Shown here piece by piece: positions 1 through 64,000 of a stretch of DNA of 64,000 nt. The stretch lies in contig CBDFLD010000016.1 in NCBI GenBank assembly GCA_965249005.1, forward strand, positions 342,264 through 406,263, in the 5' to 3' direction. The position numbers were made by a program, and so were the translations under genes. A model generated the notes under the pieces. The model was given only the letters and a program-made list of their open reading frames with translations, searched no databases and was not told where the DNA came from. Origin of the DNA: Acidobacteriota bacterium (GTDB taxonomy: Bacteria > Acidobacteriota > UBA6911). Numbering within the stretch: position 1 is the first letter of the stretch; the number at the start of each line of letters is the position of its first letter.

Positions 1-722
1 TCGTAAACCTCTGGCTTGGCGAAGGCGGCGTCTGCTCGAAAGACGATCTCTTTGCCTTGCTCCTGTTGAAAATCGATCTCCGGCAACAGAAGCTCGTCCC
101 AGTCCTCGGCGCTATGCACGTTACCCGGCCGCAGCTTGGCCGCCAGACAGTCCCCGTGACTATTGAACAGAAACAGCGGATGGTAACACACGGACTCGAA
201 GTGGCCATTGTAGGCGCTGCCTTCCTGCTGACCATGCACCGGACTCTCGCTTGAGTCCATATCCAACACTACGCGATCAGACTTGTCCAGAGCCTCGGCC
301 TGTGCGAGTGTCTCTCGGTTCAGAGCCATCAGCCCGATCAGATTCTCTTCTCGCGTCAGCAGCTCCGTCTCGAACCAGTGTAACGTCGAGGTCAGCGCCG
401 CACCGCGATCCCAGTTTTTCTTCGAGCCGATCAAGCGAAAGGTCGGATCAACTGAGACCCGCGCGGCATCGTTAAGGTCTTCGTAGCCTGCCAGGCGACT
501 ATAGACCGATTGCCGCAGCAGATCGACGAGCGGGAACTGTTTGTTCAAGCCTTGCCGCGTGTCGTTGAGATGCTCGTCTATGAGTCGTCCCATCCCCAGC
601 CGTTCGTCCAACTCGCGGACCAGAATCAGGCCACCCTCGGAGGTGACTCGCGATCCCTGAAAATCAACTTTGAGTAATCCGTTAAAGCTGAGTTGAAACC
701 CCTTTCGTTCTTTTTCACCCAT
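1..722 (-). CDS. IS1380-family DDE transposase, N-terminal part; the gene continues beyond the window start (partial)
   Basis: The minus-strand ORF starts at ATG 722..720 and runs off coordinate 1 with no stop. My translation reads MGEKERKGFQLSFNGLLKVDFQGSRVTSEGGLILVRELDERLG...VLDMDSSESPVHGQQEGSAYNGHFESVCYHPL. This is the characteristic IS1380-type N-terminus (KVDFdGGrlTSdgGllLLRELDERLGL) and first DDE region (D..D.....G.QEG..YNG....CYHPL). Confidence 0.75.
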   Translation of the reverse strand, partial: MGEKERKGFQLSFNGLLKVDFQGSRVTSEGGLILVRELDERLGMGRLIDEHLNDTRQGLNKQFPLVDLLRQSVYSRLAGYEDLNDAARVSVDPTFRLIGSKKNWDRGAALTSTLHWFETELLTREENLIGLMALNRETLAQAEALDKSDRVVLDMDSSESPVHGQQEGSAYNGHFESVCYHPLFLFNSHGDCLAAKLRPGNVHSAEDWDELLLPEIDFQQEQGKEIVFRADAAFAKPEVY

Positions 723-763
723 CGGGTGTTGCCCTCCAATGTGTCCTTATCATTCTCCGACGC

Positions 764-1108
764 TTATAAATAGGGATGCCGAAGGCGGCTGAAAGGTTGA
801 TATATTTCATTCAAATTGGAAATCCGGGCTGAGTCTGTCTGGCAAAAAGTAGCCTGGGGGACGTTTCTTCTTGCAATACGAATCGCCGACTGCGAAATGT
901 CTACCCCCACAACTTCGTGCCCCGCCTCCACGAAATGCCGGGCGGCGGATCCCGTATTGCAGCCAAAATCGAGAATGCGCGCGCTCCGCTTCCCGATTTT
1001 CCTCAATGCGTAGTCGACCCTTGCCCGGAAAGTTGGTTCCGTCTCCAATCCGGGCGAGTTCTCGATTGACGCGTATCGGTCTTGATAGTATTCGATCATC
1101 GAAGACAT
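764..1108 (-). CDS. class I SAM-dependent methyltransferase, short and possibly 3'-truncated by the adjacent IS1380
   Basis: From the internal Met, the ORF reads MSSMIEYYQDR...ILDFGCNTGSAARHFVEAGHEVVGVDIS, with motif I (DFGCNTG) and the acidic post-I (VGVD). At 115 aa it is short for this fold, and its C-terminus runs into AT-rich sequence next to the IS terminus. Confidence 0.5.
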   Translation of the reverse strand: MSSMIEYYQDRYASIENSPGLETEPTFRARVDYALRKIGKRSARILDFGCNTGSAARHFVEAGHEVVGVDISQSAIRIARRNVPQATFCQTDSARISNLNEIYQPFSRLRHPYL

Positions 1109-1110
1109 AT

Positions 1111-2301
1111 TCAGTTCATCCCACCCAGGTGCTGTCTCACGATTAGACGATAGAGATCCGCAAACCCTCGTGCGGCTGCATTTGGGGTAAATGTGGATTC
1201 GACGAGTTCGAGCCCGGCGGCCCCGCGTGTAGACCTTTCCGTTTGGTCTGTCAAAGCTTCTGCAAGTCCACGCTTCATATCGGTTCGGTTCCGGCTTATG
1301 ATCCATCCGGCACCGGCTTTCCGGACCGTCTCCGCAAGGTGTACATGGGTACTAATAAACACGGGCACCGACATCGAAAGCGCTTCGACCGCTGCAAACC
1401 CAAAGTTCTCGTGATGGGACGGGAGTGCCAGTATGGATGCCTCCTGCAATGCCGCCGTCTTTTTTTCTCCGTCCAGCCAGCCGGCAAAAATCACACGATG
1501 CCCGGATCGATGATCATTTGCCATATGCTTCAGCTGTGACACATATCGGGGATCCCCGTCACCTGCGACGAGTAGCCTCCACTGATTGAATTCCGGATGC
1601 TCGGCAAGATCCAGGAAGACTTCGAAAAGCAACTCTAGCCCCTTGACCGGGTGTAGACGAGACATCAACAACACGTACGGCCGCCTCCCCAGCCCGCGGT
1701 AGGCAGCGCGAAATTCCGCACAGGTGCGCGTGTCCGCCCGTTCCTTTGTCGCAATACCGGGCGGGATGACGACACCACGATCAAGGCCGAGTGCCCCTTC
1801 GGCTTGACGTTTTTCCTCTGTGCTCGTGTAATGAACGGCCGCCGCCCCCTCGAGCATTTGCTTGACGCCAAACTGCCAAAGGAATTTCTTCTGGTAGTGC
1901 TTCCTTTTCATACTCCAGTGAGAAAGCGAACCGATCGGCCGAACAACGTAGGGAACGTTCTGCAACCGGCAGAACCTTGCGGCGGCAATGCTCGAGTGAG
2001 AAAAAATTGCATCGATATGGACCAGATCAAAGGCATGGACATTCCCTTTTATCCACTGCGAAAGTTGTCTCGAGTATTTGAACCGTTCACTCCATTCCCG
2101 GCGGAAGAAGATGACTTGTGAACCATTGAACGAAATAGGTCTTCCCAGGTCAACGTCTAGCCTGCCATCGCCGTCCGCATCCGTAGTCGCCACCAGCGTC
2201 TCCACCCCTTGCCTGCCCAGACCTTCGCAGATGTCAAAAACGGCACGACTGGGGCCACCGTATTGCATCGCAACAGCAGGAATGACGTGGAGTACTTTCA
2301 T
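1111..2301 (-). CDS. GT4-family glycosyltransferase
   Basis: 396 aa. The N-terminus is MKVLHVIPA. The C-terminal EX7E motif is LPSHHENFGFAAVEALSMSVPVFIS. Confidence 0.85.
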   Translation of the reverse strand: MKVLHVIPAVAMQYGGPSRAVFDICEGLGRQGVETLVATTDADGDGRLDVDLGRPISFNGSQVIFFRREWSERFKYSRQLSQWIKGNVHAFDLVHIDAIFSHSSIAAARFCRLQNVPYVVRPIGSLSHWSMKRKHYQKKFLWQFGVKQMLEGAAAVHYTSTEEKRQAEGALGLDRGVVIPPGIATKERADTRTCAEFRAAYRGLGRRPYVLLMSRLHPVKGLELLFEVFLDLAEHPEFNQWRLLVAGDGDPRYVSQLKHMANDHRSGHRVIFAGWLDGEKKTAALQEASILALPSHHENFGFAAVEALSMSVPVFISTHVHLAETVRKAGAGWIISRNRTDMKRGLAEALTDQTERSTRGAAGLELVESTFTPNAAARGFADLYRLIVRQHLGGMN

Positions 2302-3176
2302 GATTGAGTTCGGTGCAACTTAGGAACCGGGCGGACGAACTCCCAGCTTCCGCGAGGGTCATAAGCTTTGGGAACATGCTCTAACTCGGACACATCACGG
2401 TTCTTCTCCGCTACCAGGAATATTGTCTTTCTGAACTTCTCTTGGCAGTACCGAAACGGAAGCTTCTCGAGAAGTCCGTACAAGCGAGACCACCCGCTTC
2501 GGTCGTAGACGTCCCAGTAGCCGGCTTCGACAATCCGAAAACCGCATAAGGAAACCAAATCCGTCAGCTCATCCGCGGTGAATAGATAGGAGTGTCTTTC
2601 ATATACGCTGGAACGGTACGCAGGAGTCGGTGAATGGCGATGAAACGGATTGGAAAACTGCGAGCCATTAGGCGTCGTCACCAGTAGCTTGCCGTGCAGA
2701 GGCAACCAGCGGTTGATATTCAGAAACATGACGTGCGGGGAGCGAATCATGTGCTCGATAATTTCACAGGCCAGGACCGTATCCGGCTCGGCATCCACAT
2801 CGAACAGTGTTCTCTCGAGGTTTGCCGAGTAATTGGTGACGGTGCTCTCGTTACCGGCTTCGGTTCGGATCCGATAGCAATGCGATGAGACCTCTATTTC
2901 ATCGGGCCAATCCGTAATCTCCTCCGCGGACACGGTACCGCAGACATCCAGCTCCGGATGATCAATGAGTTTCGACGTCATCGTCCAAGGGTGTGCGCCC
3001 AGTTCCAGGACGTTTCTCGATCCAATCTCGGCCAGCTTTGCCAGTACTGCCTCCATTCGCCTCTCATGATAGAGGGCGTAGGAAGCGAATCCCACCTTGC
3101 GTATGTCAATCAAGGTCTCGTCCGGCTTGGCTGCCGGATCATTCAACAGGGTCGTGGTCGCTGGTTCGGCTTGCAT
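2298..3176 (-). CDS. SAM-dependent methyltransferase (Methyltransf_23-like)
   Basis: 292 aa. NVLELGAHPW is a motif-I-like stretch and ACEIIEHM is motif-II-like. The gene overlaps the downstream glycosyltransferase by 4 bp, which suggests translational coupling. Confidence 0.55.
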   Translation of the reverse strand: MQAEPATTTLLNDPAAKPDETLIDIRKVGFASYALYHERRMEAVLAKLAEIGSRNVLELGAHPWTMTSKLIDHPELDVCGTVSAEEITDWPDEIEVSSHCYRIRTEAGNESTVTNYSANLERTLFDVDAEPDTVLACEIIEHMIRSPHVMFLNINRWLPLHGKLLVTTPNGSQFSNPFHRHSPTPAYRSSVYERHSYLFTADELTDLVSLCGFRIVEAGYWDVYDRSGWSRLYGLLEKLPFRYCQEKFRKTIFLVAEKNRDVSELEHVPKAYDPRGSWEFVRPVPKLHRTQS

Positions 3177-3227
3177 TCGGGTTTAGCTCCAGTCTCATTG
3201 GACCGAGCGAGATCGGTCATGAAGGCG

Positions 3228-4445
3228 TCAAGGGCTCGATGGGGAACGTGTTGTGCGTCCCGTCTTCCCCGACACCGTCTGTTGTAGTTGATCGACTCTA
3301 TTCAATCGAACGTCCGACAGTCCCGGACTCACCTTGATGAGCCGTCGCATTATTTCACTGGCTGTCGAGGTTGATAGTCCGTCCGGCGACACGTAGTTCA
3401 ACCGGATCTGCCCTTCAGACTGGGTTAATTGATAAGCAACCACCTCAGAAAACTCTTTGAGGGAGTGTGCAAAGGCCTCGGAGTGAATCGCACTGCCGTC
3501 CCCGAGCCGGACCACATCATTACAACGTCCGATGACCGAGTCGAATTGCTGGTCGAAGGCTGATTCGTTGGGATCGCACGAGATGAGATCCCCTAGACGA
3601 TATCGAACCAGGGGCACGCAACGAGGATACAGCGTGGTAATGACAATCTCGTGAGCGCCGTCCACTACTTTCGAGGGTTGTCCCTCTACAAAAAAGTGCC
3701 TCCAGAAGACAGCGTACCGCCCGTCGGCTTGCTGGTGCGCAATCGGCCCCGTTTCCATCGAGCCATATTCCATGGCCACCGGGACGCCGAGAACTTCCGA
3801 GATCAACTGTGCACTGTCGGTGCGCGGAAAGGACTCTCCTGTCCCGATCGCGACCTTCAATTGGAGCGCTTCGAAACGTGACTGGAGGTCCCGATTGATC
3901 CTCACCAGCCGGTCGAGAGCCACGGAATAGCCGATCAGAAAAGCCGGCTGGAACTCGAGCAACCTCTCCGCTGCCCCCCTCAGTCCGGGTTCACTAAGGT
4001 CGTAGGCCGAATGGCGATAGTACCCAAGCAGCCGGTCCTTGACGCGACGCTTGAGACTGTTGACTCTTCCCCGAAGCCCGGCGCCCAGAATATGACTGTG
4101 CCCCCAGACTAGGAACAGGCGATCGCTGGGCTCCACCCCGAACCAGCTTCGTCCAAGCCATATATCCTTGGTAGAGAACTCGAGTTCGGAATTCCACGAA
4201 GCTACTTGAACCGGTTGAGCCGTCGAACCTCCAGTGGTGCGAGTAAAGTCATCGGCCCGCGTCTTGTTCCTCAGATCCCCGGACGGATCCTGCAGCGTGC
4301 GTTTATCCATCGTGGGAACCACGGCCTGGAATTCGGACCAATCTGCAAATCGGTCGGGCAGGCGTCGCTCCTTGTGCAATCTGTGGAAATACGGCACCTG
4401 GTTGCGGATCGAGGCCCACTGGACATTGAACTGCTCCAGCGCCAC
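3228..4445 (-). CDS. CapK-like / phenylacetate-CoA-ligase-family adenylate-forming enzyme
   Basis: 405 aa. The TTGGSTAQP motif is P-loop-like for adenylate-forming enzymes, and overall the protein resembles CapK/PaaK (coenzyme F390 synthetase-like) enzymes. Confidence 0.5.
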   Translation of the reverse strand: MALEQFNVQWASIRNQVPYFHRLHKERRLPDRFADWSEFQAVVPTMDKRTLQDPSGDLRNKTRADDFTRTTGGSTAQPVQVASWNSELEFSTKDIWLGRSWFGVEPSDRLFLVWGHSHILGAGLRGRVNSLKRRVKDRLLGYYRHSAYDLSEPGLRGAAERLLEFQPAFLIGYSVALDRLVRINRDLQSRFEALQLKVAIGTGESFPRTDSAQLISEVLGVPVAMEYGSMETGPIAHQQADGRYAVFWRHFFVEGQPSKVVDGAHEIVITTLYPRCVPLVRYRLGDLISCDPNESAFDQQFDSVIGRCNDVVRLGDGSAIHSEAFAHSLKEFSEVVAYQLTQSEGQIRLNYVSPDGLSTSTASEIMRRLIKVSPGLSDVRLNRVDQLQQTVSGKTGRTTRSPSSP

Positions 4446-4546
4446 TCCCGAATCTCGAGCGGAGAGCGCGCCTTCCCGTAGAATAACCGCTGCTCCTCGA
4501 CCAATGGTCGGACTCTAGACGAACGTAGTTTCTCGACTCCTAACAT

Positions 4547-5656
4547 TTACAATACCGTGGAGACTCTTTCCTTGAAGCGCTCCTGAAAATGTCTTGCCGT
4601 AAAGCTCTCATGCAGCCTTCCGAACCCTCTTGCTCCCATCTTGCTGCAGAGGCCAGGATCGTTCAGAAGAGCGTGAAGCACAGAATAGAGCTCTTGCTCA
4701 TCGCTTTGGTCTTTCAACAGAAAGCCCGTTTCACCATGAACGATCACGTCCTCGGCGCCCTGGTCCCAACAGCCGACGCATGCCTTCCCCTCGTTCATCG
4801 CCTCCAGGAATGTTAGCCCGAACCCTTCTTGGGTACTGGGCATCACAAACGCGTAGCACCGTCGATACAATTCCCGCAATACCTCCACCGGAACCCATCC
4901 TGGGAAAAAGACGGATTCGCCGATACCCAGCCGGATGGCTACCCGCCTCAACCGGTCGATGTCTTCTCCCGGGCCGGCAAAGACGACCTGCAGGTGCCCG
5001 AATCCGTTCCGCAGCAAGGGAAGCACGTTCAGTAGTTCCGTATGACCCTTTTGGCGCTCATCGGGATCGATCCTCGCCACGTGCAACAACATTCGATCGC
5101 CGATGGATCTCCGGATCCCATCGGCTGCCTCGAGCGTCAGTTGTCCATCACTCTTGACAGGCAAAGTCGGGTTGAGCTCAAATCCGGGGGACAGCCCAAG
5201 TGGACACGCGTGCCCTTTGAATCTTCCCATTACTTGTTTCATCTTCTTCAAGGTGAATTCCGAATTGGTCAAGCAAAGGTCAGCCTTCCTGAACGACTGC
5301 CGACTCACCTTCCGAATCCTCTTCCAGGCCTCGGATCCATGCGCGAAGATAACTGTCTGAACGAGATTCAGGTTGGCAACTGGCAGAATCGGAAGAGCCA
5401 ATGTCACGTGGTCAAAACAGAAAATAGGCTTCCACGAAAGCGCCTGTATAAGCTTCAGAGAAAACCGCATTTTGTTTCCCTTCATCGCATCGAAGCGAAC
5501 CTGACTAGGAAGAAAGTCCGGACGGTCCGATGCATTCTCCAGCAGACTAATCACCGAGAGCTTCATTCGCCGTTCGGTGGCGAGGTCGTTCAACGCATGG
5601 AGAATATTGAGATTCGTGGTGGCAATACCGCCACACAGTCCTCGTGCGCCGGTCAT
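4547..5656 (-). CDS. GT4-family glycosyltransferase
   Basis: The EX7E motif is MPSTQEGFGLTFLEAMNEGKACVG. The likely start is MTGARGLCGGIATTNLN at 5656; the ORF stays open up to 5779. Confidence 0.8.
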   Translation of the reverse strand: MTGARGLCGGIATTNLNILHALNDLATERRMKLSVISLLENASDRPDFLPSQVRFDAMKGNKMRFSLKLIQALSWKPIFCFDHVTLALPILPVANLNLVQTVIFAHGSEAWKRIRKVSRQSFRKADLCLTNSEFTLKKMKQVMGRFKGHACPLGLSPGFELNPTLPVKSDGQLTLEAADGIRRSIGDRMLLHVARIDPDERQKGHTELLNVLPLLRNGFGHLQVVFAGPGEDIDRLRRVAIRLGIGESVFFPGWVPVEVLRELYRRCYAFVMPSTQEGFGLTFLEAMNEGKACVGCWDQGAEDVIVHGETGFLLKDQSDEQELYSVLHALLNDPGLCSKMGARGFGRLHESFTARHFQERFKERVSTVL

Positions 5657-5688
5657 GGCAAAGACTATTTGGGTGCGGCGGTATCTTT

Positions 5689-7248
5689 TCACAGAGGTTT
5701 CTTGGACTGATGCATGGATAGTACAACCGAATCGCGGCTGACCACTTTCGGGTCTCTTGATATGAACTCCATGAACCACGGCCCGGCGAAATAGATCAGC
5801 AGGATGAATATGATGAATGTTTGCAGGATACCACCGATCATGTAGGCAATCTCACCTTCGAAGCTAATGAAGTGTTGAATGAAGATTACGGTAGCGCTAG
5901 ACATCGCAATCATCGGGACGGGAGAGAATTTGAACAGCGCACCGTAGACCCCGCCGACAAAGGTACCCAGCACCAGGATGCAGAAGAACATCCCTATGAA
6001 ACCGAAGTCTATGTAAAACTGTGCCATGTAAGCGAGACCAACGGAGGTGCCCTCCTCCTCCCCTGCAACGACCGCACCGGCGTATTGGCTAACCAGCCAC
6101 GAATTGGATCCGAGATTGGGCTTTTCGGGAAAGAGAAATCGTGGTTTGGCGACATGCTCGAACACTCGGCCGGTCAGCATCCCACCCTCATGAGGCACGA
6201 CCTCCGGCACCCGATCCAAGACGAGAGAAAAGTAACCAATTCCGGACGACATCCGAGTCACCAGAGCTTCGAAAGCGGAAAACAGATCTAGGTTCTGCAT
6301 TGCTTCCTGAACGATCCCTGCAAACGAACCGACCTTTTCCATGGGCGAGCCAGAAATATCTCCCGACACAACTGCCGGTCTCCAATTCGGCTTGACCCCG
6401 CCTTCCCAGATCAACGCCATGCCGACGAGCAGGATGCACATGATTGCCAACGACGTCATGATGCGCCGGCGGTACTGACGCTCGCCCTTAGACTTCAGAT
6501 GAAGATGCAGGTCGGTCAGAAGCGCGATTACGATATAGAAGAGCAGCTCCTTGAAGTTTGACATGACCGAAGCGAACCGGGGAACCATCGCATAAATGAG
6601 AGCGGCTATCCCGTAGAGGTAGCCTCGCCGGCGGCGAACGATAACAAAGATCAACAGGAAAAGGAGAACCTCTCGAAACGATATCAGGTTGGTGATGATC
6701 TGCGATACGCGAAACGCTATGGCGGCAGGCGTGATTTCAATGAACCAGTTGATGGAGTAGAGCGCAATGACACTCCAGAATAGTCGTTTGACGTTGTACC
6801 GCGGCCCGATAGCCTGCTTGCTGTCCTTGAAGGACGGGCACTTGTTAAAGAACGGGTACAAACCGACTCTCATCCCGACAGCGAGGACAAAGAGTCCCGA
6901 CACAGACAGCAGGACCGCAAAGTCCAGGTTTCCGTAAAAGGGCAACGCAGGGAAGTGGCCTGTGAAATGATTGTACGCATAGCCCAGCACTATGAAGAGC
7001 CACTGATAGGCCATACAGAAAACCAAGACAGGGGGGTTTTCCTTGCGCCAGAGAATGCCCGCAACAGCAAATAGAACGAATACACAAAAACCGAGCACTG
7101 CGGACAGGCTGACGGCTCCCACCGCAACGCCCGCGATTGCCCCGCGCCAGATGAACCTTCGCTCCAACGGATAGTCCTTGAGCTTCTGGGGGCGCGCGCG
7201 GACGTTGAAGCCTTGCTTTGCCGTTGCCTCAGCCACGGAGTAGGACAT
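5689..7248 (-). CDS. Wzy-like O-antigen/EPS polymerase, polytopic membrane protein
   Basis: About 520 aa with at least 10 predicted hydrophobic helices and a large periplasmic loop. It has no soluble-domain motifs, and it sits inside a Wzx/Wza/Wzc locus. Confidence 0.6.
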   Translation of the reverse strand: MSYSVAEATAKQGFNVRARPQKLKDYPLERRFIWRGAIAGVAVGAVSLSAVLGFCVFVLFAVAGILWRKENPPVLVFCMAYQWLFIVLGYAYNHFTGHFPALPFYGNLDFAVLLSVSGLFVLAVGMRVGLYPFFNKCPSFKDSKQAIGPRYNVKRLFWSVIALYSINWFIEITPAAIAFRVSQIITNLISFREVLLFLLIFVIVRRRRGYLYGIAALIYAMVPRFASVMSNFKELLFYIVIALLTDLHLHLKSKGERQYRRRIMTSLAIMCILLVGMALIWEGGVKPNWRPAVVSGDISGSPMEKVGSFAGIVQEAMQNLDLFSAFEALVTRMSSGIGYFSLVLDRVPEVVPHEGGMLTGRVFEHVAKPRFLFPEKPNLGSNSWLVSQYAGAVVAGEEEGTSVGLAYMAQFYIDFGFIGMFFCILVLGTFVGGVYGALFKFSPVPMIAMSSATVIFIQHFISFEGEIAYMIGGILQTFIIFILLIYFAGPWFMEFISRDPKVVSRDSVVLSMHQSKKPL

Positions 7249-8374
7249 CTTCCACCTTTCGGGCGCTTTTGGTGATATCGAACAACTCCAGCGCCCTCTT
7301 CTTCCCCGCATCCCCTAGTCGCTCTCGCAACACGTCATCGTTCGCAAGCCGTGTGATACAGGCGGCCAGCTGATCCGGGCGATGCCTGTCGACCAGGAAA
7401 CCGGTCTCGCCATCGCGAACGATCTCGGGCGTGCCCCCTACCCTAGTTGCAATAACGGGCAGTCCACTGGCCATGGCTTCAATATTGACGTTTGGCGCGG
7501 GATCTTCGTATCGAGACGGAACCACGAGCATATGCAGCTGCGCATAGACCGACTCGATCCTGTCGGTCCAACCGGCAAATCTGACGTATTCCTGCAGATG
7601 ATGCTTCAGAATGAAATCGAACAAGTACTGATGATAGGCAACCTCCTTGTCGAGCTTGCCCACCAATACGAAGCGACACCTCGATGTCGTTGCTGCAACC
7701 ATCTCTGCGGCTAACAAGAAGTCTTCGATCCCCTTCTTTATGCTGAATTGCCCGGCAAAACCCACAAGAACCTCAGCTGTCTCATCTCGCCGCTCCCGGA
7801 TTTTCTCGCTTGATGCCGGGTGAGAGAACTTGTCGAGGTCAACACCGTTGTGCACCACAAGCGTCTTCTCTTCCGAAACCCCCACTCTCAAGAATCCTCT
7901 TTTGACAGCCAGCGAATTCATCACAACCCTAGAACTTGTCCGGTTGATCCATCGGGCCACCCACCGAGAAACGAGGCTGTCATCGGGAATGTCGCCCACA
8001 TAAAAAACAATGGTCCTCCGAAGCACGAACCTCAAGAACAGGATAGCCGGTAAGGCATTGACAAAGGCATGGACGTTCAGAACGAGGACGACCCGGCATC
8101 GCCGTTTGACACAGGTAACGACCACGACCACGTAAAGTATCGGCATCTGTAGAATATTGATGAGCGTCCAGAGGGGATGAGCCCGACCCAGGTACCCGAA
8201 CGATGTCTTCGTGAAAGGAAGATTGTGCCGCGTCAGCAAGCGACTCACAGTCCCATCCTCCCACCTAGAGATCAAGAAAACCGGCCTCACGCGCTTCATG
8301 TGAAGCAAAGATGTGACAGCCCTCGTTTCCCTGCCGAAGGCCTCAGCGCCCATTCCCAATATCAGACTGTTCAC
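7229..8374 (-). CDS. GT4-family glycosyltransferase
   Basis: The EX7E region is VPSRYEDPAPNVNIEAMASGLPVIATRVGGTPEIV...GETGFLV. Confidence 0.85.
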   Translation of the reverse strand: MNSLILGMGAEAFGRETRAVTSLLHMKRVRPVFLISRWEDGTVSRLLTRHNLPFTKTSFGYLGRAHPLWTLINILQMPILYVVVVVTCVKRRCRVVLVLNVHAFVNALPAILFLRFVLRRTIVFYVGDIPDDSLVSRWVARWINRTSSRVVMNSLAVKRGFLRVGVSEEKTLVVHNGVDLDKFSHPASSEKIRERRDETAEVLVGFAGQFSIKKGIEDFLLAAEMVAATTSRCRFVLVGKLDKEVAYHQYLFDFILKHHLQEYVRFAGWTDRIESVYAQLHMLVVPSRYEDPAPNVNIEAMASGLPVIATRVGGTPEIVRDGETGFLVDRHRPDQLAACITRLANDDVLRERLGDAGKKRALELFDITKSARKVEDVLLRG

Positions 8375-8395
8375 GATTCAAGTCACCCAAACACT

Positions 8396-9124
8396 TCAGC
8401 GCCGCGGATGCCGGCAAATGGCCAAAATCTGTCCAAAGGGTCTAGGCGCGGTGCCCTCTCTAAGAAACGGGTTGTGAAAGTGACGTGCCAGAATTCGAAT
8501 GAGTCGCCATCCTACGAGGGTCGAGTACCTGTTGGACCATTCGAGTGGCCAGAAAAACGACAGTTTCACCTCCGAAAAGTGCGGGCTCAGGCTTTCCGCG
8601 AGTTCCTCCGGCTTGTACTCACGGACATGATTGGCGTCCCATCTCCGATCCGGCCGCCACTTGGGAGTCGTGACCATGAAAACGCCATTTGAGGCAATCA
8701 CTCTTCGGACCTCCTGCAGGCACAGATCCGGCTCTTCAAGGTGCTCAATCACATCGGCGAGCAGGATGGTGTCAAAGAAGCCCTCTCTGAATGGAAGGCT
8801 GTAGCAATTTCCCTGTACTACGGAGCAGTTCGTAAAGGGACGCAGCATGTGGCGCGCCAGCTCCACCCCAGATCGGTCCGACTCGACTCCGAAGACCTCG
8901 CGCGATCTCGGGCTCACGCGGCCCATGAGGTAACCGTCGCCGCATCCGACGTCGAGCACCCGGCTCGCATCGGTGATTCTCTTCACCAGCACCTCATACC
9001 TTGCAAACAGCGGCGGGTTGTACAGCCGAGACCGTCGCTCACATTCTTCCCAATGATAGGCACCAGACGCGGCATACTTGCCGAAGGCAACAGCTTGCGG
9101 AACTGCGGGTTGAAGTGCACTCAC
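8396..9124 (-). CDS. class I SAM-dependent methyltransferase (Methyltransf_11/25-like)
   Basis: VLDVGCGDGYL is motif I, followed by FGVESD and ILLADVIEHL. Confidence 0.8.
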   Translation of the reverse strand: MSALQPAVPQAVAFGKYAASGAYHWEECERRSRLYNPPLFARYEVLVKRITDASRVLDVGCGDGYLMGRVSPRSREVFGVESDRSGVELARHMLRPFTNCSVVQGNCYSLPFREGFFDTILLADVIEHLEEPDLCLQEVRRVIASNGVFMVTTPKWRPDRRWDANHVREYKPEELAESLSPHFSEVKLSFFWPLEWSNRYSTLVGWRLIRILARHFHNPFLREGTAPRPFGQILAICRHPRR

Positions 9125-10335
9125 GCTGCGCTCTCCTCTCTAGTATTCAGAACCGTCCCGAGGGCTCTTTCCAGGCCATCGGTGGCCCGCTCCATCGAGT
9201 AGTCGTCCGCTTTTCGCAAGACCGCCGCTCGGGTCGAATCGTTGTTTTGTCGACAAAGTTGGAACAAATCCTTCATCCGGGCCAACAACAAATCCACGCC
9301 GCCCAGAGGAAAAGTGAATCCCGTCCGCCCTTCATCAATGAGGTCCGGGGCACAACCCACGGCATCGCTCACAACAGCCGGCTTGCCGCACGCCATTGAT
9401 TCGTTGATGACAAGACCCCACGTCTCCGCCCCATCCGATGGAAGGACAAGAGCATCGGCCATTTGATAATAGGTGGGAAGATCCGTCTGGTTGCAAAACC
9501 CCGAGAAATGGATCCGTCCATGGAACTCCCGTGCCTTCTCCTTGAGACTCAGGCACAACGGACCGTCCCCGACGAACACCACGTGCACATCCTCGAATGC
9601 GGGGTCGCGAACGAGTTCGATGGCGGCTCGGATCAAGTCGGTGGGGCGCTTCTTCTCGGTCATCTTTCCGACGAAAGCGAAGACAAAACCTTCCTTGGAA
9701 ATTCCGAAGCGGTGTCGAAGAGCATCCGCTGCCCCATTCTCGGCCGCCTTCGCAGCCCGATCTGCAAAGAAGCGATTGTCGACGAAGTGAGGCACGAAAA
9801 ACAACGCGTCGTCCAGCACCCCGTAGTGCTTCAGGTAGTCCCTGTTTCGGAAACCGACGTGAAGATGGGCGCTCAATCGCTGCAAGAACCAGCGATACGG
9901 GAGGTACTTGACCGCAGTGACCCAACGAGCCCGTGGTGTGCACAGCTGTGAATCACTCCGCATCAGGACGGGAACTCCGTGCTTGGAACAAGCCCCGATC
10001 GTCTGGAGCGAACTTTTGTGATTCCACCCCACAACCAAAAATGCGTCAAATTGCCTGGCCTCGATTACATCGTGGATCTCAGGAGTGTCACAGCCTGAGA
10101 AACTCGCCACGCTCGGGTTGTCTGCAACGTTTCGTAGCCACGAGAACCGGTAGCCTTCGAGTAAACCCGGCGTGTCCCACTCGAACTCCACTCCAAAGCC
10201 CGCGCTCTTTTGGCCTTGGGCACTCTGCCGGTGGGCGTAAAAAATCTCCAAATCAAGCCGGGACGCCAAGTGTCGAAACCACGGCGAATAGTATTGAATG
10301 GGATGCGTGATACTGACCCCGACCCGGTAACTCAT
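9121..10335 (-). CDS. GT4-family glycosyltransferase
   Basis: The EX7E motif is LPSDGAETWGLVINESMACGKPAVVS...GRTGFTF. The likely start is MSYRVGVS at 10335; the ORF is open to 10437. Confidence 0.85.
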   Translation of the reverse strand: MSYRVGVSITHPIQYYSPWFRHLASRLDLEIFYAHRQSAQGQKSAGFGVEFEWDTPGLLEGYRFSWLRNVADNPSVASFSGCDTPEIHDVIEARQFDAFLVVGWNHKSSLQTIGACSKHGVPVLMRSDSQLCTPRARWVTAVKYLPYRWFLQRLSAHLHVGFRNRDYLKHYGVLDDALFFVPHFVDNRFFADRAAKAAENGAADALRHRFGISKEGFVFAFVGKMTEKKRPTDLIRAAIELVRDPAFEDVHVVFVGDGPLCLSLKEKAREFHGRIHFSGFCNQTDLPTYYQMADALVLPSDGAETWGLVINESMACGKPAVVSDAVGCAPDLIDEGRTGFTFPLGGVDLLLARMKDLFQLCRQNNDSTRAAVLRKADDYSMERATDGLERALGTVLNTREESAA

Positions 10336-11489
10336 GACGCGTCCACACTCCTGGATAGGATTCCGGCTGCCCTCAAAGCCGGGGATAGAATGCGTGCCAC
10401 CGCGCGGTGAGCTTCCGGCGTCCAGTGGCCGTTCCAACGAAAATAGACCGGCTCGTCGGCACTCATCCGGCCGAAGAGAGCCGGTGTTGTCAGATTGAGG
10501 TACCAGGTCCCTTCCTCGGTCAACCGCCGGGCCAGAAGTTCATGTTGCAGGACGGGCTCTCCGGCTAGCAGCACCAGGAGCTGCGAACCTTCGGCGTTCG
10601 TCTCCCAGCGCAGCTGCTGGAGAAGACGGTTCAAGAGCCGAACCTGTTCTTCACAGCCTATGGGCTTCGAGCGGTCCGCAGCGGAAGACTCATTCGTGAT
10701 TGGGCGAGTGGTGGCCGCGGCCTTCTCCCCTTGCGCCCGCCCTGAGAGTACGGAATAAACCAGCCTCACAAGATCCGAGTTCTTCGAGAACCAGTGGGCC
10801 GTGCGCGAGCGTCGCTCCACTGGAGACTTGAAAAGAGACGTATACGTCGAGGGCACCTCGTTGAGGATGCCGTGGTCCCAGAACGTCTCCTTGCTCACCG
10901 GGATGTTCTGCAATCGCAGATGATCTTCTTCTGCCAGTTCGAAGTAAGGCTTCGCCCGGCCATAACGTACGGAGTACATGTTGTCCCGATAGTCATTTTG
11001 GTAGACCGTCAAGACGATCAGATCGGGTTGATAGGTGCGGACATGGTGTCGGTAGAGCAATAGTTCCTGATCGGTTCCGTATCCCGGGATACCAAAGTTG
11101 AGGCACTCCACGTCCGGGTTGCGTGCCGCGATGAGATTGCTGAATCGTTCACCCTCTCGTACCCCCATTCCCCAGGTAAAGGAGTCTCCGATGAAGGCGG
11201 TGCGCGCTTTTCCGTTCCTCTGGACCTGAAACTCTTCATCCCAGAACCCTTGGGTGTTGCTCCGGACCGCAACTCCTTCCACATCGACCAGGTCCATCAA
11301 TTGTGTGATACCTGGTTTCATTCGCCAGCCAAGGAGACGATCATACTGAAGCACAGAAAACATGGTGTCGGAGTGGCGACCGATCCACACATTCGAAATG
11401 CGGAGAAGGGACTCAGCCACGAGGAGACCTACGGCTGATCCGGCAACAATCAGAGCTATCGAGCTAGCAAGGCTACGCCAACGCATCAT
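10332..11489 (-). CDS. SGNH/GDSL-family hydrolase with N-terminal membrane anchor, a probable polysaccharide acyl-esterase or acyltransferase
   Basis: It has an N-terminal transmembrane helix. AFIGDSFTWG is the GDS(L) block I, and block III/V-like motifs follow downstream. Confidence 0.65.
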   Translation of the reverse strand: MMRWRSLASSIALIVAGSAVGLLVAESLLRISNVWIGRHSDTMFSVLQYDRLLGWRMKPGITQLMDLVDVEGVAVRSNTQGFWDEEFQVQRNGKARTAFIGDSFTWGMGVREGERFSNLIAARNPDVECLNFGIPGYGTDQELLLYRHHVRTYQPDLIVLTVYQNDYRDNMYSVRYGRAKPYFELAEEDHLRLQNIPVSKETFWDHGILNEVPSTYTSLFKSPVERRSRTAHWFSKNSDLVRLVYSVLSGRAQGEKAAATTRPITNESSAADRSKPIGCEEQVRLLNRLLQQLRWETNAEGSQLLVLLAGEPVLQHELLARRLTEEGTWYLNLTTPALFGRMSADEPVYFRWNGHWTPEAHRAVARILSPALRAAGILSRSVDAS

Positions 11490-12207
11490 GATTTCTATCC
11501 TGTTGGGGCCGTACTCCTTCCACGCAGATACCCGCTCCGTTGATTACGCGTGCTTCATCCTCTACCTGCTCGATGGTCGGGATTCGGCTGTCGAGGTAAG
11601 ACTTTTCTTGGACCCGATCAAATCCTGCCTCCTGGAACAGGAGAACGAGGCTCTTGGTATCGTACATCCATTTGTGCGCGTGAAAATTCGTCTGCCTTCG
11701 GTAGAGCCTGTAGAGCCAGGAACCCGCTCCAGGCTCCGAATCCATATGCAGGGACTTCATGAACTCTCTGGCGGGATCGTCTCCTGACTTGGATCCTTCT
11801 TTAGCCTCCAGGTACTGGTTGATGAGATACTCCAGATCGGGGACCACCAGGCGACACACACCGGACGGTCTCAAAACTCGCCGGCATTCCAGCAGCAGAG
11901 ATCGCGCGTGATCACGCGGTAGATGCTCCAGCAAGTGGGATGAATAGATCGCGGCAAAGTGGCGGTCCGGGAACGGTAGGCGCTTTTTGACGTTCAGCCG
12001 CCGGACGTTCCTCGGCCAGGGGATCTGGCTCTGGCGTCTGGGAACGAGGCCGATCAGGCTGAGCAAGTTCCTTACGCGCGGATGTCGTGCCAGAACCACC
12101 TGAAAAGAACCGTCGACGTTGAGCCAGTCGTCCGGCGCCGTCAGTCCGCAGCCAAGGTGTAAACGCTCTACTCTGGACTCACTTATGTGCATATTTTTGA
12201 TTTGCAA
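11473..12207 (-). CDS. class I SAM-dependent methyltransferase
   Basis: RLHLGCG is motif I, followed by YSSHLLEHL and a typical Methyltransf_11 layout. Confidence 0.7.
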   Translation of the reverse strand: MQIKNMHISESRVERLHLGCGLTAPDDWLNVDGSFQVVLARHPRVRNLLSLIGLVPRRQSQIPWPRNVRRLNVKKRLPFPDRHFAAIYSSHLLEHLPRDHARSLLLECRRVLRPSGVCRLVVPDLEYLINQYLEAKEGSKSGDDPAREFMKSLHMDSEPGAGSWLYRLYRRQTNFHAHKWMYDTKSLVLLFQEAGFDRVQEKSYLDSRIPTIEQVEDEARVINGAGICVEGVRPQQDRNHDALA

Positions 12208-13528
12208 CGGCCAGGTTGAAGACCTGGGACAACCGATCCGTCATGGACCGGGCGGTAAAGGGGGCGAACTTCTCCCAGCGGGTTGGCGGTGTATAGCTCG
12301 ATGGAAGCTCCAGAACGTTGGCCAGGCGTCGGTAAACTTCCTGGACCTGATCCGCGACAGGGCGCTCCGGCCCGAAGGTCTCCACAACGCCGGCTCGAGT
12401 ATCCCGCAGGATCGGTACGACGCTGCTCTGCTCGTGAAACACGGCGACGATTGGCCGTTGAGCGAGAATGTACGGAAATATCTTCGAGGCCGTGTAGTGC
12501 GGCTCCTGAGACCCAACGATTAGCAGTGCGTGCGAATCGATGAGGATTTGCAGCGCATCCAGGTAGGCAACTCGGCCGGGATGTTCATCGACATGCTTTT
12601 CGAGGCCGAGCTCTCTTGCGACGGGTAGCACTTGATAGAGTCCATTGGCGTTGGCTGCGTAGGTCGTTCCGATGAAATGAAGGCGCAAGCCCTCGAAAAC
12701 CTGCGGCTTCCGACAAAGACCAAGACGCACCGCTTCGAATACCGTACGGAGGGCCGGGATCATATCGGCTCCCCCTCTGCCAACGTAGCTCACGTGCAGC
12801 AACCCGTCACCGGGCGAAAAAAAACGATTGGAGCGCGGGTTTTGGCGCAGGTATTGAAAGTCCGACGCTTCGCCGCCATATGGGATCTCGGTGGCATCGG
12901 ATTCCTTGAGCCACCCATAGCGCGCGACGATTCCGTCGGTCGTACCCTTGGAGACTCCGATGATGTGCTGCACATTCTTCAGCACGTAGGGTTCCAAAAC
13001 GCTCGATACATGATGTGAGAGGTTGCGCTTCCAGTGCCCCTTTTTTCGCGGTTGATTGCGATAGATCGTGCTCACCCAGGGATCAATGTAATCAATCACG
13101 TAAGGAATTCGAAAGCACTCATGCGCGAGGCGAGCAATGACCGCGGGGATGAATGGCGGCACAGAGACGAAGACAAGATCCACCCGGATCTTGCGACACA
13201 AGCGCCACACCGCATACCAGTGGTTCCAGAAGCTTCGAATACCTATATCACTGAAACCCAGCTGTCTCGTCAATGGTACCGGCAGCGCACCCGTCCGGAT
13301 CACCTGCATGCGTTTTGGCACCAACTCCAGGTTCTCGAGATCGGGCGAACCCTCGAGAAACTTCGTCTTGGTTGCAATGACAGTAGGCTCCCAACCGAAC
13401 TCAGGGAGATGCCTGGCAAACAGTCGAATCCTCAAGGCCGGTGGCAGACTGCTCGGGGTGAAGTCCGGACCGACGATCAGGACTCGCTTGTTGCCGTTAG
13501 GTGTCGGACCGTTCATACCTTTACGCAC
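12179..13528 (-). CDS. glycosyltransferase (GT4-like, WcaI-type)
   Basis: 449 aa. It has the Rossmann-like VLIVGPDF N-terminus and a GT1/GT4 C-terminal fold, but lacks a perfect EX7E motif. Confidence 0.55.
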   Translation of the reverse strand: MRKGMNGPTPNGNKRVLIVGPDFTPSSLPPALRIRLFARHLPEFGWEPTVIATKTKFLEGSPDLENLELVPKRMQVIRTGALPVPLTRQLGFSDIGIRSFWNHWYAVWRLCRKIRVDLVFVSVPPFIPAVIARLAHECFRIPYVIDYIDPWVSTIYRNQPRKKGHWKRNLSHHVSSVLEPYVLKNVQHIIGVSKGTTDGIVARYGWLKESDATEIPYGGEASDFQYLRQNPRSNRFFSPGDGLLHVSYVGRGGADMIPALRTVFEAVRLGLCRKPQVFEGLRLHFIGTTYAANANGLYQVLPVARELGLEKHVDEHPGRVAYLDALQILIDSHALLIVGSQEPHYTASKIFPYILAQRPIVAVFHEQSSVVPILRDTRAGVVETFGPERPVADQVQEVYRRLANVLELPSSYTPPTRWEKFAPFTARSMTDRLSQVFNLAVANQKYAHK

Positions 13529-14743
13529 TCAGTTATCGAGGATCCTCAGGAGCTTGTCTTGTTCCCTGTCCCAGCAATAGGACTCGCGCGCGACCTTCCA
13601 GGATGCACGCTGAGCATCTCTCAGCAAGTCCGGGTTCTCGATGTAGTTCTGGAGGATCCGAGCCAACTCCTCGGGGCGGCCGGACGGATATAGGAAACCG
13701 ACCGACGGAATCCGATTCAGGAGCTCACGCTGGCCCGGTGTGTCGGTTGCCGCAATCGCCAATCCGGCCATGAGATAATTGAATATTTTGTTGGAAATCG
13801 TCCTTCTGCAGTTCTCGTGATCCGACCGCTCCAGTGCCAGCCCGACATCATACCGGTCCATCGTCCTCATCAGTCTTTCCGGCGCAACGAGTGGAGCGAA
13901 ATGGATTTGCGCTTGCACCCCCCGCTCGGCTACAAGCTTCATCAGACCGTCCCGGTAGCTGTCGCCGATGCGGCCGCGGAGATGGAGTTCGGCCTGCGAT
14001 CCCAACTCCGCCATGGACTCGATGGCATCTTCGATTCCTCTTCCGGGTCCAATCGTTTGCCCGAACCAATGGACGCGTAGAGGCAGAGAGAGTGTCCGCT
14101 TCACTGGTTCCTGCAATCCGGCAGACAGCGAGATGGGGAATACGTTGTGAAGTACCACGGGGGAGCAGACGCCGTATCGGGAAACAAGAAAACTCGCAAT
14201 GGCCTCCGATGGCACAGTAATGTAATCACACCGAGCCAGATATGTACTCTCGATGTGCTGTACGATCTTCGGTGGATTACTGTCAGCTTCGGTCAGGAGG
14301 TCTTCGCAATCAAAGCCGAGGCGCCCCCCCCATCGCTTTACTCCCGCCGCGGCGGCAGGAAGCGCACCCTGAGTGTGCGCAATGAACCAATCCGCCGGCT
14401 CCGATCCTGCAATGGAGCAAACGGCCTGCAAGCCTGGCATATAGGCCGATTCCGCCACCCAGGACCATCGAAGGCCGCGATCAAATCCCCACCTTGCTAG
14501 TTTTGTAGCCCCACCCATCCAGAGCCAGCGCCAAGCATGAATTCCGTTTCTTCTCACATCAACCACCTGAAGCCGCCATTTTCTCCCACTCATCAAAGCA
14601 AGATCGAATTGAGTCAACTCAGGATCGCATTGCCGGGACACGACGCGAACATCATGGCCTCTCGCGGAAAGTAGATCGGCTTCCCGGAGGGTCCTCGGCT
14701 GAAACGAAACGTGGTGCGGCGTAATAAGACAAATGCGTGCCAC
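13529..14743 (-). CDS. glycosyltransferase (GT1/GT4 family)
   Basis: 404 aa. The N-terminus MARICLITPHH and the RSDHENCRRTISNKIFNYLMAGLAIAATDTPGQRELL region fit a GT4 C-terminal domain. Confidence 0.6.
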   Translation of the reverse strand: MARICLITPHHVSFQPRTLREADLLSARGHDVRVVSRQCDPELTQFDLALMSGRKWRLQVVDVRRNGIHAWRWLWMGGATKLARWGFDRGLRWSWVAESAYMPGLQAVCSIAGSEPADWFIAHTQGALPAAAAGVKRWGGRLGFDCEDLLTEADSNPPKIVQHIESTYLARCDYITVPSEAIASFLVSRYGVCSPVVLHNVFPISLSAGLQEPVKRTLSLPLRVHWFGQTIGPGRGIEDAIESMAELGSQAELHLRGRIGDSYRDGLMKLVAERGVQAQIHFAPLVAPERLMRTMDRYDVGLALERSDHENCRRTISNKIFNYLMAGLAIAATDTPGQRELLNRIPSVGFLYPSGRPEELARILQNYIENPDLLRDAQRASWKVARESYCWDREQDKLLRILDN

Positions 14744-14758
14744 TTTGGACCTCTCGCA

Positions 14759-15634
14759 TCACCGAGTCTTTCTCAACCAAAGACTCTGGGCCATTCTTCC
14801 TCGCAAGTGCGGAAAATACTCGGCAAACGTCGGCTTGGTTCGCTGGAGATAATGACCGGCCCACAGCACCTCAAAATCGTTTGTCGACATGAGAAGGCAT
14901 TGAACGATGTATTGTTCGGTGTAGCCGGATTTCTCTCCCATTACCCATTTCTTGGGATAGTCATAGGGGAGAAAAATGTCGTGGATGTGAATCAGCACAC
15001 CGGGGGCTAGTTGAGGAATGATATTCAGGAAAAGAAAGACAACGTCGCTGCCGGTCTTGATTTGGTGGCTCGAGTCGATGAAAAGGATGTCATTTGCTTG
15101 CAGACTGGTGAGTAGCGCCTTCGACTGTACCGTCTCAACTCGCTGACTGTAGAATTCGTCCACCAATGGCTTCACATCGTTCCGAGGACTCGGGTCCACC
15201 GAAACCAATCGCGTATCCAAGTTTCCATCCAAGATAGCAAGGCGGGAGACCTTGGTGCTGTTTCCACTCCCGATTTCAACGATGGTACGGGGTCGATGCT
15301 CTCTAACAACGGTGTAGAGGATTTCCGCATCAGGGCTCGTGAACCACACCTGATCGAAACCGTAGGACACCGGGTTGGCAGTCGGCTCTTGTAAATCTTG
15401 AAAACGGTCCCGGTACTTTCCGAGAGCCGCAAAAAGGCAACTGGAACACGCCTGGCTCAGCGGTGGCGGAATCTCAAACTGAGGTTGGTCGAATTGACCC
15501 TGCTGATCCAGCAGCGCGAGTCGATTGTCTTCGATTCTGTCGACGGTCAATGTATCGATCCGAAGATTCAGATGCTTGAGCCAGCAGTTAACATATCGCT
15601 TCGCAGCAGTCGTGATCGCCATGCTACCTCGCAA
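14759..15634 (-). CDS. class I SAM-dependent methyltransferase (FkbM/TylF-like O-methyltransferase)
   Basis: IVEIGSGNSTK is motif I, followed by SVDPSP and LFIDSSH. Confidence 0.6.
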   Translation of the reverse strand: MRGSMAITTAAKRYVNCWLKHLNLRIDTLTVDRIEDNRLALLDQQGQFDQPQFEIPPPLSQACSSCLFAALGKYRDRFQDLQEPTANPVSYGFDQVWFTSPDAEILYTVVREHRPRTIVEIGSGNSTKVSRLAILDGNLDTRLVSVDPSPRNDVKPLVDEFYSQRVETVQSKALLTSLQANDILFIDSSHQIKTGSDVVFLFLNIIPQLAPGVLIHIHDIFLPYDYPKKWVMGEKSGYTEQYIVQCLLMSTNDFEVLWAGHYLQRTKPTFAEYFPHLRGRMAQSLWLRKTR

Positions 15635-17099
15635 GAACCAAAAGACGTGAGAGGTGTTGCCCGCCCGGTACCCAGCGGACCAATTCTGACAAGAGCGACG
15701 AGAACAGCAAGCGAAGGACGATGCAGTAGATCACCGTAAAAGTTAGTCCATAGACGGCTGCGATCGCAAAACTATGCAGATCAAGATCCCACCCGGAGCG
15801 CGCGCCCTCGCACATGACCCAGGAACCCAAGGCGGCGGCAACAGGGGGGATCAGACTGTTGAATATGACCCTGGGGGCAATGGAACGATTACGGCTCAGC
15901 CCATACAAGAGATACAGGTACCCAAATCCCTGCACCACCGTAAGCCCGATAAAGTACGCCGGAATGTTCAAGGGCAAGAACCAGTATAGCGACGCCGACG
16001 TTCCCAACAGAAGAAAGACGTCCACTTGGAGACATTGCTTCTGCTGCTGATTCGCCAGTGCCAGCATATAGACCCCGTGGTAGAGAGCCCAGGAGACCCC
16101 AGCGATGAACGCCCAGGGAAGAAGCGGCACGGCGTCCAGCCAGTTATCACCGTAGATGAGCAAGACCAGCGGCTCTGCGAGAATTGCACATACGACCGCA
16201 AGCGGGATCACTATCCAGGAAACGCTACTGAGCACGAGTCGACAGGCTCGTTCGTACGATGGTGTCTTCGGTTCGATGCGGGTAAGGACGGGATAAAGTG
16301 ATTGCAACAGTAGGAAAGCAAACTTGAAGCAAACGATTTGAGCCAAACCCACGGCCCTCCCGAATATCCCAAAACCCGCAAAGCCGTATATTCGTACGAA
16401 CACCGCACTCTCCAGAAGAGGCCGCCCGTACGTCGCGATCTCACTCAGGATCCGAGTGCGTCCGAACCGTAGTGCTGGTCCGTAATTCTTCGAGCTCCAT
16501 TTCCAGTTTGGTTTCCACTTTTTCACGAAAAACAGATCGTAGACGAACGGCAACGGGACGAGCATCCCCGGAAGGATGAGTGCATAAACGCCCAGCCCGT
16601 TGGCGGCCATCAGGACCGCTACCGAGGCATTCAACACCAGGCCTATCGCTTGCAAGGAACGCAGACGGCCCCAGTTCAAGTTTTTCTCCAGCATCTTTAC
16701 TCTAAACTCGCTGGGCCAGTGAAAAAGGAATATGGGAGACATGACGTGCAGAAAGAAGGCGATTCCACCGTAGGTTTCGTTCGACCACAGCAGTATGGCC
16801 GCCACATTGGTAATGACGAACATCCCCAGATGAATCACGCCCCCCGCGGTAAAATGATCCTGATAGTGGACATCTTTTGTTCCTCGAATCTGCAAGGTAT
16901 GGGCAACAAAGCTACGAAAGGAAAAAACGTAGAGAAAGCCAATGATCCCATTCACGAGTCCATATTGGCCGTAGACATCCGGCGAGAGGTACCTCACCAG
17001 AATCAGCGTAACCCCGAACTGGAGTACATCACGGAACATACTGAAGCTGGTATTCCACAACACGCCGCGCTGAGCTTGCTGAGCCAATGTGCGCATCAA
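15624..17099 (-). CDS. wzx: Wzx-type polysaccharide flippase (MOP superfamily)
   Basis: 491 aa with about 12-14 transmembrane helices. The N-terminus RGVLWNTSFSMFRDVLQFGVTLILVRYLSPDVYG is typical of Wzx/polysaccharide biosynthesis proteins. Confidence 0.8.
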   Translation of the reverse strand: MMRTLAQQAQRGVLWNTSFSMFRDVLQFGVTLILVRYLSPDVYGQYGLVNGIIGFLYVFSFRSFVAHTLQIRGTKDVHYQDHFTAGGVIHLGMFVITNVAAILLWSNETYGGIAFFLHVMSPIFLFHWPSEFRVKMLEKNLNWGRLRSLQAIGLVLNASVAVLMAANGLGVYALILPGMLVPLPFVYDLFFVKKWKPNWKWSSKNYGPALRFGRTRILSEIATYGRPLLESAVFVRIYGFAGFGIFGRAVGLAQIVCFKFAFLLLQSLYPVLTRIEPKTPSYERACRLVLSSVSWIVIPLAVVCAILAEPLVLLIYGDNWLDAVPLLPWAFIAGVSWALYHGVYMLALANQQQKQCLQVDVFLLLGTSASLYWFLPLNIPAYFIGLTVVQGFGYLYLLYGLSRNRSIAPRVIFNSLIPPVAAALGSWVMCEGARSGWDLDLHSFAIAAVYGLTFTVIYCIVLRLLFSSLLSELVRWVPGGQHLSRLLVLAR

Positions 17100-17207
17100 C
17101 TTCCCTGAGGAGAATCAAGAAGCGAAGTCGGAGTAATGTCGCCGGGGCTGAATCCGACTACCAGACCCGGTAAAAAAGCAACAGCAGTCCTGCTTGACCG
17201 CGGAGCC

Positions 17208-18311
17208 CTATTGGGCCCCGATGATGAGTAAGCTTGTAAAGATCCCGGAGATACCGTTGAGCAGGTTCTTGCCGATTCTCTTGGTCGTCGACCCGGGAAC
17301 GATGATCACATCGTTTCGCGCCAGCTCGACGTCGTTGGCCTTTCCCTTCATCACGTCGTTCACGTTGACGGCAATCTGAGTGGCGGATGATCCGTCCGGT
17401 TCGCGACGCATGATGGTGGTTTTGTTGGCGGAGGCAGTGTCGAGCATTCCACCAGCTGTGGCCAAAGCCTTGGAAAGCGTGATCCGTTCGTTCCTCCGGA
17501 TTTGAAACGCTCCCGACTTCTGCACATCTCCCAGGACGTAGTAGTAATGTCCCTCACGCTCGGGGACGGTGATGACGTCCCTGGAGTATATCGGAATGTT
17601 CAATCGATGGTTCCCGACCACGAGCAGGTCCTCCAGATCGACCTCGATGGTTTCCGAGTACCCATTTGGTTCAGAAGAGACCGGGATTCCTGCAGCCTTG
17701 CCATCGTCCGGCTCATCTTCACCTGAAGGAACTCTGTGAATGTACACCCTGGAGTAATCTGCGTCCTTTTCCAGTCCCCCGGCTAGCGATATCGCATCCA
17801 CCAGACTCATTTGGCGTGTCAGCTGGTAAGTGCCGGGCCTCTGGACGGAACCCAGCACATTGAAGAACTGGCTCTTGTATTCCGTTACCTTCACCGTTAC
17901 CTGGGGATCATTCAGTATGGAAGCCTCGAGCAGTGTGGCGATCTTGACCTCCGCATCCCGTGCCGCCAGACCTAGCAGCTGCACTTCATCGATAAAAGGG
18001 AGCAAAATCCGGCCCTTTGAATCCAGCGACAGGCTTTTTTGATTCAGTTCTGGAATCCCGAACACACTCACTTCGACAACATCGCCCGGTCCCAGCAAGT
18101 AATCCTGGGAGTGGCGCGATAGCAAAGCCAGTCTCTTGTTGAGGGACTCGCTATCGGGTTCCGAGGTTGCGTTTACGGCCTGTTGGCTGAGAAGTTGCTC
18201 GATGGAAAGAGGCACATGCTTCCGAGCCGTTTCATCTTCTGACAGATTCTGTGCCTTTACACTGCATGGGATCAGAAACAAAGCAAACATCAGCACCAAT
18301 GAGTTTTTCAT
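17208..18311 (-). CDS. wza: Wza-like polysaccharide export outer-membrane protein (Poly_export plus SLBB domains)
   Basis: It has a signal peptide (MKNSLVLMFALFLIPCSVKA). The Poly_export motif is LGPGDVVEVSVFG, and there are two soluble ligand-binding beta-grasp (SLBB) repeats (YQLTRQMSLVDAISLAGGL... and FQIRRNERITLSKALATAGGM...). Confidence 0.85.
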   Translation of the reverse strand: MKNSLVLMFALFLIPCSVKAQNLSEDETARKHVPLSIEQLLSQQAVNATSEPDSESLNKRLALLSRHSQDYLLGPGDVVEVSVFGIPELNQKSLSLDSKGRILLPFIDEVQLLGLAARDAEVKIATLLEASILNDPQVTVKVTEYKSQFFNVLGSVQRPGTYQLTRQMSLVDAISLAGGLEKDADYSRVYIHRVPSGEDEPDDGKAAGIPVSSEPNGYSETIEVDLEDLLVVGNHRLNIPIYSRDVITVPEREGHYYYVLGDVQKSGAFQIRRNERITLSKALATAGGMLDTASANKTTIMRREPDGSSATQIAVNVNDVMKGKANDVELARNDVIIVPGSTTKRIGKNLLNGISGIFTSLLIIGAQ

Positions 18312-18344
18312 AATACCTTCCTCAAGACTTCTTTCCCTTCACCG

Positions 18345-20771
18345 TTACACGGCGTCCTGAGAATCATGTTGGCCATCCGGGCGCACACCATACCCATATC
18401 CGTAGCCATACTTTTTCCCGTAGCCGTAGTAGTAGTACTTCGAATAGTAGTAGTAATCCGCCGAGTGAACGTTGACGTCGTTCAGGAGTACGCCGATGAT
18501 GTGGGCATGGACATCCTGGAGGAGTCGCTTCGTTCGCTGCACGGCTTCCTTGGGAGTCTCCCCTCCCTTTACGACCAGGATGACACCGTCTGATTTCGTC
18601 GCCAAAATCCGGGCGTCCGTTACCGACAGAATCGGTGGGGAATCGATCACGATGTGGTCAAAATACTCTTCCAGCAACACGATCCCCTGCTCCATTCGAT
18701 GAGAGCCGGCCAGTTCGGCCGGGTTCGGAGGAATCCGGCCCGTAGTCACTGCAAAAAGGTTCGGGATATCTGTTTCCTGGATCAGGGAAGACAAGTCTGT
18801 ATTCCCAGAAAGATAACTGCTCATTCCGATGTTGTTTTCGAGGTTCAGGGCTCGATGCAAACGGGGGTTCCTCATGTCGAGGTCGAGAAGTATGACCTTG
18901 TCACCCGTCTGAGCCAGGGTGATCGCAATGTTGATCGCGGTGGTCGTCTTCCCTTCGCCCATTTGGCTAGAGGTTACGAGCAACGACTTGGGTGGTCGCC
19001 CCTTCCCGGAGGAAAGCAGTATTGAAGTCCTCAAGTTCCGATACGCTTCGGAAATCAACGACTTGGTGTCATTGTACGTGATGAGCTCGACCGAGGTCGG
19101 CCGACCCGGGACTTTCTCCTTGTTGTCTTCCGCGGCGTCGCCCTTCGTGCTGTCCGTCAGTAGTTTTTTCTGAGCAGGAGTCATGAAGGAGCTCAGGGCC
19201 GGAATCACCCCCAAAGAAGGTAACTTGATGTGACGGTCCACATCTTCCGGAGTCTTGACGCTACTATCCAAGTACTCGAGAAAGAAGGCTAGGGCCACGC
19301 CAATCAAGACACCAAAAACAAGCGCTATCATCAAATTGCGCGCCTTGTTCGGCTTGATCGCCCCACCCGGTGCTTCAGCCTCGTCCAATACGTGGATATT
19401 ATTCGATCTCAAACCGGCAGAAACGGTTGCCTCTTCTACCCGTTGGACCAAACCATCGTGTATCTCCTTGACAGTATCGGCTTCTCTCTTGAGTATCCCG
19501 TATTGGATGGAGCTCTGATTGATCTTGTTGGTCTCTGTTTTCTGCGCCTGCAAGGAGCGCTTCAGAAGCCCCTCCCGGTTGAGGGCAGTTCGATAAGCGG
19601 TCCCTATCTCCTGGATCGCCTTCTGTGACTCCTCCCTCAGTTGCTGCTCGGCCTCGGCGAGCTGAGACGCGACCTTCGCCAATTCCGGATAGTTGCCCTT
19701 GAAGACTGCCGACAACCGAGCTTTCTCCTGTCTGAGATCTTGCACCTTCAGCTCGGCGTTTCTCATTTCTCCGGTGCGCAGAACATCAGGGAATTGCTCG
19801 GGCGTGGAGTCCTTTACAATCTGCCAGATCGATTCTCTTTGAATTCGATCAGACTGTGCTGCGGTCAACGCGGCGTTCAAGTCTGAAAGCTTCTGCTGGC
19901 TGACGTTCTCTTCACCGCCGATATTGTAGATGTCATTTTCCTTACTGAATCGCAGCAGTTCTTGCTCCGCTTCCTCGACTTTGCTCCGCAACGTTTCAAT
20001 CTGGTCTTGGAGGAAGTCCTTGCTTTGGTTCGTGGACTCCAACTTGGTTTCGAAGTTCATCTCAATGTACTCGCCCGCCAAGGTATTCACTACCTCGGCG
20101 CCAAGTTGTGGGTCGTGATGCTCGAAACTGAGGTCGACGAGTCGGGTGTTCTTGACCGGGGCCACCGTTAGGTTGGCGACGAGGTATCCGGCCAAGCGAG
20201 AGTATTTCGAGGCATCCCGATCATCGCCCCGTTCCCCCCCGTCTTCCTGCAATTCGCCCAGCAAAGGAACCTGAGCCCCCATGCCGCGCACCCAGCTCAA
20301 CACTCTACTCGTTACGGTCGGATCCTCCGTCAACAAGAAGCGAGGGTCTTCCTCCAGGTTCATGGCAACGATAACCCTATCTGCGAGAGTCTGCGACTCG
20401 AGGATCTTGAATTGAGTCTGCAAGTACTCTTGGCTCTTGGCATAGACGGAGTATGGGTCGTAGGTATTCTGAAAAGGCAGGACATTCGATTGCTCGGCGT
20501 CTATTTGCAACCTCAGGGTCGCCTGGTAGATGGGAGTGGCTTTCCACGACGAGATGACCGACAAGCACGTCGCGGTGAAAACGATGGCCAACACAGTCCA
20601 ACGACGCTTCAAAAGCACACGCCAGTAATCGAGGATATGGATCCGATCGTCCTCTTCCTGTTCGATTTGTTCGTAAAGGTTCGGAGCGTGAGACTGGTAC
20701 TGGACCTCAGGAAGCTGCGATAGCTCGCTTGACCGGACTAGCTTGTTCGGCTCAATGTTGTTCTTGTCCAT
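18345..20771 (-). CDS. wzc: Wzc-like polysaccharide co-polymerase tyrosine autokinase (PCP-2a)
   Basis: 808 aa. It has an N-terminal transmembrane helix, a periplasmic coiled-coil domain and a second transmembrane helix. The Walker A motif is GEGKTTTAINIAITLA, and the C-terminal tyrosine cluster is ADYYYYSKYYYYGYGKKYGYGYGYG. Confidence 0.9.
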   Translation of the reverse strand: MDKNNIEPNKLVRSSELSQLPEVQYQSHAPNLYEQIEQEEDDRIHILDYWRVLLKRRWTVLAIVFTATCLSVISSWKATPIYQATLRLQIDAEQSNVLPFQNTYDPYSVYAKSQEYLQTQFKILESQTLADRVIVAMNLEEDPRFLLTEDPTVTSRVLSWVRGMGAQVPLLGELQEDGGERGDDRDASKYSRLAGYLVANLTVAPVKNTRLVDLSFEHHDPQLGAEVVNTLAGEYIEMNFETKLESTNQSKDFLQDQIETLRSKVEEAEQELLRFSKENDIYNIGGEENVSQQKLSDLNAALTAAQSDRIQRESIWQIVKDSTPEQFPDVLRTGEMRNAELKVQDLRQEKARLSAVFKGNYPELAKVASQLAEAEQQLREESQKAIQEIGTAYRTALNREGLLKRSLQAQKTETNKINQSSIQYGILKREADTVKEIHDGLVQRVEEATVSAGLRSNNIHVLDEAEAPGGAIKPNKARNLMIALVFGVLIGVALAFFLEYLDSSVKTPEDVDRHIKLPSLGVIPALSSFMTPAQKKLLTDSTKGDAAEDNKEKVPGRPTSVELITYNDTKSLISEAYRNLRTSILLSSGKGRPPKSLLVTSSQMGEGKTTTAINIAITLAQTGDKVILLDLDMRNPRLHRALNLENNIGMSSYLSGNTDLSSLIQETDIPNLFAVTTGRIPPNPAELAGSHRMEQGIVLLEEYFDHIVIDSPPILSVTDARILATKSDGVILVVKGGETPKEAVQRTKRLLQDVHAHIIGVLLNDVNVHSADYYYYSKYYYYGYGKKYGYGYGYGVRPDGQHDSQDAV

Positions 20772-21139
20772 TGTTTCTCATTAGGTTGAGGAAGCTCTGC
20801 GAACCGGCTACCTGGATCGGGAACCGACGCGGTGAAAAAGAATCGGCAAGTTGGGCCGGACCCCGATTGATCCAGTTCCCAGCAGTTGTTATCGGCAGCA
20901 AGATGGATCCTTACAGGTTTCTTCTCATCATTTCTGGGGCGATCCGTCACGCGCGTCCTCGAGGGTTCCTTCCGCAAGCCCCGCATCACCGCAGAATTTT
21001 TGTACGAGAAAGCTACCCGTTCATTCTCTAAATAAAAGAGAAAAAAGGATATCGTCACACTTCCGTCCAGCCTCGAACAGTTCCGAATCTGCCGAGCACC
21101 GTCAAGGACACTCATCACAATATGAATAAAATGAATTCT

Positions 21140-21735
21140 AGTGAATTACCCTCGCCTGAAGGCGAGGGCTTCGGTCGTCGGCTGAAGCCGACTAAAGGCC
21201 TCGCCTCATAGAATGGCCTATTCCGTTATCTTAAAGTCCCGGTCCTCCTGGGGCTCGACACCTTGTTGCTCAATGTACTGCTTGATCACTTCGTCCGTCA
21301 CATTTCCTGTCGTACACACAAAGTACCCTCGTGCCCACAGGTGCCGGCCCCAGAACTCCCTTTGCACCGACCTATATTCCCTCATTAGATGGTGACTGCT
21401 CTTCCCCTTCACGGCCTGCATGATTCGGCTCGGCGACACCTGCGGCGGCATGCTCAACATCAAGTGCACATGATCTGGACTCACATTCCCTTTCACAATC
21501 ACCACATCCTCAGATGCACAGATCTCTCGGATCAGCTCTCTTGTCCTTCTGGCTATGTCCCCCTTCAGGACCGGCTTGCGGTACTTCGTGATAAACACAA
21601 AGTGATATTGCAGCTCATAGACTGTGTGCGATCCTTTCCGGTATCTCGGCATGCATCATTGTACCGCAAGCCTCCTAAAGGCTTCGCCTGAAGGCGAGGG
21701 ATTTCACCCATCCCCGAGTGGGACATTAAAAATAT
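21140..21735 (-). mobile_element. IS200/IS605-family insertion sequence, tnpA only, with subterminal hairpins
   Basis: The tnpA ORF is flanked by perfect hairpins: ccctcgcc-tgaa-ggcgaggg (21148-21167) and gtcggc-tgaa-gccgac (21176-21191) on one side, and tcgcc-tgaa-ggcga (21684-21697) on the other. A near-identical direct motif ctaaaggcYtcgcct sits at both ends (21191-21205 and 21675-21689). Confidence 0.75.
21218..21652 (-). CDS. tnpA: IS200/IS605-family Y1 (HUH) transposase TnpA
   Basis: 144 aa. The sequence MPRYRKGSHTVYELQYHFVFITKYRKPVL...SPDHVHLMLSMPP carries the HuH motif (HVHLM) and the catalytic Y near the C-terminus (YIEQQ). Confidence 0.9.
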   Translation of the reverse strand: MPRYRKGSHTVYELQYHFVFITKYRKPVLKGDIARRTRELIREICASEDVVIVKGNVSPDHVHLMLSMPPQVSPSRIMQAVKGKSSHHLMREYRSVQREFWGRHLWARGYFVCTTGNVTDEVIKQYIEQQGVEPQEDRDFKITE

Positions 21736-21845
21736 GTTATCTATGTTTTAATCCTGCAAGCATTCTGGTCCGATTCTTGTTCATAGACCCGTAAAGGCGG
21801 GTTACCGAGCGGCCTGCTGGCCCACAGTATCCTGCGCAAGTCGTC

Positions 21846-22718
21846 ATGCGATTATTCACTGCCGTTACATTCATTCTTCTAAACTTGGCCCCGTCTACCG
21901 GCAAGGTGGTTCTGAAGACCGGTATCGAAGGTGTCCGTTTCTCTCTCGACGGGACTTTCGTATCGACGACCGATGCCGAGGGCAAACTCGTGATGGAGGG
22001 TTTTCCGTCTGGCAGATTCAACTACGCGCTCGAGAAGTCCGGCTTTCGGCCAATTCAGGGGACCTTCGATGTTTCGGTCGACCAAGCAAGCATCATTGAA
22101 GTAAAGATGGTGGCACGGGTCTCGGCACCAAGCGAGAGCAAAGAGAAACCGCGACCGACACCGCGGGCATCTTTGACTTCCCCCAAGGCACACTCCGATC
22201 CCCACCAGACGGCAGACGGCTCGTCTTTGCGACCGGTTCCGGATAACACAAATCTTGCAAATCTTGCAAATCTTGCGGATGTTGGGGATGTCGCGGAAGC
22301 GGTGCATCCCATTGAGGCGCGTCCCTCTTCGGGGGCTCCCAACGTCATCGAACCTACGGAGCAACCTTCCAGCGTGGCCGGGATCTTGCTAGGGCTCCTG
22401 GGGGTGCTCTCACTTGCTGCATTCTTGATTTGGACGCAACGGCAAAAGGCGTCTCATTCTGGTCAGAGAATCGAGCGACTTGCGGCCGCGGTAGATCCGC
22501 TCTCGATTTGTCCGGAGCCGTCGACGGAAGACAAACTCGTTCCGGTCAAAGAAAGACCGGAATTCATTGATCAGATCCGCCGCCGTGAAGAACTCATCAA
22601 GGCCGGATTCGTCGGCGATCAGACCAAGAGCTTTGATCGCGACGAGGCGGCCGAGAGAGAGAAAGAAATCGTGATTGTGCTGCCGAAGGAAGCCTATAGA
22701 TACGAAGAAGAGCTTTAG
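21846..22718 (+). CDS. hypothetical single-pass membrane protein with an N-terminal PEGA-like beta-sandwich domain
   Basis: It has a signal/anchor (MRLFTAVTFILLNLAPSTG). GIEGVRFSLDGTFVSTTDAEGKLVMEGFPSGRFNYALEKSGF fits a PEGA domain. A Pro/Ser-rich linker follows, then a transmembrane helix (VAGILLGLLGVLSLAAFLIW) and a charged cytoplasmic tail. It contains a 9-bp x3 repeat. Confidence 0.45.
   Translation: MRLFTAVTFILLNLAPSTGKVVLKTGIEGVRFSLDGTFVSTTDAEGKLVMEGFPSGRFNYALEKSGFRPIQGTFDVSVDQASIIEVKMVARVSAPSESKEKPRPTPRASLTSPKAHSDPHQTADGSSLRPVPDNTNLANLANLADVGDVAEAVHPIEARPSSGAPNVIEPTEQPSSVAGILLGLLGVLSLAAFLIWTQRQKASHSGQRIERLAAAVDPLSICPEPSTEDKLVPVKERPEFIDQIRRREELIKAGFVGDQTKSFDRDEAAEREKEIVIVLPKEAYRYEEEL
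22251..22277 (+). repeat. 9-bp tandem repeat x3 (aatcttgca) encoding NLANLANLA
   Basis: Direct reading gives aatcttgca aatcttgca aatcttgcg. Confidence 0.8.
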
Positions 22719-22890
22719 GCCGTGCTGGAACACGAAAATGCCTTGGTCGGGCCCAGTTGCCCGCGGACCGTCAATCCACGCAAAAAGGTTGATCCTGGAA
22801 CTCCGAGCCGAAGATCTGGACGAGCCGCAAAAGGAAACGTCATCGAATTTGCGTGAAAAAGTAATGTAACTTTCTAAAAAAAGGCACGAT

Positions 22891-23430
22891 ATGTTCTCCG
22901 GAGATTGGCGCCCCGGCAGTTTTGCTAGAGTCCCCACCAATCTCGTGGATACAGAAGTCCTCATCCGGGGCATGGGACCTCCCAAAATGGACCCTCGAAT
23001 GGTAGACGGACTGCTTCGCTTCATAGAGCTGGAGAATCAGGACAAGAAACTCTTGTGCTGCTCGTATGCCATGGTCGCCGCGGTTCGCTTGGCGTTGTGG
23101 TTGCTACCGTTTCGCACGACCCGGGCACTTCTGGACCGCATCCCCCGAAAACGGGAAGACCGGGCAGTCGCGCCCGAAAGACTGAGCTGGGCTGTCCGGA
23201 CATCAAGCCGTCGAGTATTGGGGGCGTCTTGCCTGACCCAGGCTCTTGCACTTCTCGTACTTTTGTCGCGCCAAGGACAGGTAGCACAGCTACGCTTTGG
23301 CGTCTGCCAGGACAGGACTCAAGGTTTTCGGGCTCACGCTTGGCTGATACTCAAGGGGAAGATCTTGATCGGGGAGGAACTCCTGGATCAATACACACCC
23401 ATCCGCATGCTGGGGAGTGAAGTCCGATGA
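22891..23430 (+). CDS. lasso peptide biosynthesis B2 protein (transglutaminase-like Cys protease, leader peptidase)
   Basis: 179 aa. The Cys...His...Asp arrangement CCSYAMVAAVRLAL...GVCQDRTQGFRAHAWLILKGKIL matches the McjB C-terminal/Transglut_core3 consensus (C..SLAL...L...G....L.IGV......F.AHAWVE..G). Confidence 0.85.
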   Translation: MFSGDWRPGSFARVPTNLVDTEVLIRGMGPPKMDPRMVDGLLRFIELENQDKKLLCCSYAMVAAVRLALWLLPFRTTRALLDRIPRKREDRAVAPERLSWAVRTSSRRVLGASCLTQALALLVLLSRQGQVAQLRFGVCQDRTQGFRAHAWLILKGKILIGEELLDQYTPIRMLGSEVR

Positions 23431-25289
23431 GCGGGATCGCCGGTGTCTTGTCCATGGACGAACCGTCGGTCGACCCCGGCATCGTTGCGGTCATGCTGGA
23501 GAGACTCGCGCGCAGGGGGCCTGACGGCCAAGGGCTCTGGACACAAGGCTCACTGTCGCTCGGGCACCGCATGCTAAAGGTAACTCCGGAATCGATGAAC
23601 GAGCATCTTCCATTGGTCAAAGACGAGATCGTTCTTACCTGCGACGCACGAATCGACAACCGCATCGAGTTGATCCGCGGGCTAAGGCTCCGCTCGGCGC
23701 CTGCCGACAGCGAGCTGATTCTGAGAGCCTATCAGGAGTGGGGAGTTCGTTGCCCAGAGAAGCTCCGGGGAGACTTTGCGTTTGCACTCTGGGACATAAA
23801 GAAGAGATGTTTCTTCGCCGCGCGAGATCGGATTGGGATAAAGCCCCTGTACTACGTATTGAATTCGAAGACCTTCGGCGTGGCCTCCGAAATATCCCCT
23901 TTGTTCGAAATCCCGAACGTTGCAAAAAGGCCCGACGTGGATTCTCTGAACGAATTCCTGGACCTCACGGTTGTGCCGGCGGACCGGACGCTCTATGACG
24001 GATTACGCCGGCTTCCGCCCGGACATACTCTGGTCCTGCAAGGCGGTCGAATGAGGCTGGATCGCTACTGGGCGCCAAATCCTCAGCTGGAGATGCGCCA
24101 GCCCAGCCTGTCGCAACATGCGGAGGAGTTTCGCGATCTCTTCTCAGAGGCAGTTGCGGCACAGATGCGAACATCGTCTGGGGTGGGGTGTCTGCTGAGC
24201 GGAGGTCTCGATTCATCCTCTGTTCTTTGCGTGGCAGCGGATGCGGCACCGGCTTCCGAGGCGCCGGCCGCATTCTCGATGATCTTCGATTCACTCGGCT
24301 GCGACGAGCGGGAGTTCATCCAAGAGGTGACGCGAAAGACCGACGTTCCGAGCTATGCGGCCGCCGTGGACGGGGCCGAGTCGTCGACGCTGCTCCAGAA
24401 ATACTCCTCGATGTGTCCGGACTGGCCTGTTCGCGGATTCTGCCCTACCGCTATCTGGCCGTTGATGGAACTTGCGCGCAAGGGTGGAACACGCGTCATG
24501 CTCACGGGACACGGCGGGGATCATGTCGCGGAAGGCAACCTGTCATCCCTGACGGATCTCATGAGGACAGGTCACGTGTCGGAGCTCTTGAGACAATTGC
24601 AGCCCTTTCGCTACGCACCCTCAGTGTGGATGGAATTCGTCATCAAACCGCTTCTGCCAAGGAGCTTCAAGAACCTGGCTCGGTGGCTGCTTCGCGCCGA
24701 AACAACCACCCTGCGCCAAAGCACCCTGCGTGAAAGCACCCTGCGCCAAAGCACCCTGCGCCAAAGCACCCTGCGCAAAAGATCGAATAGAGCGTTAGAG
24801 GGAGAGCGATCCGATCCATGGACACGGAACGGGAGCCACTTTGCGCACCAAGAGGCCCTGGCCCTGTTGTCGCCGAGTACGAGCCTGTGGCTCGATGGTT
24901 ATTGGGATGTTCTGGGCAGCCTATTTGGGATGGAGTTCCGGCACCCCTTTTTCGACTCTCGACTCATCGAGTACCTCCTGACGATTCCTCCGCAAGAGAA
25001 ACTCTGGGGAGGACAGACCAAGGTCCTCTTGCGAGAAGGAATGGATGGAATTCTCCCCGAACAAGTGCGTAACCGAACCGGAAAAGCGGAATTTTCACCT
25101 CTCGTAGAACACCAGCTCAAGCGCCTACCGTCACCTGCCATACGATCTCTTCGCCTGGCGCAGGACGGCTTTGTCAACCGAGAAAGACTTGCAACACTCA
25201 ACGGCGGATCGAAGCCTGGCCAGAGCAACAGCATCTCGCTATGGCCGGTTCTGTGTTTGGACGCCTGGTATGAAGCCAACTTCAATTGA
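23427..25289 (+). CDS. lasso peptide cyclase C (asparagine synthetase B homolog, macrolactam synthetase)
   Basis: 620 aa. It has an AsnB-like N-terminal domain but starts MSGIAG, with Ser where the glutaminase nucleophile Cys2 would be. The PP-loop is LLSGGLDSSSV. Its ATGA start overlaps the B2 stop. It contains the coding repeat (STLRQ)x5. Confidence 0.85.
   Translation: MSGIAGVLSMDEPSVDPGIVAVMLERLARRGPDGQGLWTQGSLSLGHRMLKVTPESMNEHLPLVKDEIVLTCDARIDNRIELIRGLRLRSAPADSELILRAYQEWGVRCPEKLRGDFAFALWDIKKRCFFAARDRIGIKPLYYVLNSKTFGVASEISPLFEIPNVAKRPDVDSLNEFLDLTVVPADRTLYDGLRRLPPGHTLVLQGGRMRLDRYWAPNPQLEMRQPSLSQHAEEFRDLFSEAVAAQMRTSSGVGCLLSGGLDSSSVLCVAADAAPASEAPAAFSMIFDSLGCDEREFIQEVTRKTDVPSYAAAVDGAESSTLLQKYSSMCPDWPVRGFCPTAIWPLMELARKGGTRVMLTGHGGDHVAEGNLSSLTDLMRTGHVSELLRQLQPFRYAPSVWMEFVIKPLLPRSFKNLARWLLRAETTTLRQSTLRESTLRQSTLRQSTLRKRSNRALEGERSDPWTRNGSHFAHQEALALLSPSTSLWLDGYWDVLGSLFGMEFRHPFFDSRLIEYLLTIPPQEKLWGGQTKVLLREGMDGILPEQVRNRTGKAEFSPLVEHQLKRLPSPAIRSLRLAQDGFVNRERLATLNGGSKPGQSNSISLWPVLCLDAWYEANFN
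24707..24781 (+). repeat. 15-bp tandem repeat x5 (caccctgcgccaaag) inside the cyclase gene, encoding TLRQSTLRESTLRQSTLRQSTLRK
   Basis: There are five consecutive 15-mers with 0-2 mismatches each. The repeat is in frame. Confidence 0.85.
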
Positions 25290-25308
25290 AACAAGGAGCG
25301 AATCACCC

Positions 25309-25488
25309 ATGGAAAAGCAAAACCCTAAGGATATTACGGTAGAGGAACAAGAAAAGACCAGTCCGTCTCAGCAGAAGGAATACACGACTCCACAGCTGAC
25401 AGAATACGGAAAAGTCGCCCAGGTCACCGGTGGACGTCCGGGCACGACGCGTGACTTCGGCGGGACTTCTCCAGCCTTCCCCGGATAG
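25309..25488 (+). CDS. lasso peptide precursor (A): a 41-aa leader plus the 18-aa core GRPGTTRDFGGTSPAFPG
   Basis: 59 aa: MEKQNPKDITVEEQEKTSPSQQKEYTTPQLTEYGKVAQVTG|GRPGTTRDFGGTSPAFPG. The RBS aaggag lies 10 nt upstream. The leader matches the YxxPxLx3Gx5TxG consensus exactly (Y25, P28, L30, G34, T40 at position -2). The core begins with Gly1 and has Asp8 as the ring acceptor, followed by bulky Phe9 and Phe16 as candidate plug residues. Confidence 0.85.
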   Translation: MEKQNPKDITVEEQEKTSPSQQKEYTTPQLTEYGKVAQVTGGRPGTTRDFGGTSPAFPG

Positions 25489-25507
25489 CGCCGGAGTTTG
25501 CCGACAC

Positions 25508-26410
25508 GTGATCGCAAAGCTAATCCGGAAAAAACGCCAGGCGTACTGGGCCTCGCTTGAGAGTGATCTGCCCCTAGGAACCCTTCCCGTTGGAGCCTCT
25601 GATCTGAGCACAACGGTCCGGATCCGAAGAACGGAGCACTCCAGACCGGCCCAAGGCACATTGGACCGCATGGAATGCTTCGTACAAGGGAGGCACCTCC
25701 TCGCCACGGGAAAGAGCGATCGCTGTCTCACAATCGATGGCGTCGGAGAGTTCTTTCTCGGCCAGGGTATGCAAGAGATCCAGTACCGTCACTTCCCGGG
25801 CGGCACCTCCAAGTTGATCGGCTACTGGCTTCTCCACTCCGTTCTACCCTTCCACCTTTTCTCCCAACGTAGTTTGGAGTTTCTTCATGCCAGCGCGGTT
25901 GCGATCGGAAGATTGTCGGCGGCATTCTTGGCGCCCTCTCATGGTGGGAAGTCCACACTTGCGGAGTACTTCGTGCGGAGGGGCCACCCACTAATCACTG
26001 ATGACAAGCTGGGAATACTGCAGTCCAACGGACAGTACCTGGCTGTGCCGGGAGTTCCCTTTCTTCGTCCCTATCGGAGATCCGAGGACCTGGGGTATCG
26101 CATCGAGAACTTTGCACGGGAGCCTCTTCCGCTTGGAACCTTGTACGTACTCCAAGCCAAGGATCCCGAAGCTCCGATCAAGATCAGGGAACATTCCCCT
26201 GCCGAGGCATCATGGGCCTTGACACAAAACTGGGAGTTTCGAATCGCGTCTAGAATCAAGGAGCGTTTCGAATACTTCGCCGACCTGGTGGCATGCACAA
26301 GGGTATGCAGCATCGAAATCCCGCGAGACCCAGCCCGGTTGCCCCAAGTCTACACCGCCGTTTGCCAAGACCTGGACGGATTGAAACAGCCTTCTGCTCA
26401 AGCCATCTGA
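25508..26410 (+). CDS. HPr kinase/phosphorylase C-terminal-domain homolog (lasso-peptide Ser/Thr kinase, PadeK-like)
   Basis: HASAVAIGRLSAAFLAPSHGGKSTLAEYFVRRGHPLITDDKLGIL matches the HprK P-loop block (H.gv.v.G.gvLI.G.SG.GKSetAleLv.RGHrLvaDD). A GTG start at 25508 follows a GGAG; the alternative ATG start is at 25670. Confidence 0.75.
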   Translation: MIAKLIRKKRQAYWASLESDLPLGTLPVGASDLSTTVRIRRTEHSRPAQGTLDRMECFVQGRHLLATGKSDRCLTIDGVGEFFLGQGMQEIQYRHFPGGTSKLIGYWLLHSVLPFHLFSQRSLEFLHASAVAIGRLSAAFLAPSHGGKSTLAEYFVRRGHPLITDDKLGILQSNGQYLAVPGVPFLRPYRRSEDLGYRIENFAREPLPLGTLYVLQAKDPEAPIKIREHSPAEASWALTQNWEFRIASRIKERFEYFADLVACTRVCSIEIPRDPARLPQVYTAVCQDLDGLKQPSAQAI

Positions 26411-26465
26411 GCTCATTTCGTCCAAGAAGGGAATCCTTTACCGTCCACTCTGAACAGGAGCTGCA

Positions 26466-26765
26466 ATGTCACCGAATCTCGAATCCAGAGTTGAAATCGC
26501 ACCGGAGATTGTCTACCAAAAAGTCGGCGAGGAAACCGTATTCCTGAACCTTCACACCGGCTTCTACTACGGTCTCGACTCAGTAGGAAGTCGCTTCTGG
26601 GAATTGCTGTCGGATCAGAGGGCTCCGATGCTGAGCGAGGTTCTCGAGGCAATCACCCGAGAATATGATGCTCCCACCGACAGGATCCAGATGGACATTC
26701 TGGAACTGGTGGAAAACCTTCATGCCAAAGGGCTGGTCACGCTGCCGACAGAGGCCGACTCGTAA
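26466..26765 (+). CDS. lasso peptide biosynthesis B1 protein (PqqD-family RRE, leader-binding)
   Basis: 99 aa. EIVYQKVGEETVFLNLHTGFYYGLDSVGSRFWELLSDQ...EVLEAITREYDAPTDRIQMDILELVENLHAKGLV is a canonical PqqD fold signature. The RBS is aggag. Confidence 0.85.
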   Translation: MSPNLESRVEIAPEIVYQKVGEETVFLNLHTGFYYGLDSVGSRFWELLSDQRAPMLSEVLEAITREYDAPTDRIQMDILELVENLHAKGLVTLPTEADS

Positions 26766-26769
26766 ACAA

Positions 26770-27456
26770 ATGAATATTCTCAATCGCGAAACGGTCCTGA
26801 AGCGCTGCTCAGAGCTGCGTATCCGCCTCGATCCAGGCAACCGCCTTCAAATATCGAACGACCGTCATCGGATCGAATGTCGGGGACAGGGACTTTCGAT
26901 CCTCGAGGTCTTCGCTCACCCGACGAGCGTCGGCGAGGCGATCCAGAAGCTGGGCACGAACCTCCCGGGTAGCCAGGCATTCGTAGACCTTGTCAACATG
27001 ATCATGGAGCTCCACCAGGCCGGAATCCTGGAATCGATCGATGGACGAACTTCGCCCCCGGATCCCGAGCCCGCCGGATTTGGCGCACCGCAGATCCACG
27101 TCCAGATGCTCAACGACCGGGAGCGAACTGCCAAGTACATCCAAGCCATCCGCGAGGTTGTCCGAGAAGGCGATGTCGTGGTCGAGATCGGCACCGGCAC
27201 GGGAGTGCTATCGGTGGCAGCAGCCCAAGCGGGCGCACGGCATGTCTATACAATTGAGGAAACCGGGATCGCAGATGGTGCGGAAGCCGTATTTGCGGCA
27301 AACAATCTGCAGAATCAGATTACGCTGGTACGCGGAAGATCCACCCAGGTACAGATACCCGAACGAGCGGATGTCCTGGTCAGTGAGGTAATCGGAAACG
27401 AGCCTCTGGCTGAAAAGGTCGTCCAGTATACACTGGATGCGCGCACTAGGCCTTAG
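26770..27456 (+). pseudogene. 5' part of an RRE-like/PRMT-like (protein arginine methyltransferase fold) methyltransferase gene, interrupted by an IS1380-like insertion
   Basis: The ATG lies 5 nt after the B1 stop. The N-terminal ~90 aa are PqqD/RRE-like (LRIRLDPGNRLQISNDRHRIECRGQGLSILEVFAHPTSVGEAIQKL). Motif I is VVVEIGTGTGVLSVAAAQAGARHVYTIEE, and the double-E loop is VLVSEVIGNEP. The ORF ends ...DARTRP* exactly where the IS begins. Confidence 0.7.
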
Positions 27457-29302
27457 TCCAGCGTGATTTTTTGCATGAGGAGGAAGAAAAGCCCTGGAAC
27501 GTGCGCCGTTACGGGATAAAATGCGTTTGATATATTTACAAGACATCCCGAAAGGAGCACATTCCAGGTGAATAAAAGAAACCACAGAATCCTCCTCCGA
27601 GACAAGCAAAATCTTACACGCCGGTTGGAAAGAAATCAGTTTGAGGACCGGTCCGATCCTATGTTCAAGGACTCCAACACCTACTACGAGATCGCCGAGA
27701 GAACGCGCGCCATCGGATCTGGTGGTATCGGAGCCATTCACAAGCTCGTGTGTAAGCTTGGATTGGACAAAGATATCAACAGAAACATCGTTTTGCTCAA
27801 GTACCACTTTCCTTACTGGGAATCCGATCATGTACTGAACATCGCATACAACGTCTTGTCGGGTGGAACCTGTCTCGAAGATATCGAGCGGTTGCGCCAG
27901 GATGAGACCTACATGAACGGACTGGGAGCCGAGAGGATTCCGGATCCCACGACGGCTGGAGATTTCCTCCGTCGTTTCGATGAGGATTGGATCTTCGGAC
28001 TTCAGGAAACCATCAATGAAACCCGAACCAAGGTGTGGAAGTTGCAGGATGCTTCCTTCCGGAAGGAGGCCATCATCGACGTGGACGGGACCGTCGCCGG
28101 AACCTTGGGGGAATGCAAGGAAGGAATGGACATTGCCTACAACGGGATCTGGGGTTACGCACCGTTGATCGTGACCTTGGCCAATACGAATGAGGTCCTC
28201 TATCTGATGAATCGGCCGGGCAACCGTCCCTCTTCCGACGGAGCGGCCGAGTGGATGGACCGGGCAATCGATCTGGTGTCGTCGGTGTTTACGAAGGTCT
28301 GGCTTCGGGGCGACACGGATTTCTCGCTGACGAGAAACTTCGATCGCTGGGACGAGCGGGTTGGTTTTGTCTTTGGTTATGACGCCAAGCCGAACCTGGT
28401 CGGGATGGCCGATGCCCTGCCGGAGAGACAATGGAAACCGCTCGAGCGGCCTCCTCGTTATGAGGTCAAGAGCGAAGAACGGCGCCGTCCGGAAAACGTC
28501 AAAGAACAAGTAATCAAGGAGAGAGAATTCAAGAACATCCGCCTGCAGAGCGAGCAGGTCGCCGAGTTTGACTATCGTCCCGGACACTGTAAGAAAACCT
28601 ATCGCATGGTTGTGGTTCGGAAGAACCTCACGATCGAAAAGGGGGAGCACCGGCTGTTTGATGAGGTCCGGTACTTCTTCTACATCACCAACGATCGGGA
28701 GATGACGATGGGAGAAGTGGTCCTTTTTGCCAACGATCGCTGCAACCAGGAAAACGTCATCGGTCAGCTCAAGAGTGGAGTGAACGCCTTGAGGATGCCT
28801 TCGGACAGTCTGGTATCGAACTGGGCCTACATGGTCATCGCATCGCTGGCGTGGAATCTGAAGGCCTGGTATGGCCTGGTGACGCAGGCGCCGACAGTAC
28901 GTCGTGATATCTTGAGGATGGAGTTCAAACGCTTCCTGGTGAACTTTGTGCAAATACCCTGTCAGATTGTAAGAACCGGTCGTCGCCTCGTTTACAGGAT
29001 ATTGGCCTATAGCAAGCATCTCGAAACCTTTTTGGCGACGTTCGACTATATCAGGCAACTCAGGTTTACTTGAAGGCGCCTCGCCGGCGGGTGAGCCCGT
29101 ACCCCCGGCGGAGCAAGAGTGGCGGGCGAAAGGAAGGGCATAACAGAGACAAACAAGATCAAGTGATCCAGACAACCAATGGAAGGTTTGTCTCTTGTGT
29201 TTCTCTTTGCTTTCCCTGTTACGCACAAGGAGCTGAAATCCACGAGATATTCGGAAAAGGCAAACGATTTTCCGAGCGAGCTCATACCTCGCTTATTTTG
29301 GG
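27451..29302 (+). mobile_element. IS1380-like (IS4-superfamily DDE) insertion sequence, about 1.85 kb, inserted into the methyltransferase gene
   Basis: It is flanked by the 6-bp direct repeat ACTAGG (27445-27450 and 29303-29308). Deleting 27451-29308 joins the two methyltransferase fragments in frame. The imperfect terminal inverted repeats start CC (ccttagtccagcg / RC cccaaaataagcg). It contains a single 501-aa transposase ORF. Confidence 0.7.
27568..29073 (+). CDS. IS1380-family DDE transposase (full length)
   Basis: 501 aa. The blocks are DVDGTVAGTLGECKEGMDIAYNGIWGYAPLIV (D...E..YNG.....PL) and the C-terminal NDRCNQENVIGQLKSGVNALRMPSDSLVSNWAYMVIASLAWNL, as in IS1380-type transposases. 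Confidence 0.8.
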   Translation: MNKRNHRILLRDKQNLTRRLERNQFEDRSDPMFKDSNTYYEIAERTRAIGSGGIGAIHKLVCKLGLDKDINRNIVLLKYHFPYWESDHVLNIAYNVLSGGTCLEDIERLRQDETYMNGLGAERIPDPTTAGDFLRRFDEDWIFGLQETINETRTKVWKLQDASFRKEAIIDVDGTVAGTLGECKEGMDIAYNGIWGYAPLIVTLANTNEVLYLMNRPGNRPSSDGAAEWMDRAIDLVSSVFTKVWLRGDTDFSLTRNFDRWDERVGFVFGYDAKPNLVGMADALPERQWKPLERPPRYEVKSEERRRPENVKEQVIKEREFKNIRLQSEQVAEFDYRPGHCKKTYRMVVVRKNLTIEKGEHRLFDEVRYFFYITNDREMTMGEVVLFANDRCNQENVIGQLKSGVNALRMPSDSLVSNWAYMVIASLAWNLKAWYGLVTQAPTVRRDILRMEFKRFLVNFVQIPCQIVRTGRRLVYRILAYSKHLETFLATFDYIRQLRFT

Positions 29303-29836
29303 ACTAGGTTCCTCAGAGACAATGCAAGGTTTGTGCCCAATCGGCTGGACGTTTATGGTTTGCCCGTCGTCGTGACCGAGGAGCAGCTGGCGAGGCACCT
29401 GTTCACGGAGACAACAGCAAAGCAGTGGCAGGATTGGTACGGAATAAGATTCCAGCCACTCACAGAACTCTCCCGAAATTCGCCTCATCCATGTTTCATT
29501 CGGCCACGGGACGCACGCCGATGGCAGAGCCTGAGTGCGCCAATCTTGTTGTCGAGCTATGACCTGGCGGAGACAGCGACTCCAGTCGTCCAGAACTCCG
29601 CCGGCAGCGTTGCCACCGCGCAGGGAGAGTGCAACGGATTGCTCGTGTTCTTCGAAGTACAGCTCGGACCTACAACCCGTCTCTCGACTCACCCGGAACA
29701 CGCCGGGGAAGCCAGTTCGTGGTATTCGCCCCTCTGGACTTTACCCGAGCCCATCTCACTTCACAGAGGAGATCGATTCGAAGTCCTCTACAAACATGAC
29801 GGCGACATGGGCCGTGTATGGGTTCGACGTTCCTAG
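29303..29836 (+). pseudogene. 3' part of the interrupted PRMT-like methyltransferase (C-terminal beta-barrel with THW-like loop)
   Basis: Read in frame from the right-hand ACTAGG: TRFLRDNARFVPNRLDVYGLPVV...SWYSPLWTLPEPISLHRGDRFEV. This parallels PRMT ...[21 protein letters not shown]...[22 protein letters not shown]. Confidence 0.7.
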
Positions 29837-29856
29837 ACACATTGTGCGGGCACTAG

Positions 29857-31059
29857 GTGAGAAACGCGATCTTGCAACCTGAACAAGACGTCCTGCTCTG
29901 CTGCGCACGCAGTGCGCTCGATACGGGGAGCCGATTACGGCTCGCGAGTCTGCTCCGAAATGTAGTGGATTGGGATTATCTATTTCGCACCTCGCAGCGT
30001 CACGGTCTACTTCTATTGCTCCACAAGCATTTGATCGCCTGCGGAAGCACTGCGATTCCACCATCAGTCCTGCAGCGGATCAAAGACCACTTCCACCGAA
30101 ATGCGGCGCGCAACCTTCACATGACAGCCGAGCTATGTCGCGTCTTGGACTACCTGGAAGGCCACGGCGTCAGTGCCCTTCCATGGAAGGGTCCGGCACT
30201 GTCCGCATCCCTGTACGAAGACCTGACCGCACGGCAATATGACGACCTGGACGTACTGATTCGGGTCGAGGAGGTACCACGCGCTTTGCAACTGCTCCAA
30301 CGAATCGGATATCAGCCCCAATTCAGCCTCGGCGGCGCAGAAGAAGAAGCCTATCTCAGATCCAAATGCGAGTACGCGCTGGTGGAGCCACAAAAAGCCG
30401 TGGTTCTGGAAATACACTGGAGGATCGTTCCCAGGTACTTTTCCATCGATCTGGACATCGCTCCCCTCTGGGAACGGACGGACGCAATCACCCTGGGGAA
30501 CTCCAGAGTCCAGACACTCAAGAATGAAGATCTGATGATTCTTCTTGCAATTCACGGCGCATCGCACCTCTGGGATCGAGTTGGCTGGATCTGCGATCTC
30601 TCCGAGCTCCTTGCCCCGGCACACTCGTTGGACTGGGACTGGATTCTAAGGGAAACGAAGCGTCTCGGCTGCCGGCGGATCTTGATGTTGGGACTGAATC
30701 TGGCCAGTCAACTGCTAGGACAACAAATTCCGGACCAAATCGAAGGACATGTTCAGGAGCGATCGGCGACCCGGCTTGCCGAGACCGCCCGGCGTCGTCT
30801 TTTTCGAGACCACTGGGAGCAGCCCGGAATCGTCGAAGTCAACTATTTCCTGGTTCGGTCTCGCGAGCGATGGATGGATCGGGTCTTGTTCTGTATCCGC
30901 CTTGCGACGACAACCTCACCCGAAGACTGGGCCTTCTTGCGGCTCCCGAGGCTCTTGTTCCCCCTCTATGTTTTCGTTCGCCCCTTTCGATTGTGCATCA
31001 AATACTTTTCTTCCTACTGGCGGCAATCCGGATGGGGAACGGACGGTTCGAATGCGTGA
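29857..31059 (+). CDS. NTP_transf_5-type nucleotidyltransferase, an accessory enzyme associated with the lasso cluster
   Basis: 400 aa. VLLCCARSALDTGSRLRLASLLRNVVDWDYLFRTSQRHGLLLLLHKHL...LPWKGPALSASLYEDLTARQYDDLDVLI matches the 'uncharacterised nucleotidyltransferase' family that recurs in lasso BGCs. The stop overlaps the ABC exporter start. Confidence 0.7.
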   Translation: MRNAILQPEQDVLLCCARSALDTGSRLRLASLLRNVVDWDYLFRTSQRHGLLLLLHKHLIACGSTAIPPSVLQRIKDHFHRNAARNLHMTAELCRVLDYLEGHGVSALPWKGPALSASLYEDLTARQYDDLDVLIRVEEVPRALQLLQRIGYQPQFSLGGAEEEAYLRSKCEYALVEPQKAVVLEIHWRIVPRYFSIDLDIAPLWERTDAITLGNSRVQTLKNEDLMILLAIHGASHLWDRVGWICDLSELLAPAHSLDWDWILRETKRLGCRRILMLGLNLASQLLGQQIPDQIEGHVQERSATRLAETARRRLFRDHWEQPGIVEVNYFLVRSRERWMDRVLFCIRLATTTSPEDWAFLRLPRLLFPLYVFVRPFRLCIKYFSSYWRQSGWGTDGSNA

Positions 31060-33013
31060 TCCTCTCTTCGAGAAATATCTTACAGCAGTCGTCGAGATCC
31101 TATCATGGAAGGTGGTGCTCGCCGTCGTATTGATGGGCCTCGTGAGTCTGAGCGAAGGTATAGGCCTCATGCTGCTGATTCCCTTACTGCAGCAGACCGG
31201 ACTCGACGTCTACCAGGGATCCCTGGGGACGGTTGCGCGTTTCTTATCGAGGGCTTTCGAATTCGTGCATCTCGAAGCTCGCTTGCCAACCGTGCTGGGC
31301 TTCTACTTGACGGTCGCGGTCTTGATCGGCTGTCTATCTCGATGGGAATCCATACTCAAGTTTCAACTGGTTTACCGTTTTGTCTCTGCCTTGCGCCTCC
31401 GCCTCTATGACGCCGTTGGCCGAACCAGCTGGGAGTTCTTTGCGCGATTGCGGTCGTCCTCCATCGCGCACGTACTGACCACCGAAGTGGAACGAGTCGG
31501 AGCCGCCACTTTTCATTTGATGCAACTCGTCTCGCTGGCAGCCATTTCCCTGACGTACATCGGTTTTGCCTTTGCGCTATCCTGGGGCATGACCGCAGTG
31601 GTTTTTGTTGCCGGGATTCTCCTGCTATTGGCCCAGAGACGACAGCTTGTCGTCGCACGAGCCGCCGGCAGGGACACGTCCGAGGAAACCAGGGGGCTTT
31701 TCGCCGCGATTTCGGAGCATTTGAGCGGCATGAAGACCGCGAGGTGTCATGGTCTTGATCTCCAGCTGGCTGAGTCCTTTTCAGCGCAGACCTCGAAGGT
31801 GAAGGTAGCATCCCTCCGTTCGGTCTTCAATCAAGCAGATACCAAGTTCCGGTTGGATCTTGGACACACCTTGATTCTGGGTGCAATCCTTTACGCCTCC
31901 ATCGAACTGGTCCAAATTGCAGCCGCGGAAGTCCTTCTGCTGCTATACCTTTACGCACGCCTTATGCCCAGACTGTCCGGAGTTCTTCAAAGCTACCAAG
32001 GCTTTATGAATCTGTTGCCAGCATACGCCGCCGTTTCAGAGCTGGAGGAAGAATGTGTCGCAGCCCCCGTGGTTCGAACGAGTCACGCCCAAGATATCGA
32101 GCTCAGAGAGGGAATTCACTTAAAGGGAGTATCGTTCCAGCATGATCGCCCCGTGCTCGAAGATCTGACCCTGTCCGTCGAGGCAGGCCGAGTGACTGCC
32201 ATCGTGGGACCCTCGGGAGCGGGTAAGAGTACCATTGCCGAGCTCGTAATCGGATTGATCCAACCGCATCGCGGTTCCGTATGGGTCGACAATACCCCTC
32301 TTGCCCCCGAACACTTGTCGAGTTGGCGAAGGCAGATCGGCTATGTTTCCCAGGACGGCTTCCTGTTTCACGATACCGTCCGCGCAAACCTGCTGTGGGC
32401 CAATCCACAGGCTACAGCCGAACAAATCAAGCGTGCGCTGTGCATGGCCTCGGCAGGATTCGTGGAACGACTACCGGAGCGGTTGGACACCATCGTCGGC
32501 GACCGCGGAATCCTACTCTCTGCCGGGGAAAAACAGCGCCTCGCGATAGCGCGTGCCTTGATCCGTGAGCCCTCACTCCTGATCTTGGACGAGGCAACCA
32601 GCCAGCTGGACTCCGAAAACGAAGAGAACGTCCTGAACGCCATGGACCAGCTCCGAGGTTACACAACGATATTGACCATCGGACACCGTCCCAGCACAGT
32701 GCACAGAGCCGACACGATCCATATCCTGGATGCCGGCACCATCATAGAGTCCGGCCCATGGAATGAGCTGACAAAACGGGTTGGTGGCCGCTTCCCGATC
32801 CTCTCCTTGGCCCACGGAGTGGAGGCGGATCTAGACGGCCAAGCGCCACCCGCGCGCAGCGCTTCGGAGATCGAAGGCCACGGTTCAGGACACGGGCCGC
32901 TGACCGGCACTTCCGTTTCGCGACGCCTCGACCCAGTCGCGAATTCCAATGAGGGCCACCGGGATAACGACGGGAAAGGCCAGAAACAGGGTTCGGCCGG
33001 GATTGCCCCATAG
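31052..33013 (+). CDS. ABC exporter (fused TMD-NBD, McjD-like lasso peptide export/immunity protein D)
   Basis: It has six transmembrane helices. Walker A is GPSGAGKST, the signature motif is LSAGEKQRLAIARAL, Walker B is LLILDEAT and the H-loop is TIGHR. The last ~60 aa (a Gly/His-rich tail) may be read-through, because a convergent membrane-protein gene overlaps it. Confidence 0.8.
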   Translation: MRDPLFEKYLTAVVEILSWKVVLAVVLMGLVSLSEGIGLMLLIPLLQQTGLDVYQGSLGTVARFLSRAFEFVHLEARLPTVLGFYLTVAVLIGCLSRWESILKFQLVYRFVSALRLRLYDAVGRTSWEFFARLRSSSIAHVLTTEVERVGAATFHLMQLVSLAAISLTYIGFAFALSWGMTAVVFVAGILLLLAQRRQLVVARAAGRDTSEETRGLFAAISEHLSGMKTARCHGLDLQLAESFSAQTSKVKVASLRSVFNQADTKFRLDLGHTLILGAILYASIELVQIAAAEVLLLLYLYARLMPRLSGVLQSYQGFMNLLPAYAAVSELEEECVAAPVVRTSHAQDIELREGIHLKGVSFQHDRPVLEDLTLSVEAGRVTAIVGPSGAGKSTIAELVIGLIQPHRGSVWVDNTPLAPEHLSSWRRQIGYVSQDGFLFHDTVRANLLWANPQATAEQIKRALCMASAGFVERLPERLDTIVGDRGILLSAGEKQRLAIARALIREPSLLILDEATSQLDSENEENVLNAMDQLRGYTTILTIGHRPSTVHRADTIHILDAGTIIESGPWNELTKRVGGRFPILSLAHGVEADLDGQAPPARSASEIEGHGSGHGPLTGTSVSRRLDPVANSNEGHRDNDGKGQKQGSAGIAP

Positions 33014-33907
33014 GAAGATGACAGACAAGGCCAGAATCACGAGGAGCCAGAGCCAGTTCTTCAAGATCGTCGGCTTTTCGCTGAAAACGATGGCATACAG
33101 AGCAGGAAACCAGAAAAAACCAAATGAGGAGAACCAATCCAGAGCACCGTTGGGTGTCAACATCGATCGGATCTGAGAGAACGCCTGCCCTACCAACGAC
33201 AAATTGAAGAACGTGTCTTCCGAAAAGGGATCGATGACAAAACGGTAGAACAGATAGAGGATCGTTGCGGGAAGGAGCCACACCGAATAGAGCCATTTTC
33301 GCCGAAAGGAAAGCTCGGAGAGCCACAGCAGAGGCCAAAGGAACAGAGCCGTCTCCTTCATCACGAGTCCGACGGCAAAGCAGCCGACCAGGAGCCATGG
33401 GCGGTCCTTCAGGATAGCCAAGGCGCCGAGAAGCAAAAAAAGGAAAGCCGACGGATCCACCATGGGCGCACCCCCCTGCTGGAGTACGACACGACTCGTC
33501 AGGAATATGGTCACGCCGAGCAGAGAAAGCCAGGGAGCCTCAAAGAAGTGAGAAAGGTAGATAAAGAAAACGACGCCCGCCGACGTTAAAAATAATAGGT
33601 TGACGAGGGCAAAATGAATATGAGCACGAACAAACCGTGTGGGTTCTCGCCGCAGAAGACGCTCGATGGAGTCCGGCACCAGCTGAGCCAGCCAAATCGT
33701 GCCCATTCTATATCGTCTCTGGTTCTCAACAGACTCGCCGTAGTAAAGGCTCACATAATCCCTGGCGTCGGAAAGCCCCCCCAGGTTGTCGACGCTGAGG
33801 GTGTTTATGCTCACAAGGACGGTCGAAAGGCTGATATTGAAAGCGAAAACGGCGGCGACAGTGAGCAGGGTCCCTTTCGAGCTCAGCGATCTACGGGATA
33901 TCTTCAT
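32885..33907 (-). CDS. hypothetical polytopic integral membrane protein
   Basis: About 340 aa from MKISRRSLSS, with at least 8 hydrophobic helices and no recognisable catalytic motif. It is convergent with the ABC exporter. Confidence 0.4.
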   Translation of the reverse strand: MKISRRSLSSKGTLLTVAAVFAFNISLSTVLVSINTLSVDNLGGLSDARDYVSLYYGESVENQRRYRMGTIWLAQLVPDSIERLLRREPTRFVRAHIHFALVNLLFLTSAGVVFFIYLSHFFEAPWLSLLGVTIFLTSRVVLQQGGAPMVDPSAFLFLLLGALAILKDRPWLLVGCFAVGLVMKETALFLWPLLWLSELSFRRKWLYSVWLLPATILYLFYRFVIDPFSEDTFFNLSLVGQAFSQIRSMLTPNGALDWFSSFGFFWFPALYAIVFSEKPTILKNWLWLLVILALSVIFLWGNPGRTLFLAFPVVIPVALIGIRDWVEASRNGSAGQRPVS

Positions 33908-33958
33908 AGCGGCATCCTCGCGCTTGGAATGAGGATCGATCCGCAGGGATCGAAGCCA

Positions 33959-35782
33959 ATGACAATATACAAGATCCGGGGTCATCGAGAGAAACTGCTT
34001 TTCCCCATAGCCCGAACACCCCGCGCGAAACTTGCTCGCCGAATAGCAAGATGGATCACGGCGACGTCGGCCGCTGCAACCTTAATGGCTCCGGTTTTAC
34101 CCTCGGCACCCGCAACCCAAGACATCCAAGAAACGCGCCACCGGATTTCGGCCGTGCAGGACGATCAAGTATGGATTGAAGGTGGGTTGCTCGACGGATT
34201 GCGAGAAGGAATGGAGGGCTCCGTATTCTACGAAATACTTGTCTTGGGAAAGAAGAAAAGGATTGTGCCTGCGCAGGTTCAACTCATCCGCGTCGAGGAT
34301 GGACAATCGATCGGTCGCTTGATCGAAACAACGGGAATAGCCAACGTCGGATACCATACCGCCTTCCGCCCTGAGCCGGTTCATGAACTCTTGCCGCTCT
34401 TTCTCGCTCGGGCCACGCGAGCCCTCGAGGCGCGAGAGTACAGGCTGGCCCGTCGCTTCTACTCCCGGATTCTAGAAGCACTTCCAAACGATCCCTACGC
34501 CACCCAAATGATGCAACAAACCCGCGTGCATCTGGAAGAAGAGGCAGCACTGGCCCGGGAGCGAAGAAACGCCCAGTATTACAAACAGGTGGCGCGATCG
34601 TTTTTGGCCTCCAGCAACAGCGACTCCGTCGTGCTGGCCTTGCAGTATCTCGACAAGGTGATTGCGGTGTTACCTGAGGATGCCGAGGCCATACGAATGT
34701 CCCAAGAAGCGCAGGCACTCTTGCGGGATCTTGGCGGCAACACAGCCGAGTCCTCCCCGGGAAATCCACAGATCGAGATCACCGCGGGTCACGAGACCCC
34801 AGATGCCTCGACGATGGGAGCAGCACTCCCCGGTCATCCTCCCGACAAACAGAGTGTGCCGCGCGGAGAACAGACGTTGGGAGCATCCATCCTGGGCGTG
34901 CATACGCTAGCTGATGACAAGACGACCTCCGTCATGCAGAGACAGGCACACACCGGGACCGCGCAGCCGGCCGGCAGGCAAGCAGCGGAAACCCCTTCGG
35001 AAACAGAATTCGACCAAGGGTTGACGACGGAAGTGTCAGCTGCGGCCAAAGAGGGAAGTCGCGAGACGTCCCCGGAAGGGATGGTCTTCATCGACGCTGG
35101 AGACACTCCGATAGGCACGGATCTGAAATCGACTCCGTTCTACAATGAAACCCCACGACAGACGATGTGGCTCGATGCCTTCTACATCGATCGCAACGAG
35201 GTCACAAACGAAGAATACAAGAAGTTTTGCGATGATACGCGTCGAACGCAGCCATCTTACTTTGTCACCGGTAGCTATCCAGCGGGTGCCGCTAAGCTTC
35301 CGGTAGTGATGGTTAGCTGGGTCGATGCAGTCGCGTACGCGCACTGGGTGGGGAAAAGGCTCCCCTCGGAGTTCGAATGGGAAAAGGCCGCAAGCGGCAC
35401 CGAAGGCAGGCGCTGGCCCTGGGGAAGCACCTGGAATCCAACCCGACCGAATACCAGAGAGACCGGTGACCGGGTCCGGGAGGTCGGATCCCGTCCGGGC
35501 GACACGAGCCTGTACGGCTTGACGGATATGGCCGGAAATGTCTCAGAATGGACGGCGGATTCGTACCTACCCTACCCCGGCAATTCGCATCACGAGGAAG
35601 AATATGGCGAAAAATTCAGAGTCTTGCGAGGGGGGTCCGTCAATGTGAGCAAGGAATTTGCTCGTTGTCAATTCCGGGCCCGCCTGCCCGAAGGTTTTCG
35701 CTCCCGCGATCTGGGTTTCCGCTGTGCGCTTTCTGCCACGACCGGAACCACCGAAGCGAAAGACCTGGCTAAGTATCCCTGA
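33959..35782 (+). CDS. FGE-sulfatase/SUMF1-domain protein (formylglycine-generating enzyme superfamily) with an N-terminal TPR-like region
   Basis: The C-terminal ~260 aa read WLDAFYIDRNEVTNEEYKKF...WVGKRLPSEFEWEKAA...GNVSEWTAD...RVLRGGS, which are FGE-domain hallmarks. The likely start is MTIYKIRG at 33959; the ORF is open from 33614. Confidence 0.65.
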   Translation: MTIYKIRGHREKLLFPIARTPRAKLARRIARWITATSAAATLMAPVLPSAPATQDIQETRHRISAVQDDQVWIEGGLLDGLREGMEGSVFYEILVLGKKKRIVPAQVQLIRVEDGQSIGRLIETTGIANVGYHTAFRPEPVHELLPLFLARATRALEAREYRLARRFYSRILEALPNDPYATQMMQQTRVHLEEEAALARERRNAQYYKQVARSFLASSNSDSVVLALQYLDKVIAVLPEDAEAIRMSQEAQALLRDLGGNTAESSPGNPQIEITAGHETPDASTMGAALPGHPPDKQSVPRGEQTLGASILGVHTLADDKTTSVMQRQAHTGTAQPAGRQAAETPSETEFDQGLTTEVSAAAKEGSRETSPEGMVFIDAGDTPIGTDLKSTPFYNETPRQTMWLDAFYIDRNEVTNEEYKKFCDDTRRTQPSYFVTGSYPAGAAKLPVVMVSWVDAVAYAHWVGKRLPSEFEWEKAASGTEGRRWPWGSTWNPTRPNTRETGDRVREVGSRPGDTSLYGLTDMAGNVSEWTADSYLPYPGNSHHEEEYGEKFRVLRGGSVNVSKEFARCQFRARLPEGFRSRDLGFRCALSATTGTTEAKDLAKYP

Positions 35783-35835
35783 CTACCAAGAAACGCTACC
35801 TAAAGTTCTGCAGCATTTTAGTCGATCGAGGAGTT

Positions 35836-37283
35836 ATGGCCGAGTCAATCCCATTTTCAGTTGAAATTGGATAGCGGCTCCCGTGGTATTCACGCAATTC
35901 GTTCCTCCACGGCTTTTGAAAAGCGGGCTTTTAAGGAACGACGTAACCTCGGTAGGTGGCGATAGCCACGGACCTTCCTGAGTCTCGGCTCGATCTCGAG
36001 CAATGCCGTAGCTACCCAACGATGTAATTGGTTGCTGTTTTTCCAGTAATCCACTTTGTCGGTTCTTTGTCCAAGCTGCGCATTGATGGACTCAAGACAA
36101 TTCGTAGTAGAGAAACTTTCCCGGAGTTCCTCAGCCAGGCCCAACCGGTGAAGGGTGAGAGTCTCTTCGAAACCCTCATCCAAGCTGGCTGCCGCTGACT
36201 GGTTCAGCAGCAATAGTTCTTTTCGGACCCTTAGAAGCGCTTTTTCTGCCTCTTTCAGGTTTGGCTTTTGATAGGCATCCTGCAATCGTTTGCGAAAGGT
36301 TCCCTGTTTGCTCTTGGGTAAGTAGCACAATACATTTTCACGCTTGTGCCATCGGCAGCGCTGCACGACCGCCCGGTTGCCGAATACCGCCTGGACGGCT
36401 TTTCGCAATCCTTTGGACCCATCGATAACGCACATCAGGCCCTTGTCATGGCAAAGCCCTCTTTGTATTAGCCCTCGGAGAAAGGCTATACACACTCGTT
36501 CATTTTCGGTACTGGCCTGCAGGAACCCCAAGATGATCTTCTCACCCTCGAGGGTCACTCCCAATCCAATCAGGATTTGCTCCGATGCAAAGCTTTTGCC
36601 GTCCAGAAAGAGAGCAACAAAATCGTATCCTGCAAGAGATCGTTCCTGCAGCTCCTTCAGTTTTCGAGCTGTCACTTGGATGGTACGGCGCGAGATGCTT
36701 GATGCTGACATGCCAAAAGCCTCCGGAACGGCCTCAGCGCACTCCCGATAATTCCGACAGGATAATCCGTTGATCACCTTCTTCAAAAGGCCCTCGTCCA
36801 TATTCCTGGGTTGCTGCAACTGCCTATAGGTTCTCAACGGCGCTTCACGACCTTGGTTTGTGTCCCGGACTCGAGGAACACGGACTGGAATCTTCTGATC
36901 TGTGAGATACACTGAACCCCTTTGCGATCCCCATCGATGAAGGTTGCAATCACCGCCGGCTCGGCTATAACGCTTCCCGGCGAGCTCGTTGACTTCATCT
37001 TCAAGGCTGTCCTGGACGGCTCTCAATCCGAGCGGTATCAATGCTTGGATCAGCTCGATACGTGCATCAAGTTCATTGACCTGATCGTTGATTTCCGGAA
37101 CCCGAGCCCCGCCTGAGGATCGTTTTTGCTTCGATGTGATGCTGTTTGGTAGAATCTTCTTCATAGTGGCTCCTTGAGAATTGGTTGACTTCGTTTTCGC
37201 TAAAAACAAAAATCTACCACTCTTGGAGCCGCTTTCCTTTCATTGAATTTCAACTAACAATAGCACTCACTCGTTATGGCCAT
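35836..37283 (-). mobile_element. IS256-family insertion sequence, about 1.45 kb
   Basis: The imperfect terminal inverted repeats are left atggcc...gttgaaattggatagcggctcc (35836-35881) and right ggagccgc...aatttcaac...ggccat (37225-37283; its reverse complement begins gttgaaatt). It contains a mutator-type transposase. I could not find a clean target-site duplication. Confidence 0.65.
35890..37209 (-). CDS. IS256-family (mutator-type) transposase
   Basis: YDFVALFLDGKSF...ILIGLGVTLEGEKIILGF...ERVCIAFLRGLIQRGL...LMCVIDGSKGLRKAVQAVFGNRAVVQRCRWHKRENVL matches the Transposase_mut DDE consensus. Confidence 0.9.
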   Translation of the reverse strand: MFLAKTKSTNSQGATMKKILPNSITSKQKRSSGGARVPEINDQVNELDARIELIQALIPLGLRAVQDSLEDEVNELAGKRYSRAGGDCNLHRWGSQRGSVYLTDQKIPVRVPRVRDTNQGREAPLRTYRQLQQPRNMDEGLLKKVINGLSCRNYRECAEAVPEAFGMSASSISRRTIQVTARKLKELQERSLAGYDFVALFLDGKSFASEQILIGLGVTLEGEKIILGFLQASTENERVCIAFLRGLIQRGLCHDKGLMCVIDGSKGLRKAVQAVFGNRAVVQRCRWHKRENVLCYLPKSKQGTFRKRLQDAYQKPNLKEAEKALLRVRKELLLLNQSAAASLDEGFEETLTLHRLGLAEELRESFSTTNCLESINAQLGQRTDKVDYWKNSNQLHRWVATALLEIEPRLRKVRGYRHLPRLRRSLKARFSKAVEERIA

Positions 37284-37299
37284 TCTTATAAGGGTATAG

Positions 37300-37845
37300 G
37301 TGTGTAGTATGATTGCGATGCTTCCCCAAGTTGTCTTGATTCTGGTAGCGCTGCTCGGTCCGCAACAATCTCCAAGGGTCGGAGACGCAACTCCATTGTC
37401 GAAGGAAGCTACGGCGCAGCTTGCGACCGTGGCAGTGACAGCGGAACTCGACTGTCTCGGCTTTATTAGCGACACCTTGATGCCGCTGGACATCTATGTC
37501 GCTGGAACGGAGCAGGAAGGCCTGGTGACCGCCCTCATGGAAGGGTCCCTTGTTTACCTCAATGGCTCCGGCTTGAAATCCAAGAGCAAAGGCGACGTCC
37601 TCCGGGTCGTCCGTGCCGAAGGGAAAATCCGCGCCAAGACGAACGCCCTCATCGGCTACTATTATGAAGAACTGGGGAACATTCGGATCGAATCGATTCT
37701 AGACGAGTCGGCAACGGGAACAATCCTGAAGAGTTGCAATGTCATACTCAAAGGAGATCTGTTGCTCTCGCAGAGCGACCGCCAACCCGTGGAATACGTA
37801 GGGAAGGTATCAAACGGGATGACTCCGTTCCCAGACCAGGTCTGA
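37300..37845 (+). CDS. hypothetical secreted protein (first of two similar beta-rich modules), possibly the 5' part of a frameshifted gene
   Basis: It has a signal peptide (MIAMLPQVVLILVALLG). The module GDVLRVVRAEGKIRAKTNALIGYYYEELGNIRIESILDESATGTILKSCNVILKGDLLLS is repeated in the next ORF in another frame. Confidence 0.35.
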   Translation: MCSMIAMLPQVVLILVALLGPQQSPRVGDATPLSKEATAQLATVAVTAELDCLGFISDTLMPLDIYVAGTEQEGLVTALMEGSLVYLNGSGLKSKSKGDVLRVVRAEGKIRAKTNALIGYYYEELGNIRIESILDESATGTILKSCNVILKGDLLLSQSDRQPVEYVGKVSNGMTPFPDQV

Positions 37846-37856
37846 ACAGCTCTATT

Positions 37857-38207
37857 GTGCTGGCAGAGAACGATCTCCAGGAGCTGGCAGCAGGTCACTT
37901 CTGCCACATTGCAGTCGGAGAAGTGGATGGTGTCGAACGCGGAGATCGGTTTACGGTCTACCGAATGCAGCCCCCTTTTGACCCCAAGGACCTGATCGTT
38001 GCAGGAGGTCACAGCGGGGCCAGTTATGAAAAACTACAACGCGGTAGGTATGAGACCGAACTCATCGCAACCCTGAAGCAGAGATTGATCGAGCCTCGAG
38101 TGCTGGGGGATATAGTGGTTGTCGAGGTGGCACGAACGACATCGACCGCGAAGATCATCCACAGCCGCTTCGAGATCCATCTCGGCGACCTCGTCATCAA
38201 GCGATGA
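37857..38207 (+). CDS. hypothetical protein (second module); its similarity to the upstream ORF continues in the -1 frame
   Basis: GDRFTVYRMQPPFDPKDLIVAGG...VLGDIVVVEVARTTSTAKIIHSRFEIHLGDLVIKR. The upstream part of this frame (from 37734) overlaps the tail of the previous ORF. Confidence 0.3.
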   Translation: MLAENDLQELAAGHFCHIAVGEVDGVERGDRFTVYRMQPPFDPKDLIVAGGHSGASYEKLQRGRYETELIATLKQRLIEPRVLGDIVVVEVARTTSTAKIIHSRFEIHLGDLVIKR

Positions 38208-38213
38208 TCTCCA

Positions 38214-38786
38214 CTAGTTCACATCAGCCTCGGAAAAGACCTGGCACGAGAAATACTCGATAAGGGTCGATTCCTCTTCCCACGCCTGCTCGTGCAGCCC
38301 GGCCTTCTTGCAAGTTTGCCGCAGAAACGTATGAGGGTCCCAATCGTGTTCCGTCGCCACCTGCGGCAAGAGCAAACCCTTGTGGCCTTGAGCTGAAACG
38401 ACCAGTCCATGCAGACCCAGTCTTATGTCCTCCATTCGCCTGAGGGGTCTCAGCGTCGATAGCACCGAAATCTCAATGGTCAGGTCCGCAACCTCTTCGT
38501 GCCGAACCGGAGCGAATCTCGAATCCTTAGTGGCCGAGTTGATCACACATTGCTGAACCGTCAGGTATAGTGGATCACTTCGAGCCAGCTGTCCGATACA
38601 GCCGCGCAGCGCGCCCCCTAGACGGAGAGTCACAAAGGCACCGCAGTCCACTTGCAAATGTGAGGAATTTGGCTCATAAGAGCCGATGGAGCCGCAGGAG
38701 AGATACCGTTCGAGCGTTCCTCTGGCTATCTTCAGAAGTTCCGACTTTGCTGCGGAGTCCAGAACGGGAAAGGGCGTGTCCGGCAT
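38214..38786 (-). CDS. AMMECR1-domain protein (AmmeMemoRadiSam system protein A-like)
   Basis: CGAFVTLRLGGALRGCIGQL is the AMMECR1 signature (GvFVTl...LRGCIG). The start MPDTPFPVL is at 38786. Confidence 0.8.
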   Translation of the reverse strand: MPDTPFPVLDSAAKSELLKIARGTLERYLSCGSIGSYEPNSSHLQVDCGAFVTLRLGGALRGCIGQLARSDPLYLTVQQCVINSATKDSRFAPVRHEEVADLTIEISVLSTLRPLRRMEDIRLGLHGLVVSAQGHKGLLLPQVATEHDWDPHTFLRQTCKKAGLHEQAWEEESTLIEYFSCQVFSEADVN

Positions 38787-38829
38787 ATTCCCTGCATAAG
38801 GCGATCTTTCGCCAACCTCATCGTCATCA

Positions 38830-39516
38830 TCACCCGGGATCCTGAACCGAACCGACGGCAGGTGATCCGGATCCGCGTCTCCCTTGAAGCTTGCGTAGTC
38901 TCCGAAGTTCGCGTAGCTCCTCAATGATCATGCGACGGCGTTCGGCAACCGGAACCCGATTTCGATCTTGGTTCTTGACCCGACTGCTGATCTTCGACCA
39001 GAAATTCATGAAGTACTGGGCCATGGACAGCAGTGCGAAAAAAACGACCAGCCAAAGGAGCGCGTTCGCAGTCTCCAGCACCCATCCGCCGCGGCTCCGG
39101 CCCAGAATGAGACCGACGACGGCGGCCACTTGCAGAACCATTTTCCCCTTCCCCAGAGGAGAGGCGTCTATGGTAAACCCCTCCGAGGCTGCGATATTTC
39201 TGAGGGCACTGACCGCAAACTCTCTGCCCACGATGATGACAACCATCCACGCGGGCGCCAGGCCCAACTGAACCAGCGATATCAGGGCAGATGATATAAG
39301 TAATTTATCAGCAATTGGATCGAGCATCCTACCCAGCGTCGTTACCTGTCGTCTCCGGCGGGCCACATAGCCATCCAGAAGATCTGTCAATGCGGCGCAG
39401 AGAAACAAACTGACGCCCCACAGTTCCCAGTTGCTGATCTGCTTGGTGAGCAAGACCACAACCACGATGGGAACCAAGAAAATGCGTGCAATTGTGATAG
39501 AGTTCGGGAGATTCAT
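38830..39516 (-). CDS. pgsA: CDP-diacylglycerol--glycerol-3-phosphate 3-phosphatidyltransferase (CDP-alcohol phosphatidyltransferase family)
   Basis: MNLPNSITIARIFLVPIVVVVLL...DLLDGYVARRRRQVTTLGRMLDPIADKLL carries the D-G-x2-A-R...G-x3-D-x3-D motif. The basic C-terminal tail is long. Confidence 0.8.
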   Translation of the reverse strand: MNLPNSITIARIFLVPIVVVVLLTKQISNWELWGVSLFLCAALTDLLDGYVARRRRQVTTLGRMLDPIADKLLISSALISLVQLGLAPAWMVVIIVGREFAVSALRNIAASEGFTIDASPLGKGKMVLQVAAVVGLILGRSRGGWVLETANALLWLVVFFALLSMAQYFMNFWSKISSRVKNQDRNRVPVAERRRMIIEELRELRRLRKLQGRRGSGSPAVGSVQDPG

Positions 39517-39585
39517 GAGATGATCTTCACAATAAGAATACCATAAAGGGAACCTCACTCCCACACCAAACGACGCCTACAACCC

Positions 39586-40440
39586 TTAGTATTGGAGCAC
39601 AACGGATGAATCGCAATGGGATAAGACCTTCTCGGTCGTACTGCCGAAAATCATCTCCCGGATAGGACTATGCCCATACGCTCCCATCAGGAGAACATCC
39701 AAACCGCTATCTCCCATCAGATCACAGATGGTATCGGCCGCCTGACTTCCCTTCACGACTCGCTTCAGTGGCTCGATTCCGTGATTGAGGAGATACGCTT
39801 CGGCTGGCTCCAGAACCTTCAACCCTGACTCCTCCGACGCCGCTATGTTGACCAAGTGGCATTCGATCTGAGATCGAGATGCCAGGGTCACGGCTGTGGA
39901 TAGCACCCTTGAAGCATGCACGCTCCCATCGTAGGCGATCAGCACGCCCTTGACGCCCTTAAACGTGGTGCTCGGAACCCAGATTGGACGAACGGAGCTT
40001 CGAATAACCGGGGGCAGCAGACTGTCCAGATTATGGAGCGACGCGGTTCGTGCGTGCCCGGCCCGCGCCATGACAACCAAATCGTGGGCGATCGACGCCC
40101 GGGAGATAATCTCACCCGGAACCCCAATCTGCATGTCGGTACTGCAGGGGACTGTCCGCTCTCGGCATCTCTCTGCAAACGACCCCATCTGTCCTTTGAC
40201 CTGAGCGGTCACCTCGCTGAGCAACGCCTGGCTTTCTTCGATGGGAGGAGCCACCACCGAAGGCATGAATCCATCCGGGGTTCCCAAAACCGGCATCTCG
40301 TAGGACTTGATGTCAACGATTGCCAGTGCGTGAATCCGGCAGTTGTAGCTGTTCGCCAACCAAAGGGCGCAGTCGACCGCAGACTCCGGCACAACGTTGT
40401 CCGACAGCGGCAAGAGGATCGATTGAATCATCGTCGCCAC
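39586..40440 (-). CDS. tandem universal stress protein (UspA-family, two USP domains)
   Basis: There are two USP folds. The second ends VLLMGAYGHSPIREMIFGSTTEKVLSHCDSSVVL, which is the G-x2-G-x9-G(S/T) ATP motif. Confidence 0.8.
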   Translation of the reverse strand: MATMIQSILLPLSDNVVPESAVDCALWLANSYNCRIHALAIVDIKSYEMPVLGTPDGFMPSVVAPPIEESQALLSEVTAQVKGQMGSFAERCRERTVPCSTDMQIGVPGEIISRASIAHDLVVMARAGHARTASLHNLDSLLPPVIRSSVRPIWVPSTTFKGVKGVLIAYDGSVHASRVLSTAVTLASRSQIECHLVNIAASEESGLKVLEPAEAYLLNHGIEPLKRVVKGSQAADTICDLMGDSGLDVLLMGAYGHSPIREMIFGSTTEKVLSHCDSSVVLQY

Positions 40441-40458
40441 CCATGCTCACAAGGAGGT

Positions 40459-41646
40459 TTAGGCAACACCGAGGTCGGATTTTATTCTAAAAACGCTCAT
40501 GATGTCACTACGAGAAACGAGCCCAACTAGCCTGCCATCCTCGATAACAGGCATCCGACCCGTATCGGACGCCGTCAGTCGGTTCAGTGCCTCCGCCGCA
40601 TCATCGCTCGGTTTGAGAATCGGCACCTTATCAATCGGTGTCATGATGTCCCGAACTTGCTTGAACGTCCACAGCTCCTTGGGAATCGACTTGACTTGAA
40701 ACAAGGAAACCATCCCCAACAGCTCGTTTTGGTAAAGCACGGGGAAGGTTTTGAACTTTCGTTTGTAGATATAGTCACGAACTAGTTCCTCGACCGAGGT
40801 GAGCCAGTCGACGGTCACAACGTCCGCCGTCATTACCTGGCACACCTTGACCCCGGAGAGCGTCTGCTTCATGACCGTGTCCTGGTAGCTCGCAACGGCG
40901 GACTGTTTCATGACGAACCCAATGAAAGCAAACCAGATACCCGACACGAGGTTCTGGGTGAAAAAGAACTGAAGAGCTCCAACAACCACCAGGAAGATCG
41001 CCACAACATTGCCGAGTTGACTCACCACCTTCGTGGCTCGCTCCAGATCATTCCAATGATCCCACAGAAAAGCTCTCAGGATCCTCCCCCCATCCAGCGG
41101 GAAACCGGGAACAAGATTAAAAAGCGCAAGCATGAGATTCGCCACCGAAACGCTCCCCGCCAACACATACAAGGAGGTCGGTCCCCCAAAAATGTAGACC
41201 GCGCCTGAGGCAGCTGCGCATCCCACGGCCAAGACCATACTGGTAGCCGGACCCGCCAGTGCGATCAGAAACTCGTGCCGCGCCGCGCTTGGTTCAGACT
41301 CGATTTGAGCCACGCCGCCGAAAATGAACAGCCGAATACTGACAACCCGAACACCGTACGCCAACGCAACGAATGAATGGCCAAGCTCATGCAGCAGCAC
41401 CGACACAAAAATGAGAACGGCGGAGGCAAATCCCAAAAGCCAGGAGTCAGCCGCGGAGAATTCGTCATGCTCCTGAGGAAAATAGTTCTGTGCCATCATG
41501 ATGGCAACCAAAAAAAAGACGACGAACCAAGAAATGTCGATGACAATCTGGATGCCGCCGATTCGAAAAACATTTATGCCGCTGGACCGCATGTAAACAT
41601 GATACCGAATGGCCGGAGGCCAAACCAGACGAATCCGCAGCGCCAC
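40459..41646 (-). CDS. site-2 protease (M50 metallopeptidase) with C-terminal CBS pair
   Basis: HExxH is LLHELGHSF, set in a multi-transmembrane core, with the second zinc ligand region NLVPGFPLDGGRIL. Two CBS domains sit at the C-terminus. Confidence 0.85.
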   Translation of the reverse strand: MALRIRLVWPPAIRYHVYMRSSGINVFRIGGIQIVIDISWFVVFFLVAIMMAQNYFPQEHDEFSAADSWLLGFASAVLIFVSVLLHELGHSFVALAYGVRVVSIRLFIFGGVAQIESEPSAARHEFLIALAGPATSMVLAVGCAAASGAVYIFGGPTSLYVLAGSVSVANLMLALFNLVPGFPLDGGRILRAFLWDHWNDLERATKVVSQLGNVVAIFLVVVGALQFFFTQNLVSGIWFAFIGFVMKQSAVASYQDTVMKQTLSGVKVCQVMTADVVTVDWLTSVEELVRDYIYKRKFKTFPVLYQNELLGMVSLFQVKSIPKELWTFKQVRDIMTPIDKVPILKPSDDAAEALNRLTASDTGRMPVIEDGRLVGLVSRSDIMSVFRIKSDLGVA

Positions 41647-41697
41647 GGGGTGAGTTTTTGTACTGCTGCGAAAATGAAAATTGGGCTATGCTAGAGC

Positions 41698-42771
41698 TTG
41701 GAGTTGGCGAATCATGGAGACGGGGAGACTGTGATCAAAGCATTCATACTGGCTGGAGGGAAAGGGGCGCGTCTTCGACCTTTGACACTGCACACTCCAA
41801 AGCCCATCGTGCCGTTGGCCAATATCCCATTTCTCTATTTTCAGATCGATCATGTCAAGCGCGCCCAGATTACCGAGATCATCCTGAGCCTCTCGTATCA
41901 GCCGCGCAAGATCGAAGACATATTCGGGGATGGGTTCAAGTACGGTGTGACCATGAGGTACACACATGAAGACTTGCCGCGCGGCACAGCCGGAGCCCTG
42001 AAGGGCGCAGCCAACTTGATCGAGGACACCACCGTGGTTCTCAATGGGGATGTCCTGACCGATACCGATCTCATGAAGGTGGTTCAATTTCACAAGCAAT
42101 GCGGCGCGGAGGCGACCATCGTCATGGCCCGAGTAATGAGCTCAGCGGGCTACGGTCTCGTCGAAACCGATTCCAACCATCGGGTCATCCGTTTCACGGA
42201 AAAGCCCTCCGAAGACGAAATAACTGGAAATACGATCAACGCCGGTATCTATGTCCTGGAGCGTTCGGTGCTCGACCGGATCTCCGGCGACGGGCCCCAA
42301 AGCTTCGAAAGAGACATTTTCCCAAAACTACTGCAGGACGGAGCCAAGTTCTACGCCTACCTGGCTCGGGGCTATTGGCAAGATATTGGCAGCCCCCAAA
42401 AATACCTGGAGGCGCACTACGGGATTATCTCCGGAAGGATGAAGCTCCCAAGCTATCCTCTGAAATTCAGTCAGCCCAACGCCTGGGATAAGAATCAGGT
42501 CGAAATTGACAATTTCTCGATTCTAGACGGTCGATGCGTCATCAAGCCGGGCGTGATCATCGAGAATTCGGTGCTGGGAGAGGATTGCCGGGTCGAGGAA
42601 GGCGCCATGATCAAGGATTCCGTCGTTTGGACCGGAACGCGCATCCGAGCCAACGCCCGCATCGAAAGAGCCATTGTTGGCCGGCAGTGTCATATCGGCG
42701 AGGGTGCGGTGCTACGGCCCGGGACTGTGGTTGGAGACAAGACGGAGATCACCGATTTCGGCGTGGTCTAG
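41698..42771 (+). CDS. sugar-1-phosphate nucleotidyltransferase (mannose-1-phosphate guanylyltransferase-like; NTP_transferase plus left-handed beta-helix)
   Basis: IKAFILAGGKGARLRPLTLHTPKPIVPLAN is the G-x-G-x-R-L pyrophosphorylase motif, followed by C-terminal hexapeptide repeats. Confidence 0.8.
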   Translation: MELANHGDGETVIKAFILAGGKGARLRPLTLHTPKPIVPLANIPFLYFQIDHVKRAQITEIILSLSYQPRKIEDIFGDGFKYGVTMRYTHEDLPRGTAGALKGAANLIEDTTVVLNGDVLTDTDLMKVVQFHKQCGAEATIVMARVMSSAGYGLVETDSNHRVIRFTEKPSEDEITGNTINAGIYVLERSVLDRISGDGPQSFERDIFPKLLQDGAKFYAYLARGYWQDIGSPQKYLEAHYGIISGRMKLPSYPLKFSQPNAWDKNQVEIDNFSILDGRCVIKPGVIIENSVLGEDCRVEEGAMIKDSVVWTGTRIRANARIERAIVGRQCHIGEGAVLRPGTVVGDKTEITDFGVV

Positions 42772-44596
42772 CCCCGGGGCTGGAGACCTTGAAGTACTCT
42801 GCTATCCTCCCGGCTGCCTTTGGCCCTACGTAAGGAACCAATTCCTCGTAGTGTGCCTTCTTTATGCGCGCGAGGCTCCCGAACGCCTTCAGCAAGACCT
42901 TCTTACGGACCTCTCCGATGCCGGGTATGCCGTCGAGCTCGGAGGATTGGCTTCGGATCTCACGACGCTTCTGGTGATAGGTGATTGCAAACCGGTGAGC
43001 TTCGTCTCTCATGTTCTGAACCAAATGCAGGACAGGAGAATCAAGCGGTAGCACCACCGGGGAGTCTTCCCGGCCGCGTACATAGAGAATCTCCTGCTTC
43101 TTCGCAATCGCGGCCATCGGTTGGCTCTCCAACCCCAAATCCTCCAGCGCCGCAACCGCCGCGGAGAGTTGTCCCTTCCCTCCGTCAATCAGGATCAAAT
43201 CGGGAAGCTTCCCGTCGTCTTCCTCCAAGACATTTTCATAGTGACGGTGTACAACCTCGCGCATCGAGGCGAAATCGTCCGGTCCCTTCACGCTTTCCAC
43301 CATGAACTTTCGGTAGTCCTGCTTTTTCATCTCGCCGTTTTCACACACGACCATGCTGGCAACCGTATCGGTTCCTTGGACGTGCGAGATATCAAAGGTC
43401 TCGATACGGCGAGGCAACATCTCGATTCCAAGGGCCTCCTGAAGGGGTCGGAGCAACTCTTCGCCCCGCGGCTTCAACAGCCGGAAACGCGTTTCGAAGG
43501 ACATTTGTGCATTGCGCGTCACCAAATCGAGGAGCCCGGCCTTGAGCCCGCGCTTGGGCGAGCCGATACAAACCCGGGATCCCTTGGAGTCCGAAAGCCA
43601 TTTCTCCAGGATGTCGGCTTCCTCGATATCTTCGGGGATGAACACGCGTTTCGGTATGAACGTGTTGGAAAGATAGTACTGTTTCAATGCAGAGGAAAGG
43701 AATTCCGGCGGATCGAATGACAACAGATCCTCCCAATAAAACTCCCTTCTGCCCACTACCCTGCCGGCCCTCATGGCAAAGACCGCTAAAGCCAGCTGAC
43801 GCCCTTCCTGATGGTAGCCGAAAAGGTCGGCATCGTCTTGACCTTCCAGGATCATTTTTTGGCGCTCGGAGATTTCTCGAACCATCTTGATCCGGTCACG
43901 GTACAGGGCCGCGGCTTCGTAGTGCAGTGCCTCCGCAGCCTCGTTCATGCGTTGCCGGAGTTTCTCCAGAAGTTCATCGGTTTTCCCTGATAACAGCAGC
44001 TTTACGTCTTCCACCGCCCGATCGTATTGTTCCTTGTCGCACAGTCCCTCTACGCAAGGGCCGAGACATCTTTTCATCTGATAGTCCAGGCATGGTCTAG
44101 GGAGACTTCCATCGATATCAATGTTGCAGGTCCTCAACTTGAAGTACTTGTTGACGAGTTTGATGGTTTGGCGGGCATAGCTTGCCGGTAGAAACGGCCC
44201 GAAATAAAGAGCCCCGTCGTTTTTGACACGGCGCGTGATGAAGATGCGAGGAAATGCTTCCTCGACCGTCAACTTGAGGTAAGGGAAGCTCTTGTCGTCC
44301 TTGAGGTTGACGTTGTAGCGCGGTTGATTTCTCTTTACGAGCGTAGATTCGAGAATAAGAGCTTCCACCTCGTTGTCGGTGACAATGTAGTCGAGGTCGA
44401 CCGTCTCGGAGACCAACCGGTCCGTTTTGGGATCGAAGGCACGAGACTCTTGGAAATAGGAGCGCACTCTACCCCGGAGAGACAACGCCTTGCCCACGTA
44501 GATAATCTTGTTACGGCCGTTCTTGTAGAGATAGACTCCCGGCCCCGGCGGAAGATTGTCGATCTTTGTTCGGAGCTCTGCCGAGATGGGCGGCAT
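42749..44596 (-). CDS. uvrC: excinuclease ABC subunit C
   Basis: The GIY-YIG motif is PGVYLYKNGRNKIIYVGKALSLRGRV. The Cys-rich region is CLDYQMKRCLGPC. The C-terminal RNaseH-like/HhH region is ...GIPGIGEVRKKVLLKAFGSLARI. Confidence 0.9.
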   Translation of the reverse strand: MPPISAELRTKIDNLPPGPGVYLYKNGRNKIIYVGKALSLRGRVRSYFQESRAFDPKTDRLVSETVDLDYIVTDNEVEALILESTLVKRNQPRYNVNLKDDKSFPYLKLTVEEAFPRIFITRRVKNDGALYFGPFLPASYARQTIKLVNKYFKLRTCNIDIDGSLPRPCLDYQMKRCLGPCVEGLCDKEQYDRAVEDVKLLLSGKTDELLEKLRQRMNEAAEALHYEAAALYRDRIKMVREISERQKMILEGQDDADLFGYHQEGRQLALAVFAMRAGRVVGRREFYWEDLLSFDPPEFLSSALKQYYLSNTFIPKRVFIPEDIEEADILEKWLSDSKGSRVCIGSPKRGLKAGLLDLVTRNAQMSFETRFRLLKPRGEELLRPLQEALGIEMLPRRIETFDISHVQGTDTVASMVVCENGEMKKQDYRKFMVESVKGPDDFASMREVVHRHYENVLEEDDGKLPDLILIDGGKGQLSAAVAALEDLGLESQPMAAIAKKQEILYVRGREDSPVVLPLDSPVLHLVQNMRDEAHRFAITYHQKRREIRSQSSELDGIPGIGEVRKKVLLKAFGSLARIKKAHYEELVPYVGPKAAGRIAEYFKVSSPGARPRRNR

Positions 44597-44648
44597 TATT
44601 TCATTCCGTGTTTTCGACAGGCTCGGTCCGTCCTGTCGTCCTCTGGTT

Positions 44649-47192
44649 TCAGGGCTTGACCAGTGGAGGGATAGCAACCATGAAGTCTGAATCGTCGCTT
44701 CCGAAAACCTGGAACACAGAAATAGGGAAACCACTGGTGATGCAGATCGTTCCACCGTTTTGTTGCTGGATCGAGGGGATCAATTCGGGAAGGGTACGGG
44801 ACAATCGATTCCCGCTTTCGAGCCTTACCTTGGTCGAGCCGAGCAACTCTCCTGTGGGCGAGTTCGCTTTGATCTCAATCTCCACAAGCTCTCCACTGGG
44901 GTTGTATATCGCAATCCCTGTAAACAGACTCCTGGGAGGGCTCCCAAAGGCCCCCTGTGCGAAATGGGTAAACTTGAACTCTGTTCCCGTTGTGTCCTGG
45001 AGCGAATACGGAGTGAGGTATCTCCCGTTAGCAGCGTCGCCAAAAAGTAGGTCCGCAACAATGCCAGGAGCGTCCGCGGTCAAAGTGAGACTGCCAACAT
45101 GCAAATCCGGGTCCGTGATTGGATCCGGAAAGCCGAATAGCTCCTCGGGACCCCCAAAGAGTGTTTCATAGGGCTGTAGCGTCTTGACCAGCGGCTGTGC
45201 TCCCGCCGGGATGATCTCGGCATCGTCATCCTCGACAAATGCCGTGATGGTCACCGGGCCCGGCGAAGTGTTAGACACACTGAGGTGGGAGGATATTGGA
45301 GTGTCCAGCAACCCTGCCCCTCCCGTCGCATATTGAACCGAAAAAAAGGACGTACCGGGAAGCCCACGTGGGCTGGCGGGAATCATCGCCAAGGAATCTC
45401 CTTGCCGTACGACGGCAAGTCCCTGTACCGGAAGCGTCGACGTCAGCTCCAAGTACACGCCTTCCTTTGGATAAACGACTTGATTCATCACATCGGACAC
45501 GAGGCTGCGCAGCCGGCTTCTAGGCTCCAGCGTTCGAACCACATGGTTGAGCAGTCTTCCCGGGCCCTCCAGAGTTTCAGCGTACAGACGAAACGTCAGT
45601 TGAGCCACATCCGCATTGGGATTCACGACGATGATTTCCGTCGAAGTCTCGCCGCCGAAGCGCTCTACTTGTTCCGTGATCCGCGAAAAGCCAAGCCTCT
45701 TGCTCACCACGGTTTTTGCCAAGAACCCGTCCAGCTGAGATTGAGAAACCGTACCAGTCAGATACAACACAGAAATATCGTCAGCGAGAGTATAAGCTTC
45801 GATCCAGCCCTCGAGCAGGGCCTCCGGATCAAACCCAAAGACCTGAGCCACCGTGAGCGCCACGTTTTGACCTGCCGGAACCGTCAGCAAGAGTGGGTTC
45901 GTGGCGCCAGGCAGCAACCCTCCTGCGTTTCCTCTCGCGATGAATGCTATGTTCCCCGAATCGGCCCCGAAGTTCGAAGCTGCCAGCCCACTGTAATTGG
46001 ACGCGTCTTGTGTCAGGTGTGGGATGTAAATGGACCGAGGTTCCAGTGCGATGAGACTGACTTCATTGGACCCCAGATCCAAGGAAACAATGACCCCGCC
46101 GGGCTCATTGGCCGTAAGTACAGAAGGTTGCATCCCGACGAAAATGCGGGTTTTTTCCGACATACTCTCCAAATCGAATACGATCACCTCACCCGTCCCG
46201 TACGATGGGATGAATAGGAAACGGCTGTCGCTACTGAATACCGGAATCGAATCCTCGATGAAGTCCAAATCTTCGATGTCGATTTCACCTTCGGGGAGGG
46301 CTTCCGGAAGGCGGAGGATTGCAATTTCCTTGCTCGTGCTATTCATCACGGCGAGACGGCGACCGTCGGCCGACGAAACGACCTTGCTTGGGCCTTTCCC
46401 CTCACTGGAGCGGCTTCCAAGCAATCGACTCCTGAGATCGTAGACTGCGATTCGATCAGAGCCGAACAGAGGCGCAACAATTATGTTGCCGTTATCCGCA
46501 AACGCCACATTGTTGAACGCCGCACCCACGGATCCCGCTATCACGAAAAAATCTGTCACCCCGGCACTCAGAGTATCGATGATATACATACTGGCGGGCG
46601 CGCCGCCTATGGCGCCCGAGCAAAAGACAACAACCTCGCCGGCGGTCGCGAGTGGCGTCATGATATGGGGGCCCTCCCCCACCGGAATCCGACGAAACAG
46701 AGACGCATCCGTCGTAGAAACAACTAGCACCGAATTGGCCCCTGAGTCCGAAATGTAGAGTTGAATCTCATCGAGACTGAAGGCCATACCGCTTCTCTCG
46801 CTGAATCCCGTCGACGCGTAGGTGCTCTCGATAATTATCGACATCGTATCCGTAGCTACCAACGTCAGCTTCTGACTGGTCACTCCCAACGCTGCCAAGG
46901 TCGTGCCCGAGGGGCTCAGGGCAAGAGGCCCGACACCAGGGTCCAGTGCTACCGAGGCCAAGATCTCACCGGTCAAGGTCCGAAACTTCTGCACCAGCCC
47001 GCTTCCAGGATTTGATACATAGCCCACGGATCCCGAACCATCAAAGATGGTGCTCGTGCCAAGACCAAACATGCCCGGGGCCCCGGAAACCCTGGCGAGT
47101 TTCACCTGAGCCTGACCCGGCATGGAAGTTGCGATCAATGCGCAAAGCAGAAAAGAAAGCAAAATCGGAATATTCTTTCTCGAAAGAAACAT
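44649..47192 (-). CDS. secreted beta-propeller repeat protein (YVTN/NHL-like), function unknown
   Basis: It has a signal peptide (MFLSRKNIPILLSFLLCALIATSMPGQA). Repeated ~40-aa Gly/Ser/Val-rich beta-blades run through the ~850 aa. Confidence 0.5.
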   Translation of the reverse strand: MFLSRKNIPILLSFLLCALIATSMPGQAQVKLARVSGAPGMFGLGTSTIFDGSGSVGYVSNPGSGLVQKFRTLTGEILASVALDPGVGPLALSPSGTTLAALGVTSQKLTLVATDTMSIIIESTYASTGFSERSGMAFSLDEIQLYISDSGANSVLVVSTTDASLFRRIPVGEGPHIMTPLATAGEVVVFCSGAIGGAPASMYIIDTLSAGVTDFFVIAGSVGAAFNNVAFADNGNIIVAPLFGSDRIAVYDLRSRLLGSRSSEGKGPSKVVSSADGRRLAVMNSTSKEIAILRLPEALPEGEIDIEDLDFIEDSIPVFSSDSRFLFIPSYGTGEVIVFDLESMSEKTRIFVGMQPSVLTANEPGGVIVSLDLGSNEVSLIALEPRSIYIPHLTQDASNYSGLAASNFGADSGNIAFIARGNAGGLLPGATNPLLLTVPAGQNVALTVAQVFGFDPEALLEGWIEAYTLADDISVLYLTGTVSQSQLDGFLAKTVVSKRLGFSRITEQVERFGGETSTEIIVVNPNADVAQLTFRLYAETLEGPGRLLNHVVRTLEPRSRLRSLVSDVMNQVVYPKEGVYLELTSTLPVQGLAVVRQGDSLAMIPASPRGLPGTSFFSVQYATGGAGLLDTPISSHLSVSNTSPGPVTITAFVEDDDAEIIPAGAQPLVKTLQPYETLFGGPEELFGFPDPITDPDLHVGSLTLTADAPGIVADLLFGDAANGRYLTPYSLQDTTGTEFKFTHFAQGAFGSPPRSLFTGIAIYNPSGELVEIEIKANSPTGELLGSTKVRLESGNRLSRTLPELIPSIQQQNGGTICITSGFPISVFQVFGSDDSDFMVAIPPLVKP

Positions 47193-47257
47193 AGAGACCT
47201 CTGCCTTAGGAGTCACTCAGGATACCTTCCACATTTTACCATCTCATCTCATTCTTT

Positions 47258-47710
47258 TTATGTGCCGCCGAGACGCCTCCGGACTCCCTCGGACACCCTC
47301 TTGCCATCCACCGGTTTTCCAGAAAAGCGTGCCATCGCGGCCTTCATGACCCCACCCATATCTTTTAAGGACTTCGCACCAAGGGATTGTATGGTTTCGT
47401 CGATAACGCTTTCGATCTCCTCTTCCGACACCGCCTCGGGCAGGTACTCGTCGATCACCTCGATCTCATCGGATTCCTTCTTGGCAAGATCTTCTCGATT
47501 CCCCTTCTGGAACTGCTCTATGGACTCACGCCGCTGCTTCACGAGGCCCGACAGGACTCTCAGTATCTCTTCCTTGTCGAGTTCCCCTCGCCGTTCGATT
47601 TCTCGATTCCGGATGGCGCTCTTCATCATACGAAGAACGCCAACCCTTGTGGACTCACGCGCCTTCATCGCTAACAGGAGGTCCTCACTGATCTTCTCTT
47701 TTAGTGACAT
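47258..47710 (-). CDS. GatB/YqeY-domain protein
   Basis: MSLKEKISEDLLLAMKARESTRVGVLRMMKSAIRNREIE... is the typical YqeY N-terminus. Confidence 0.8.
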   Translation of the reverse strand: MSLKEKISEDLLLAMKARESTRVGVLRMMKSAIRNREIERRGELDKEEILRVLSGLVKQRRESIEQFQKGNREDLAKKESDEIEVIDEYLPEAVSEEEIESVIDETIQSLGAKSLKDMGGVMKAAMARFSGKPVDGKRVSEGVRRRLGGT

Positions 47711-47771
47711 TCTTTCACCGCTTGTTGGGCCTGATGCCCGTACTTTCGAGCTCGTAAGCCTGGACAGAAAC

Positions 47772-48578
47772 TCAAGCCGGGCCCGGAACCAGGACGGAGA
47801 GCATTTCTTGGTGGATTCTTCCGTTGCTGGCCACAGATTGCCGATCATAAACAGAACCGCGCTCCCCTCGGAAATTCGTCACGGTTCCCCCTGCCTCCCG
47901 CACCATGAGATACCCGGCGGCGCAGTCCCAGGGGCGGAGTTTGAGCTCCCAGAAACCGTCAAATCGGCCAGCTGCAACGTAGCACAGATCCAACGCCGCC
48001 GAACCGGCTCGCCGGATGGCGCGCGAGCGGTAGGCAAAGTCACGAAAATGATCGAGGTTGTTATCCTCACTTTCTCTCAGGTCATAAGGAAACCCCGTTG
48101 CCAGCAGACTCTCACCGAGTTGATTGGAAGAGGATACGTGAATCGCTTTCCCGTTGAGTTTCGCACCCCGATCTCGCTGCGCTATAAATACTTCGTCGAG
48201 CACTGGATTGTAAACAATTCCCCACGCGAGTTCCCGATCGATTTCGAGTCCGATGGAGACGCAGAACACCGGGAAGCCGTGAGCATAGTTCGTCGTTCCA
48301 TCCAGCGGATCGATAATCCAGGTGAAAGCTCCACGTTCAGCCTCGGGAAGACTTTCCTCCGAAACAATCGCGTGCTCCGGGAACGCCTTTCGAATACGCG
48401 AGAGGATAAGCGCCTCGGCCTTGTGGTCCACCTCCGTGACAAGGTCGATCTCACCCTTGTTGAAGATAGAGATCTCCGTTCCGAAATGCTCCATCAGAAT
48501 CCCGCCCGCCTTCACGGCAGCGTCAGTTCCCACCTCCACGAACCGCTCGATGTCGGTCGTCGGTCTAGTCTCTTTCAT
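47772..48578 (-). CDS. inositol monophosphatase-family protein (SuhB-like)
   Basis: WIIDPLDGTTNYAHGFP is the IMPase motif, with the second motif WDCAAGYLMVREAGG. Confidence 0.85.
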   Translation of the reverse strand: MKETRPTTDIERFVEVGTDAAVKAGGILMEHFGTEISIFNKGEIDLVTEVDHKAEALILSRIRKAFPEHAIVSEESLPEAERGAFTWIIDPLDGTTNYAHGFPVFCVSIGLEIDRELAWGIVYNPVLDEVFIAQRDRGAKLNGKAIHVSSSNQLGESLLATGFPYDLRESEDNNLDHFRDFAYRSRAIRRAGSAALDLCYVAAGRFDGFWELKLRPWDCAAGYLMVREAGGTVTNFRGERGSVYDRQSVASNGRIHQEMLSVLVPGPA

Positions 48579-49236
48579 CGATGTGAATCACCTCGACCCC
48601 CTTCGGGGGCTTGAACCTGAACTGCTTGTTGCTCAACTTCACGTTCGTCTTCAGATGCGAGAAGACAAACTCCGAGAAGTTGCCTGTGAGCTCTCGAATG
48701 ATAATCCGTCGAAGCTCGATGGTCTCTGCGTCACACTCGACAACCACGTACTCGTAGTCAGATTGAGCTTCCGTGGAAACAAGTCGAAGCATCACCGCAC
48801 CCTCCTGAGTCGGTGTAAACTCCGTCTCGGTCACTGCGCGAAACACGCTGGACAGCTCATCTTCTCCTAGTAGGATTTGCAGTGGAGTCCCCCGGAGGTC
48901 GGCAGGTACTACCGGGTGGACCATGACTTGACGGTCCGCAGGCGTATAGAGATATGTATTTCTGCCGTCGGCAACGAAGAGCTTGGACTCGGGCAGGCGA
49001 TACTCCCATCTCATGAGTCCAGGCTTCTTCATAAAAAACACACCGGATTCGACCTGCTCTATTCCCGGAGCGCTGTAAGACTGACGGAATTGCCCCGAAA
49101 CAGTCTCAGCAGACCCATAGCGCTGCTGGAGTTGACCCAGGACATCACGAAACTCGACCGTCTGAGCAGAGCCCAAAGACAAACCAAACAACAAAAGACA
49201 ACAGGGGGCGAACCGGTTCATTGCAAAGAGGCTCAA
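48565..49236 (-). CDS. LolA-like outer-membrane lipoprotein carrier protein
   Basis: It has a signal peptide. ...FRQSYSAPGIEQVESGVFFMKKPGLMRWEY... is the LolA-family fold signature. Confidence 0.65.
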   Translation of the reverse strand: MSLFAMNRFAPCCLLLFGLSLGSAQTVEFRDVLGQLQQRYGSAETVSGQFRQSYSAPGIEQVESGVFFMKKPGLMRWEYRLPESKLFVADGRNTYLYTPADRQVMVHPVVPADLRGTPLQILLGEDELSSVFRAVTETEFTPTQEGAVMLRLVSTEAQSDYEYVVVECDAETIELRRIIIRELTGNFSEFVFSHLKTNVKLSNKQFRFKPPKGVEVIHIDERD

Positions 49237-49721
49237 GATTTACGTGGCTCTTCCGCTTCCGGATTCTTGGCGGTGTCGACCAGAAGGAGACCGATCCCGA
49301 CAGTGATGGCACTGTCGGCCACGTTGAAGGTCGGCCAATAGAAGAAGTCCTTCAGGTGAAACTCCAAGAAGTCAATCACGGAACCATCGATCATCCTATC
49401 GGCAAAATTTCCAAGAATTCCGCCCAGAGTGATGGCCAGGGCAACCTGCAACAAGGTGCGGTTCAATGACATGCGAGTGCTATAGATAACGATGACCACG
49501 ACCGCCAGAGCCGCCATGGCCGAAAGCAAGTAGGGTTTCCAGACCGATTCAATATTCTGAAAGAGTCCAAAGGCCACTCCAGAGTTCTCGACATACGCGA
49601 GACGGAAATAGTCGGGAATGATTTCGATCGGAAGTAACTCTATGCTGGAGTGAATGAGCCACTTGGTCAGACAATCCAGCGAGAATACACCCAGCGCTAT
49701 GAGGTAAAAGCCAACTCTCAT
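49233..49721 (-). CDS. lspA: lipoprotein signal peptidase II
   Basis: 162 aa with four transmembrane helices. The conserved blocks are NSGVAFGLF and FNVADSAITVG. Confidence 0.9.
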   Translation of the reverse strand: MRVGFYLIALGVFSLDCLTKWLIHSSIELLPIEIIPDYFRLAYVENSGVAFGLFQNIESVWKPYLLSAMAALAVVVIVIYSTRMSLNRTLLQVALAITLGGILGNFADRMIDGSVIDFLEFHLKDFFYWPTFNVADSAITVGIGLLLVDTAKNPEAEEPRKS

Positions 49722-49770
49722 TTCCGGATCCGAGAGAATTCATCCCAGATGAGTAATAGAATCAAAGATC

Positions 49771-52584
49771 TCAAAGACTCCCGTTGACGGTTCGGACGAC
49801 CGGAGCACAACGCTCACACAGGGAGGAAAAATCATTGTCCGCACCAACCTTCGTGGAATAGTTCCAGCACCGGTCACATTTCTGACCGTCCGCCGGATTC
49901 ACTTCAATTCGGAGGCCGGAATCGTCGGTCGCGATCAACTCGACCTGAGAAACAATGAAGATATATCGAAGGTCTTCCAGATGTCGCTCGAGCAGGGGGC
50001 GAACGGACGAGCCGGCATGAATAATCAGCTTCGCTTCCAGAGGACTCCCGATGAGACCCGTCTTGCGTGCTTCCTCCAACTCCTTCAGAGCGATTTCCCG
50101 CACGTCACGAATCTTCTCCCATTCGCCAAGCAAGTCGCTGTCGGCCAGTTGCGCATCAACCTGGGGAAAAAGCTGCGCATGGACCGATTCCTTCTCGTCC
50201 CCTTCACGCATGACCGTCCAGACTTCCTCGGCTGTAAAAGGCAACATCGGTGCCATCAGGCGAGTCACGGCATCCAGTATGTAGTGCAGCGCCGTCTGAG
50301 CCGAACGACGGGAAGGTGATCGGGTCGCGTGCGTATACAGACGGTCCTTCAAGATGTCAAAGTAGAAGCTCGACATCTCCACCGTGCAAAAGTAGTACAG
50401 CGCACTGTACGCCTGGTGAAACTGAAAGTCTTCGTAACTCTTGAGGCATCGCTGGATGAGGATCGCCGTTCTCGCCAGGGCCCAACGATCTATTTCGAGC
50501 ATTTCGTCGTAGGCAACTTGATCCGCTGCCGGATCGAAGCGAGGATTCGACTTATCCAATTGGTTGCTGAGATTCCCCAGCACGAAACGGCAGGTATTCC
50601 GTATCTTCTTGTAAGCTTCGCTCAATCGATCCAGGAGTTCATCGAAGATCCGCACATCCTCGACGTAGCTGACGGAGCTCACCAAAAGTCTGGCTACCTC
50701 TGCCCCCCTCTCTTGCACAAGGGTGTTCGGATCTATGCCGATGCCCTTGGACTTGGACATGGCGCGTCCTTGCTCGTCCAACGTCCAGCCGTGTGTAATC
50801 GTGATCCGATAGGGAGCACGCTCCCGCAGGGCGACACCGATCAACAGCGAGCTCTGGAACCAACCTCGGTATTGATCCCCTCCCTCGATGTACAAATCCG
50901 CTGGCCATGGAAGATCCTCTCGGTCACCCAGCGTGGCAAGATGGCTGCTCCCTGAATCGAACCAGACGTCAAGGATGTCGAATTCCTTACGAAAACCGGT
51001 CCCGTGGCACTTGGCACAAAAAGCTCCCGCCGGGATCAATGCGCTTGCCTCTTTCGCATACCACGCATCGGCGCCCTCCGCCTCGAAGATGGTAGCCACA
51101 TGGTCGATGACGCTCTCATCCAACAGAACTTCGCCGCACGCAGTGCAATAAAACGCAACGATTGGAACTCCCCAGTCACGCTGTCTCGAGATGCACCAGT
51201 CTGGCCGGTCTTTCACCATGTGACCAATGCGTTCTTCCCCCCACTTCGGGATCCAACGGACGTCCTTGATCGCACCGAGCACTCTTTCCCGATATCCATC
51301 GTGATCCAGCGCCACAAACCACTGGGGCGTCGCTCTAAACAGGATCGGATTGTGGCAGCGCCAGCAATGGGGATATTGATGGTGAAAATCCTCGAAGTGA
51401 AGCAGCGCACCGTTGCGCCTCAAATCCTCCACGATTTTCGGATTTGACTCGCGTACATGCTGCCCGGCATAGCGATCCACCGAATTCACGAAGCGGCCCT
51501 CGTCGTCTACCGGACACAGAATATCCAGGCCATACTGGACTCCCGTCAGATAATCATCGTAGCCATGTCCGGGCGCGGTGTGAACGCAGCCCGTTCCCTG
51601 TTCCAAGGTAACGTAATTCCCCATCACCATCGTGGACTTGCGATCAATCAGAGGATGTGCGGCTTCCAGCCTGTCGAGCACTCGACCAGGGAATCGAGCC
51701 ACAACTTTTGGATCCGTCCAACCGAGCAATTGCGAGACCCGCTCGAGCAGATCCGATGCAATGATGTAACCTCGCCCTCCCACACGCACAGCGGCATAGT
51801 TGAGATCAGGGTGAAAGGCGACGGCAAGGTTCGCTGGAAGGGTCCAGGGCGTGGTCGTCCATATCACAACATACCAATCCTGACCGGCCAGCGCCGGATC
51901 GACCACCGACAAATCCGAACGAACCGGGAACGCAACGTAGATGGAGGGACTCGTATGCTGTTCGTACTCGACCTCGGCCTCCGCCAGGGCCGTCTTGCAA
52001 GAAGCACACCAATGGACCGGTTTCATGCCACGGTACACCAACCCCTTGCCGACCATCGCACCAAAAGCCCGCACTATCTCCGCCTGGTACGAGTGGTTCA
52101 TGGTCAAATAGGGATTGTCCCACTCCCCGAAAATCCCAAGACGTTTAAACCCCTCGCGCTGAACGGAGATAAAACGTTCAGCATATTTCCGGCAGGCCTT
52201 CCGGATCGCCACCTTGTCCATCCCCGCTTTCCGCTCCCCGAGATTCTCCTCGACTTTGATCTCAATCGGGAGACCATGGCAGTCCCAGCCGGGAACGTAA
52301 GGAGTGTCATAACCCATCATGGAGCGTGACTTCACAATGAGATCCTTGATGATCTTGTTGATCGCGGTCCCCATATGAATGGCGCCATTGGCATAGGGAG
52401 GTCCATCGTGGAGCACGAAAACGGGTTTTCCTTTGCGTGCCGCCCGGATCTGCCCATAAACATCCCCGTCGGTCCACCGCTTCAGCATCTTTGGCTCTCT
52501 TTGCGGTAGGTTCGCCTTCATGGCAAACGCCGTCCTGGGCAAATTGAGTGTGTTCTTGATCTGCAGGGTCTCCGGCACGCTCAT
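49771..52584 (-). CDS. ileS: isoleucine--tRNA ligase
   Basis: The HIGH motif is PPYANGAIHMGTAINK, the KMSKS motif is KMSKSKGIG, and the C-terminal Zn-finger is CDRCWN...CERC. The start MSVPETLQIKNTLNLPRTAF is at 52584. Confidence 0.95.
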   Translation of the reverse strand: MSVPETLQIKNTLNLPRTAFAMKANLPQREPKMLKRWTDGDVYGQIRAARKGKPVFVLHDGPPYANGAIHMGTAINKIIKDLIVKSRSMMGYDTPYVPGWDCHGLPIEIKVEENLGERKAGMDKVAIRKACRKYAERFISVQREGFKRLGIFGEWDNPYLTMNHSYQAEIVRAFGAMVGKGLVYRGMKPVHWCASCKTALAEAEVEYEQHTSPSIYVAFPVRSDLSVVDPALAGQDWYVVIWTTTPWTLPANLAVAFHPDLNYAAVRVGGRGYIIASDLLERVSQLLGWTDPKVVARFPGRVLDRLEAAHPLIDRKSTMVMGNYVTLEQGTGCVHTAPGHGYDDYLTGVQYGLDILCPVDDEGRFVNSVDRYAGQHVRESNPKIVEDLRRNGALLHFEDFHHQYPHCWRCHNPILFRATPQWFVALDHDGYRERVLGAIKDVRWIPKWGEERIGHMVKDRPDWCISRQRDWGVPIVAFYCTACGEVLLDESVIDHVATIFEAEGADAWYAKEASALIPAGAFCAKCHGTGFRKEFDILDVWFDSGSSHLATLGDREDLPWPADLYIEGGDQYRGWFQSSLLIGVALRERAPYRITITHGWTLDEQGRAMSKSKGIGIDPNTLVQERGAEVARLLVSSVSYVEDVRIFDELLDRLSEAYKKIRNTCRFVLGNLSNQLDKSNPRFDPAADQVAYDEMLEIDRWALARTAILIQRCLKSYEDFQFHQAYSALYYFCTVEMSSFYFDILKDRLYTHATRSPSRRSAQTALHYILDAVTRLMAPMLPFTAEEVWTVMREGDEKESVHAQLFPQVDAQLADSDLLGEWEKIRDVREIALKELEEARKTGLIGSPLEAKLIIHAGSSVRPLLERHLEDLRYIFIVSQVELIATDDSGLRIEVNPADGQKCDRCWNYSTKVGADNDFSSLCERCAPVVRTVNGSL

Positions 52585-52836
52585 ACTCCCATTTGTGCTT
52601 CGCTCCACGACAGCGAAAACGTATGATAGCAATTACTCTGCCAGCACAAAACACCAAAAGATAACATTTTCATGCGGTTGCGTCGATCCACGAGCCGTAC
52701 CGCAGCCCGGGAGCGTTGCACAATCGGTGGAACTCACTCCAGCGGAACTAAATCGCAATTCGTCAGGGAATGCTCGATCGGAGAGCTGCTTGGAAATGGC
52801 AAAGAGCGCAGGAATGCCAGGGTTGCGTGCCGGGAG

Positions 52837-53682
52837 TCAATACAGACGAAAGGACACCTCGATATTGGCACGGACGTCCACGGGCTGCCCGTTGTACGTG
52901 CCGGGCTTGAATCTCCATTTCGTTGCAATCGTGTTGATAGCGGATTCGTCCAGTCCGTAACCCAATCCCCGAATGACTTTGAAACCGTCCACCGTCCCAT
53001 CTTTTCGAACGATCGCCTGCAGCACCACCAGTCCCTCAACCCGCGCCTTGCGCGCCTGTTCCGTATACAAAGGAAGCGGTTGAACCAAAGGAACCGGCGG
53101 CCGGACTCCTCCGCCAACGTCGAGCACTCCGTCTTCGGGACCCCCAGGGCCTCTGCCGGCACCCGAGCCACTTCCGGCGCCCCCCGAACCCGGGGGGCCG
53201 GTGATCTCACCAATATGGAACTCCGCGCCAATCTGAGCAATGATCGCGGGCGTAGGATCCAGAACTACCTCATACAAGGGCTCCGGATCGTCGGGGGTGG
53301 GGTCCGGAAAAGGAATCGGCTTCGGTTTGGGCTTCGGAACCTCGATCTTCTTCGGCTGCTTGGGCTTGCCGCCACCGGCTCTCTTCGGTGGTCCCGCCAG
53401 AGGCCGCAGCGTCACGATGTTTTTCTGATCCGGCTGAAAGACGATGTCTCCAGCGGCAAACCGGACCACAAAGATGAGAAGGTGAAACAGCAAGGCGATA
53501 AACAGCGCTGCCCGCAACGCCCTCCTGTCATCGGCATCGCCGCCGTAGGCGTAGATATTGTATGGATCGGCGGTTCGGGGGGCCGTGTTATACGCGCGCA
53601 GCCCGACGAACTTGAGAAAAGCGTCCTGGTACTGGAGCCAGGTCTCCTTGAAACGCACTGAACTCACCAAGACAATCCTCAT
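52837..53682 (-). CDS. tonB: energy transducer TonB
   Basis: It has an N-terminal transmembrane helix, a Pro/Lys-rich spacer (KPKQPKKIEVPKPKPKPIPFPDPTP) and the TonB C-terminal domain ...ARKARVEGLVVLQAIVRKDGTVDGFKVIRGLGYGLDESAINTIATKWRFKPG. Confidence 0.8.
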   Translation of the reverse strand: MRIVLVSSVRFKETWLQYQDAFLKFVGLRAYNTAPRTADPYNIYAYGGDADDRRALRAALFIALLFHLLIFVVRFAAGDIVFQPDQKNIVTLRPLAGPPKRAGGGKPKQPKKIEVPKPKPKPIPFPDPTPDDPEPLYEVVLDPTPAIIAQIGAEFHIGEITGPPGSGGAGSGSGAGRGPGGPEDGVLDVGGGVRPPVPLVQPLPLYTEQARKARVEGLVVLQAIVRKDGTVDGFKVIRGLGYGLDESAINTIATKWRFKPGTYNGQPVDVRANIEVSFRLY

Positions 53683-53783
53683 AATATTTATAGCATACTA
53701 GCAAGAGTCCAAGCGACTTTCGTCAATGTAGACGCCGCCGCCGGAGAAATGTTTCATCCCTGCTGCCCTGACCCGATCGATTT

Positions 53784-55430
53784 CTACAAACCGAAGTCCC
53801 CACCAGCCCTTTCACGAAGGAGGTACTTTTGGATCTTTCCGCTCGCGGTCAGGGGGAATTCTTCCACGAATTTCAGGTATTTGGGGATCTTGAACTTGGA
53901 TATGTTGCCACGACAGTATTCCTTCAGCTCCTCCGCTTGGCAGTCACCGCCTGGCTTGAGTTTGACAGCTGCAGCCACTTCTTCACCGTACTTCTGACTT
54001 GCCACACCATAGACAGCTACGTCACTGACCGCCGGATGAGTGCGAAGATACTCTTCGATTTCCTTGGGATAGATGTTCTCCCCCCCCCGAATGATCATGT
54101 CCTTGATTCGACCCGTAATGACGACATAGCCTTCTGCGTCCATCGAGGCCAGGTCGCCGGTGTGAAGCCAGCCCTCCTCCGAAACAGCTTTCTTTGTCGC
54201 CTTTTCGTCACGGTAGTAGCCTTTCATCACATGGTATCCACGGGTAATGAGCTCCCCCTGAACTCCGGGAGGTTGCGCTTGCCCGGTTGACGGATCGACA
54301 ATTTGAACCTCGACTTCCGGCAAGGGAGTTCCGACCGTTGTGGTTCGCCGTTCCAGGGAATCATCGATCGATGTCATCGTCACACCTGGCGAGGCTTCCG
54401 TCAGCCCATAGACAATCGTCAGCTCCTTGAGGTACATACGATCGATGGCCTGCTTCATCAGTTCCCGCGGGCAGAGAGATCCTGCCATGATACCGGTACG
54501 CAAGCTCGTCAGATCGTAACGGCCGAATTCCTCATGCTCGAGCTCGGCAATGAACATCGTCGGGACGCCGTACAGTACCGTGCAGCGTTCGGTGTGAACG
54601 GCCTCCAACACCTGCTGCGCCTCGAAGGACTCCAGCGAAACCAAGGTCGTGCCATGTGTATAGGCTCCAAGGACTCCAAGCACACATCCGAAACAATGAA
54701 ACAGAGGCACAGTGAGGCACAGCCGATCTTGCGGGGCAAAGCGCAGCCCGTCGCCGATATGCGACCCGTTGTTGAGGATGTTGCGGTGACTGAGCATGAC
54801 GCCTTTTGGAAAGCCGGTCGTCCCCGAGGTATATTGCATGTTGATGACGTCGTCCAAGTCGAGGCTGCGCTCGCGCTCTGCGAGCGTTTCCAGGGAAACG
54901 GTTTCCGACGTGGCCAGGACATTTGGATAAGGCACCGTTCCCGCGGGCGCCTCTTGCCCCAGATAGATGATCCCGTGAAGATCGGGCAATTTCTTCGACT
55001 GCCACCGGGCCGTCCCGGCAGAGGACAGCTCGGGCACGATCGCTTGAATGTGAGACACGTAGTCGACGTCCCTGAAGCCCGGCGCCATAACCAAAGTGCT
55101 CGTTTCCGATTGACGGAGGAGATATTCGACTTCCTTTCGTCCCAGGGCCGTGTTCACCGTCACCAGAACGGCGCCGATCTTTGCGAGGGCAAACTGGAAG
55201 ACGATCCACTCCGGAACGTTTGGAGCCCAAACGGCCACGCGGTCCCCTTTGTGGATCCCGAGCGCCAGCAGTCCCCTGGCCAGCTGGACCGATTCCTTCT
55301 CCAGATCCAAGAAGGTCCACCGAAGGTTACAAGCCGGATGCACCAGGGCTTCGTGATCTCCAAGCCGGGCGGAAAGATCTGTCAGAAGGCGACCCAGAGT
55401 GCAGTCTTTGTAGGAGATTACTTCATTCAT
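53784..55430 (-). CDS. AMP-dependent acyl-CoA synthetase/ligase
   Basis: The AMP-binding motif is [18 protein letters not shown]. Further motifs are GYGLTE and ...TGDLA...[14 protein letters not shown]. Confidence 0.9.
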
Positions 55431-55522
55431 GTTCGAATTGGATCCTCCGGGTTGGGCGCATCTGGGTTAACGCCACTCAAAAACCACGCCTCATCGGCCC
55501 CGGCTTCCCCCAATAGTCACCG

Positions 55523-57508
55523 CTACTCCCGCTTGGCGTTTTTCATCGGCACATGGATGAGCGCGTACATCAAAATGAAGAAAATCACAATCCCCAACCA
55601 GGGCGAATTGAACGGCGACAGCGCGCCCAGAGTGAACGTGCTTTCGGACAAGTTCAAACCCAGAACCACGAAAGCGAGCACGACGGCCATCAGGGACTCT
55701 CCGGCTATGAGCCCGGACGCAACGAGCACACCGGCATTGTCGGCCCTGGTTGTCTCAGCTTCGTTCAGCTTCGCTTTCTTCATCCGGTTGGTCACGATGG
55801 CCTTGATGATACCACCGACGAAAATAGCCGCAGTGGAATGAAACGGAAGGTACATCCCGACCGCGATCAACATTGGTGACGGGGAATTGATCAAGATGAG
55901 GCCCACGGCGAGAAAGATCCCTACAACAACCAAAGGCCAGGCCATTTCGCCACCCACTATTCCCTTGGACATCAATGCCATGAGCCCTGCCTGTGGAGCG
56001 GGCAGGGCCTCACTCCCGATCTTGTATACGGAATCCATGACGCCGATAAAGACCATCATGACCAGGCCGGCAATGACAACGCCGATCAGTTCCCCGACCT
56101 GCATGCGCCACGGCGTTCCTCCCAAAATGTGACCGACTTTTAGATCCTGTGTCATGTCTCCAGCAATGGCCGCCGCGCAGCAGATCACGCCTGCCACCGC
56201 AAGTACGGCCGCCACACCTTTCGGGCCCGTCACCCCGATCCCGACCATGAGAAGCGCCGAGATCAAGAGCGTGCTCAAAGTCAGCCCGCTGATCGGATTG
56301 TTGGAGCTACCGATCAGTCCGACCAGATACCCGGCCACCGCCGAGAAAAGAAACCCGATCACCAGCAGCACGACGGTGAGGAGAACCGAGCCCAAAAAGG
56401 AACCGCTGAAGAACTGATAGAGCAGAAATTGTGGAATCGCCAGGATCGCGATTGCCAGGATGATCTTCTTGAAATCCAGGTCTACGTCCAACCGGGAAAC
56501 GGGGCCCGCATGCGCTTTAAGCTTCTGCAGATCCTTGAGAGCCTTGCCGATCCCCTGAAAAAGCGAGTTTCGAAGGCCGTAGAGAGTATGGAATGCTGCC
56601 ACGATCATGGTCCCCACCGCCAACGGCCTTATCTGATTTCTCCAGACCGATCCGCTGATCTCCTTCCATCCACCCTCGGGACCGACAAGGTCCTTGAGAG
56701 AAGGATCCAAAAAAAGTGCGAGTGGAACGAGTAGCAAGTGACCCATTACAGCCCCTGCAAACAGCACGGACGCTATGCGAAACCCGACGATGTATCCCAC
56801 CCCAACCAAGGCCGGCGAGGCTGCCGGAGTTTCCAGTAGTATCCCTCCCGAAAAAACCTTGTCTACATCCAGAATCTTGATTTTCGATTGAGCAAAGTTG
56901 AAGAAACGGTTCGCGTAGTCCTGGACAATGTGGATCCCGTTGCTGTTTTTGAAGAACTCGATTGCACCAGCCAGAGCCATGGCTCCAAAAACGTAGCCGG
57001 CTCCGCCGGTACCCTCTTGCCCGGCCTTTACAATCTCGCCGGTGGCGACGCTCTCGGGAAAGGGTAACTCTGCCTCCTCGACCATTGTCCGTCTTAGGAG
57101 AATCACGAAAAGGACCCCCAGCACGCCGCCGATCAGCATGATGGCGGCGCCTTGGAGCAAATAACGCGGTTCAAGCAGGGAACTCCACAAAGGCTCGCCG
57201 TCGAATTGCACGAGCACGAAGGCGGGGATCGTGAATATGGCGCCGGCGACGAGGGCTTCCCCAACGGACGCTGTTGTTCGCGCAATATTCTCTTCGAGAA
57301 CGGTCCCTTTAAATACCCGAAGCACTGCCATCGCGACGACAGCAGCAGGAAACGTAGCCGCGACGGTCAGGCCCGCTTTCATCCCAAGGTAGGCATTTGC
57401 GGCACCAAGAACTACAGCCATCAGAACGCCAATCACAACCGCGCGAACCGTCAGTTCCTTCATTTTTGTCTCGGCCGGCACGTAGGGCTTGAATTCAGAC
57501 TTGTTCAT
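55523..57508 (-). CDS. OPT-family oligopeptide transporter
   Basis: 661 aa with about 16 transmembrane helices. The N-terminus reads ...FKPYVPAETKMKELTVRAVVIGVLMAVVLGAANAYLGMKAGLTV. Confidence 0.8.
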   Translation of the reverse strand: MNKSEFKPYVPAETKMKELTVRAVVIGVLMAVVLGAANAYLGMKAGLTVAATFPAAVVAMAVLRVFKGTVLEENIARTTASVGEALVAGAIFTIPAFVLVQFDGEPLWSSLLEPRYLLQGAAIMLIGGVLGVLFVILLRRTMVEEAELPFPESVATGEIVKAGQEGTGGAGYVFGAMALAGAIEFFKNSNGIHIVQDYANRFFNFAQSKIKILDVDKVFSGGILLETPAASPALVGVGYIVGFRIASVLFAGAVMGHLLLVPLALFLDPSLKDLVGPEGGWKEISGSVWRNQIRPLAVGTMIVAAFHTLYGLRNSLFQGIGKALKDLQKLKAHAGPVSRLDVDLDFKKIILAIAILAIPQFLLYQFFSGSFLGSVLLTVVLLVIGFLFSAVAGYLVGLIGSSNNPISGLTLSTLLISALLMVGIGVTGPKGVAAVLAVAGVICCAAAIAGDMTQDLKVGHILGGTPWRMQVGELIGVVIAGLVMMVFIGVMDSVYKIGSEALPAPQAGLMALMSKGIVGGEMAWPLVVVGIFLAVGLILINSPSPMLIAVGMYLPFHSTAAIFVGGIIKAIVTNRMKKAKLNEAETTRADNAGVLVASGLIAGESLMAVVLAFVVLGLNLSESTFTLGALSPFNSPWLGIVIFFILMYALIHVPMKNAKRE

Positions 57509-57916
57509 TGTTCTGTGTCCCCCTGGCCAAGGCCCACGAGATTGCTCATCTGGAAGGGCCTGGCCCGAAGCGGCTGGATCGAGTCCTTGTTCATCTAACC
57601 AGATTCGTATCGCCGCCAGATCCGCGTCTTTTTGATCGGGCTATCGATTCAATCAAAAGAAGATACTACTAACGGTGCCTCTCCGCAAGTGCAAACGGAC
57701 ATGTAACTTCCGGCCCCTTTGGCGCCATGACAGCAACCGGATAAAAGCCGGCGCTGCCCCGCCGGTGGATCGAAGGATCTACACAAAGTCAGTTTGGAGG
57801 CTCGAACCGTTGCTCCACAAAGAAGATAACGTAACGCTAATTTTATCCATACTTTAACGGAACTCCCAGACGCCAGCTGAGACACGAAAAAATTCCGCAT
57901 TATCCGAGCGCCTTAT

Positions 57917-57945
57917 TTGACATAGTCACACTAAGATTTTATTAT
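57917..57945 (+). promoter_or_regulatory. sigma70-like promoter upstream of hsp20 (TTGACA-N17-TATTAT)
   Basis: Exact -35 TTGACA (57917-57922), a 17-nt spacer, and TATTAT (57940-57945), in an AT-rich intergenic region about 140 nt upstream of the hsp20 ATG. Confidence 0.5.
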
Positions 57946-58088
57946 ATTGTTGTACTGAGATTCATGATTCAACTCGTAAATAGTTGCAAATAGATGAGAT
58001 AAATATCAGTTTCATTTACCGGATTGAGGCAATGGAGCACCGAAATCAGCGGATTACCCCAAAAAGACAAAAAACGGAGGACAAACCA

Positions 58089-58544
58089 ATGAGATGGCTA
58101 CCAACAGTTAGGAGAACTGAAGGATTACCCGACCGATTCTGGCCGGAGTCTTCCCTTCTGGATGATTTCTTCGGCGATTTTGCTTTCGCGCCTGCTCTTT
58201 CGCAAACAGCGAGGAACTTTCGCCCGACGGTCGATATATTTGAAAAGGAGGGAAACCTCGTTCTCAGCGTAGAGCTGCCGGGAATAAGCGAAAAGGAGAT
58301 CGACCTCAGCCTGGACGGAAACGTTCTGAACATCCGAGGGGGGCGTGAGTACGAAAACAAGGAGGATTCCAAGACCTACCACAGGCAGGAGTCGTTCCAT
58401 GGAAGATTCAACCGGTCCTTTGCCTTGCCGCAAACGATTGATCCTGAGGGGATAACGGCTGATTACAAGAACGGTGTCCTCACGATCACGATCCCGCACA
58501 AGCCTGAAGCCAAGCCCCGCGAGATTCCGGTAAGTGTACACTGA
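58089..58544 (+). CDS. Hsp20/alpha-crystallin-family small heat-shock protein
   Basis: The alpha-crystallin domain is PTVDIFEKEGNLVLSVELPGISEKEIDLSLDGNVLNIRG...GRFNRSFALP...ITADYKNGVLTITIPH. The RBS is ggagga. Confidence 0.9.
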   Translation: MRWLPTVRRTEGLPDRFWPESSLLDDFFGDFAFAPALSQTARNFRPTVDIFEKEGNLVLSVELPGISEKEIDLSLDGNVLNIRGGREYENKEDSKTYHRQESFHGRFNRSFALPQTIDPEGITADYKNGVLTITIPHKPEAKPREIPVSVH

Positions 58545-58563
58545 CCCAGACTGCATCCACAAA

Positions 58564-58588
58564 GAGGCGCGAGCCCCGGGGCGGCTCG
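58564..58588 (+). terminator. GC-rich hairpin after hsp20 (gcgcgagcc-ccgg-ggctcgcgc)
   Basis: A 9-bp perfect stem is visible. It lacks a clear T-tract, so it is at best a weak intrinsic terminator or attenuator. Confidence 0.3.
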
Positions 58589-58638
58589 CGCCAACTCTGA
58601 ACCAATGGGTTCATCTTTTTAGAAGATAAGAGACGAAA

Positions 58639-61260
58639 ATGCGACTCGATAAGTTGACCTTGAAGGCACAGGAGGCTGTCCGTGGGGCACAGTCTCGCGC
58701 GGAGACACTCGAACACGCTCAGATGGAGCCGGCGCACGTCCTCGACGAACTTCTCAAACAAGAAGATGGGATTGTCGCCCCGCTGCTGAAGAAGCTCGGG
58801 GCCAGCCCTGAGGCGCTACAAAAGGAGCTCGAAGATCATTTCGCAGGACAACCCACAGTTTCTGGAGCAAGAGTATCGTTTTCCCCCTCCACTGAGAACT
58901 TGCTTCGACAAGCACAAAAGGAAGCCGACGGGTTCAAAGACGAGTACATCTCCACCGAGCATCTCCTGCTGAGCATTTCGAGTCTCAACGCGAGTTTCGC
59001 CGCGCAACTCCTCCGCCGCCATGGAGCCGATCACTCGACGATACTGAAAGTTCTTGCGGCGATTCGAGGCTCCCAGCGCGTTACCGATCCAAACGCCGAG
59101 GATAAGTACCAAGCTCTGAAGCGCTATGCGCACGACCTGACCGAACTTGCACGGCTTGGAAAACTGGACCCAGTTATCGGGAGGGATGAAGAAATCCGGC
59201 GCGTCGTTCAAGTACTTTCCAGAAGAACCAAAAACAATCCGGTTCTGATCGGAGAACCAGGAGTAGGGAAAACCGCAATCGTCGAAGGATTGGCCCGAAG
59301 AATTGTCGCAGGTGACGTACCGGAATCCCTGAAGAAAAAAAAGATGGTCTCCTTGGACCTCGGATCCATGCTCGCGGGCGCCAAGTATCGGGGAGAATTC
59401 GAGGACCGACTCAAAGCCGTACTGAGAGAGATCGAGGATGCCACTGGCTCGGTGGTGTTGTTTATCGATGAGCTGCACACGCTGGTCGGTGCCGGAGCCG
59501 CCGAGGGTGCCATCGACGCTTCGAATATGCTCAAACCGGCCCTCGCCCGGGGAGAGCTTCGATGTGTTGGAGCGACAACACTGAACGAATACAAGAAGTA
59601 CATCGAGAAGGACGCGGCCTTGGAGCGCCGTTTTCAGCCGGTCCTTGTCGCCGAGCCCAGTGTCGATGACACGATTGCAATCCTGCGTGGCCTGAAAGAA
59701 AAGTACGAGGTCCATCACGGCGTCCGCATTACCGACGGCGCGCTAATCGCAGCCGCAACTCTGTCGCAACGGTACATATCGGATCGGTTCCTGCCAGACA
59801 AGGCCGTCGACCTGATAGACGAATCGGCATCCGGACTTCGAATCGAAATCGACAGTATGCCGGTGGAAATCGACGAAGTCGAAAGGCGCGTGACGCAGCT
59901 CGAGATCGAGAAGCAAGCCCTCTCCAAGGAGAAGGGCCCTTCGTCCAGGGAGCGCTTGGAGACGCTTCAGACGGAACTAAGCGGCCTACGTGAGAAGAGC
60001 GCGCAAATGAAGCTCCATTGGCAGCAGGAACGGGAAGTGATTCACTCGATCCAGACAATCAAGGAACACGTAGAGTCGGTCAGGACCGAAGAGCAGCAAG
60101 CGGAGCGCCAGGGGGACCTGGGAAGAGCTGCGGAACTGCGCTATGGAACCTTGGTTGAGCTCGAGCGGCGCATTCTATCTGAGAATGATCGTCTTTCAGA
60201 GCTGCAGGCGGGCAAGAAGATGTTGAAGGAGGAAGTGGACGAGGAGGATATTGCCGGAGTCGTGGCGAAGTGGACCGGCATCCCGGTCAACAAGATGCTG
60301 GAAGGGGAGATCGACAAACTCGTGCATATGGAGGATCGTCTTCGTCGGCGTGTGCTGGGCCAAGATGGAGCGCTGGAGGCCGTGGCGAACGCGATCCGGC
60401 GCGCGCGAGCCGGGCTGCAGGATATGAGCCAGCCCACTGGCTCTTTCATCTTTCTCGGCCCCACCGGGGTTGGCAAGACAGAACTGGCTCGAGTACTCGC
60501 TGAGTTTCTATTTGATGATGATCGTGCCATGGTTCGCATCGATATGTCTGAGTTCATGGAAAAACACTCCGTCGCACGCATGATCGGCGCACCCCCTGGA
60601 TATGTGGGGCATGAGGAGGGCGGCCAGTTGACGGAGGCCGTTCGCCGGAGACCCTACGCTGTTATTCTGCTCGACGAAATCGAAAAGGCCCATCCGGATG
60701 TGTTCAACGTCCTGCTGCAGGTACTCGACGACGGCCGGCTCACCGATGGAAAGGGCAGAACCGTCGATTTCAAGAACACCGTGATTATCATGACGTCCAA
60801 CATCGGGAGCGAATGGATCAGCGAGACGTCCGAGGATCTGGATGCCGCAATGCCGCAAGTTCAAGAGAGTCTTCGAGGGACCTTCGGGCCCGAGTTCCTC
60901 AATCGTGTGGATGATGTGATTGTTTTTCACCGGCTGACACCGGAGTTGCTGCAAGGAATCGTACGGTTGCAGGTCGAGGCACTCGAACAGATCCTTGCCC
61001 AGAAATCCCTGAAGCTAACCGTCTCCGATCGTGCAGTGGAGCAGCTCGCACAAGAGGGGTTCGACCCGGTGTACGGAGCTCGTCCACTGAAGAGACTCAT
61101 ACAAAAGAAGATACAGGATGGACTCGCTCTGATGCTGCTCAATGGGGAAATCGGACCCGGGGACACCGTCAGGGCGGACTTCGAGTTACCGCCCGGCAAC
61201 TGGCAGCTTAGCCGCGTGGAGACCGGCGAGACCGAGACTGTTCCCTCAGCCTCGCTCTGA
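58639..61260 (+). CDS. clpB: ATP-dependent chaperone ClpB
   Basis: 873 aa with two AAA+ modules (GEPGVGKT and GPTGVGKT), a middle coiled-coil, and the N-terminus [13 protein letters not shown]. Confidence 0.95.
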
Positions 61261-61449
61261 TCGGCGGCGGCTGTCAACCATCTGTTTCCATTGTCACCCT
61301 GGCTTCGATGGGTTCGAGCTCGCCGCCTTTGCTTGTCGTAGTTGGGTTGCGGCAGTACTATATCGGTTCAACCGAGAATCCGGGAGGCGGACGGCTGCCG
61401 AGGACATCCAGACAGCTTTCTTGCCCGAACGAAACGTTGGGTGGGCCAG

Positions 61450-62070
61450 ATGACACAGAAAGACAGCGAATCCAGAGAAACTCAGGCGAGTAGTCACGCT
61501 TCTGAAGATACCGAAGGGCAGTTTCGCGTCGTGGACAAACGCCAATTCCTGAATTCCGAATCGGACTCCGATGACCAGCAGGTCCTCGAAGAACCTCGTT
61601 ATCCTACGTTCGTTGAGGAGCTTCGGGCTCGGCTCGCAGAAACCGAGCGGAAATTCGAGGAGAAAAAAAAGCAAATGCAGGACGAGATCGAGAAGACCAA
61701 GTCACGTCTCAGTGCCGAATTCGAGCGCCGCTTCGCAAAGGAAAAACAGGAAGCCCTGCTTCCCTTTCTGGAGATCCTCGACAATCTGGAACGAGCCTTG
61801 GACGTTGCAAAGAACGATAGTTCCAAGGGACTGGTGGAAGGCATCGAGATGACGGCAAATCTCTTCCGGGCGAAACTGCAACAGAACGAGATCGAGTCTA
61901 TTGCCGTTCTCGATCAGCCGTTTGATCCCAACCTGGCGACGGCGGTCGGTATCGTCGAGGTAGAGGACACAAACCGCGACGGCATCGTCCTGGAAGAAGT
62001 ACAGCGGGGCTATCTGATGGGGTCCCAGCTCATGCGGGCCGCCCAAGTCCGTGTAGGAAAACTGGTCTAG
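61450..62070 (+). CDS. grpE: nucleotide exchange factor GrpE
   Basis: A coiled-coil N-terminus is followed by ...LDNLERAL...FDPNLATAVGIVE...GYLMGSQLMRAAQV, the GrpE C-terminal beta-domain. Confidence 0.85.
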   Translation: MTQKDSESRETQASSHASEDTEGQFRVVDKRQFLNSESDSDDQQVLEEPRYPTFVEELRARLAETERKFEEKKKQMQDEIEKTKSRLSAEFERRFAKEKQEALLPFLEILDNLERALDVAKNDSSKGLVEGIEMTANLFRAKLQQNEIESIAVLDQPFDPNLATAVGIVEVEDTNRDGIVLEEVQRGYLMGSQLMRAAQVRVGKLV

Positions 62071-62113
62071 AACGTGGATATCGCCGGCACGCTCCCGTTG
62101 CATCCCCCGCGAG

Positions 62114-63271
62114 CTATTTCTTTATGACAAAGACTTTGTCGTTCCAATAAACGATAACCCCCGCAACAGGGGGCCGCAACTCGTCAATGCGAGGAAACTG
62201 CTCTAGGATCTTTCCGTATTCGGAACTCTGAGTGTCGATCGAGTGGAACTGGTCGCCCCTGCTGCCGGCACATCGCTCATCAATCCAATAACCCAGCAAA
62301 TGATGAAACGGACGTCCATTCAGGACCACAGGGGTTGGCACAGATGATGCCGACGCCACACGTCGCTTCATGGACTGAACTTGTTTCTGAGCGACCGCCT
62401 CCTGCGTGCGACTCTCCATCAACCGGCGGTCCAGTTCAGCCACCACAGCGCTCGGCGAAACAAAGGAACCGGCGGTGGCGGCTGATGGCATCGCGGCCGG
62501 TTCGGCTGTTATTCTGGCGGGCCGTCTCTGTCCCTCGAACGTTGCCGTCTTTTCTTCAACAGATGCTCCTCGGTCTTCGTCGGCCACAGCGGTCGGCTCG
62601 GCGGCCGGCCTTGCAGCCGTCACATCCCTGCGTTCCGTCGGCGCGCGATAGTGTTCTTCCTCGACGGAATCTGTGAGGGACAGGGACCGCTCGTCGTTCG
62701 GGAAAGTGTTCTCCTCAGGCGCGAGCGCGCCTTGTTCCCGAAGGAAAGCCTGTTGATCCCTCTCCGGGTCTTTCGACCGCACGCTCTTGTCAATCCGGGC
62801 AGCCGACCGCATCTCGGACTCGAGTTTCCTCTTCGGGGAAATATCGGACGATTGGCGTGCCGCCGCCTCCGTTGACTCTTTGGCCTCCTCGGGTTGCACA
62901 GGTCCGGGCGGAAGAGACTCCCTCAGCCGGGGAACGATGAGACCGAGTATCACTGCGGCTACGAAGAGGCTCGCGGCCAGCGAAAGAGTTGTTCGTGAAG
63001 GAACCCAGCGGGAGATCGAGACGGGGGATTCGCGCTCGGACGCCCGGACGCTGTCGTCGGTTTGCAGAGAAGCGTGCAGCACCTGCTGGCAATCGGCGCA
63101 GCGAGACAGATGCTTCTCCACCGGAGTGCGCTCGGCCTGCGAAAGTCCGTTGTCCAGATACGCGGCCATTGTATCGTCGTCCGGGCACGCTCCTGTTCCT
63201 CTACGGACGAAAATTCGCAATGCCCCGCGCAATGCACCGTCACTGGCACCTGTGCTTCTCGCTCTCGTCAT
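62114..63271 (-). CDS. anti-sigma factor (zf-HC2 zinc-finger, single transmembrane helix, long Pro/Ala/Glu-rich periplasmic region)
   Basis: CPDDDTMAAYLDNGLSQAERTPVEKHLSRCADCQQ is the zf-HC2 motif. The transmembrane helix is LAASLFVAAVILGLIV. The gene sits directly downstream of an ECF sigma factor gene. Confidence 0.7.
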   Translation of the reverse strand: MTRARSTGASDGALRGALRIFVRRGTGACPDDDTMAAYLDNGLSQAERTPVEKHLSRCADCQQVLHASLQTDDSVRASERESPVSISRWVPSRTTLSLAASLFVAAVILGLIVPRLRESLPPGPVQPEEAKESTEAAARQSSDISPKRKLESEMRSAARIDKSVRSKDPERDQQAFLREQGALAPEENTFPNDERSLSLTDSVEEEHYRAPTERRDVTAARPAAEPTAVADEDRGASVEEKTATFEGQRRPARITAEPAAMPSAATAGSFVSPSAVVAELDRRLMESRTQEAVAQKQVQSMKRRVASASSVPTPVVLNGRPFHHLLGYWIDERCAGSRGDQFHSIDTQSSEYGKILEQFPRIDELRPPVAGVIVYWNDKVFVIKK

Positions 63272-63341
63272 GGCAATCGTTCTTTCAATCGGTCTCCCCT
63301 TCTACAATGACGCGACTCGCGACCGATCTTGCGTCAAAATC

Positions 63342-63998
63342 CTATTCTGCCAGAAGTTTCTCCAGGGAGAGTCGATTCTCCTCGGCTACCCATCTCCAGA
63401 GGGACTGAACCTCCCGGGATCTCAGACCATGCTCGTGCTTCATCGCCCATTCCACGTTCTTGCGAATCCGTTTCCTCAACTGACCCAACCATCGCGAAAC
63501 AGTGGCTTCGTGCACGTTGAAATGGCTCGCAATCACCCTCAACGGTGTCCCGCGGAGGTAGTAAAGCCCCAGGATGAGCCGGTCACGATTCGACAACCCC
63601 GCAAGTTGCACCTGGAGCAAATCGGCCAGGATGGGTCCCCACCGCGAATCCAGTTGATCCAAGCTGTCCTGCACGCTGTCGCGCGCGGCTACGGATACCT
63701 CTTCCAGAGGGAGCTGTTTTCGCGTTCTTCGGAACCGGTCGATCGAAGCCCGCGTAACGGTTACACGTAGCCAACTAGCAAGCGAACCTTTCCCGCTGTA
63801 GCCGGATATCCGGTTCACGCCTTCTTGTGTTCCCGAAAAAAATGCCGCCATGAGCTCTTGCGCCAGATCCTCCGCATCCACGAGGTTCCGAAGTGACGTC
63901 ACAGCCCATCGCCGCACCGGATCGAAATAGGTCTCTGCAAAGGAGTCCCAGGCAAGCCGGTCGCCGTCCGCGCAGGCTGTCGCCAGAAAGAGGTCCAC
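63342..63998 (-). CDS. ECF-type RNA polymerase sigma-70-family factor; the N-terminus may extend past the window end
   Basis: Region 2 is DAEDLAQELMAAFF. The region 4 helix-turn-helix is LSNRDRLILGLYYLRGTPLRVIASHFNVHEATVSRWL. A GTG start candidate lies at 63998, 2 nt from the window edge. Confidence 0.75.
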   Translation of the reverse strand: MDLFLATACADGDRLAWDSFAETYFDPVRRWAVTSLRNLVDAEDLAQELMAAFFSGTQEGVNRISGYSGKGSLASWLRVTVTRASIDRFRRTRKQLPLEEVSVAARDSVQDSLDQLDSRWGPILADLLQVQLAGLSNRDRLILGLYYLRGTPLRVIASHFNVHEATVSRWLGQLRKRIRKNVEWAMKHEHGLRSREVQSLWRWVAEENRLSLEKLLAE

Positions 63999-64000
63999 GT

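Follow-up and report, generated by a model that had tools for sequence, protein, structure and literature searches.

Group 1 capsules and exopolysaccharides (EPS) such as colanic acid are both made by the use of Wza, Wzc, Wzx and Wzy. The colanic acid/group 1 pathway of Escherichia coli (wza-wzb-wzc, wcaJ, wzxC, wcaD) was compared with a 20-kb locus found in a 64-kb stretch of DNA (the whole stretch analysed, referred to as the window). Common to both are a PCP-2a tyrosine autokinase whose C-terminus carries a Tyr cluster, an outer-membrane polysaccharide export (OPX) protein of the Wza type, a MOP flippase, a number of GT-B glycosyltransferases and a polymerase with many TM segments (a candidate here), in a co-directional and operon-like layout with wzc and wza in the promoter-proximal position. 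The two differ in gene order, which is wzc-wza here and wza-wzb-wzc in E. coli, and in tailoring, which is represented by methyltransferases and an adenylating enzyme here but by acetyl- and pyruvyl-transferases in E. coli, and the WcaJ-type priming enzyme, Wzb and nucleotide-sugar genes of the latter were not found in the locus or the window.

The locus is assigned with good confidence to a Wzx/Wzy-dependent heteropolysaccharide (EPS or capsule) with Wza/Wzc export. It serves the synthesis and export of a decorated surface polymer by a well-known route, and is not a new type of system. Four points are new, namely a cassette shared across phyla, the position of the priming enzyme in relatives, the damage to the distal end and the VpsH precedent for the adenylating enzyme.

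Layout, export genes and glycosyltransferases

Pfam and NCBIfam profile searches covered all 17 locus products, and Pfam was also applied to the long ORFs across the window. Seventeen long, co-directional ORFs (g1 to g17) tile positions 764-20771 of the minus strand with a spacing or overlap of 0-108 nt by ORF calls, a tight, operon-like packing that agrees with the number and direction of genes claimed by an earlier note on this DNA. Wzc, Wza, Wzx, six GT4-type glycosyltransferases, a Wzy-like membrane protein, an SGNH protein, a PaaK/CapK-like enzyme and a methyltransferase-fold set (four full-length genes and one fragment by Pfam) were recovered, which is nearly the content described in that note; its own tally sums to 18 for the 17 genes, and seven glycosyltransferases had been claimed where the profiles gave six. 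The locus is uncharacterised, one of its ends is damaged, and its cassette is common to many soil and water bacteria. The best named matches of the IleRS of the window were Acidobacteria/Acidobacteriota MAGs (68-69% identity), and the source genome probably belongs to a poorly sampled Acidobacteriota lineage. All features given below lie on the minus strand.

The 808-aa product of g1 (18345..20771) is a Wzc-type PCP-2a polysaccharide co-polymerase/tyrosine autokinase (TIGR01007, 202.7 bits, cut-off 108) with Wzz, GNVR and AAA_31 domains by profile search, two TM segments, a Walker A site (GEGKTT) and, at the C-terminus, a cluster rich in Tyr (YYYYSKYYYYGYGKKYGYGYGYG). The Wza-type OPX protein g2 (17208..18311, 367 aa) matched Poly_export with 67.1 bits (cut-off 28) and carries two SLBB domains and a signal-like hydrophobic segment at the N-terminus. 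The Wzx/MOP-family flippase g3 (15624..17099, about 490 aa), with numerous hydrophobic segments, matched Polysacc_synt_3 with 118.8 bits (cut-off 23) and the MOP flippase model NF007773 below its threshold. With these Wzc, Wza and Wzx scores above cut-offs, the claim of a Wzx/Wzy-type locus with Wza/Wzc export was borne out.

The six glycosyltransferases are g5, g6, g9, g11, g13 and g16. The GT4-type (GT-B) enzyme g5 (13529..14743) exceeded the cut-offs of Glyco_trans_1_4, Glycos_transf_1, Glyco_trans_4_4 and Glyco_transf_4. For the GT4-like g6 (12179..13528), the N-domain alone was recognised (Glyco_transf_4, 34.7 bits, cut-off 28.5), and homologues with 27-55% identity occupy the equivalent position in related loci. 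The GT4 enzymes g9 (9121..10437, true start probably near 10335), g11 (7229..8374) and g13 (4547..5779, start codon uncertain) matched Glycos_transf_1 with 99.5, 118.9 and 100.2 bits, respectively, and their identities were 42-58% in cassette-bearing loci, 41-42% in loci L001, L006, L007 and L031, and 39-55% in cassette loci, respectively. The GT4 enzyme g16 (1111..2301) contains Glyco_trans_4_4 and Glycos_transf_1 domains and is related to HpsP and XYAG1.

The candidate repeat-unit polymerase g12 (5689..7248, 519 aa) has numerous TM helices, no Pfam match and a remote likeness to Wzy. At the family level the claim of a Wzy-like polymerase held, in that 12 of 32 family members matched the XrtY-associated Wzy-like model NF046084, but the assignment of g12 itself lies under every curated threshold (25 bits, cut-off 40). 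Its confident predicted structure gave no convincing match among solved structures, and E. coli WcaD gave no match to it by tblastn (E <= 0.01).

The conserved cassette and its tailoring genes

Comparison loci were retrieved via homologues of g12 and g14. Judged by homology and gene order, the window carries in g6 and g9-g16 a copy of a collinear cassette, g6-(x)-g9-g10-g11-g12-g13-g14-g15-g16, that has spread through many phyla; close variants were present in some 20 of these loci, whose sources include Verrucomicrobiota, Planctomycetota, Acidobacteriota, Chlamydiota, Entotheonella and Caulobacter. The verrucomicrobial loci L006 and L007 have the gene order of the window unchanged, and Wza and/or Wzc homologues adjoin the cassette in L005, L007, L019, L031 and L049. 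By the same comparison, g7 and g8 were added locally. The related loci carry from 3 to 6 or 7 methyltransferases each, and also sulfotransferases and carbamoyltransferases; this number is normal for the cassette, for which the tailoring genes of the locus, called unusually many in the earlier note, are not unusual.

The five methyltransferase calls of the earlier note, the most distal one being a fragment, all exceeded Pfam cut-offs, and no mutual relationship among the five was found by sequence comparison. The class I methyltransferase g4 (14759..15634, Methyltransf_24) scored 52.1 bits against PF13578 (cut-off 26.3) with motif I IVEIGSGNS, and its homologues (39-50% identity) occur at varying positions in 11-12 related loci. 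Two are of the Methyltransf_11 type (PF08241): the accessory g7 (11473..12207; 34.6 bits, cut-off 21.2; motif I LHLGCG), for which no homologue was found in cassette-bearing loci, and the class I cassette gene g10 (8396..9124; 66.9 bits; motif I VLDVGCGDG), with 45-54% identity in 12 loci. The Methyltransf_23-like g15 (2298..3176; PF13489, 33.2 bits, cut-off 27) is the most conserved cassette gene (42-62% identity across loci), and its motif I is E-x-G-x-H-P-W in place of the canonical GxGxG, invariant in 10 homologues; its profile matched the solved class I methyltransferases 2p7h and 3cc8 weakly (E = 1e-3). In g17 (764..1108, 114 codons), a 5' fragment of a class I methyltransferase gene with its methyltransferase-derived part at about 830-1108, the first ~60 profile positions of Methyltransf_25, _23 and _12 were matched and no more.

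The SGNH/GDSL protein with a membrane anchor was confirmed as g8 (10332..11489), with 34.3 bits against Lipase_GDSL_2 (cut-off 32.9), 32.1 bits against Lipase_GDSL (cut-off 23.6), one N-terminal hydrophobic TM helix (residues 7-25) and the GDS block I. The SGNH profile was matched in the first half only, NGHW stands at the C-terminus where a clear DxxH is expected, and tblastn found no counterpart of this window-specific gene within the collinear cassette of other loci.

The PaaK/CapK-like adenylate-forming enzyme g14 (3228..4546) is frameshifted, with a 1-nt deletion near 4441-4443 relative to the family consensus and to the 94%-identical homologue P0045. The annotated product begins at GTG 4445, and the 35 conserved codons of the N-terminus are found in a different frame, starting at 4546. 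The family-invariant ANL motifs TGGST, EYG, YRxGD, GRxND and GK are all present. There was no match of g14 to Pfam; its family profile gave a best E = 8e-14 against PaaK-family PDB sequences, and its AF2 model (pLDDT 88.6) matched PaaK2 (2y4o) in Foldseek (E = 6e-21, TM 0.61), so that the assignment as a CapK/PaaK-like adenylating enzyme stood by profile and fold. The frameshift, which is absent from the earlier note, could be an assembly error. Two tailoring genes are damaged here, g17 by IS truncation and g14 by frameshift.

Distal end, priming enzyme and alternative readings

The window does begin with an IS, the end of an IS1380-family element (1..826) that truncates g17 and extends beyond the window; its transposase ORF (3-722) matched the model NF033539 with 178.9 bits over profile positions 1-223 of 419. 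The junction with g17 was set by the end of g17 homology, the similarity to the L004 homologue stopping at residue 93. This truncation and the frameshift of g14 mean that the distal end is damaged. Upstream of g1 the locus is bounded by an IS200/IS605 transposase gene (21218..21652; Y1_Tnp 152.9 bits; NF033573 163.7 bits, cut-off 55). The window contains four IS elements, and an IS also splits a further methyltransferase gene.

Pfam and NCBIfam searches of the 17 products gave no priming phosphoglycosyltransferase, no Wzb phosphatase and no nucleotide-sugar enzyme, and E. coli WcaJ, WecA and Wzb queries had no match in the six-frame window by tblastn, in agreement with the earlier claim that the locus holds neither a priming enzyme nor nucleotide-sugar genes. 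That claim had been joined to the proposal that the initiating enzyme lies elsewhere or beyond the IS. A position beyond the IS gains support from four relatives: past the g16 homologue, at a distance of 2-6 kb, L007, L031 and L049 carry a WcaJ-type priming gene and L017 a WecA-type one, and the matching position past g16 in this window is the IS1380 end. No priming enzyme was found within 10 kb in about 16 of the ~20 cassette loci, so a position beyond IS1380 is put no higher than plausible.

In the proposed mechanism, undecaprenyl phosphate would receive its first sugar phosphate from a priming phosphoglycosyltransferase whose gene lies outside the window, and the six cytoplasmic GT-B/GT4 enzymes would extend the lipid-linked repeat unit, with enzyme families given by the profiles and an order of action and sugars that we infer. 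The unit, still bound to its lipid, would be tailored by the class I methyltransferase-fold proteins g4, g7, g10 and g15 (formerly also g17) and by g14, which may activate a carboxylate as acyl-adenylate and, by analogy with VpsH, would most likely join an amino acid or amine to a uronic acid by an amide bond. The unit would then be flipped by Wzx (g3) and polymerised in the periplasm by the Wzy-like g12; the periplasm-facing g8 may add or remove an ester, and Wzc (g1) and Wza (g2) would govern chain length and export. The same mechanism would apply if the product were a cell-bound capsule or other Wzy-built surface glycan and not a released EPS, the Wza/Wzc pair then being no more than the mark of a pathway of the group 1 capsule type; this is a real though lesser possibility, given that Wza, Wzc, Wzx and Wzy serve both and that locus content by profile searches does not separate them, while no attachment gene (Wzi-like lectin or WaaL ligase) was detected by profile searches of the locus and window ORFs.

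It is unlikely that the locus is a decaying remnant, with a pseudogene for g14 and with the distal part, priming enzyme included, cut off by IS1380, so that the ancestral polymer would no longer be made or only in altered form. The cut of g17 at about codon 93, the deletion in g14, the broken C-terminus of P0045 itself in the sister assembly, the four IS elements with the split methyltransferase gene and the lack of a priming enzyme within 64 kb would fit decay, but 15 of the 17 genes are long, unbroken ORFs that keep their motifs, and decay is not general, since every long housekeeping gene of the window is intact. Moreover, g14 has lost none of the ANL core motifs, its translation could restart at GTG 4445, the Salinibacter ruber homologue P0075 as annotated is likewise without most of the N-terminal segment, and priming enzymes are frequently encoded elsewhere in the genome. 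Less probable still is that the predicted decoration of the polymer is not the role of the methyltransferase-fold and SGNH proteins; g15, for example, could be a non-methylating enzyme or binding protein, g8 an esterase or trimming enzyme, and the substrates of some methyltransferases could be nucleotide-sugar precursors or the amino-acid substituent. The atypical motif I and weak structural matches of g15 suit this, as do the half-profile match of g8 and the five mutually unrelated methyltransferases, for which a common substrate class is not required; yet g4, g7 and g10 have canonical motifs I and scores above Pfam thresholds, methyltransferases are constant in cassette loci holding little beyond glycosyltransferases and export genes, and the conservation of g15, the highest in the cassette, indicates strong selection as a pathway part. 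For a decorated polymer, the predicted O-methylation has the methyltransferase fold family as its only basis; the predicted acylation has g8 as its sole basis, but no AT3 or MBOAT acyl-donor partner was found in the locus by profile searches, and "heavily O-methylated and acylated" may be an overstatement.

Comparison with described enzymes and loci

The glycosyltransferase g16 aligns end to end with the models of the cyanobacterial hormogonium polysaccharide enzyme HpsP (NF038295, 282.7 bits, cut-off 550) and the XrtY-associated EPS enzyme XYAG1 (NF046085, 192.8 bits, cut-off 400), with scores far under the curated cut-offs; it is a homologue and not an equivalog. Unlike in the XrtY-associated set, profile searches of the long ORFs in the window detected neither an exosortase nor a PEP-CTERM gene. 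With the PaaK-family ligases (PaaK1/2, BT_0428, NatL2, AjiA1 and ClxA), g14 shares the two-domain ANL fold (TM about 0.6), the P-loop TGGST, EYG, YRxGD, GRxND and the C-terminal GK lysine at an identity of only 16-20%, and differs in context, which is a polysaccharide cassette here and aromatic catabolism or natural-product synthesis in those ligases.

The PaaK/CapK-like VpsH of Vibrio cholerae was reported to be required for glycine addition to GulNAcA, a uronic acid (2026; PMC13463779), an activity that gives a functional precedent for g14. The VPS locus has no methyltransferase set whereas several methyltransferases are present here, the uronic-acid epimerase or dehydrogenase module is absent from the locus here, and g14 is frameshifted; neither the window nor the cassette loci yielded a UDP-sugar dehydrogenase gene, which leaves a uronic-acid substrate of g14 without local support. 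The VPS locus employs the Wzx/Wzy pathway with GT4 enzymes, as here, and VpsH acts on the lipid-linked repeat unit, its likeness to g14 being at the family and fold level (PaaK fold and ANL motifs).

Gene content and export genes

The minus strand from 764 to 20771 is tiled by 17 long ORFs, each overlapping the next or spaced from it by 0-108 nt, numbered from the proximal gene g1 (18345-20771, minus strand) to the distal gene g17 (764-1108, minus strand), and the content of all 17 products was assigned by Pfam and NCBIfam scans. A compositionally foreign locus was ruled out by its GC content (0.53-0.58), which is the same as that of the remaining window. Nothing exceeding chance was obtained by the promoter and terminator scan 5' of g1, and no match was obtained by running Rfam over the whole window.

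The three proximal genes encode the export machinery. g1 was assigned as a PCP-2a tyrosine autokinase of the Wzc type (TIGR01007, 202.7 bits; cut-off 108); it has Wzz, GNVR and P-loop domains, GEGKTT as its Walker A motif and a cluster of Tyr residues at the C-terminus. g2 is a Wza-type OPX protein (Poly_export, 67.1 bits; cut-off 28) with SLBB domains, and g3 is Wzx, a flippase of the MOP family (Polysacc_synt_3, 118.8 bits; cut-off 23). Six products (g5, g6, g9, g11, g13 and g16) were assigned as GT4/GT-B glycosyltransferases and are mutually unrelated past the family level; the earlier note had counted seven, in a list that came to 18 entries for 17 genes. g16 is homologous to cyanobacterial HpsP and to the XrtY-associated glycosyltransferase, but its scores against the HpsP model NF038295 (282.7 bits; cut-off 550) and the XYAG1 model NF046085 (192.8 bits; cut-off 400) are below both equivalog cut-offs, so it is the equivalog of neither.

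The methyltransferase fold was detected in g4 (Methyltransf_24), g7 and g10 (Methyltransf_11), g15 (Methyltransf_23) and the fragment g17, and these five are mutually unrelated, in agreement with their earlier description as distinct. g4 (PF13578, 52.1 bits), g7 (PF08241, 34.6 bits) and g10 (PF08241, 66.9 bits) score above threshold and carry the canonical motif I as IGSGNS, LGCG and VGCGDG, respectively. In g15 (PF13489, 33.2 bits; cut-off 27), motif I reads E-x-G-x-H-P-W in place of the canonical GxGxG and is invariant in 10 homologues; its profile matches solved class I methyltransferases weakly (2p7h, E = 1e-3), and it is the most conserved gene of the collinear subset g6 and g9-g16, hereafter the cassette, with identity up to 62%. 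From these features g15 is taken as a methyltransferase-fold protein with putative SAM binding. g8 is an SGNH/GDSL protein above the Pfam cut-offs with one N-terminal transmembrane helix; this anchor and the positive-inside rule place its SGNH domain putatively in the periplasm. The GDS motif and candidate Gly and Asn residues are present, the C-terminal block reads NGHW, with no evident Asp, and the alignment covers the first half of the profile only. In the absence of an AT3 or MBOAT partner, both an esterase and a transferase role are conceivable for g8. The phmmer searches of g4 and of g8 against PDB sequences were uninformative.

Candidate polymerase and PaaK-like ligase

No Pfam match was obtained for g12 or g14. 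The start of g12 was set at 7248, because the resulting 519-aa product is identical to the database protein P0001. Against TIGR04370 (oligosaccharide repeat-unit polymerase) g12 itself reaches only 25 bits (cut-off 40); at the level of its family, the same model is matched by 30 of 32 members (best E = 5e-9) and the XrtY-associated Wzy-like model by 12 of 32 (best E = 2e-12), with sub-threshold matches to PF14296 and PF01901 from a few distant relatives. By exhaustive profile search, 781 cluster representatives were retrieved at E <= 1e-30 and 4035 at E <= 1e-3; the family is thus sizeable and has no Pfam model. The AlphaFold model of g12 (pLDDT 87.9, pTM 0.89) is all-helical and contains a conserved extramembrane helical region (residues 296-405) that bears most of the invariant charged residues, which are R290, R332, E354, R370, K376 and D414. 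From its context and remote homology, g12 is accepted as a candidate repeat-unit polymerase.

The closest non-identical homologues of g12, the database proteins P0002 and P0038 (60% identity), are found in a related genome and have a PqqD-like domain (about 90 aa) fused in frame to the N-terminus of the Wzy-like protein through a linker rich in Pro and Glu; this fusion is present in five cluster members. Domains of the PqqD type normally serve in peptide binding in RiPP pathways.

The earlier assignment of g14 as a CapK/PaaK-like enzyme was borne out by motifs, profile and fold. The ANL signatures TGGST..P, EYG..E, YRxGD, GRxND and the C-terminal GK are present in g14 and invariant in an alignment of 40 family sequences, and the family profile matches PaaK-family sequences of the PDB with a best E of 8e-14. 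The AlphaFold model (pLDDT 88.6) has the two-domain ANL fold, for which PaaK2, PaaK1 and BT_0428 were returned by Foldseek at E ~1e-20 and TM ~0.6 (PaaK2, E = 6e-21), together with the amide- or ester-forming PaaK-family ligases NatL2, AjiA1 and ClxA. VpsH of V. cholerae is required for the addition of glycine to GulNAcA of the lipid-linked VPS disaccharide, and its relatedness to phenylacetate-CoA ligase and CapK-like proteins has been stated (2026 mBio, PMC13463779). By this analogy VpsH would be the best functional precedent for g14, which most likely adenylates a sugar carboxylate and then amidates it. As a caveat to this role, tblastn with E. coli Ugd (UDP-glucose 6-dehydrogenase) detected no UDP-sugar dehydrogenase gene, either in the window or in any of the cassette loci.

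Relative to P0045, a 94%-identical homologue, g14 has a 1-nt deletion near 4441-4443, seen as one missing base between TGGCAGCTGGAG and TGGCGCTGGAG. As a result of this deletion, the annotated product begins at GTG 4445, and the first 35 codons, for the conserved N-terminus of the family (MLGVEKLRS...EIREW), are encoded from 4546 in a different frame. A local assembly error may lie behind the frameshift; a generally error-prone assembly is unlikely, because every long housekeeping gene of the window is intact. P0045 comes from a 2.18-Mb sister contig, and its N-terminus is intact, unlike that of g14 in the window; after about residue 343 it continues into an unrelated tail that looks like an independent frameshift. 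The lesion in the ligase gene thus seems to lie at a different site in each of these two close relatives.

Conservation of the cassette and possible location of the priming enzyme

Searches based on g12 and g14 homologues gave 63 loci in named genomes and three others from metagenomes or MAGs, the former from a contig scan with the g14 alignment; an earlier contig scan with g16 as the sole query returned no relative. The collinear order g6-(x)-g9-g10-g11-g12-g13-g14-g15-g16 is kept in about 20 of the retrieved loci, as determined by tblastn with all 17 products. Two Verrucomicrobiota MAGs (loci L006 and L007) have a gene order identical to that of the window, and close variants were found in Pirellulales, Blastocatellia and other Acidobacteriota, Candidatus Entotheonella, a Chlamydiae MAG, Nevskiales and Parasphingorhabdus, as well as in Caulobacter ginsengisoli DSM 18695 and Caulobacter sp. 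SLTY. The cassette consists of four to five GT4 enzymes, the Pfam-less Wzy-like family, the PaaK-like ligase, the methyltransferase g10 and the invariant, atypical methyltransferase g15, with gene identities of 35-60% across Verrucomicrobiota, Planctomycetota, Acidobacteriota, Chlamydiota, Entotheonella and Caulobacterales. Homologues of g4 occur in 11-12 loci at variable positions, and g7 and g8 form an insert between g6 and g9 with no cassette counterpart elsewhere by tblastn; in the Pfam table, the Chlamydiae locus has an SGNH gene beside its g11 homologue. The cassette is flanked by Wza and/or Wzc homologues in five loci (L005, L007, L019, L031 and L049). The Pfam-annotated relatives contain three to six or seven methyltransferases each, with sulfotransferases and carbamoyltransferases, so that the richness in tailoring genes, called unusual in the earlier note, is the norm of the cassette.

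No description of the cassette was found in the literature searched on related EPS systems and on EPS of Acidobacteria. It is conceivable, with considerable doubt, that the cassette specifies a single conserved exopolysaccharide, so far undescribed, that carries methyl groups and amino-acid amides and is common among bacteria of soil and fresh water; the product would then be a horizontally spread, widely shared matrix polymer, and the g12 polymerase would define a new structural family of Wzy enzymes.

The earlier note had also held that no priming enzyme is encoded within the locus, a claim set beforehand against a profile search of its ORFs. No priming phosphoglycosyltransferase (PF02397/PF00953) was detected by Pfam and NCBIfam in the 17 products or in the other long ORFs of the window, and no match at E <= 0.01 was obtained by tblastn of E. 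coli K-12 WcaJ and WecA against the six-frame window; the claim therefore stands. Likewise, no LMW-PTP or PHP domain of a Wzb phosphatase was detected by Pfam, E. coli K-12 Wzb gave no tblastn match in the window at E <= 0.01, and no locus-linked nucleotide-sugar enzyme was found in either the 17 products or the remaining long ORFs of the window. The WcaJ, WecA and Wzb queries were authentic sequences from the annotated E. coli K-12 genome.

The initiating enzyme had been placed elsewhere or beyond the IS at the window start. The latter position is supported by four related loci, in which a priming enzyme of the WcaJ type (L007, L031 and L049) or of the WecA type (L017) is encoded 2-6 kb past the g16 homologue; at the equivalent place the window has the g17 stump, the IS and its own edge. 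The location is tentative, because most cassette loci have no priming enzyme within 10 kb. g17 retains motif I and the next acidic strand, corresponding to only the first ~60 positions of the methyltransferase profile, and its homology stops after residue 93, where the IS1380 sequence starts; the ORF ends 21 codons on. Immediately downstream, a transposase gene of the IS1380 family (3-722, minus strand; 178.9 bits) is represented by its 5' part and continues beyond the window edge; the locus is thus cut by an IS at about nt 826. No blastn or tblastn similarity was detected between this copy and the one at 27568-29073, and the IS1380 end is therefore not definable by comparison of the copies.

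Neighbouring genes, proposed pathway and known systems

Upstream of g1, an IS200/IS605 transposase gene (21218-21652) is followed on the plus strand by a lasso-peptide-type cluster (22891-33013) unrelated to the EPS locus. It comprises a B2 protease (22891-23430, plus strand; NF033537, 85 bits; cut-off 33), a lasso cyclase/Asn-synthase homologue (23427-25289, plus strand; NF033535, 452.6 bits; cut-off 525), an NTP_transf_5 protein (29857-31059, plus strand) and an ABC exporter (30749-33013, plus strand), and neither a PqqD/B1 gene nor a precursor peptide was identified in it. The Asn-synthase gene was considered as an EPS amidotransferase and rejected, as it adjoins the lasso B2 protease and scores higher as lasso cyclase (452.6 bits) than as amidotransferase of the XrtA/PEP-CTERM system (225.7 bits). 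A PrmA/PRMT-like methyltransferase gene (26665-29836) is apparently split by an IS1380-family element into an N-terminal part (26665-27456) and a PRMT C-terminal domain (29333-29836), with the transposase at 27568-29073 (297.5 bits). The 64 kb contain four IS elements from three families, namely two IS1380 (1-826 and 27568-29073), one IS200/IS605 (21218-21652) and one IS256/Mutator (35890-37209); at least two of them disrupt genes, and the genome appears to be rich in IS elements. A 722-aa protein (33614-35782, plus strand) is encoded between the ABC exporter and the IS256 element; it has a C-terminal FGE-sulfatase/EgtB-like domain (172 bits), and no domain was assigned to its N-terminal half of about 470 aa.

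Genes for a CDP-alcohol phosphatidyltransferase (38830-39564), a sugar-1-phosphate nucleotidyltransferase with a left-handed beta-helix tail (41698-42771) and an inositol monophosphatase (47772-48578) all lie within 10 kb of each other, possibly as parts of a pathway to an inositol lipid or inositol solute. Apart from the nucleotidyltransferase, which is 21 kb away from the EPS locus, the window has no gene of the nucleotide-sugar type. The remaining window is housekeeping (UvrC, IleRS, LspA, LolA, ClpB and GrpE). The best named matches of IleRS are Acidobacteria/Acidobacteriota MAGs at 68-69% identity, with the closest non-identical match overall at 72%; the DNA probably comes from a little-sampled lineage of Acidobacteriota.

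What the analysis shows directly comprises the families of the enzymes, the export machinery, an operon-like arrangement of the genes, conservation of the cassette and the two lesions, in g14 and g17. On established knowledge of Wzx/Wzy systems, an enzyme encoded in trans would prime the repeat unit on undecaprenyl phosphate, the six GT4 enzymes would extend it step by step, g3 would flip it and g12 would polymerise it, with g1 and g2 controlling chain length and exporting the polymer. By family membership, the methyltransferases would methylate the lipid-linked unit and g14, on the VpsH precedent, would amidate a uronic acid; g8, the weakest step, may act as a periplasmic esterase or transferase.

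Taken alone, the locus is a standard Wzx/Wzy-Wza/Wzc polysaccharide cluster from a lineage of uncultured type and is of little importance. The wider interest lies in a conserved cross-phylum cassette with an uncharacterised Wzy-like family, a VpsH-like ligase and several methyltransferases. Given the recent demonstration that VpsH links glycine to a uronic acid, amino-acid decoration and O-methylation of environmental EPS could be studied in the many natural carriers of the cassette, culturable Caulobacter strains among them; both traits affect matrix charge, hydrophobicity and soil aggregation. Whereas the priming enzyme and Wzb are locally absent in the window locus, Wzc, Wza and Wzx are all present, with g12 as the candidate polymerase, and its mode of working is like that of the colanic-acid/group 1 capsule pathway.

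Follow-up and report, generated by a model that had tools for sequence, protein, structure and literature searches.

A class II lasso-peptide gene cluster of an uncultured Acidobacteriota bacterium with genes for an RRE-fused PRMT-fold methyltransferase, a kinase and a nucleotidyltransferase

The Acidobacteriota locus analysed here is almost certainly a genuine lasso-peptide gene cluster equipped with methyltransferase (MT), kinase (K) and nucleotidyltransferase (N) tailoring genes, and the reading that we favour, at a probability of about 0.6, is that of a class II lasso operon whose MT would be guided by the precursor leader to methylate Arg. The cluster occupies positions 22891-33013 of the window, i.e. 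the whole 64,000-nt stretch of DNA that was analysed, which derives from an uncultured Gram-negative Acidobacteriota MAG with a G+C content of ∼55%. It comprises eight genes and one insertion sequence (IS), all on the + strand and in the gene order B2-C-A-K-B1-MT-N-D, and the gene families were confirmed by HMM searches with Pfam and NCBIfam. The junctions between successive genes measure −4, 19, 19, 55, 4, 20 and −8 nt. An earlier sequence-only reading of this DNA had described eight co-directional genes plus an IS, and its positions and strand were confirmed together with the tight packing of the genes; the overlapping start and stop codons that it reported, however, occur in two gene pairs only (−4 and −8 nt), the remainder being closely spaced, and the host is Gram-negative as it supposed but not high-GC. 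Because the MT gene is interrupted by the IS, its term ‘complete’ holds for the core machinery alone.

Core machinery and precursor of the lasso operon

The leader peptidase B2 (22891-23430), a transglutaminase-like Cys protease, matched PF13471 at 75 bits and the lasso_biosyn_B2 family NF033537 at 85 bits (cutoff 33); an alternative start at 22987 would yield a 147-aa form, the length at which the relatives P0155 and P0156 are annotated. The Asn-synthetase-like macrolactam cyclase C (23427-25289) matched Asn_synthase (PF00733) at 176 bits and GATase_7 at 88 bits, and its best NCBIfam family was the lasso cyclase family NF033535, with 453 bits against a 525-bit ‘exception’ cutoff. An internal (STLRQ)x5 tandem repeat was observed in C at 24707-24781. 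B1 (26466-26765), a stand-alone RRE, i.e. a PqqD-like leader-binding protein, matched PqqD (PF05402) at 56.6 bits, with the lasso PqqD families NF033536 and NF033530 matching under their cutoffs. The last gene, D (31052-33013), encodes a 653-aa half-size ABC exporter consisting of a TMD and an NBD (ABC_membrane, 49 bits; ABC_tran, 113 bits), as had been anticipated. Its start is supported by the database entry P0431, and the starts of both K (25508) and D (31052) agree with public gene calls; the C-terminal ∼75 aa of D form a low-complexity tail. The canonical B1/B2/C/D core proposed from the sequence is thus borne out: B2, C and B1 hit PF13471, Asn_synthase and PqqD, the families on which that proposal had been staked, and B1, B2, C, A and D pass each of the lasso-family tests that it named.

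The precursor A (25309-25488, 59 aa), preceded by an AGGAG ribosome-binding site 8 nt to its 5′ side, scored 19.2 bits with the lasso leader family NF033521 (cutoff 19) and E = 5e-5 with NF033528. Its 41-aa leader (25309-25431) ends in YTTPQLTEYGKVAQVTG, corresponding to a YxxPxLx3Gx5Tx motif, and is followed by the 18-residue core GRPGTTRDFGGTSPAFPG (25432-25485). The core begins with the small residue Gly1, carries Asp8 within the position 7-9 window and contains neither Cys nor His, so a Gly1-Asp8 macrolactam ring is predicted. Lacking Cys, it belongs to class II, in line with the earlier assignment. The core of a Heliobacteriaceae MAG, SRSGVGRDGGVGS, has an xRxGxxRD pattern in common with it, while a JGI metagenome scan with degenerate core-coding DNA returned no match.

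Three flanking genes were rejected as cluster members. The upstream 290-aa ORF and the downstream 366-aa membrane ORF do not recur beside other MT/lasso loci, and for an FGE-sulfatase protein a single weak FGE-domain match was found, at the non-lasso locus L073. A tRNA search found none. The relatives used throughout were compared at the protein level.

The RRE-fused PRMT-fold enzyme and its methyl acceptor

The MT gene consists of two parts in the window. The 5′ part (26770-27449) encodes an N-terminal RRE-fold domain (residues 1-90) and, as far as the double-E loop, a Rossmann domain that binds SAM, and the 3′ part (29308-29836; PRMT5_C, 30.8 bits; PRMT_C, 21 bits), identical with entry P0121, encodes a PRMT beta-barrel with a THW-like loop. 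Removal of the intervening 1858 bp restored the frame and gave a 402-aa MT, 100% identical to residues 17-418 of P0122, the uninterrupted allele of a different public assembly; the claim that an IS splits this gene is hence verified. In addition to the matches with PRMT5_C and PRMT_C, MT matched PrmA (PF06325) in Pfam, and its body was related to PRMT structures by profile comparison (E = 1e-45, PDB) and by Foldseek (E = 1e-22, TM 0.7-0.8 on target). It contains VVEIGTGTG (motif I), SEVIGNEPLAE (E-x8-E double-E loop) and STHP...SSW, and H..ML.D..RT, the GTGTG motif I, SE-x8-E and the THP..W loop were conserved in 25 homologues, among which E206 and E215 of the double-E loop are conserved at ≥90%. 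A fold search identified the N-terminal domain as an RRE fold, a three-strand/three-helix winged helix like PqqD; it superseded sequence-only tests that had given weak signals (hhalign versus B1, probability 19%; Pfam PqqD, E = 0.2). Both halves of the RRE-like/PRMT-like description given from the letters are thereby upheld.

MT has the fold, motif I, double-E loop, THW-like loop and beta-barrel in common with the eukaryotic PRMT1/3/6/7 and CARM1, but is only 21-24% identical to them, is bacterial, has an RRE where those enzymes carry SH3, zinc-finger or PH modules, and is encoded in a RiPP operon; its activity on Arg is predicted from the retained double-E loop and from the Arg content of the cores. 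The SAM-dependent lasso tailoring enzymes described to date, namely the C-terminal O-methyltransferases of the lassomycin/StspM type and the PIMT-type, aspartimide-forming LihM/TceM, differ from MT in that they belong to unrelated enzyme families and perform another chemistry, carboxyl O-methylation.

In public records, MT homologues are labelled as 50S ribosomal protein L11 methyltransferase. This naming would suit a general bacterial protein methyltransferase with a substrate in the ribosome or elsewhere in the cell, to which the lasso genes were mere neighbours, and so would the finding that about two-thirds of the MT family members sampled lack any lasso gene at a distance of up to 10 kb, with some of them lying among metabolic genes. 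Such a role is nevertheless highly improbable. The identity of MT with PrmA was rejected, as the score with the PrmA equivalog was 33 bits and its cutoff is 183; MT begins with an RRE fold of the kind typically seen in RiPP enzymes, is embedded in the operon at a distance of 4 nt from B1, and recurs in the lasso clusters of many phyla; and the family is also found in thioamitide clusters, where gene deletion shows peptide tailoring.

The RRE-PRMT family was detected in at least 564 species. MT together with K (plus N, plus D) and lasso genes was found in at least 12 of 83 fetched loci from many phyla, so the architecture, which the sequence-only reading had not matched to any characterised cluster, is not unique to the window. 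Within the clade of the window MT, all loci with enough flanking sequence carry lasso genes and K, or K/D at the contig end, and lasso linkage recurs elsewhere in the MT tree. Nor is the PRMT-fold enzyme without known kin: it is a homologue of TsaG/TvaG of thiostreptamide S4 and thioviridamide (∼35% identity), which have the same two-domain architecture of an RRE-like N-terminal domain and a PF06325/PRMT-fold body (∼400 aa) and are the sole characterised members of the family. The orthologues of the thioamitide clusters are 33-36% identical to MT over residues 3-399, and in five thioamitide loci (L047, L065, L070, L074 and L082) the MT homologue lies between HFCD and YcaO. TsaG is the His bis-N-methyltransferase of thioamitides, a role assigned from gene deletion (PMC8153245). 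The thioamitide context of YcaO, TfuA, HFCD, APH/HopA1 and an ...HC precursor differs from that of the window, which has lasso genes and no His in the core. The active sites differ as well: in the thioamitide clade, TD-x7-DM and RK stand in place of the PRMT-type SE-x8-E and RT of the lasso clade, and the second Glu of the double-E loop is gone. Comparison of the homologues thus shows a divided family: the active site is altered in the thioamitide clade, which methylates His, while the lasso-linked clades have a putatively canonical Arg-binding site.

Arg is the acceptor that we predict for MT, at even odds. Among the lasso cores found beside MTs in a first scan, Arg was present in 11 of 12 and His in none, and a looser scan added further candidate cores, mostly with Arg; leader-guided Arg N-methylation is predicted for this reason, i.e. 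because the cores lack His and 11 of the 12 carry Arg. The cores show no conservation in where Arg is placed, and Arg, Lys and His are all absent from one of the candidate cores linked to an MT (L011, GIPNIPVPDDFETSV). These two observations speak for MT as a lasso tailoring enzyme with another acceptor, such as the N-terminal amine of the still uncyclised peptide, the phosphate of a phosphorylated Ser/Thr, a carboxylate of Asp or of the C terminus, or a nitrogen of the backbone or of a different side chain, and the His specificity of the only characterised enzyme of the family points the same way. A phosphate or phospho-sugar acceptor in particular is conceivable because MT occurs together with K in many loci, but is argued against because many other MT-linked lasso loci have no K. 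On the whole an acceptor other than Arg appears unlikely, given that both Glu of the double-E loop and the RT motif, lost from the His-methylating clade, are still present in the lasso clade, and given the prevalence of Arg and the absence of His in the recovered cores. That the lasso-linked RRE-PRMT clade as a whole consists of leader-dependent peptidyl-arginine N-methyltransferases is our tentative proposal from these comparisons, held at slightly less than even odds.

Insertion element, kinase and nucleotidyltransferase

The element within MT belongs to the IS1380 family and spans 1858 bp (27450-29307, including one ACTAGG copy). Its transposase ORF (27568-29073) matched NF033539 at 297 bits (cutoff 180) as well as DDE_Tnp_1_4. 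The insert is bordered by the direct repeat ACTAGG of 6 nt (27445-27450 and 29303-29308), and the terminal repeat is an imperfect IR of ∼9 nt (CCTTAGTCC / CCTAGTCCC), the exact ends being uncertain by a few nt. The window contains one copy, while an identical transposase was found on 18 contigs, so the IS is multi-copy in the lineage; a JGI metagenome scan with the IS left end gave no match. In sister assemblies the MT gene is intact, and the insertion is recent, since the joined fragments match the uninterrupted allele at 100% identity. The strain with the split MT could yield an unmethylated product at best. The IS may be polar on N and D, but it points in the same direction as the operon, which makes read-through possible.

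K (25508-26410) is a 300-aa HPr-kinase-like P-loop kinase that by itself matched Hpr_kinase_C at E = 0.005. Its assignment, first made from the sequence alone, gained support from a 13-member K family profile, which hit the HPrK/P structure 1jb1 at E = 2.8e-9 over the P-loop/DD core, and PF07475 was matched by 11 of the 13 members. K retains LHASAV...GGKST...DD and lacks a segment of ∼22 aa present in its homologues, including a Lys that each of the other 12 members of the alignment has. That this deletion is a fresh decay was rejected, since the shortened form is conserved in a relative at the same length, without gaps and at 96% identity.

N (29857-31059), a 400-aa protein of the NTP_transf_5 nucleotidyltransferase fold, matched PF14907 at 196 bits (cutoff 31), as the sequence-only reading had proposed, and in 12 loci a homologue of it is a neighbour of the MT and of lasso genes. 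The pairing of K and N had been taken to recall the phosphorylated and phospho-decorated lasso peptides of the paeninodin and pseudomycoidin types, a comparison that is weakened by the core, which ends in ...TSPAFPG without a C-terminal Ser. Paeninodin-type systems (PadeK, ThcoK, SyanK) have a split-B lasso cluster, an HPr-kinase-like kinase and an ABC exporter as the window does, but K of the window is a shortened variant, and the characterised kinases act on a C-terminal Ser and are not accompanied by a PRMT-fold MT. The psm cluster of Bacillus pseudomycoides encodes a kinase and a nucleotidyltransferase-family protein (PsmK and PsmN), of which N is a putative counterpart of PsmN in the window; pseudomycoidin bears a phospho-hexose on a C-terminal Ser that the window core lacks, and the two systems differ in phylum, gene order and core and in the additional MT of the window. 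Characterised lasso kinases need the C-terminal Ser of the linear precursor, and kinase-bearing lasso clusters have been described from Firmicutes and Proteobacteria (PMC8498205). Among the sister clusters of the window, several do have a core ending in Ser.

Several of these features would also be expected if the cluster in the present genome were a decaying or silent remnant, with MT inactivated, the IS polar on N and D, K degenerate and no mature modified product. Besides the 1.86-kb multi-copy insertion in MT, the segment and invariant Lys missing from K and the missing C-terminal Ser of the core, a promoter/terminator scan of the cluster fits this explanation, as the number of sites was not above that of shuffled sequence. 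We consider it somewhat unlikely nonetheless. Every other ORF is intact, the perfect identity of the joined MT fragments with the intact allele marks the insertion as recent, the shortened K is maintained in a relative, and the orientation of the IS permits read-through. In addition, when three alleles of A were compared (those of the window, P0124 and P0158), the cores were identical while 5-6 leader residues differed, and an invariant core beside a drifting leader is the pattern expected under purifying selection.

Proposed pathway and its meaning

In the class II lasso operon that we favour, B1 and the N-terminal domain of MT, both RRE folds, would be able to bind the YxxPxL leader. The RRE-fused MT would dock on the leader while the precursor is still linear and, with SAM as methyl donor, methylate Arg2, Arg7 or both at a guanidino nitrogen. 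Phosphorylation of Ser/Thr by K is a step to which we assign an equal chance of being right or wrong, with Ser13 or Thr12 as the likeliest sites because a C-terminal Ser is lacking, and N may then decorate the phosphate as PsmN does in pseudomycoidin. B2 is predicted to cut off the leader after Thr(-2)-Gly(-1), C to close the ring between Gly1 and Asp8, so that a lasso of 18 residues with a GRPGTTRD ring and an FGGTSPAFPG tail results, and D to export the product.

No side-chain Arg N-methylation was found among lasso peptides in the literature searched, including reviews of 2022, 2024 and 2026, nor was a lasso peptide with methylarginine or with a PRMT/PF06325 enzyme; in RiPP-methyltransferase reviews (2022-2026), side-chain arginine methylation is likewise absent. 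Hardly any functions are known for PRMT-type enzymes of bacteria, the main examples being SznE, which acts on free arginine, and the His methyltransferase of the thioamitides. Clusters combining MT, K and N with lasso genes represent a widespread subfamily, for which no characterised case was found, and may produce the first arginine-methylated lasso peptides. The hypothesis of Arg methylation is directly testable, because the family spans at least 564 bacterial species, has two active-site types and offers an intact MT allele for expression.

Lasso peptides are valued scaffolds, and new tailoring reactions widen the chemistry available for their engineering. The absence of a C-terminal Ser from the core, together with a conserved shortened K, calls the specificity rule of lasso kinases into question. 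If the proposed Arg methylation is true, the window cluster and dozens of relatives in Acidobacteriota, Cyanobacteria, Chloroflexota, Thermodesulfobacteriota and other phyla would make the first RiPPs with side-chain methylarginine, combined in some clusters with phosphorylation and phospho-decoration, and the large bacterial PRMT family would gain its first defined biochemical role.

The lasso gene run and its precursor

The ORF map displayed a run of co-directional genes on the + strand at 22891–33013, i.e. B2 (leader peptidase), C (cyclase), A (precursor), K (kinase), B1 (RiPP recognition element, RRE), MT (methyltransferase), N (NTP_transf_5 nucleotidyltransferase) and D (ABC exporter), with intergenic junctions of -4, 19, 19, 55, 4, 20 and -8 nt. 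A sequence-only reading had proposed lasso peptide genes here, and this was confirmed by the ORF map together with Pfam and NCBIfam: B2 matched PF13471 (75 bits) and NF033537 (85 bits), C matched Asn_synthase (176 bits) plus GATase_7, B1 matched PqqD (56.6 bits), N matched PF14907 (196 bits), and D carried ABC_membrane and ABC_tran; the best NCBIfam match of the cyclase, NF033535 ‘lasso isopeptide cyclase’, scored 453 bits against a cutoff of 525. B2 starts at 22891 in our map and at 22987 in the gene calls of relatives, while those of the public collection agree on the starts of K (25508) and D (31052). The cyclase gene contains a 15-nt unit repeated 5.0 times at 24707–24781, encoding (STLRQ/E)x5 in the protein linker, and five copies likewise occur in the relative's protein P0126.

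Precursor A (25309–25488, + strand), equipped with an AGGAG ribosome-binding site, reads MEKQNPKDITVEEQEKTSPSQQKEYTTPQLTEYGKVAQVTG / GRPGTTRDFGGTSPAFPG (leader, then core). Its leader conforms to the lasso motif YxxPxLx3Gx5Tx, and its score for NF033521 (NCBIfam) attains the cutoff. The core begins with Gly and carries Asp at position 8, and because it has no Cys, a class II product is expected. Only allelic relatives were found, namely P0124 and P0158, public proteins from two other contigs, which share the identical core and differ by 5–6 substitutions, all in the leader and, except for one V-to-I change, outside the YxxPxL motif; in the same genome comparison, B2 was ~94% and UvrC 98% identical. 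No DNA that could encode the window core turned up in a scan of JGI metagenomes. The window peptide is specific to its lineage, with a core that looks to be under constraint.

The limits 22891–33013 are sound, since the flanks are unrelated and no ORF directly next to the cluster is found again beside other clusters of the same type. Upstream lies an unrelated 20-kb exopolysaccharide locus (1–20771, - strand) with a Polysacc_synt_3 (Wzx-like) flippase, Poly_export/SLBB (Wza) and a Wzz-GNVR-P-loop tyrosine kinase (Wzc), and downstream a protein with an FGE-sulfatase domain. The low-complexity C-terminal tail of D (~75 aa) runs 129 nt (32885–33013) into a convergent ORF (32885–33985) at its 3′ end; this ORF, for a 366-aa membrane protein, had no family match, and its exact form was absent from the protein collection. 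A Mutator/IS256-type transposase (35890–37209, - strand; PF00872, 143 bits) stands 2.9 kb downstream of the cluster and is unrelated to the IS1380-family one within it (NF033539, 297 bits versus a cutoff of 180), so the region is IS-rich. The earlier ‘high-GC’ label for the host was wrong, as G+C is ~55% throughout the window; the best named relatives of the window UvrC were Acidobacteria/Acidobacteriota MAGs (75–79% identity).

A PRMT-fold methyltransferase interrupted by an IS

The earlier description of MT as ‘RRE-like/PRMT-like’ proved correct. A profile of 25 MT homologues matched the solved structures of PRMT1, 3, 6, 7, 8 and CARM1 at E = 1e-45 to 1e-33 over residues 100–397, and Foldseek matched the AlphaFold model (pLDDT 87) to PRMT6, PRMT3 and PRMT7 at E = 1e-22. 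The alignment displayed the PRMT signatures H..ML.D..RT, motif I VVEIGTGTG, the double-E loop SEVIGNEPLAE and a THW-like loop; E206 and E215 of the double-E loop were conserved at 90% or more, with the same E-x8-E spacing as in PRMT1. Searched alone, the profile of the RRE-like domain found 419 representatives among 1.84 billion proteins, and the domain was N-terminal in every full-length carrier, all proteins of ~400 aa.

In the window, the MT reading frame ends at a stop at 27456 and resumes at 29333, and the 6-nt direct repeat ACTAGG occurs at 27445–27450 and 29303–29308. In silico excision of the intervening 1858 bp restored a single open frame of 402 codons matching an intact protein, P0122, in line with the split by an IS suggested earlier. 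The two fragments are deposited as P0123 (244 aa) and P0121 (167 aa) from the same 427,328-bp NCBI/ENA contig; P0122 (418 aa) comes from a separate 353,789-bp contig and from Met17 on matches the joined window MT at 100% through the junction ...LDARTRFLRDNARFVPNRL..., and a second intact copy, P0001, is 98% identical on a 2.18-Mb contig. Given these intact alleles elsewhere, the insertion is real, recent and strain-specific. The identical IS1380-family transposase was found on 18 contigs, so this IS is multi-copy in the lineage; its ends, placed to within a few nucleotides, show only ~9 nt of imperfect inverted repeat.

Recurrence of the architecture and the proposed methyl acceptor

More than 940 MT homologues with 41–50% full-length identity were found in a collection of 5.8 billion proteins. 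In the GTDB species set, at least 564 stretches contained a relative, spread over Cyanobacteria, Chloroflexota, Acidobacteriota, Gemmatimonadota, Actinomycetota, Thermodesulfobacteriota, Brocadiaceae and other taxa. When the window proteins were compared by tblastn with 83 fetched MT loci (L001–L083), matches were obtained for the cyclase in 28, D in 23, B1 in 19, K in 13, N in 12 and B2 in 10. In a neighbour-joining MT tree, the window MT clustered with L001, L004–L012 and L014, which carry lasso genes and K wherever the flank suffices, usually with N and/or D too; loci of this clade truncated at a contig end show K or D only. Gene orders include MT-B1-B2-A-C-K-N (L001, from the collection's precomputed Pfam annotation), B1-B2-C-A-K-MT-D (L008) and B1-C-A-K-MT...D-N (L010). 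Because the window-clade loci share it and lasso linkage reappears in several further branches, the architecture of MT, lasso genes and K is recurrent in uncultured bacteria. A large MT clade comprising L060 (9342–12034) and ~20 other Solirubrobacterales/Actinomycetota loci (within L053–L083) keeps the double-E loop, but neither lasso nor thioamitide genes lie within 10 kb of it; its conserved neighbours encode a GNAT acetyltransferase and a DUF6325 protein. L021 (481–5471), from a MAG labelled Nitrosotalea sp., bears an MT homologue, lasso cyclase, B2, kinase and candidate precursor; it may be a rare archaeal lasso cluster or else the result of wrong binning.

One actinomycete MT clade (L047, L065, L070, L074, L082) lies in the conserved operon APH-HopA1-APH-HFCD flavoprotein-MT-YcaO-TfuA, found in cultured hosts (Streptomyces sp. 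AC550_RSS872, Nonomuraea fuscirosea, N. maheshkhaliensis, Microbispora siamensis and Streptosporangium sp.). This operon, as in L047 (5929–13339; precursor end ...SFISVVVTAATHC), is a thioamitide cluster, and its MT is the orthologue of TsaG/TvaG. TsaG is annotated ‘methyltransferase, pfam06325’, and its deletion showed that in thiostreptamide S4 it bis-N-methylates the penultimate His (PMC8153245). The thioamitide clade reads TD-I-V-G-N-D-x-L-D-M, having lost the second Glu, and has RK in place of RT, whereas SE-x8-E and RT are retained in all lasso-linked and most orphan clades. Among the MT-linked candidate lasso cores of the first scan, His occurred in 0/12 and Arg in 11/12, and a looser second scan added mostly Arg-containing candidates. 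Peptidyl-Arg is therefore the favoured though not proven substrate, as judged from the PRMT residues kept in lasso clades and from cores that lack His and mostly contain Arg. The candidate core SRSGVGRDGGVGSDCTLS of L027 (5594–5788, a Heliobacteriaceae MAG) and the window core GRPGTTRDFGGTS have xRxGxxRD-x-G..S in common despite the phylum distance; Arg positions are otherwise not conserved among MT-linked cores. The L027 leader seemingly lacks the Thr normally found at -2. The candidate core GIPNIPVPDDFETSV of L011 (8164–8337), a Brocadiaceae MAG cluster with MT, D, N, B1 and B2, is devoid of Arg, Lys and His and does not fit Arg methylation; the cyclase match at this locus is also weak.

Kinase, proposed pathway and novelty

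By itself, K (25508–26410) matched Hpr_kinase_C only at E = 0.005. Aligned with 12 homologues from MT/lasso loci, it displayed the HPrK/P catalytic core LHASAV...G.GAGKST...DD, and the family profile matched HPrK/P structures at 2.8e-9, with PF07475 found in 11/13 members. Around residues 195–205, the window K lacks a ~22-aa segment including a Lys invariant in the 12 other aligned members; as this short form is kept ungapped at 96% identity in a sister genome, it is a lineage trait rather than a fresh lesion. The lasso kinases characterised in Firmicutes and Proteobacteria act on the linear precursor, phosphorylating its C-terminal Ser, and in pseudomycoidin a nucleotidyltransferase attaches a hexose to that phosphate (PMC8498205). 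A C-terminal Ser is present in many sister cores and absent from the window core. The likeness to paeninodin and pseudomycoidin drawn earlier thus extends to a similar working, but not to membership. The phosphate acceptor in the window core is perhaps Ser13 or Thr12.

Neither Arg side-chain methylation nor a PRMT-type enzyme is listed in reviews on lasso modifications (2022), RiPP methyltransferases (2024) and interlocked peptides (2026). Literature searches on lasso peptides with Arg methylation or methylarginine, or with an Arg methyltransferase, L11 methyltransferase or PF06325 enzyme, yielded nothing relevant; prior art may exist in subscription-only papers. The architecture, unrecognised in the earlier reading, is recurrent, and no description of it was found in the searchable literature. 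The cluster belongs to a recurrent lasso subfamily, not found characterised there, that is defined by the TsaG-related, RRE-fused PRMT-fold MT.

In the pathway that we propose, homology assigns leader recognition to B1, cleavage to B2, formation of the Gly1-Asp8 lactam to C and the subsequent export to D. The tailoring steps are inferred. Methylation, on Arg2 and/or Arg7, would probably precede leader removal because the MT's own RRE would dock on the same leader as B1; most reviewed lasso tailoring enzymes likewise act on the linear precursor (PMC8498205). K would phosphorylate an internal Ser or Thr, and N would decorate the phosphate. The window cluster shows a strain-specific IS disruption of MT and an atypical kinase-substrate pairing; in this genome, the IS abolishes the MT step and may also exert polarity on N and D.

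Follow-up and report, generated by a model that had tools for sequence, protein, structure and literature searches.

The gene at positions 23427-25289 of the window, the whole 64-kb stretch of DNA that was analysed, encodes a protein of 620 residues built like a glutamine-dependent asparagine synthetase. A preliminary description of the sequence had singled out two features of this protein, a Ser at the position of the N-terminal Cys nucleophile and an in-frame array of five pentapeptides in the synthetase domain. The locus raises the question of which reaction the protein catalyses, and of whether either feature sets it apart from its relatives. All features described below lie on the forward strand.

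The gene at 23427-25289 encodes a lasso peptide cyclase

Pfam places GATase_7 and GATase_6 at residues 32-160 of the protein and Asn_synthase at residues 234-616. The best family match is NCBIfam NF033535 (452.6 bits), a curated lasso-cyclase model of the 'exception' type with a strict cut-off of 525, which the score does not reach; the match runs in two stretches, the first of which stops at residue 393. The equivalog cut-off of TIGR01536 is passed by the protein (283.6 vs 267.1), and this explains the name 'asparagine synthase (glutamine-hydrolysing)' that has been given to homologues. For the protein encoded here that name is probably wrong.

The N-terminus of the open reading frame is MSGIAGVLSMDEP (MSGIAGV). 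The preliminary description had allowed that this end might be mis-called. Of the ATG, GTG and TTG codons in this frame, the one at 23427 is the earliest to follow the preceding stop, which leaves no room for a longer N-terminus, and the first position of the NF033535 profile pairs with the first residue of the protein. The ATG shares the tetranucleotide ATGA with the stop codon of the upstream B2 gene, and the sequence GGGGAG is found approximately 9 nt 5' of it.

The PP-loop SGGLDSS, an ATP pyrophosphatase motif read from the sequence at residues 258-264 (24198-24218), is intact, as had been claimed. In a 117-sequence alignment of the family, this motif has three invariant residues (G259, G260 and D262), and its other four (S258, L261, S263 and S264) show conservation of 90% or more. 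The AF2 model of the cyclase (pLDDT 90.4 overall, pTM 0.92) adopts an AsnB-like fold with an Ntn/GATase-like N-terminal domain and a C-terminal domain that bears the PP-loop. The nearest solved folds identified with Foldseek are TsnB9, AsnB, human ASNS, beta-lactam synthetase and carbapenam synthetase; a solved lasso-cyclase structure was found neither by the sequence search nor by the fold search. All 22 invariant columns of the family are kept, and of the 105 columns with conservation of 90% or more the protein departs from three, a count at the family median. The cyclase is ordinary for the lasso family, and its sole oddity is a short in-frame repeat.

A complete lasso peptide cluster surrounds the cyclase

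The genes of the cluster run in the order B2, cyclase, precursor, HPr-kinase-like protein, PqqD (B1), PRMT-like methyltransferase split by an insertion sequence (IS), nucleotidyltransferase and ABC exporter. The B2 leader peptidase, which is transglutaminase-like, is encoded at 22891-23430 (PF13471, E=5.6e-21; NF033537 lasso_biosyn_B2, 85.1 bits, cut-off 33), and the PqqD-type leader-recognition element B1 at 26466-26765 (PF05402, E=3.2e-15; NF033536 and NF033530 below their cut-offs). The precursor peptide of 59 residues is encoded at 25309-25488 with an AAGGAG ribosome-binding site upstream; it matches NF033521 lasso_leader_L3 at 19.2 bits (cut-off 19) and NF033528 below threshold. Its leader has Thr at position -2 and carries YTTPQLTEYG, an instance of the YxxPxLxxYG motif that is also present in Methylococcus and cyanobacterial clusters. 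The predicted core, GRPGTTRDFGGTSPAFPG (GRPGTTRDFGG stretch), has Gly1 and Asp8, and from this sequence we infer both the site of leader cleavage and a Gly1-Asp8 ring.

A probable tailoring kinase, HPr-kinase-like and with the P-loop GGKST, is assigned to 25670-26410; its start is putative within ORF limits of 25430-26410, and the longer ORF has a weak match to PF07475 (E=0.0055). The NTP_transf_5 nucleotidyltransferase occupies 29857-31059 (PF14907, E=7.8e-58). The ABC exporter (ABC_membrane and ABC_tran) has ORF limits of 30749-33013, with a true start probably near 31060. The same gene order surrounds a 42%-identical cyclase homologue in Methylococcus, where the gene at the kinase position carries a weak Hpr_kinase_C match and a gene of the NTP_transf_5 family stands at the nucleotidyltransferase position. 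An ABC exporter is located at the same position in this Methylococcus cluster and in cyanobacterial clusters.

The cyclase gene has as neighbours a B2 gene, a B1/PqqD gene and the gene of a precursor in which Thr stands at -2 and Asp at core position 8. This is a complete lasso peptide cluster in which the cyclase is the C gene. The preliminary assignment of the protein as a lasso macrolactam synthetase is borne out by its family match and fold, by the B2 and precursor genes that flank it, and by PqqD/B1 downstream.

The methyltransferase gene of the cluster is interrupted. Its 5' part, encoding a PRMT/PrmA-like SAM methyltransferase (26770-27450; PF06325 PrmA, E=2.9e-10), is separated from its 3' part, encoding the PRMT oligomerisation domain (29309-29836; PF17286 PRMT5_C and PF22528 PRMT_C), by an insertion sequence of approximately 1.85 kb (27451-29302) with a DDE transposase gene at 27568-29073 (PF13701 DDE_Tnp_1_4, E=1.3e-27). 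The element is flanked by a 6-bp direct repeat, ACTAGG (27445-27450 and 29303-29308); a search for its terminal inverted repeats found none. Two more transposase genes lie nearby. Joining 26770-27450 to 29309-29836 restores one open frame. Since this tailoring gene is disrupted, the strain may have a cluster that works only in part. In the literature searched, no paper was found to link PRMT-like methyltransferases with lasso clusters; the one paper containing both terms concerns saskemycin.

Ser at the amidotransferase nucleophile position is the family norm

E. coli AsnB has an N-terminal Cys nucleophile and binds glutamine through Arg49, Asn74, Glu76 and Asp98. We aligned the cyclase with this enzyme (1ct9) and with TsnB9 (7ylz). 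The cyclase sequence MSGIAG pairs with MCGVAG of 7ylz, and the AsnB alignment is in the same register, so Ser2 (codon AGC, 23430-23432) occupies the position of the class-II amidotransferase Cys nucleophile, as the preliminary description had it. At the glutamine site, AsnB R49, N74, G75 and E76 align with M49, D73, A74 and R75 of the cyclase, and only the equivalent of Asp98 (D94) is kept. Because Ser stands for Cys and these four residues are replaced, glutamine hydrolysis is not expected. A glutamine-hydrolysing asparagine synthetase (AsnB, TIGR01536) was rejected as the identity of the protein, as the catalytic residues are absent (Ser2, Met49, Asp73 and Arg75 take their places) despite the pass of the HMM cut-off.

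The lack of Cys is a property of the family. Approximately 242 of 265 homologues start with Met, Val or Leu followed by Ser, and none of the 265 has Cys at position 2. Such a start is seen in 111 of the 120 best homologues (Cys in 0), and Ser is found in approximately 131 of 145 further representatives at 50% identity (again, Cys in 0). The family consensus for the N-terminus is MSGIAGI, and in the 117-sequence alignment Ser2 is at least 90% conserved. M49 and D73 reach the same level of conservation there, and R75 is invariant; A74 lies outside the conserved columns. Ser2 had been put forward as noteworthy. The absence of Cys stands, but it is no peculiarity of this gene, and a residue conserved to this degree gives no information beyond 'lasso-type cyclase'. 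According to a 2026 preprint, the N-terminal domain of lasso macrocyclases is what is left of the glutamine amidotransferase domain, conserved and without catalytic activity. Literature searches returned this general view of N-domain inactivity and nothing specific on a Ser in place of the nucleophile in lasso cyclases.

The conservation could also be read as the mark of a working site. Once Met is removed, the N-terminal Ser would be exposed, as it is in Ser-type Ntn hydrolases. With the surrounding pocket of M49, D73, R75, D77, N78 and D94, which is remodelled but conserved in the family, it could bind the newly formed Gly1 amine or take a proton from it, or it could keep the peptide in the pre-lasso fold. 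Independently of this, the pentapeptide tract could form a lid of tunable length over the helical subdomain. The evidence for these proposals is conservation, and we regard them as unlikely.

A pentapeptide repeat varies in copy number among close relatives

Tandem Repeats Finder (TRF) reports an array at 24707-24781 with a period of 15, 5.0 copies, 91% matches and a score of 129, confirming the 75-bp block of five 15-bp repeats described earlier; it is the strongest tandem array in the window. In codon phase the array spans 24705-24779 and encodes (T/S)TLR(Q/E/K) five times in frame at residues 427-451, with the units in the order TTLRQ, STLRE, STLRQ, STLRQ and STLRK. Three of the five units are identical in DNA. 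At up to 2 mismatches the 15-bp unit occurs five times compared with 0.19 expected, a count reached in 0 of 100 shuffles, and it occurs nowhere else in the window at this tolerance. Rfam identified no RNA element in or near the tract, and consensus scans for promoters and terminators were at background. A pentapeptide-repeat protein (PF00805) was rejected, with no profile match at E<=0.01, only five units, and a low-confidence helix or coil in the model.

Five units are present in P0121, which is identical to the window protein and lies on a 427,328-bp contig, and in P0001, which carries two substitutions and comes from another assembly (353,789-bp contig). Three units are present in P0002 and P0122, two separate records of a 91%-identical orthologue, encoded on contigs of 152,524 bp and 2,180,460 bp, respectively. 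This difference, five units in the window lineage against three in the orthologue at the protein level, supports the earlier suggestion of a recent and possibly strain-variable slippage event. Comparable arrays are absent from all other members of a set of 267 homologues. A protein scan of genome contigs returned only a 33%-identical Omnitrophota homologue, and the same scan of metagenome contigs gave no match. Five metagenome loci that matched the DNA pattern of the repeat had no cyclase homology and were set aside as chance matches. The tract is a coding repeat confined to this lineage, with a copy number that varies, and it most likely represents a slippage polymorphism close to neutrality.

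The tract is modelled as a low-confidence helix or coil, with a pLDDT of 44-65 vs 90 overall, and in a consensus-like homologue modelled at 94.3 no internal part scores lower than this segment (pLDDT 71-79). Measured from LP to ExRxPF, the surrounding segment has 91 residues in the cyclase, 83 in P0002 and 73-77 in the sister clade; for the narrower segment the figures are 59 residues in the cyclase and 34-60 (median 48) across 117 homologues. The tract had been proposed to lengthen a surface loop, and its low model confidence and the length variability of the segment suggest that it may do so.

Most homologues carry a semi-conserved G-x-P-x-W-x-N-x-x-F element where the tract sits, so an effect of the tract on function is conceivable. 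The tract could be a functional element of tunable length on the helical subdomain, either a flexible lid or a docking arm for B1, B2 or substrate, with its copy number under selection through effects on activity or substrate scope. It takes the place of the semi-conserved element, it is in frame and retained in both lineages, and its units are conserved in protein apart from the fifth residue (Q/E/K). However, this segment is the most variable in length and the least confidently modelled even in canonical members, the near-identity of the units in DNA speaks for a duplication in the recent past rather than for selection over a long time, and arrays of this kind are absent from the other homologues. 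In addition, a period of five residues would give no amphipathic helix face. We consider selection on copy number quite unlikely, and retain the reading of a near-neutral slippage polymorphism.

The repeat might instead be a symptom of relaxed constraint in a decaying or non-functional cyclase within a degenerating cluster. The insertion sequence in the cluster methyltransferase, the two further transposase genes and the NF033535 score under its cut-off would fit such decay. The cyclase itself argues against it, as its ORF is intact, its complement of invariant columns is full (22/22), its deviations from near-invariant columns (3/105) are at the family median, its model is confident outside the tract, and the 91%-identical orthologue is also intact. 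Decay is therefore very unlikely. Tandem repeats are a classic source of assembly error, but it is hardly credible that the five copies here are a mis-count made in assembly or sequencing, since a 75-bp array should be shorter than a typical short read, the same five-copy tract recurs in a second record from a different assembly two substitutions apart, and the three-copy form is also found in two separate records.

Proposed mechanism and significance

Judged by homology and gene context, the protein is very probably a functional lasso cyclase with an inactive N-terminal domain, a Ser2 normal for its family and a repeat that is most likely slippage-made and near-neutral. In the proposed pathway, B1 (PqqD) would bind the YxxPxLxxYG leader of the 59-residue precursor and B2 would cut after the Thr(-2)-Gly(-1) site. 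The PP-loop domain of the cyclase, with ATP, would adenylate the side-chain carboxylate of Asp8 in the core, and the free Gly1 amine would attack the adenylate to form an isopeptide ring of eight residues. Ammonia would not be needed, so the N-terminal domain would be a glutaminase remnant in which Ser, the residue usual in the family, stands for Cys. Four more positions of the AsnB glutamine site have changed in it, and at three of these the new residue is conserved across the family. The five (S/T)TLRx units are a coding tandem repeat that would have arisen by replication slippage in the most variable and least ordered linker of the family, which lies within the helical region of long AsnB homologues between the GxGGD and ExRxPF motifs. 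Catalysis is most likely affected little or not at all by the repeat; the neutrality of the repeat, like its surface exposure and the slippage mechanism itself, is what we infer.

The locus suggests that AsnB-like genes starting with MSG(I/V)xG beside transglutaminase-like and PqqD genes should be read as lasso cyclases and not as glutamine-hydrolysing asparagine synthetases, whether or not their scores exceed the TIGR01536 cut-off. Where the repeat sits, the cyclase tolerates inserted stretches of 10 or more residues, which offers a possible permissive loop for engineering. The cluster encodes an uncharacterised lasso peptide of 18 residues, GRPGTTRDFGGTSPAFPG, and a PRMT-like tailoring gene that is IS-disrupted here. 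The importance for biology at large is little.

Comparison with known systems

AsnB (1ct9), human ASNS and TsnB9 (7ylz) share the fold of the cyclase (Foldseek E 1e-25 to 1e-31, target-length TM-score 0.75-0.79) as well as the PP-loop and ExRxPF. The cyclase differs from AsnB in having Ser for Cys1, Met for R49, Asp for N74, Ala for G75 and Arg for E76, and in approximately 90 extra residues between GxGGD and ExRxPF. Beta-lactam synthetase (1jgt) and carbapenam synthetase (1q15) are likewise derived from AsnB, adenylate a carboxylate, close an intramolecular amide and have a vestigial N-terminal domain. In contrast to the cyclase, they act on small-molecule substrates and are without RiPP partners, and sequence similarity to them is very low (E=3.8e-5 for 1jgt).

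The repeat resembles coding VNTRs formed by slipped-strand events in its head-to-tail, near-identical units, in a unit length that is a multiple of 3, and in a copy number that differs between close relatives. It differs in that the array is in frame and lies inside a cytoplasmic biosynthetic enzyme, not a surface protein. Being in frame, it cannot switch the gene on or off.

The closest comparison is with the lasso cyclases of NF033535, of the paeninodin type with split B1/B2 and an HPr-kinase homologue. The cyclase encoded at 23427-25289 differs from these in its lineage-specific repeat of 5 x 5 residues and its score below the cut-off, and its cluster in the PRMT-like methyltransferase, here IS-disrupted. 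Known lasso kinases phosphorylate a C-terminal Ser, whereas the last residue of the precursor here is not Ser. Kinase and nucleotidyltransferase tailoring genes have been reported for the paeninodin and pseudomycoidin clusters (PMC8498205). The cyclase shares with these lasso cyclases the two-domain AsnB-like fold, SGGxDS, the lack of Cys and the MSGIAG start, and the same cluster partners: B2, precursor, PqqD/B1, a kinase-like gene, a nucleotidyltransferase and an ABC exporter.

Family assignment and N-terminus of the cyclase

The gene at 23427-25289 (+) encodes a protein of 620 residues (N-terminus MSGIAGVLSMDEP) with GATase_7/GATase_6 and Asn_synthase domains. Its best NCBIfam match is NF033535, ‘lasso peptide isopeptide bond-forming cyclase’, at 452.6 bits, which is under the strict cut-off of 525; the match breaks off at residue 393 and continues in a second stretch. 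The protein also passes the cut-off of TIGR01536, ‘asparagine synthase (glutamine-hydrolyzing)’ (283.6 vs 267.1), and many homologues carry that name in their sources. For the window cyclase the name is probably wrong, and identity as a true AsnB was rejected on the catalytic residues. With 117 homologues as input, AlphaFold2 gave a confident model (pLDDT 90.4, pTM 0.92), whose nearest solved structures were TsnB9, AsnB, human ASNS, beta-lactam synthetase, and carbapenam synthetase; no lasso cyclase was found among the solved structures searched. Every structural and contextual feature of a lasso cyclase is present, and only the strict NF033535 score is missed. The gene neighborhood, including B2, precursor, and PqqD genes, settles the assignment, and the cyclase is a member of this known kind.

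Position 23427 is the earliest possible start codon downstream of the preceding in-frame stop, the ATG shares bases with the stop of the gene before it (ATGA), and a GGGGAG motif lies ahead of it, so the N-terminus cannot be extended. Position 1 of NF033535, a curated lasso-cyclase profile, aligned to residue 1. The N-terminal MSGIAG lies opposite MCGVAG of the amidotransferase TsnB9 (7ylz) and the alignment to E. coli AsnB (1ct9) has the same register, which places Ser2 at the nucleophile position; the PP-loop SGGLDSS spans residues 258-264. The preliminary description had reported this start, the serine in place of the glutaminase nucleophile, and the PP-loop, all of which are confirmed by the open reading frame limits, the profile, and the two alignments. 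In the protein record P0001, from another assembly of the same lineage, the gene is called from Met57 (564 aa) rather than Met1; the gene caller may have preferred this start, or that assembly may have a frameshift or stop further upstream.

Ser2 and the remodelled glutamine site

A Met/Val/Leu-Ser start was present in 111 of the 120 best homologues, 51 of which begin with exactly MSGIAGI, and Cys occurred at position 2 in none. In 145 additional sequences, each representing a 50%-identity cluster, Ser was counted ~131 times and Cys never. The 117-sequence alignment shows conservation of 90% or more at M1, S2, I4, and G6. Judged from these sequences, Ser2 is diagnostic of the lasso-cyclase family and not peculiar to the window gene.

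Arg49, Asn74, Glu76, and Asp98 of E. coli AsnB have glutamine-binding roles. In the alignment, AsnB Arg49, Asn74, Gly75, and Glu76 correspond to Met49, Asp73, Ala74, and Arg75 of the cyclase, and of the glutamine-site positions compared only the Asp98 equivalent (D94) is kept. Across the lasso family, Arg75 never varies and conservation reaches at least 90% at Met49 and Asp73; Ala74 lies outside the conserved columns. The N-terminal domain of lasso macrocyclases has been described as what remains of a glutamine amidotransferase domain, conserved and without catalytic activity (2026 preprint, bioRxiv 10.64898/2026.07.03.736388); literature searches for a specific statement on Ser2 of lasso cyclases found none. 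Collectively, Ser2 as the family norm, the replaced pocket, and the inactive domain show that the earlier proposal of an adenylating lactam synthetase without glutaminase activity was correct. That the conserved Ser-headed pocket is itself a working site, for which conservation is the one argument, seems unlikely.

In the pathway that we propose, B1, the PqqD-type leader-recognition protein, would bind the precursor leader and the peptidase B2 would cleave it. The PP-loop domain of the cyclase would then activate the side chain of Asp8 by adenylation, and the amine of Gly1 would close the ring, with no glutaminase role for the vestigial N-domain.

A lineage-specific coding repeat

Tandem Repeats Finder identified an array at 24707-24781 of period 15 and 5.0 copies (91% matches), with a score of 129, the highest in the 64-kb window. 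With two or fewer mismatches allowed, five matches to the unit were counted in the window (0.19 expected), all of them in the array. Read in frame, the tract encodes residues 427-451 (TTLRQ, STLRE, STLRQ, STLRQ, STLRK), and three of the five units are identical in DNA. The 75-bp array of five in-frame 15-bp repeats had been noted from the sequence, and both the repeat search and the translation agree. Rfam, promoter, and terminator scans in and near the tract were empty or at background.

The copy number had also been proposed to vary. This holds between two close lineages, which have five and three copies, while within each pair of protein records it is stable. Five copies are present in P0121 (identical to the window protein; contig of 427,328 bp) and in P0001 (two substitutions; contig of 353,789 bp). 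The orthologue has three (TTLRE, STLRQ, STLRK) in P0002 (91% identical to the window protein; contig of 152,524 bp) and in P0122 (two residues different from P0002; contig of 2,180,460 bp). By the fifth residue, the units of the window protein run Q,E,Q,Q,K and those of the orthologue E,Q,K, a difference that takes two or more gains or losses to explain. Of the 267 homologues compared, no other carries an array like it.

From the conserved anchor LP to the anchor ExRxPF, the window protein has 91 residues, the orthologue 83, and members of the sister clade, which is Methylococcus-like, 73-77; a narrower segment is 59 and 51 residues in the first two, whereas the 117 homologues range from 34 to 60 with a median of 48. 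The array is thus a net gain of about two to three units in an already length-variable segment. The AlphaFold2 model has a single weak region, residues 421-470, with pLDDT of 65, 44, 53, 55, and 60 in successive ten-residue blocks. In P0038, a consensus-like homologue (pLDDT 94.3), the corresponding segment is the weakest internal part (75, 79, 71, 78). The models fit a flexible, probably exposed linker in the helical region of long AsnB homologues, between the GxGGD and ExRxPF motifs.

These data very probably describe a working lasso cyclase whose repeat arose by slippage and is a near-neutral polymorphism of a permissive linker. A functional lid, tunable through its length, is a distinctly less plausible role for the repeat. 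Decay of the gene is more improbable still, as constraint outside the tract is normal: all family-invariant columns are kept and the three deviations in 105 near-invariant columns equal the family median. An assembly artefact is the least credible explanation of the five copies, as independent assemblies agree on this short array of 75 bp. The coding repeat is the only new element of the cyclase and is a curiosity, although it may mark a permissive insertion site.

The lasso cluster and its surroundings

All genes of the cluster lie on the forward strand. The B2 peptidase (22891-23430; NF033537, above cut-off) precedes the cyclase, which is followed by a precursor of 59 residues (25309-25488); its gene has the ribosome-binding site AAGGAG, and its leader carries the motif YTTPQLTEYG. 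The predicted core is GRPGTTRDFGGTSPAFPG, with Thr40 at position -2 and a putative Gly1-Asp8 ring, as first suggested; it contains two Arg residues. An HPr-kinase-like gene (about 25670-26410), PqqD/B1 (26466-26765), a PRMT-like methyltransferase in two parts (26770-27450 and 29309-29836), an NTP_transf_5 nucleotidyltransferase (29857-31059), and an ABC exporter (up to 33013) follow.

The PRMT/PrmA-like SAM methyltransferase gene (26770-29836) is split by an insertion sequence of ~1.85 kb (27451-29302) that carries a DDE_Tnp_1_4 transposase gene (27568-29073) and is flanked by 6-bp direct repeats, ACTAGG, at 27445-27450 and 29303-29308. Removal of the element and one ACTAGG copy in silico rejoined the two parts into one open frame that has its SAM-binding part at the N-terminus and a PRMT oligomerization domain at the C-terminus. 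No link between PRMT-like enzymes and lasso clusters was found in a literature search, whose sole match was a paper on saskemycin. Genes for an IS200-type Y1 transposase (21218-21652, -) and a Mutator-family transposase (35890-37209, -) flank the cluster and, with the DDE element, make three mobile-element genes within ~16 kb. Immediately upstream of the cluster, an open reading frame with a weak CarboxypepD_reg match (21846-22718, +) contains a second in-frame perfect tandem repeat (22249-22276; 9 bp x 3.1, CAAATCTTG) encoding ANLANLANL. UvrC (42749-44755, -), IleS (49771-52632, -), and ClpB (58639-61260, +) indicate that the window is chromosomal.

The cluster adjoins a Wzz/GNVR/AAA_31 polysaccharide co-polymerase tyrosine-kinase gene (18345-20771, -) that ends a polysaccharide export locus (Poly_export/SLBB, 17208-18311; flippase-like, 15624-17099). 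A gene of this kind also lies beside a cyanobacterial lasso cluster (locus L009, 1-1275), which may be coincidence.

Comparison with related lasso clusters

The homologue from Methylococcus sp. ANG (CP160399.1) is 42% identical, and its locus has the gene order of the window cluster: B2, cyclase, a 57-aa open reading frame, kinase-like, (radical SAM), PqqD, NTP_transf_5, and ABC. The cyanobacterial homologue, named a lasso cyclase by NCBI, has PqqD, B2, a small open reading frame, and ABC as neighbors. The small open reading frames of both loci have a leader motif in common with the window precursor. The one from Methylococcus (locus L007, 6860-7033), MNVSEQQDIRLINEEPKKLYTVPVLSEYGNMTTLTQGSLVLSVVTPLTATLADVAGG, follows the cyclase and has a lasso-type leader motif; if it is cleaved as predicted (TQ|G), its core lacks Asp and Glu at positions 7-9 and has its first acidic residue at about position 17. 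A radical SAM gene is also part of that cluster. The HPr-kinase-like and NTP_transf_5 genes of the window have counterparts in the paeninodin and pseudomycoidin clusters, where the kinase target is a C-terminal Ser (PMC8498205). Unlike those targets, the window precursor ends in ...TSPAFPG, without a C-terminal Ser.

Follow-up and report, generated by a model that had tools for sequence, protein, structure and literature searches.

A predicted split B1/B2-type lasso peptide precursor in an Acidobacteriota operon encoding an RRE-PRMT-like methyltransferase interrupted by an IS1380 element

The 64,000-nt stretch of Acidobacteriota DNA that we analysed (the window) contains an operon on its forward strand with the gene order B2-C-A-kinase-B1-methyltransferase-nucleotidyltransferase-ABC (Table 1). 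The stop and start codons of B2 and C overlap, as do those of the NTP_transf_5 gene and the ABC exporter gene; such overlaps are usual within operons. Genes for the cyclase, the B2 protease and the B1 RiPP recognition element (RRE) all lie near the putative precursor gene, A, on the same strand, and all open reading frames (ORFs) of the cluster other than that of the methyltransferase are intact and full length. A scan for promoters and terminators found no more sites than in shuffled sequence, and there were no matches in Rfam and tRNA scans.

Several other genes surround the operon. Directly upstream of B2 is a 290-aa ORF (21846-22718, +) that has no Pfam match and is hydrophobic at its N-terminus and in one internal segment, and just downstream of the exporter is a 722-aa protein (33614-35782, +) with a C-terminal FGE-sulfatase (formylglycine-generating-enzyme-like) domain. 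The region immediately upstream of the cluster (15624-20771, -) is occupied by exopolysaccharide export genes, which encode flippase-like, Wza-like Poly_export/SLBB and Wzc-like tyrosine kinase proteins. An IS200-type Y1 transposase (21218-21652, -), whose exact protein sequence occurs on 10 contigs, is found on one flank, and an IS256/Mutator-family transposase (35890-37209, -) on the other; together with an IS1380-family element inside the cluster, three IS families are represented within 16 kb.

Table 1. Genes and other features of the lasso peptide cluster, with positions in the window
Feature	Position	Strand	Evidence and remarks
B2 leader peptidase, transglutaminase-like cysteine protease	22891-23430	+	PF13471, 5.6e-21; NF033537 lasso_biosyn_B2, 85 bits (cut-off 33)
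Cyclase C, Asn-synthetase-like, 620 aa	23427-25289	+	PF00733 (Asn_synthase), 2.4e-51
Shine-Dalgarno sequence AAGGAG	25293-25298	+	10 nt ahead of the precursor ATG
Precursor A ORF	25309-25488	+	59 codons; stop TAG at 25486-25488; read from the sequence
Leader peptide, 41 aa	25309-25431	+	recognition motif YTTPQLTEYGKVAQVTG; Thr at -2
Core peptide GRPGTTRDFGGTSPAFPG and stop codon	25432-25488	+	predicted Gly1-Asp8 isopeptide ring
HPr-kinase-like tailoring kinase	about 25508-26410	+	GTG start inferred; weak match to PF07475
B1, PqqD-like RRE (leader-binding chaperone)	26466-26765	+	PF05402, 3.2e-15
Methyltransferase gene, 5' part	26770-27450	+	N-terminal RRE domain, SAM-binding Rossmann domain, double-E loop
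IS1380-family element, 1852 bp	27451-29302	+	transposase ORF 27568-29073; NF033539, 297.5 bits (cut-off 180); PF13701
Methyltransferase gene, 3' part	29309-29836	+	PRMT beta-barrel domain; PF17286, PF22528
NTP_transf_5 nucleotidyltransferase	29857-31059	+	PF14907, 7.8e-58; family includes PsmN of pseudomycoidin
ABC exporter, fused transmembrane and ATPase domains	31052-33013	+	PF00005, PF00664

The precursor ORF begins 20 nt past the cyclase stop codon (25287-25289). Its translation, MEKQNPKDITVEEQEKTSPSQQKEYTTPQLTEYGKVAQVTGGRPGTTRDFGGTSPAFPG, which divides into the leader MEKQNPKDITVEEQEKTSPSQQKEYTTPQLTEYGKVAQVTG and the core GRPGTTRDFGGTSPAFPG, agrees exactly with the 59-aa peptide described in an earlier note on this DNA, and the ribosome binding site claimed there is present as well. 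The same note described a complete recognition motif with Thr at position -2; indeed, the leader matches YxxPxLx3Gx5TxG at every position, with Y25, P28, L30 and T40 among the motif residues. When all six frames of the 64-kb window were scanned with the strict pattern Y..P.L...G.....T.[GASC] as a regular expression, this was the only occurrence, with about 0.007 expected per window by chance in first-order Markov random sequence of the same composition. A relaxed form of the pattern, searched over the window, revealed no second credible precursor. The precursor's match to the NCBIfam lasso leader model NF033521 (19.2 bits) exceeds the cut-off of 19 by a mere 0.2 bit, and its match to the cyanobacterial lasso model NF033528 (23 bits) stays under the cut-off of 33.

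The earlier note expected standard gene callers to overlook the gene; in fact, the NCBI and ENA sets already include the exact 59-aa peptide as a called protein, and two homologues from metagenomic relatives (P0001 and P0003), 90-92% identical to the precursor, were called with the same start. All 18 of the 18 core residues are identical in both homologues, and the substitutions, save one (V39I), are confined to leader residues 2-15. Since the cyclases of these relatives are 91% identical, and an unchanged 18-residue core has p ~0.18 at that rate, conservation of the core among three close homologues is only mildly informative and is not significant alone. It is extremely improbable that the frame arose by chance, or that it is part of a 105-aa ORF with a TTG start (25171-25488) or of the antisense ORF 25303-25731, and encodes no peptide; short ORFs are common and both longer ORFs exist mechanically, but the motif is expected only 0.007 times, the frame has an HMM match, and the homologues are conserved with the same start. 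As gene models, we rejected the TTG ORF, which would overlap the 3' end of the cyclase gene by 119 nt, and the 142-aa antisense ORF, which has no Pfam match.

The core lasso enzymes vary in how well they fit existing models. The cyclase scores 452 bits against the lasso cyclase model NF033535, under its cut-off of 525, and the lasso PqqD models of NCBIfam match B1 below their cut-offs. The cyclase begins MSGIAG, as compared with MCG in true glutamine-dependent AsnB, and so lacks the Cys nucleophile of those enzymes. The cyclase gene also contains a 15-nt tandem repeat in five copies (24707-24781; STLRQ/STLRE); a relative with a 91%-identical cyclase (P0125, on the 152 kb ENA contig that also carries the precursor homologue P0001) has two copies fewer, indicating that copy number is polymorphic within the coding region.

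The best explanation of these observations, and one in which we have high confidence, is that ORF 25309-25488 is the lasso structural gene A, whose product would be processed and tailored by enzymes of the operon. The gene has all the sequence characteristics of the split B1/B2 class and lies inside a complete lasso operon, which supports the identification made in the earlier note; judged by its sequence, it is a genuine lasso precursor of the split B1/B2 type. We propose that B1 binds the 41-residue leader through the Y25-x-x-P28-x-L30 ... T40 motif, and that B2 cuts after Gly41. The cyclase would then adenylate Asp8 and join it to the amine of Gly1, generating an 8-residue macrolactam; the 10-residue C-terminal segment would thread the ring, and the ABC transporter would export the lasso product.

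The core residues support this scheme. Gly1, Asp8, two arginines (R2 and R7) and four hydroxyl residues (T5, T6, T12 and S13) are all present, as had been claimed, and the core ends ...AFPG, with a C-terminal Gly. Gly1 and Asp8 accord with the lasso rule of Gly, Ala, Ser or Cys at residue 1 and Asp or Glu at residues 7-9, so the predicted product is an 8-residue Gly1-Asp8 macrolactam with a 10-residue loop and tail. Its computed monoisotopic mass is 1758.844 Da (lactam, minus H2O), and an earlier estimate of about 1.7 kDa should accordingly read 1758.84 Da. Phe9 and Phe16 had both been suggested as steric plugs; Phe16 is plausible, whereas Phe9 is improbable because it directly follows the ring-closing Asp, and we infer that Phe16 is likely to be the sole bulky residue placed to serve as a plug. 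The arginine and hydroxyl residues of the core, considered as candidate tailoring targets, fit with a cluster that encodes a PRMT-like methyltransferase, an HPr-kinase homologue and an NTP_transf_5 protein.

Cleavage one residue earlier, after Thr40, would yield the core GGRPGTTRDFGGTSPAFPG with a 9-residue Gly1-Asp9 ring. The Gly-Gly junction makes both registers chemically possible, and an acidic residue is found at position 9 in three related cores (L002, L018 and L031). Nonetheless, Thr would then stand at -1, and a cut after Gly41 is indicated, in the relatives too, both by the rule of Thr at -2 and by the constant spacing of the motif residues; we therefore consider the earlier cut improbable. 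In 12 precursors from related clusters the Y, P and G of the motif are invariant, and L and T(-2) are near-invariant. Related clusters from other phyla have, at equivalent places, precursors in which these Y, P and G positions are likewise invariant.

The methyltransferase gene is interrupted by the IS1380-family element, which is flanked by the direct repeat ACTAGG (27445-27450 and 29303-29308). Both ends of the element begin with CC and are otherwise poorly complementary, and no second copy was found within the window. Removing positions 27451-29308 joins the two halves of the gene in frame and restores an uninterrupted ORF of 402 aa (junction ...ARTRFLRDNARF...), which over its whole length shares 98% identity with P0004, an intact protein of 418 aa encoded on the same 2.18 Mb metagenomic contig as the precursor homologue P0003. 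The close agreement of the restored ORF with its intact relative, and the single copy of the element in the window, suggest that the insertion is recent and specific to this genome. Since the element splits the methyltransferase, any product of this genome should be unmethylated.

We also considered that the precursor, though real, belongs to a decaying cluster, in which the IS1380 element abolishes methylation and polarity lowers expression of the nucleotidyltransferase and exporter, such that this strain makes no product that is mature, fully tailored or exported. The position of the element inside the methyltransferase ORF is as this scenario would have it, the ACTAGG repeat being perfect and the halves joining in frame with no other lesion, and two further transposases, of IS200 type and IS256 type, flank the cluster. 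However, none of the remaining ORFs is broken or truncated, the genes B1, B2, C and A all lie upstream of the insertion, and the repeat is perfect and the gene halves undamaged, which suggests that the element arrived recently and that the cluster has not been decaying for long. We regard such decay as a possibility of some weight, though a doubtful one; it is compatible with the assignment of ORF 25309-25488 as the lasso structural gene. The insertion may nonetheless impair expression of the downstream nucleotidyltransferase and exporter, and could leave part of the pathway non-functional in this strain.

Several lines of evidence relate the restored methyltransferase to protein arginine methyltransferases (PRMTs). 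Pfam searches match PrmA/Rossmann on ORF 26665-27456 and PRMT C-terminal domains on ORF 29333-29836, and the sequence relatives of the protein in the PDB are PRMTs only (PRMT7 at 3.9e-23, then PRMT6, CARM1 and PRMT1/2/3/8), aligned over residues 118-401. The SAM-binding motif I (VxDxGxGxG) reads VVEIGTGTG, and SEVIGNEPLAE aligns with the double-E loop (E-x8-E) of PRMT7; the SAM motif and both double-E glutamates are invariant or nearly so among 21 homologues. The THW loop is not clearly conserved, being SSWYSPLW in the window and xHW or xSW followed by SPVW in the homologues. An AlphaFold (AF2) model with a pLDDT of 84.7 has a Rossmann domain and a C-terminal beta-barrel, and Foldseek matches it to PRMT6/3/1/7 at E 1e-23 (TM 0.7-0.8, normalised to the target), with the superposition on PRMT6/3/1 extending over ~320 columns. 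In a structure comparison, the N-terminus, a beta-sheet followed by three helices, matches known RREs. A Pfam search of this N-terminus did not match PF05402 (PqqD), and its alignment with the B1 proteins of the clusters by hhalign is weak (E 0.0077, probability 5%), in the right register. Judging from the model, the methyltransferase is an RRE fused to a PRMT-type catalytic part.

Because the methyltransferase has an RRE of its own, it would be expected, by analogy with other enzymes that carry an RRE, to bind the leader and methylate the linear precursor. Conservation of the double-E loop makes the guanidino group of Arg2 and/or Arg7 the most likely site of methylation. Other acceptors are conceivable, namely Lys, the N-terminal amine, a carboxylate, or the added phosphate or sugar. 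We consider a target other than Arg less likely, given that the catalytic part matches nothing but PRMTs in the PDB, by sequence as well as by fold, that the double-E glutamates, which bind guanidinium in PRMTs, are invariant or nearly so, and that the core in the window has no Lys. We therefore tentatively propose, with somewhat less than even confidence in the proposal as a whole, that the precursor is a substrate of widespread leader-guided RRE-PRMTs that would, where the cluster is intact, install N-omega-methylarginine on a lasso peptide, with the kinase and NTP_transf_5 pair decorating an internal Thr/Ser here in place of the canonical C-terminal Ser. If true, N-omega-methylarginine here would, to our knowledge, be the first arginine N-methylation known in a lasso peptide. 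Among the papers searched in full text, none was relevant to PRMTs or arginine methylation in connection with lasso peptides or RiPPs, an absence that is not proof, and no N-methyl or arginine-methyl lasso peptide is described in reviews to June 2026 (PMC8498205; PMC9266682; PMC13352647).

A profile of the RRE domain of the methyltransferase retrieved 415 clusters at 50% identity, 230 of them at E <= 1e-10, and nearly all full-length members are ~400 aa long with the domain at the N-terminus. Full-length homologues of the methyltransferase with 41-50% identity are encoded in lasso clusters that share the accessory set, in varying orders: M-B1-B2-A-C-K-N in L002 and B1-B2-C-A-K-M-ABC-N in L005 (Kouleothrix), where M, K and N stand for the methyltransferase, kinase and nucleotidyltransferase. 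The same gene set is present in six more loci (L008, L012, L015, L018, L059 and L064). Among 86 methyltransferase loci, many of which are on contigs too short to judge, a cyclase or B2 gene is found in 14, and only K, N or B1 in nine more. Two loci (L008 2200-4721 and L013 936-3238) have a tandem pair of RRE-PRMT genes beside a lasso kinase or cyclase gene. A scan of genome contigs with the cyclase detected only one distant locus, from Omnitrophota, at 33% identity.

Related cores are rich in Gly, Thr and Ser. Arg occurs in 11 of the 12 cores adjoining a methyltransferase gene, frequently beside Gly (RG or GR) though not at a constant position, and the core of L059 has none; the enrichment for Arg is weak. 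Some members of the RRE-PRMT family are found in non-lasso loci together with short Arg-rich ORFs. In two Methylomirabilota loci (L006, 10001-21025, and L007), an RRE-PRMT gene occurs without a cyclase or B2 gene in a polysaccharide-type locus, accompanied by genes for NTP_transf_5, PqqD and HprK/ScmC-like proteins and by a 70-aa ORF (...AYAVPAVLTL...SSSRKGKRPKTANHGGKRRREDKRGKGRDD) with an Arg/Lys-rich tail. These two loci may represent a non-lasso RiPP-like system with the same tailoring set. Because members occur in these and many other loci that lack a cyclase or B2, the methyltransferase family is not lasso-specific. Polysaccharide genes adjoin the RRE-PRMT loci L005, L006 and L007, as they do the cluster in the window.

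The kinase gene most probably starts at the GTG at 25508, since the conserved N-terminus requires it. Started there, the protein has no Pfam match, and the longer frame from 25430 has no NCBIfam match. Its match to HprK structures is weak (E 0.007), and a profile match gives 8e-120. The alignment invariants H127, K148 (GGKST) and D165-D166 are present; His-Lys-Asp-Asp has been described as catalytic in lasso kinases (PMC9266682). Reviews from 2021 to June 2026 list lasso peptide phosphorylation only on a C-terminal Ser (PMC8498205; PMC9266682; PMC13352647), and this phospho-acceptor is absent from the core in the window. With Gly as its C-terminal residue, the core cannot be modified in the manner of PadeK, ThcoK, SyanK or PsmK. 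Indeed, only two of the 12 related cores have a C-terminal Ser, the others ending in R, P, N, T, A, Y or G. Since there is no C-terminal Ser, our working hypothesis is that an internal Thr/Ser, namely T5, T6, T12 or S13, is the likeliest phospho-acceptor, and that the nucleotidyltransferase would extend the phosphate as PsmN does, adding a hexose or nucleotide.

The cluster resembles that of paeninodin from Paenibacillus dendritiformis (PadeA/PadeK) and those of ThcoK and SyanK, which likewise have split B1/B2, a cyclase, an ABC exporter and an HPr-kinase homologue with His-Lys-Asp-Asp (PMC8498205; PMC9266682), and paeninodin-type leaders have the same YxxPxL...T(-2) motif as the precursor in the window (PMC8498205; PMC9266682). 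However, the characterised paeninodin-type kinases act on the C-terminal Ser, a residue said to be extremely conserved among precursors of the kinase type, whereas the core here ends in Gly; the gene order also differs, and there is an additional RRE-PRMT gene. Pairing of the kinase with an NTP_transf_5-type nucleotidyltransferase is shared with pseudomycoidin from Bacillus pseudomycoides, for which PsmK and PsmN yield (poly)phospho-hexosyl lasso peptides (PMC9266682). In pseudomycoidin it is the phosphorylated C-terminal Ser, absent here, that is modified; moreover, the cluster in the window is not of a Firmicute-type lineage and adds a methyltransferase.

The only kinds of lasso peptide methylation listed in these reviews are the C-terminal O-methyl ester (lassomycin, StspM) and PIMT-type methylation of Asp, which gives aspartimide (PMC8498205; PMC9266682; PMC13352647). 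The enzymes of lassomycin/StspM and of lihuanodin/cellulonodin-2 are also SAM-dependent, but they are O-methyltransferases of unrelated families; by contrast, the methyltransferase in the window has a predicted PRMT fold, a double-E loop and its own fused RRE. The only known lasso tailoring of an Arg side chain is the conversion of Arg to citrulline in citrulassins by a peptidyl-arginine deiminase (PAD) (PMC8498205), which is deimination rather than methylation and involves a PAD gene that is outside the cluster and has no RRE. The nearest cyclases outside the lineage of the window (42-43% identity) belong to Methylococcus-type clusters, L088 (Methylococcus sp. ANG, 7556-15051) and L090, which share the order B2-C-A-K-x-B1-N(-ABC) but have a radical-SAM/SPASM enzyme in place of the methyltransferase. 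Arg is missing from the Methylococcus-type core, GSLVLSVVTPLTATLADVAGG, and none of its residues 7-9 is acidic (Asp or Glu), the latter being an unusual trait in a lasso substrate.

As a lasso precursor, the peptide had not been described before but is ordinary, belonging to a class of which genome mining turns up thousands. What is new is the combination of an RRE-PRMT with a non-canonical kinase substrate in a kinase/nucleotidyltransferase-type cluster; the RRE-PRMT family is uncharacterised, and the member encoded here, the most interesting enzyme of the cluster, is inactivated in this genome. Experimental follow-up would best be directed at this enzyme family and at the lack of a C-terminal Ser in the core. 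Absence of this Ser implies that the site specificity of lasso-associated HPr-kinase homologues is wider than, or different from, that of the homologues characterised to date. Lasso peptides, as stable scaffolds, are of interest for pharmaceutical use, and the range of products accessible from them grows with every new tailoring enzyme. If the RRE-PRMT is indeed a leader-dependent PRMT-type enzyme, arginine methylation would join the RiPP toolbox, and the family would offer an easily studied bacterial PRMT directed at peptides.
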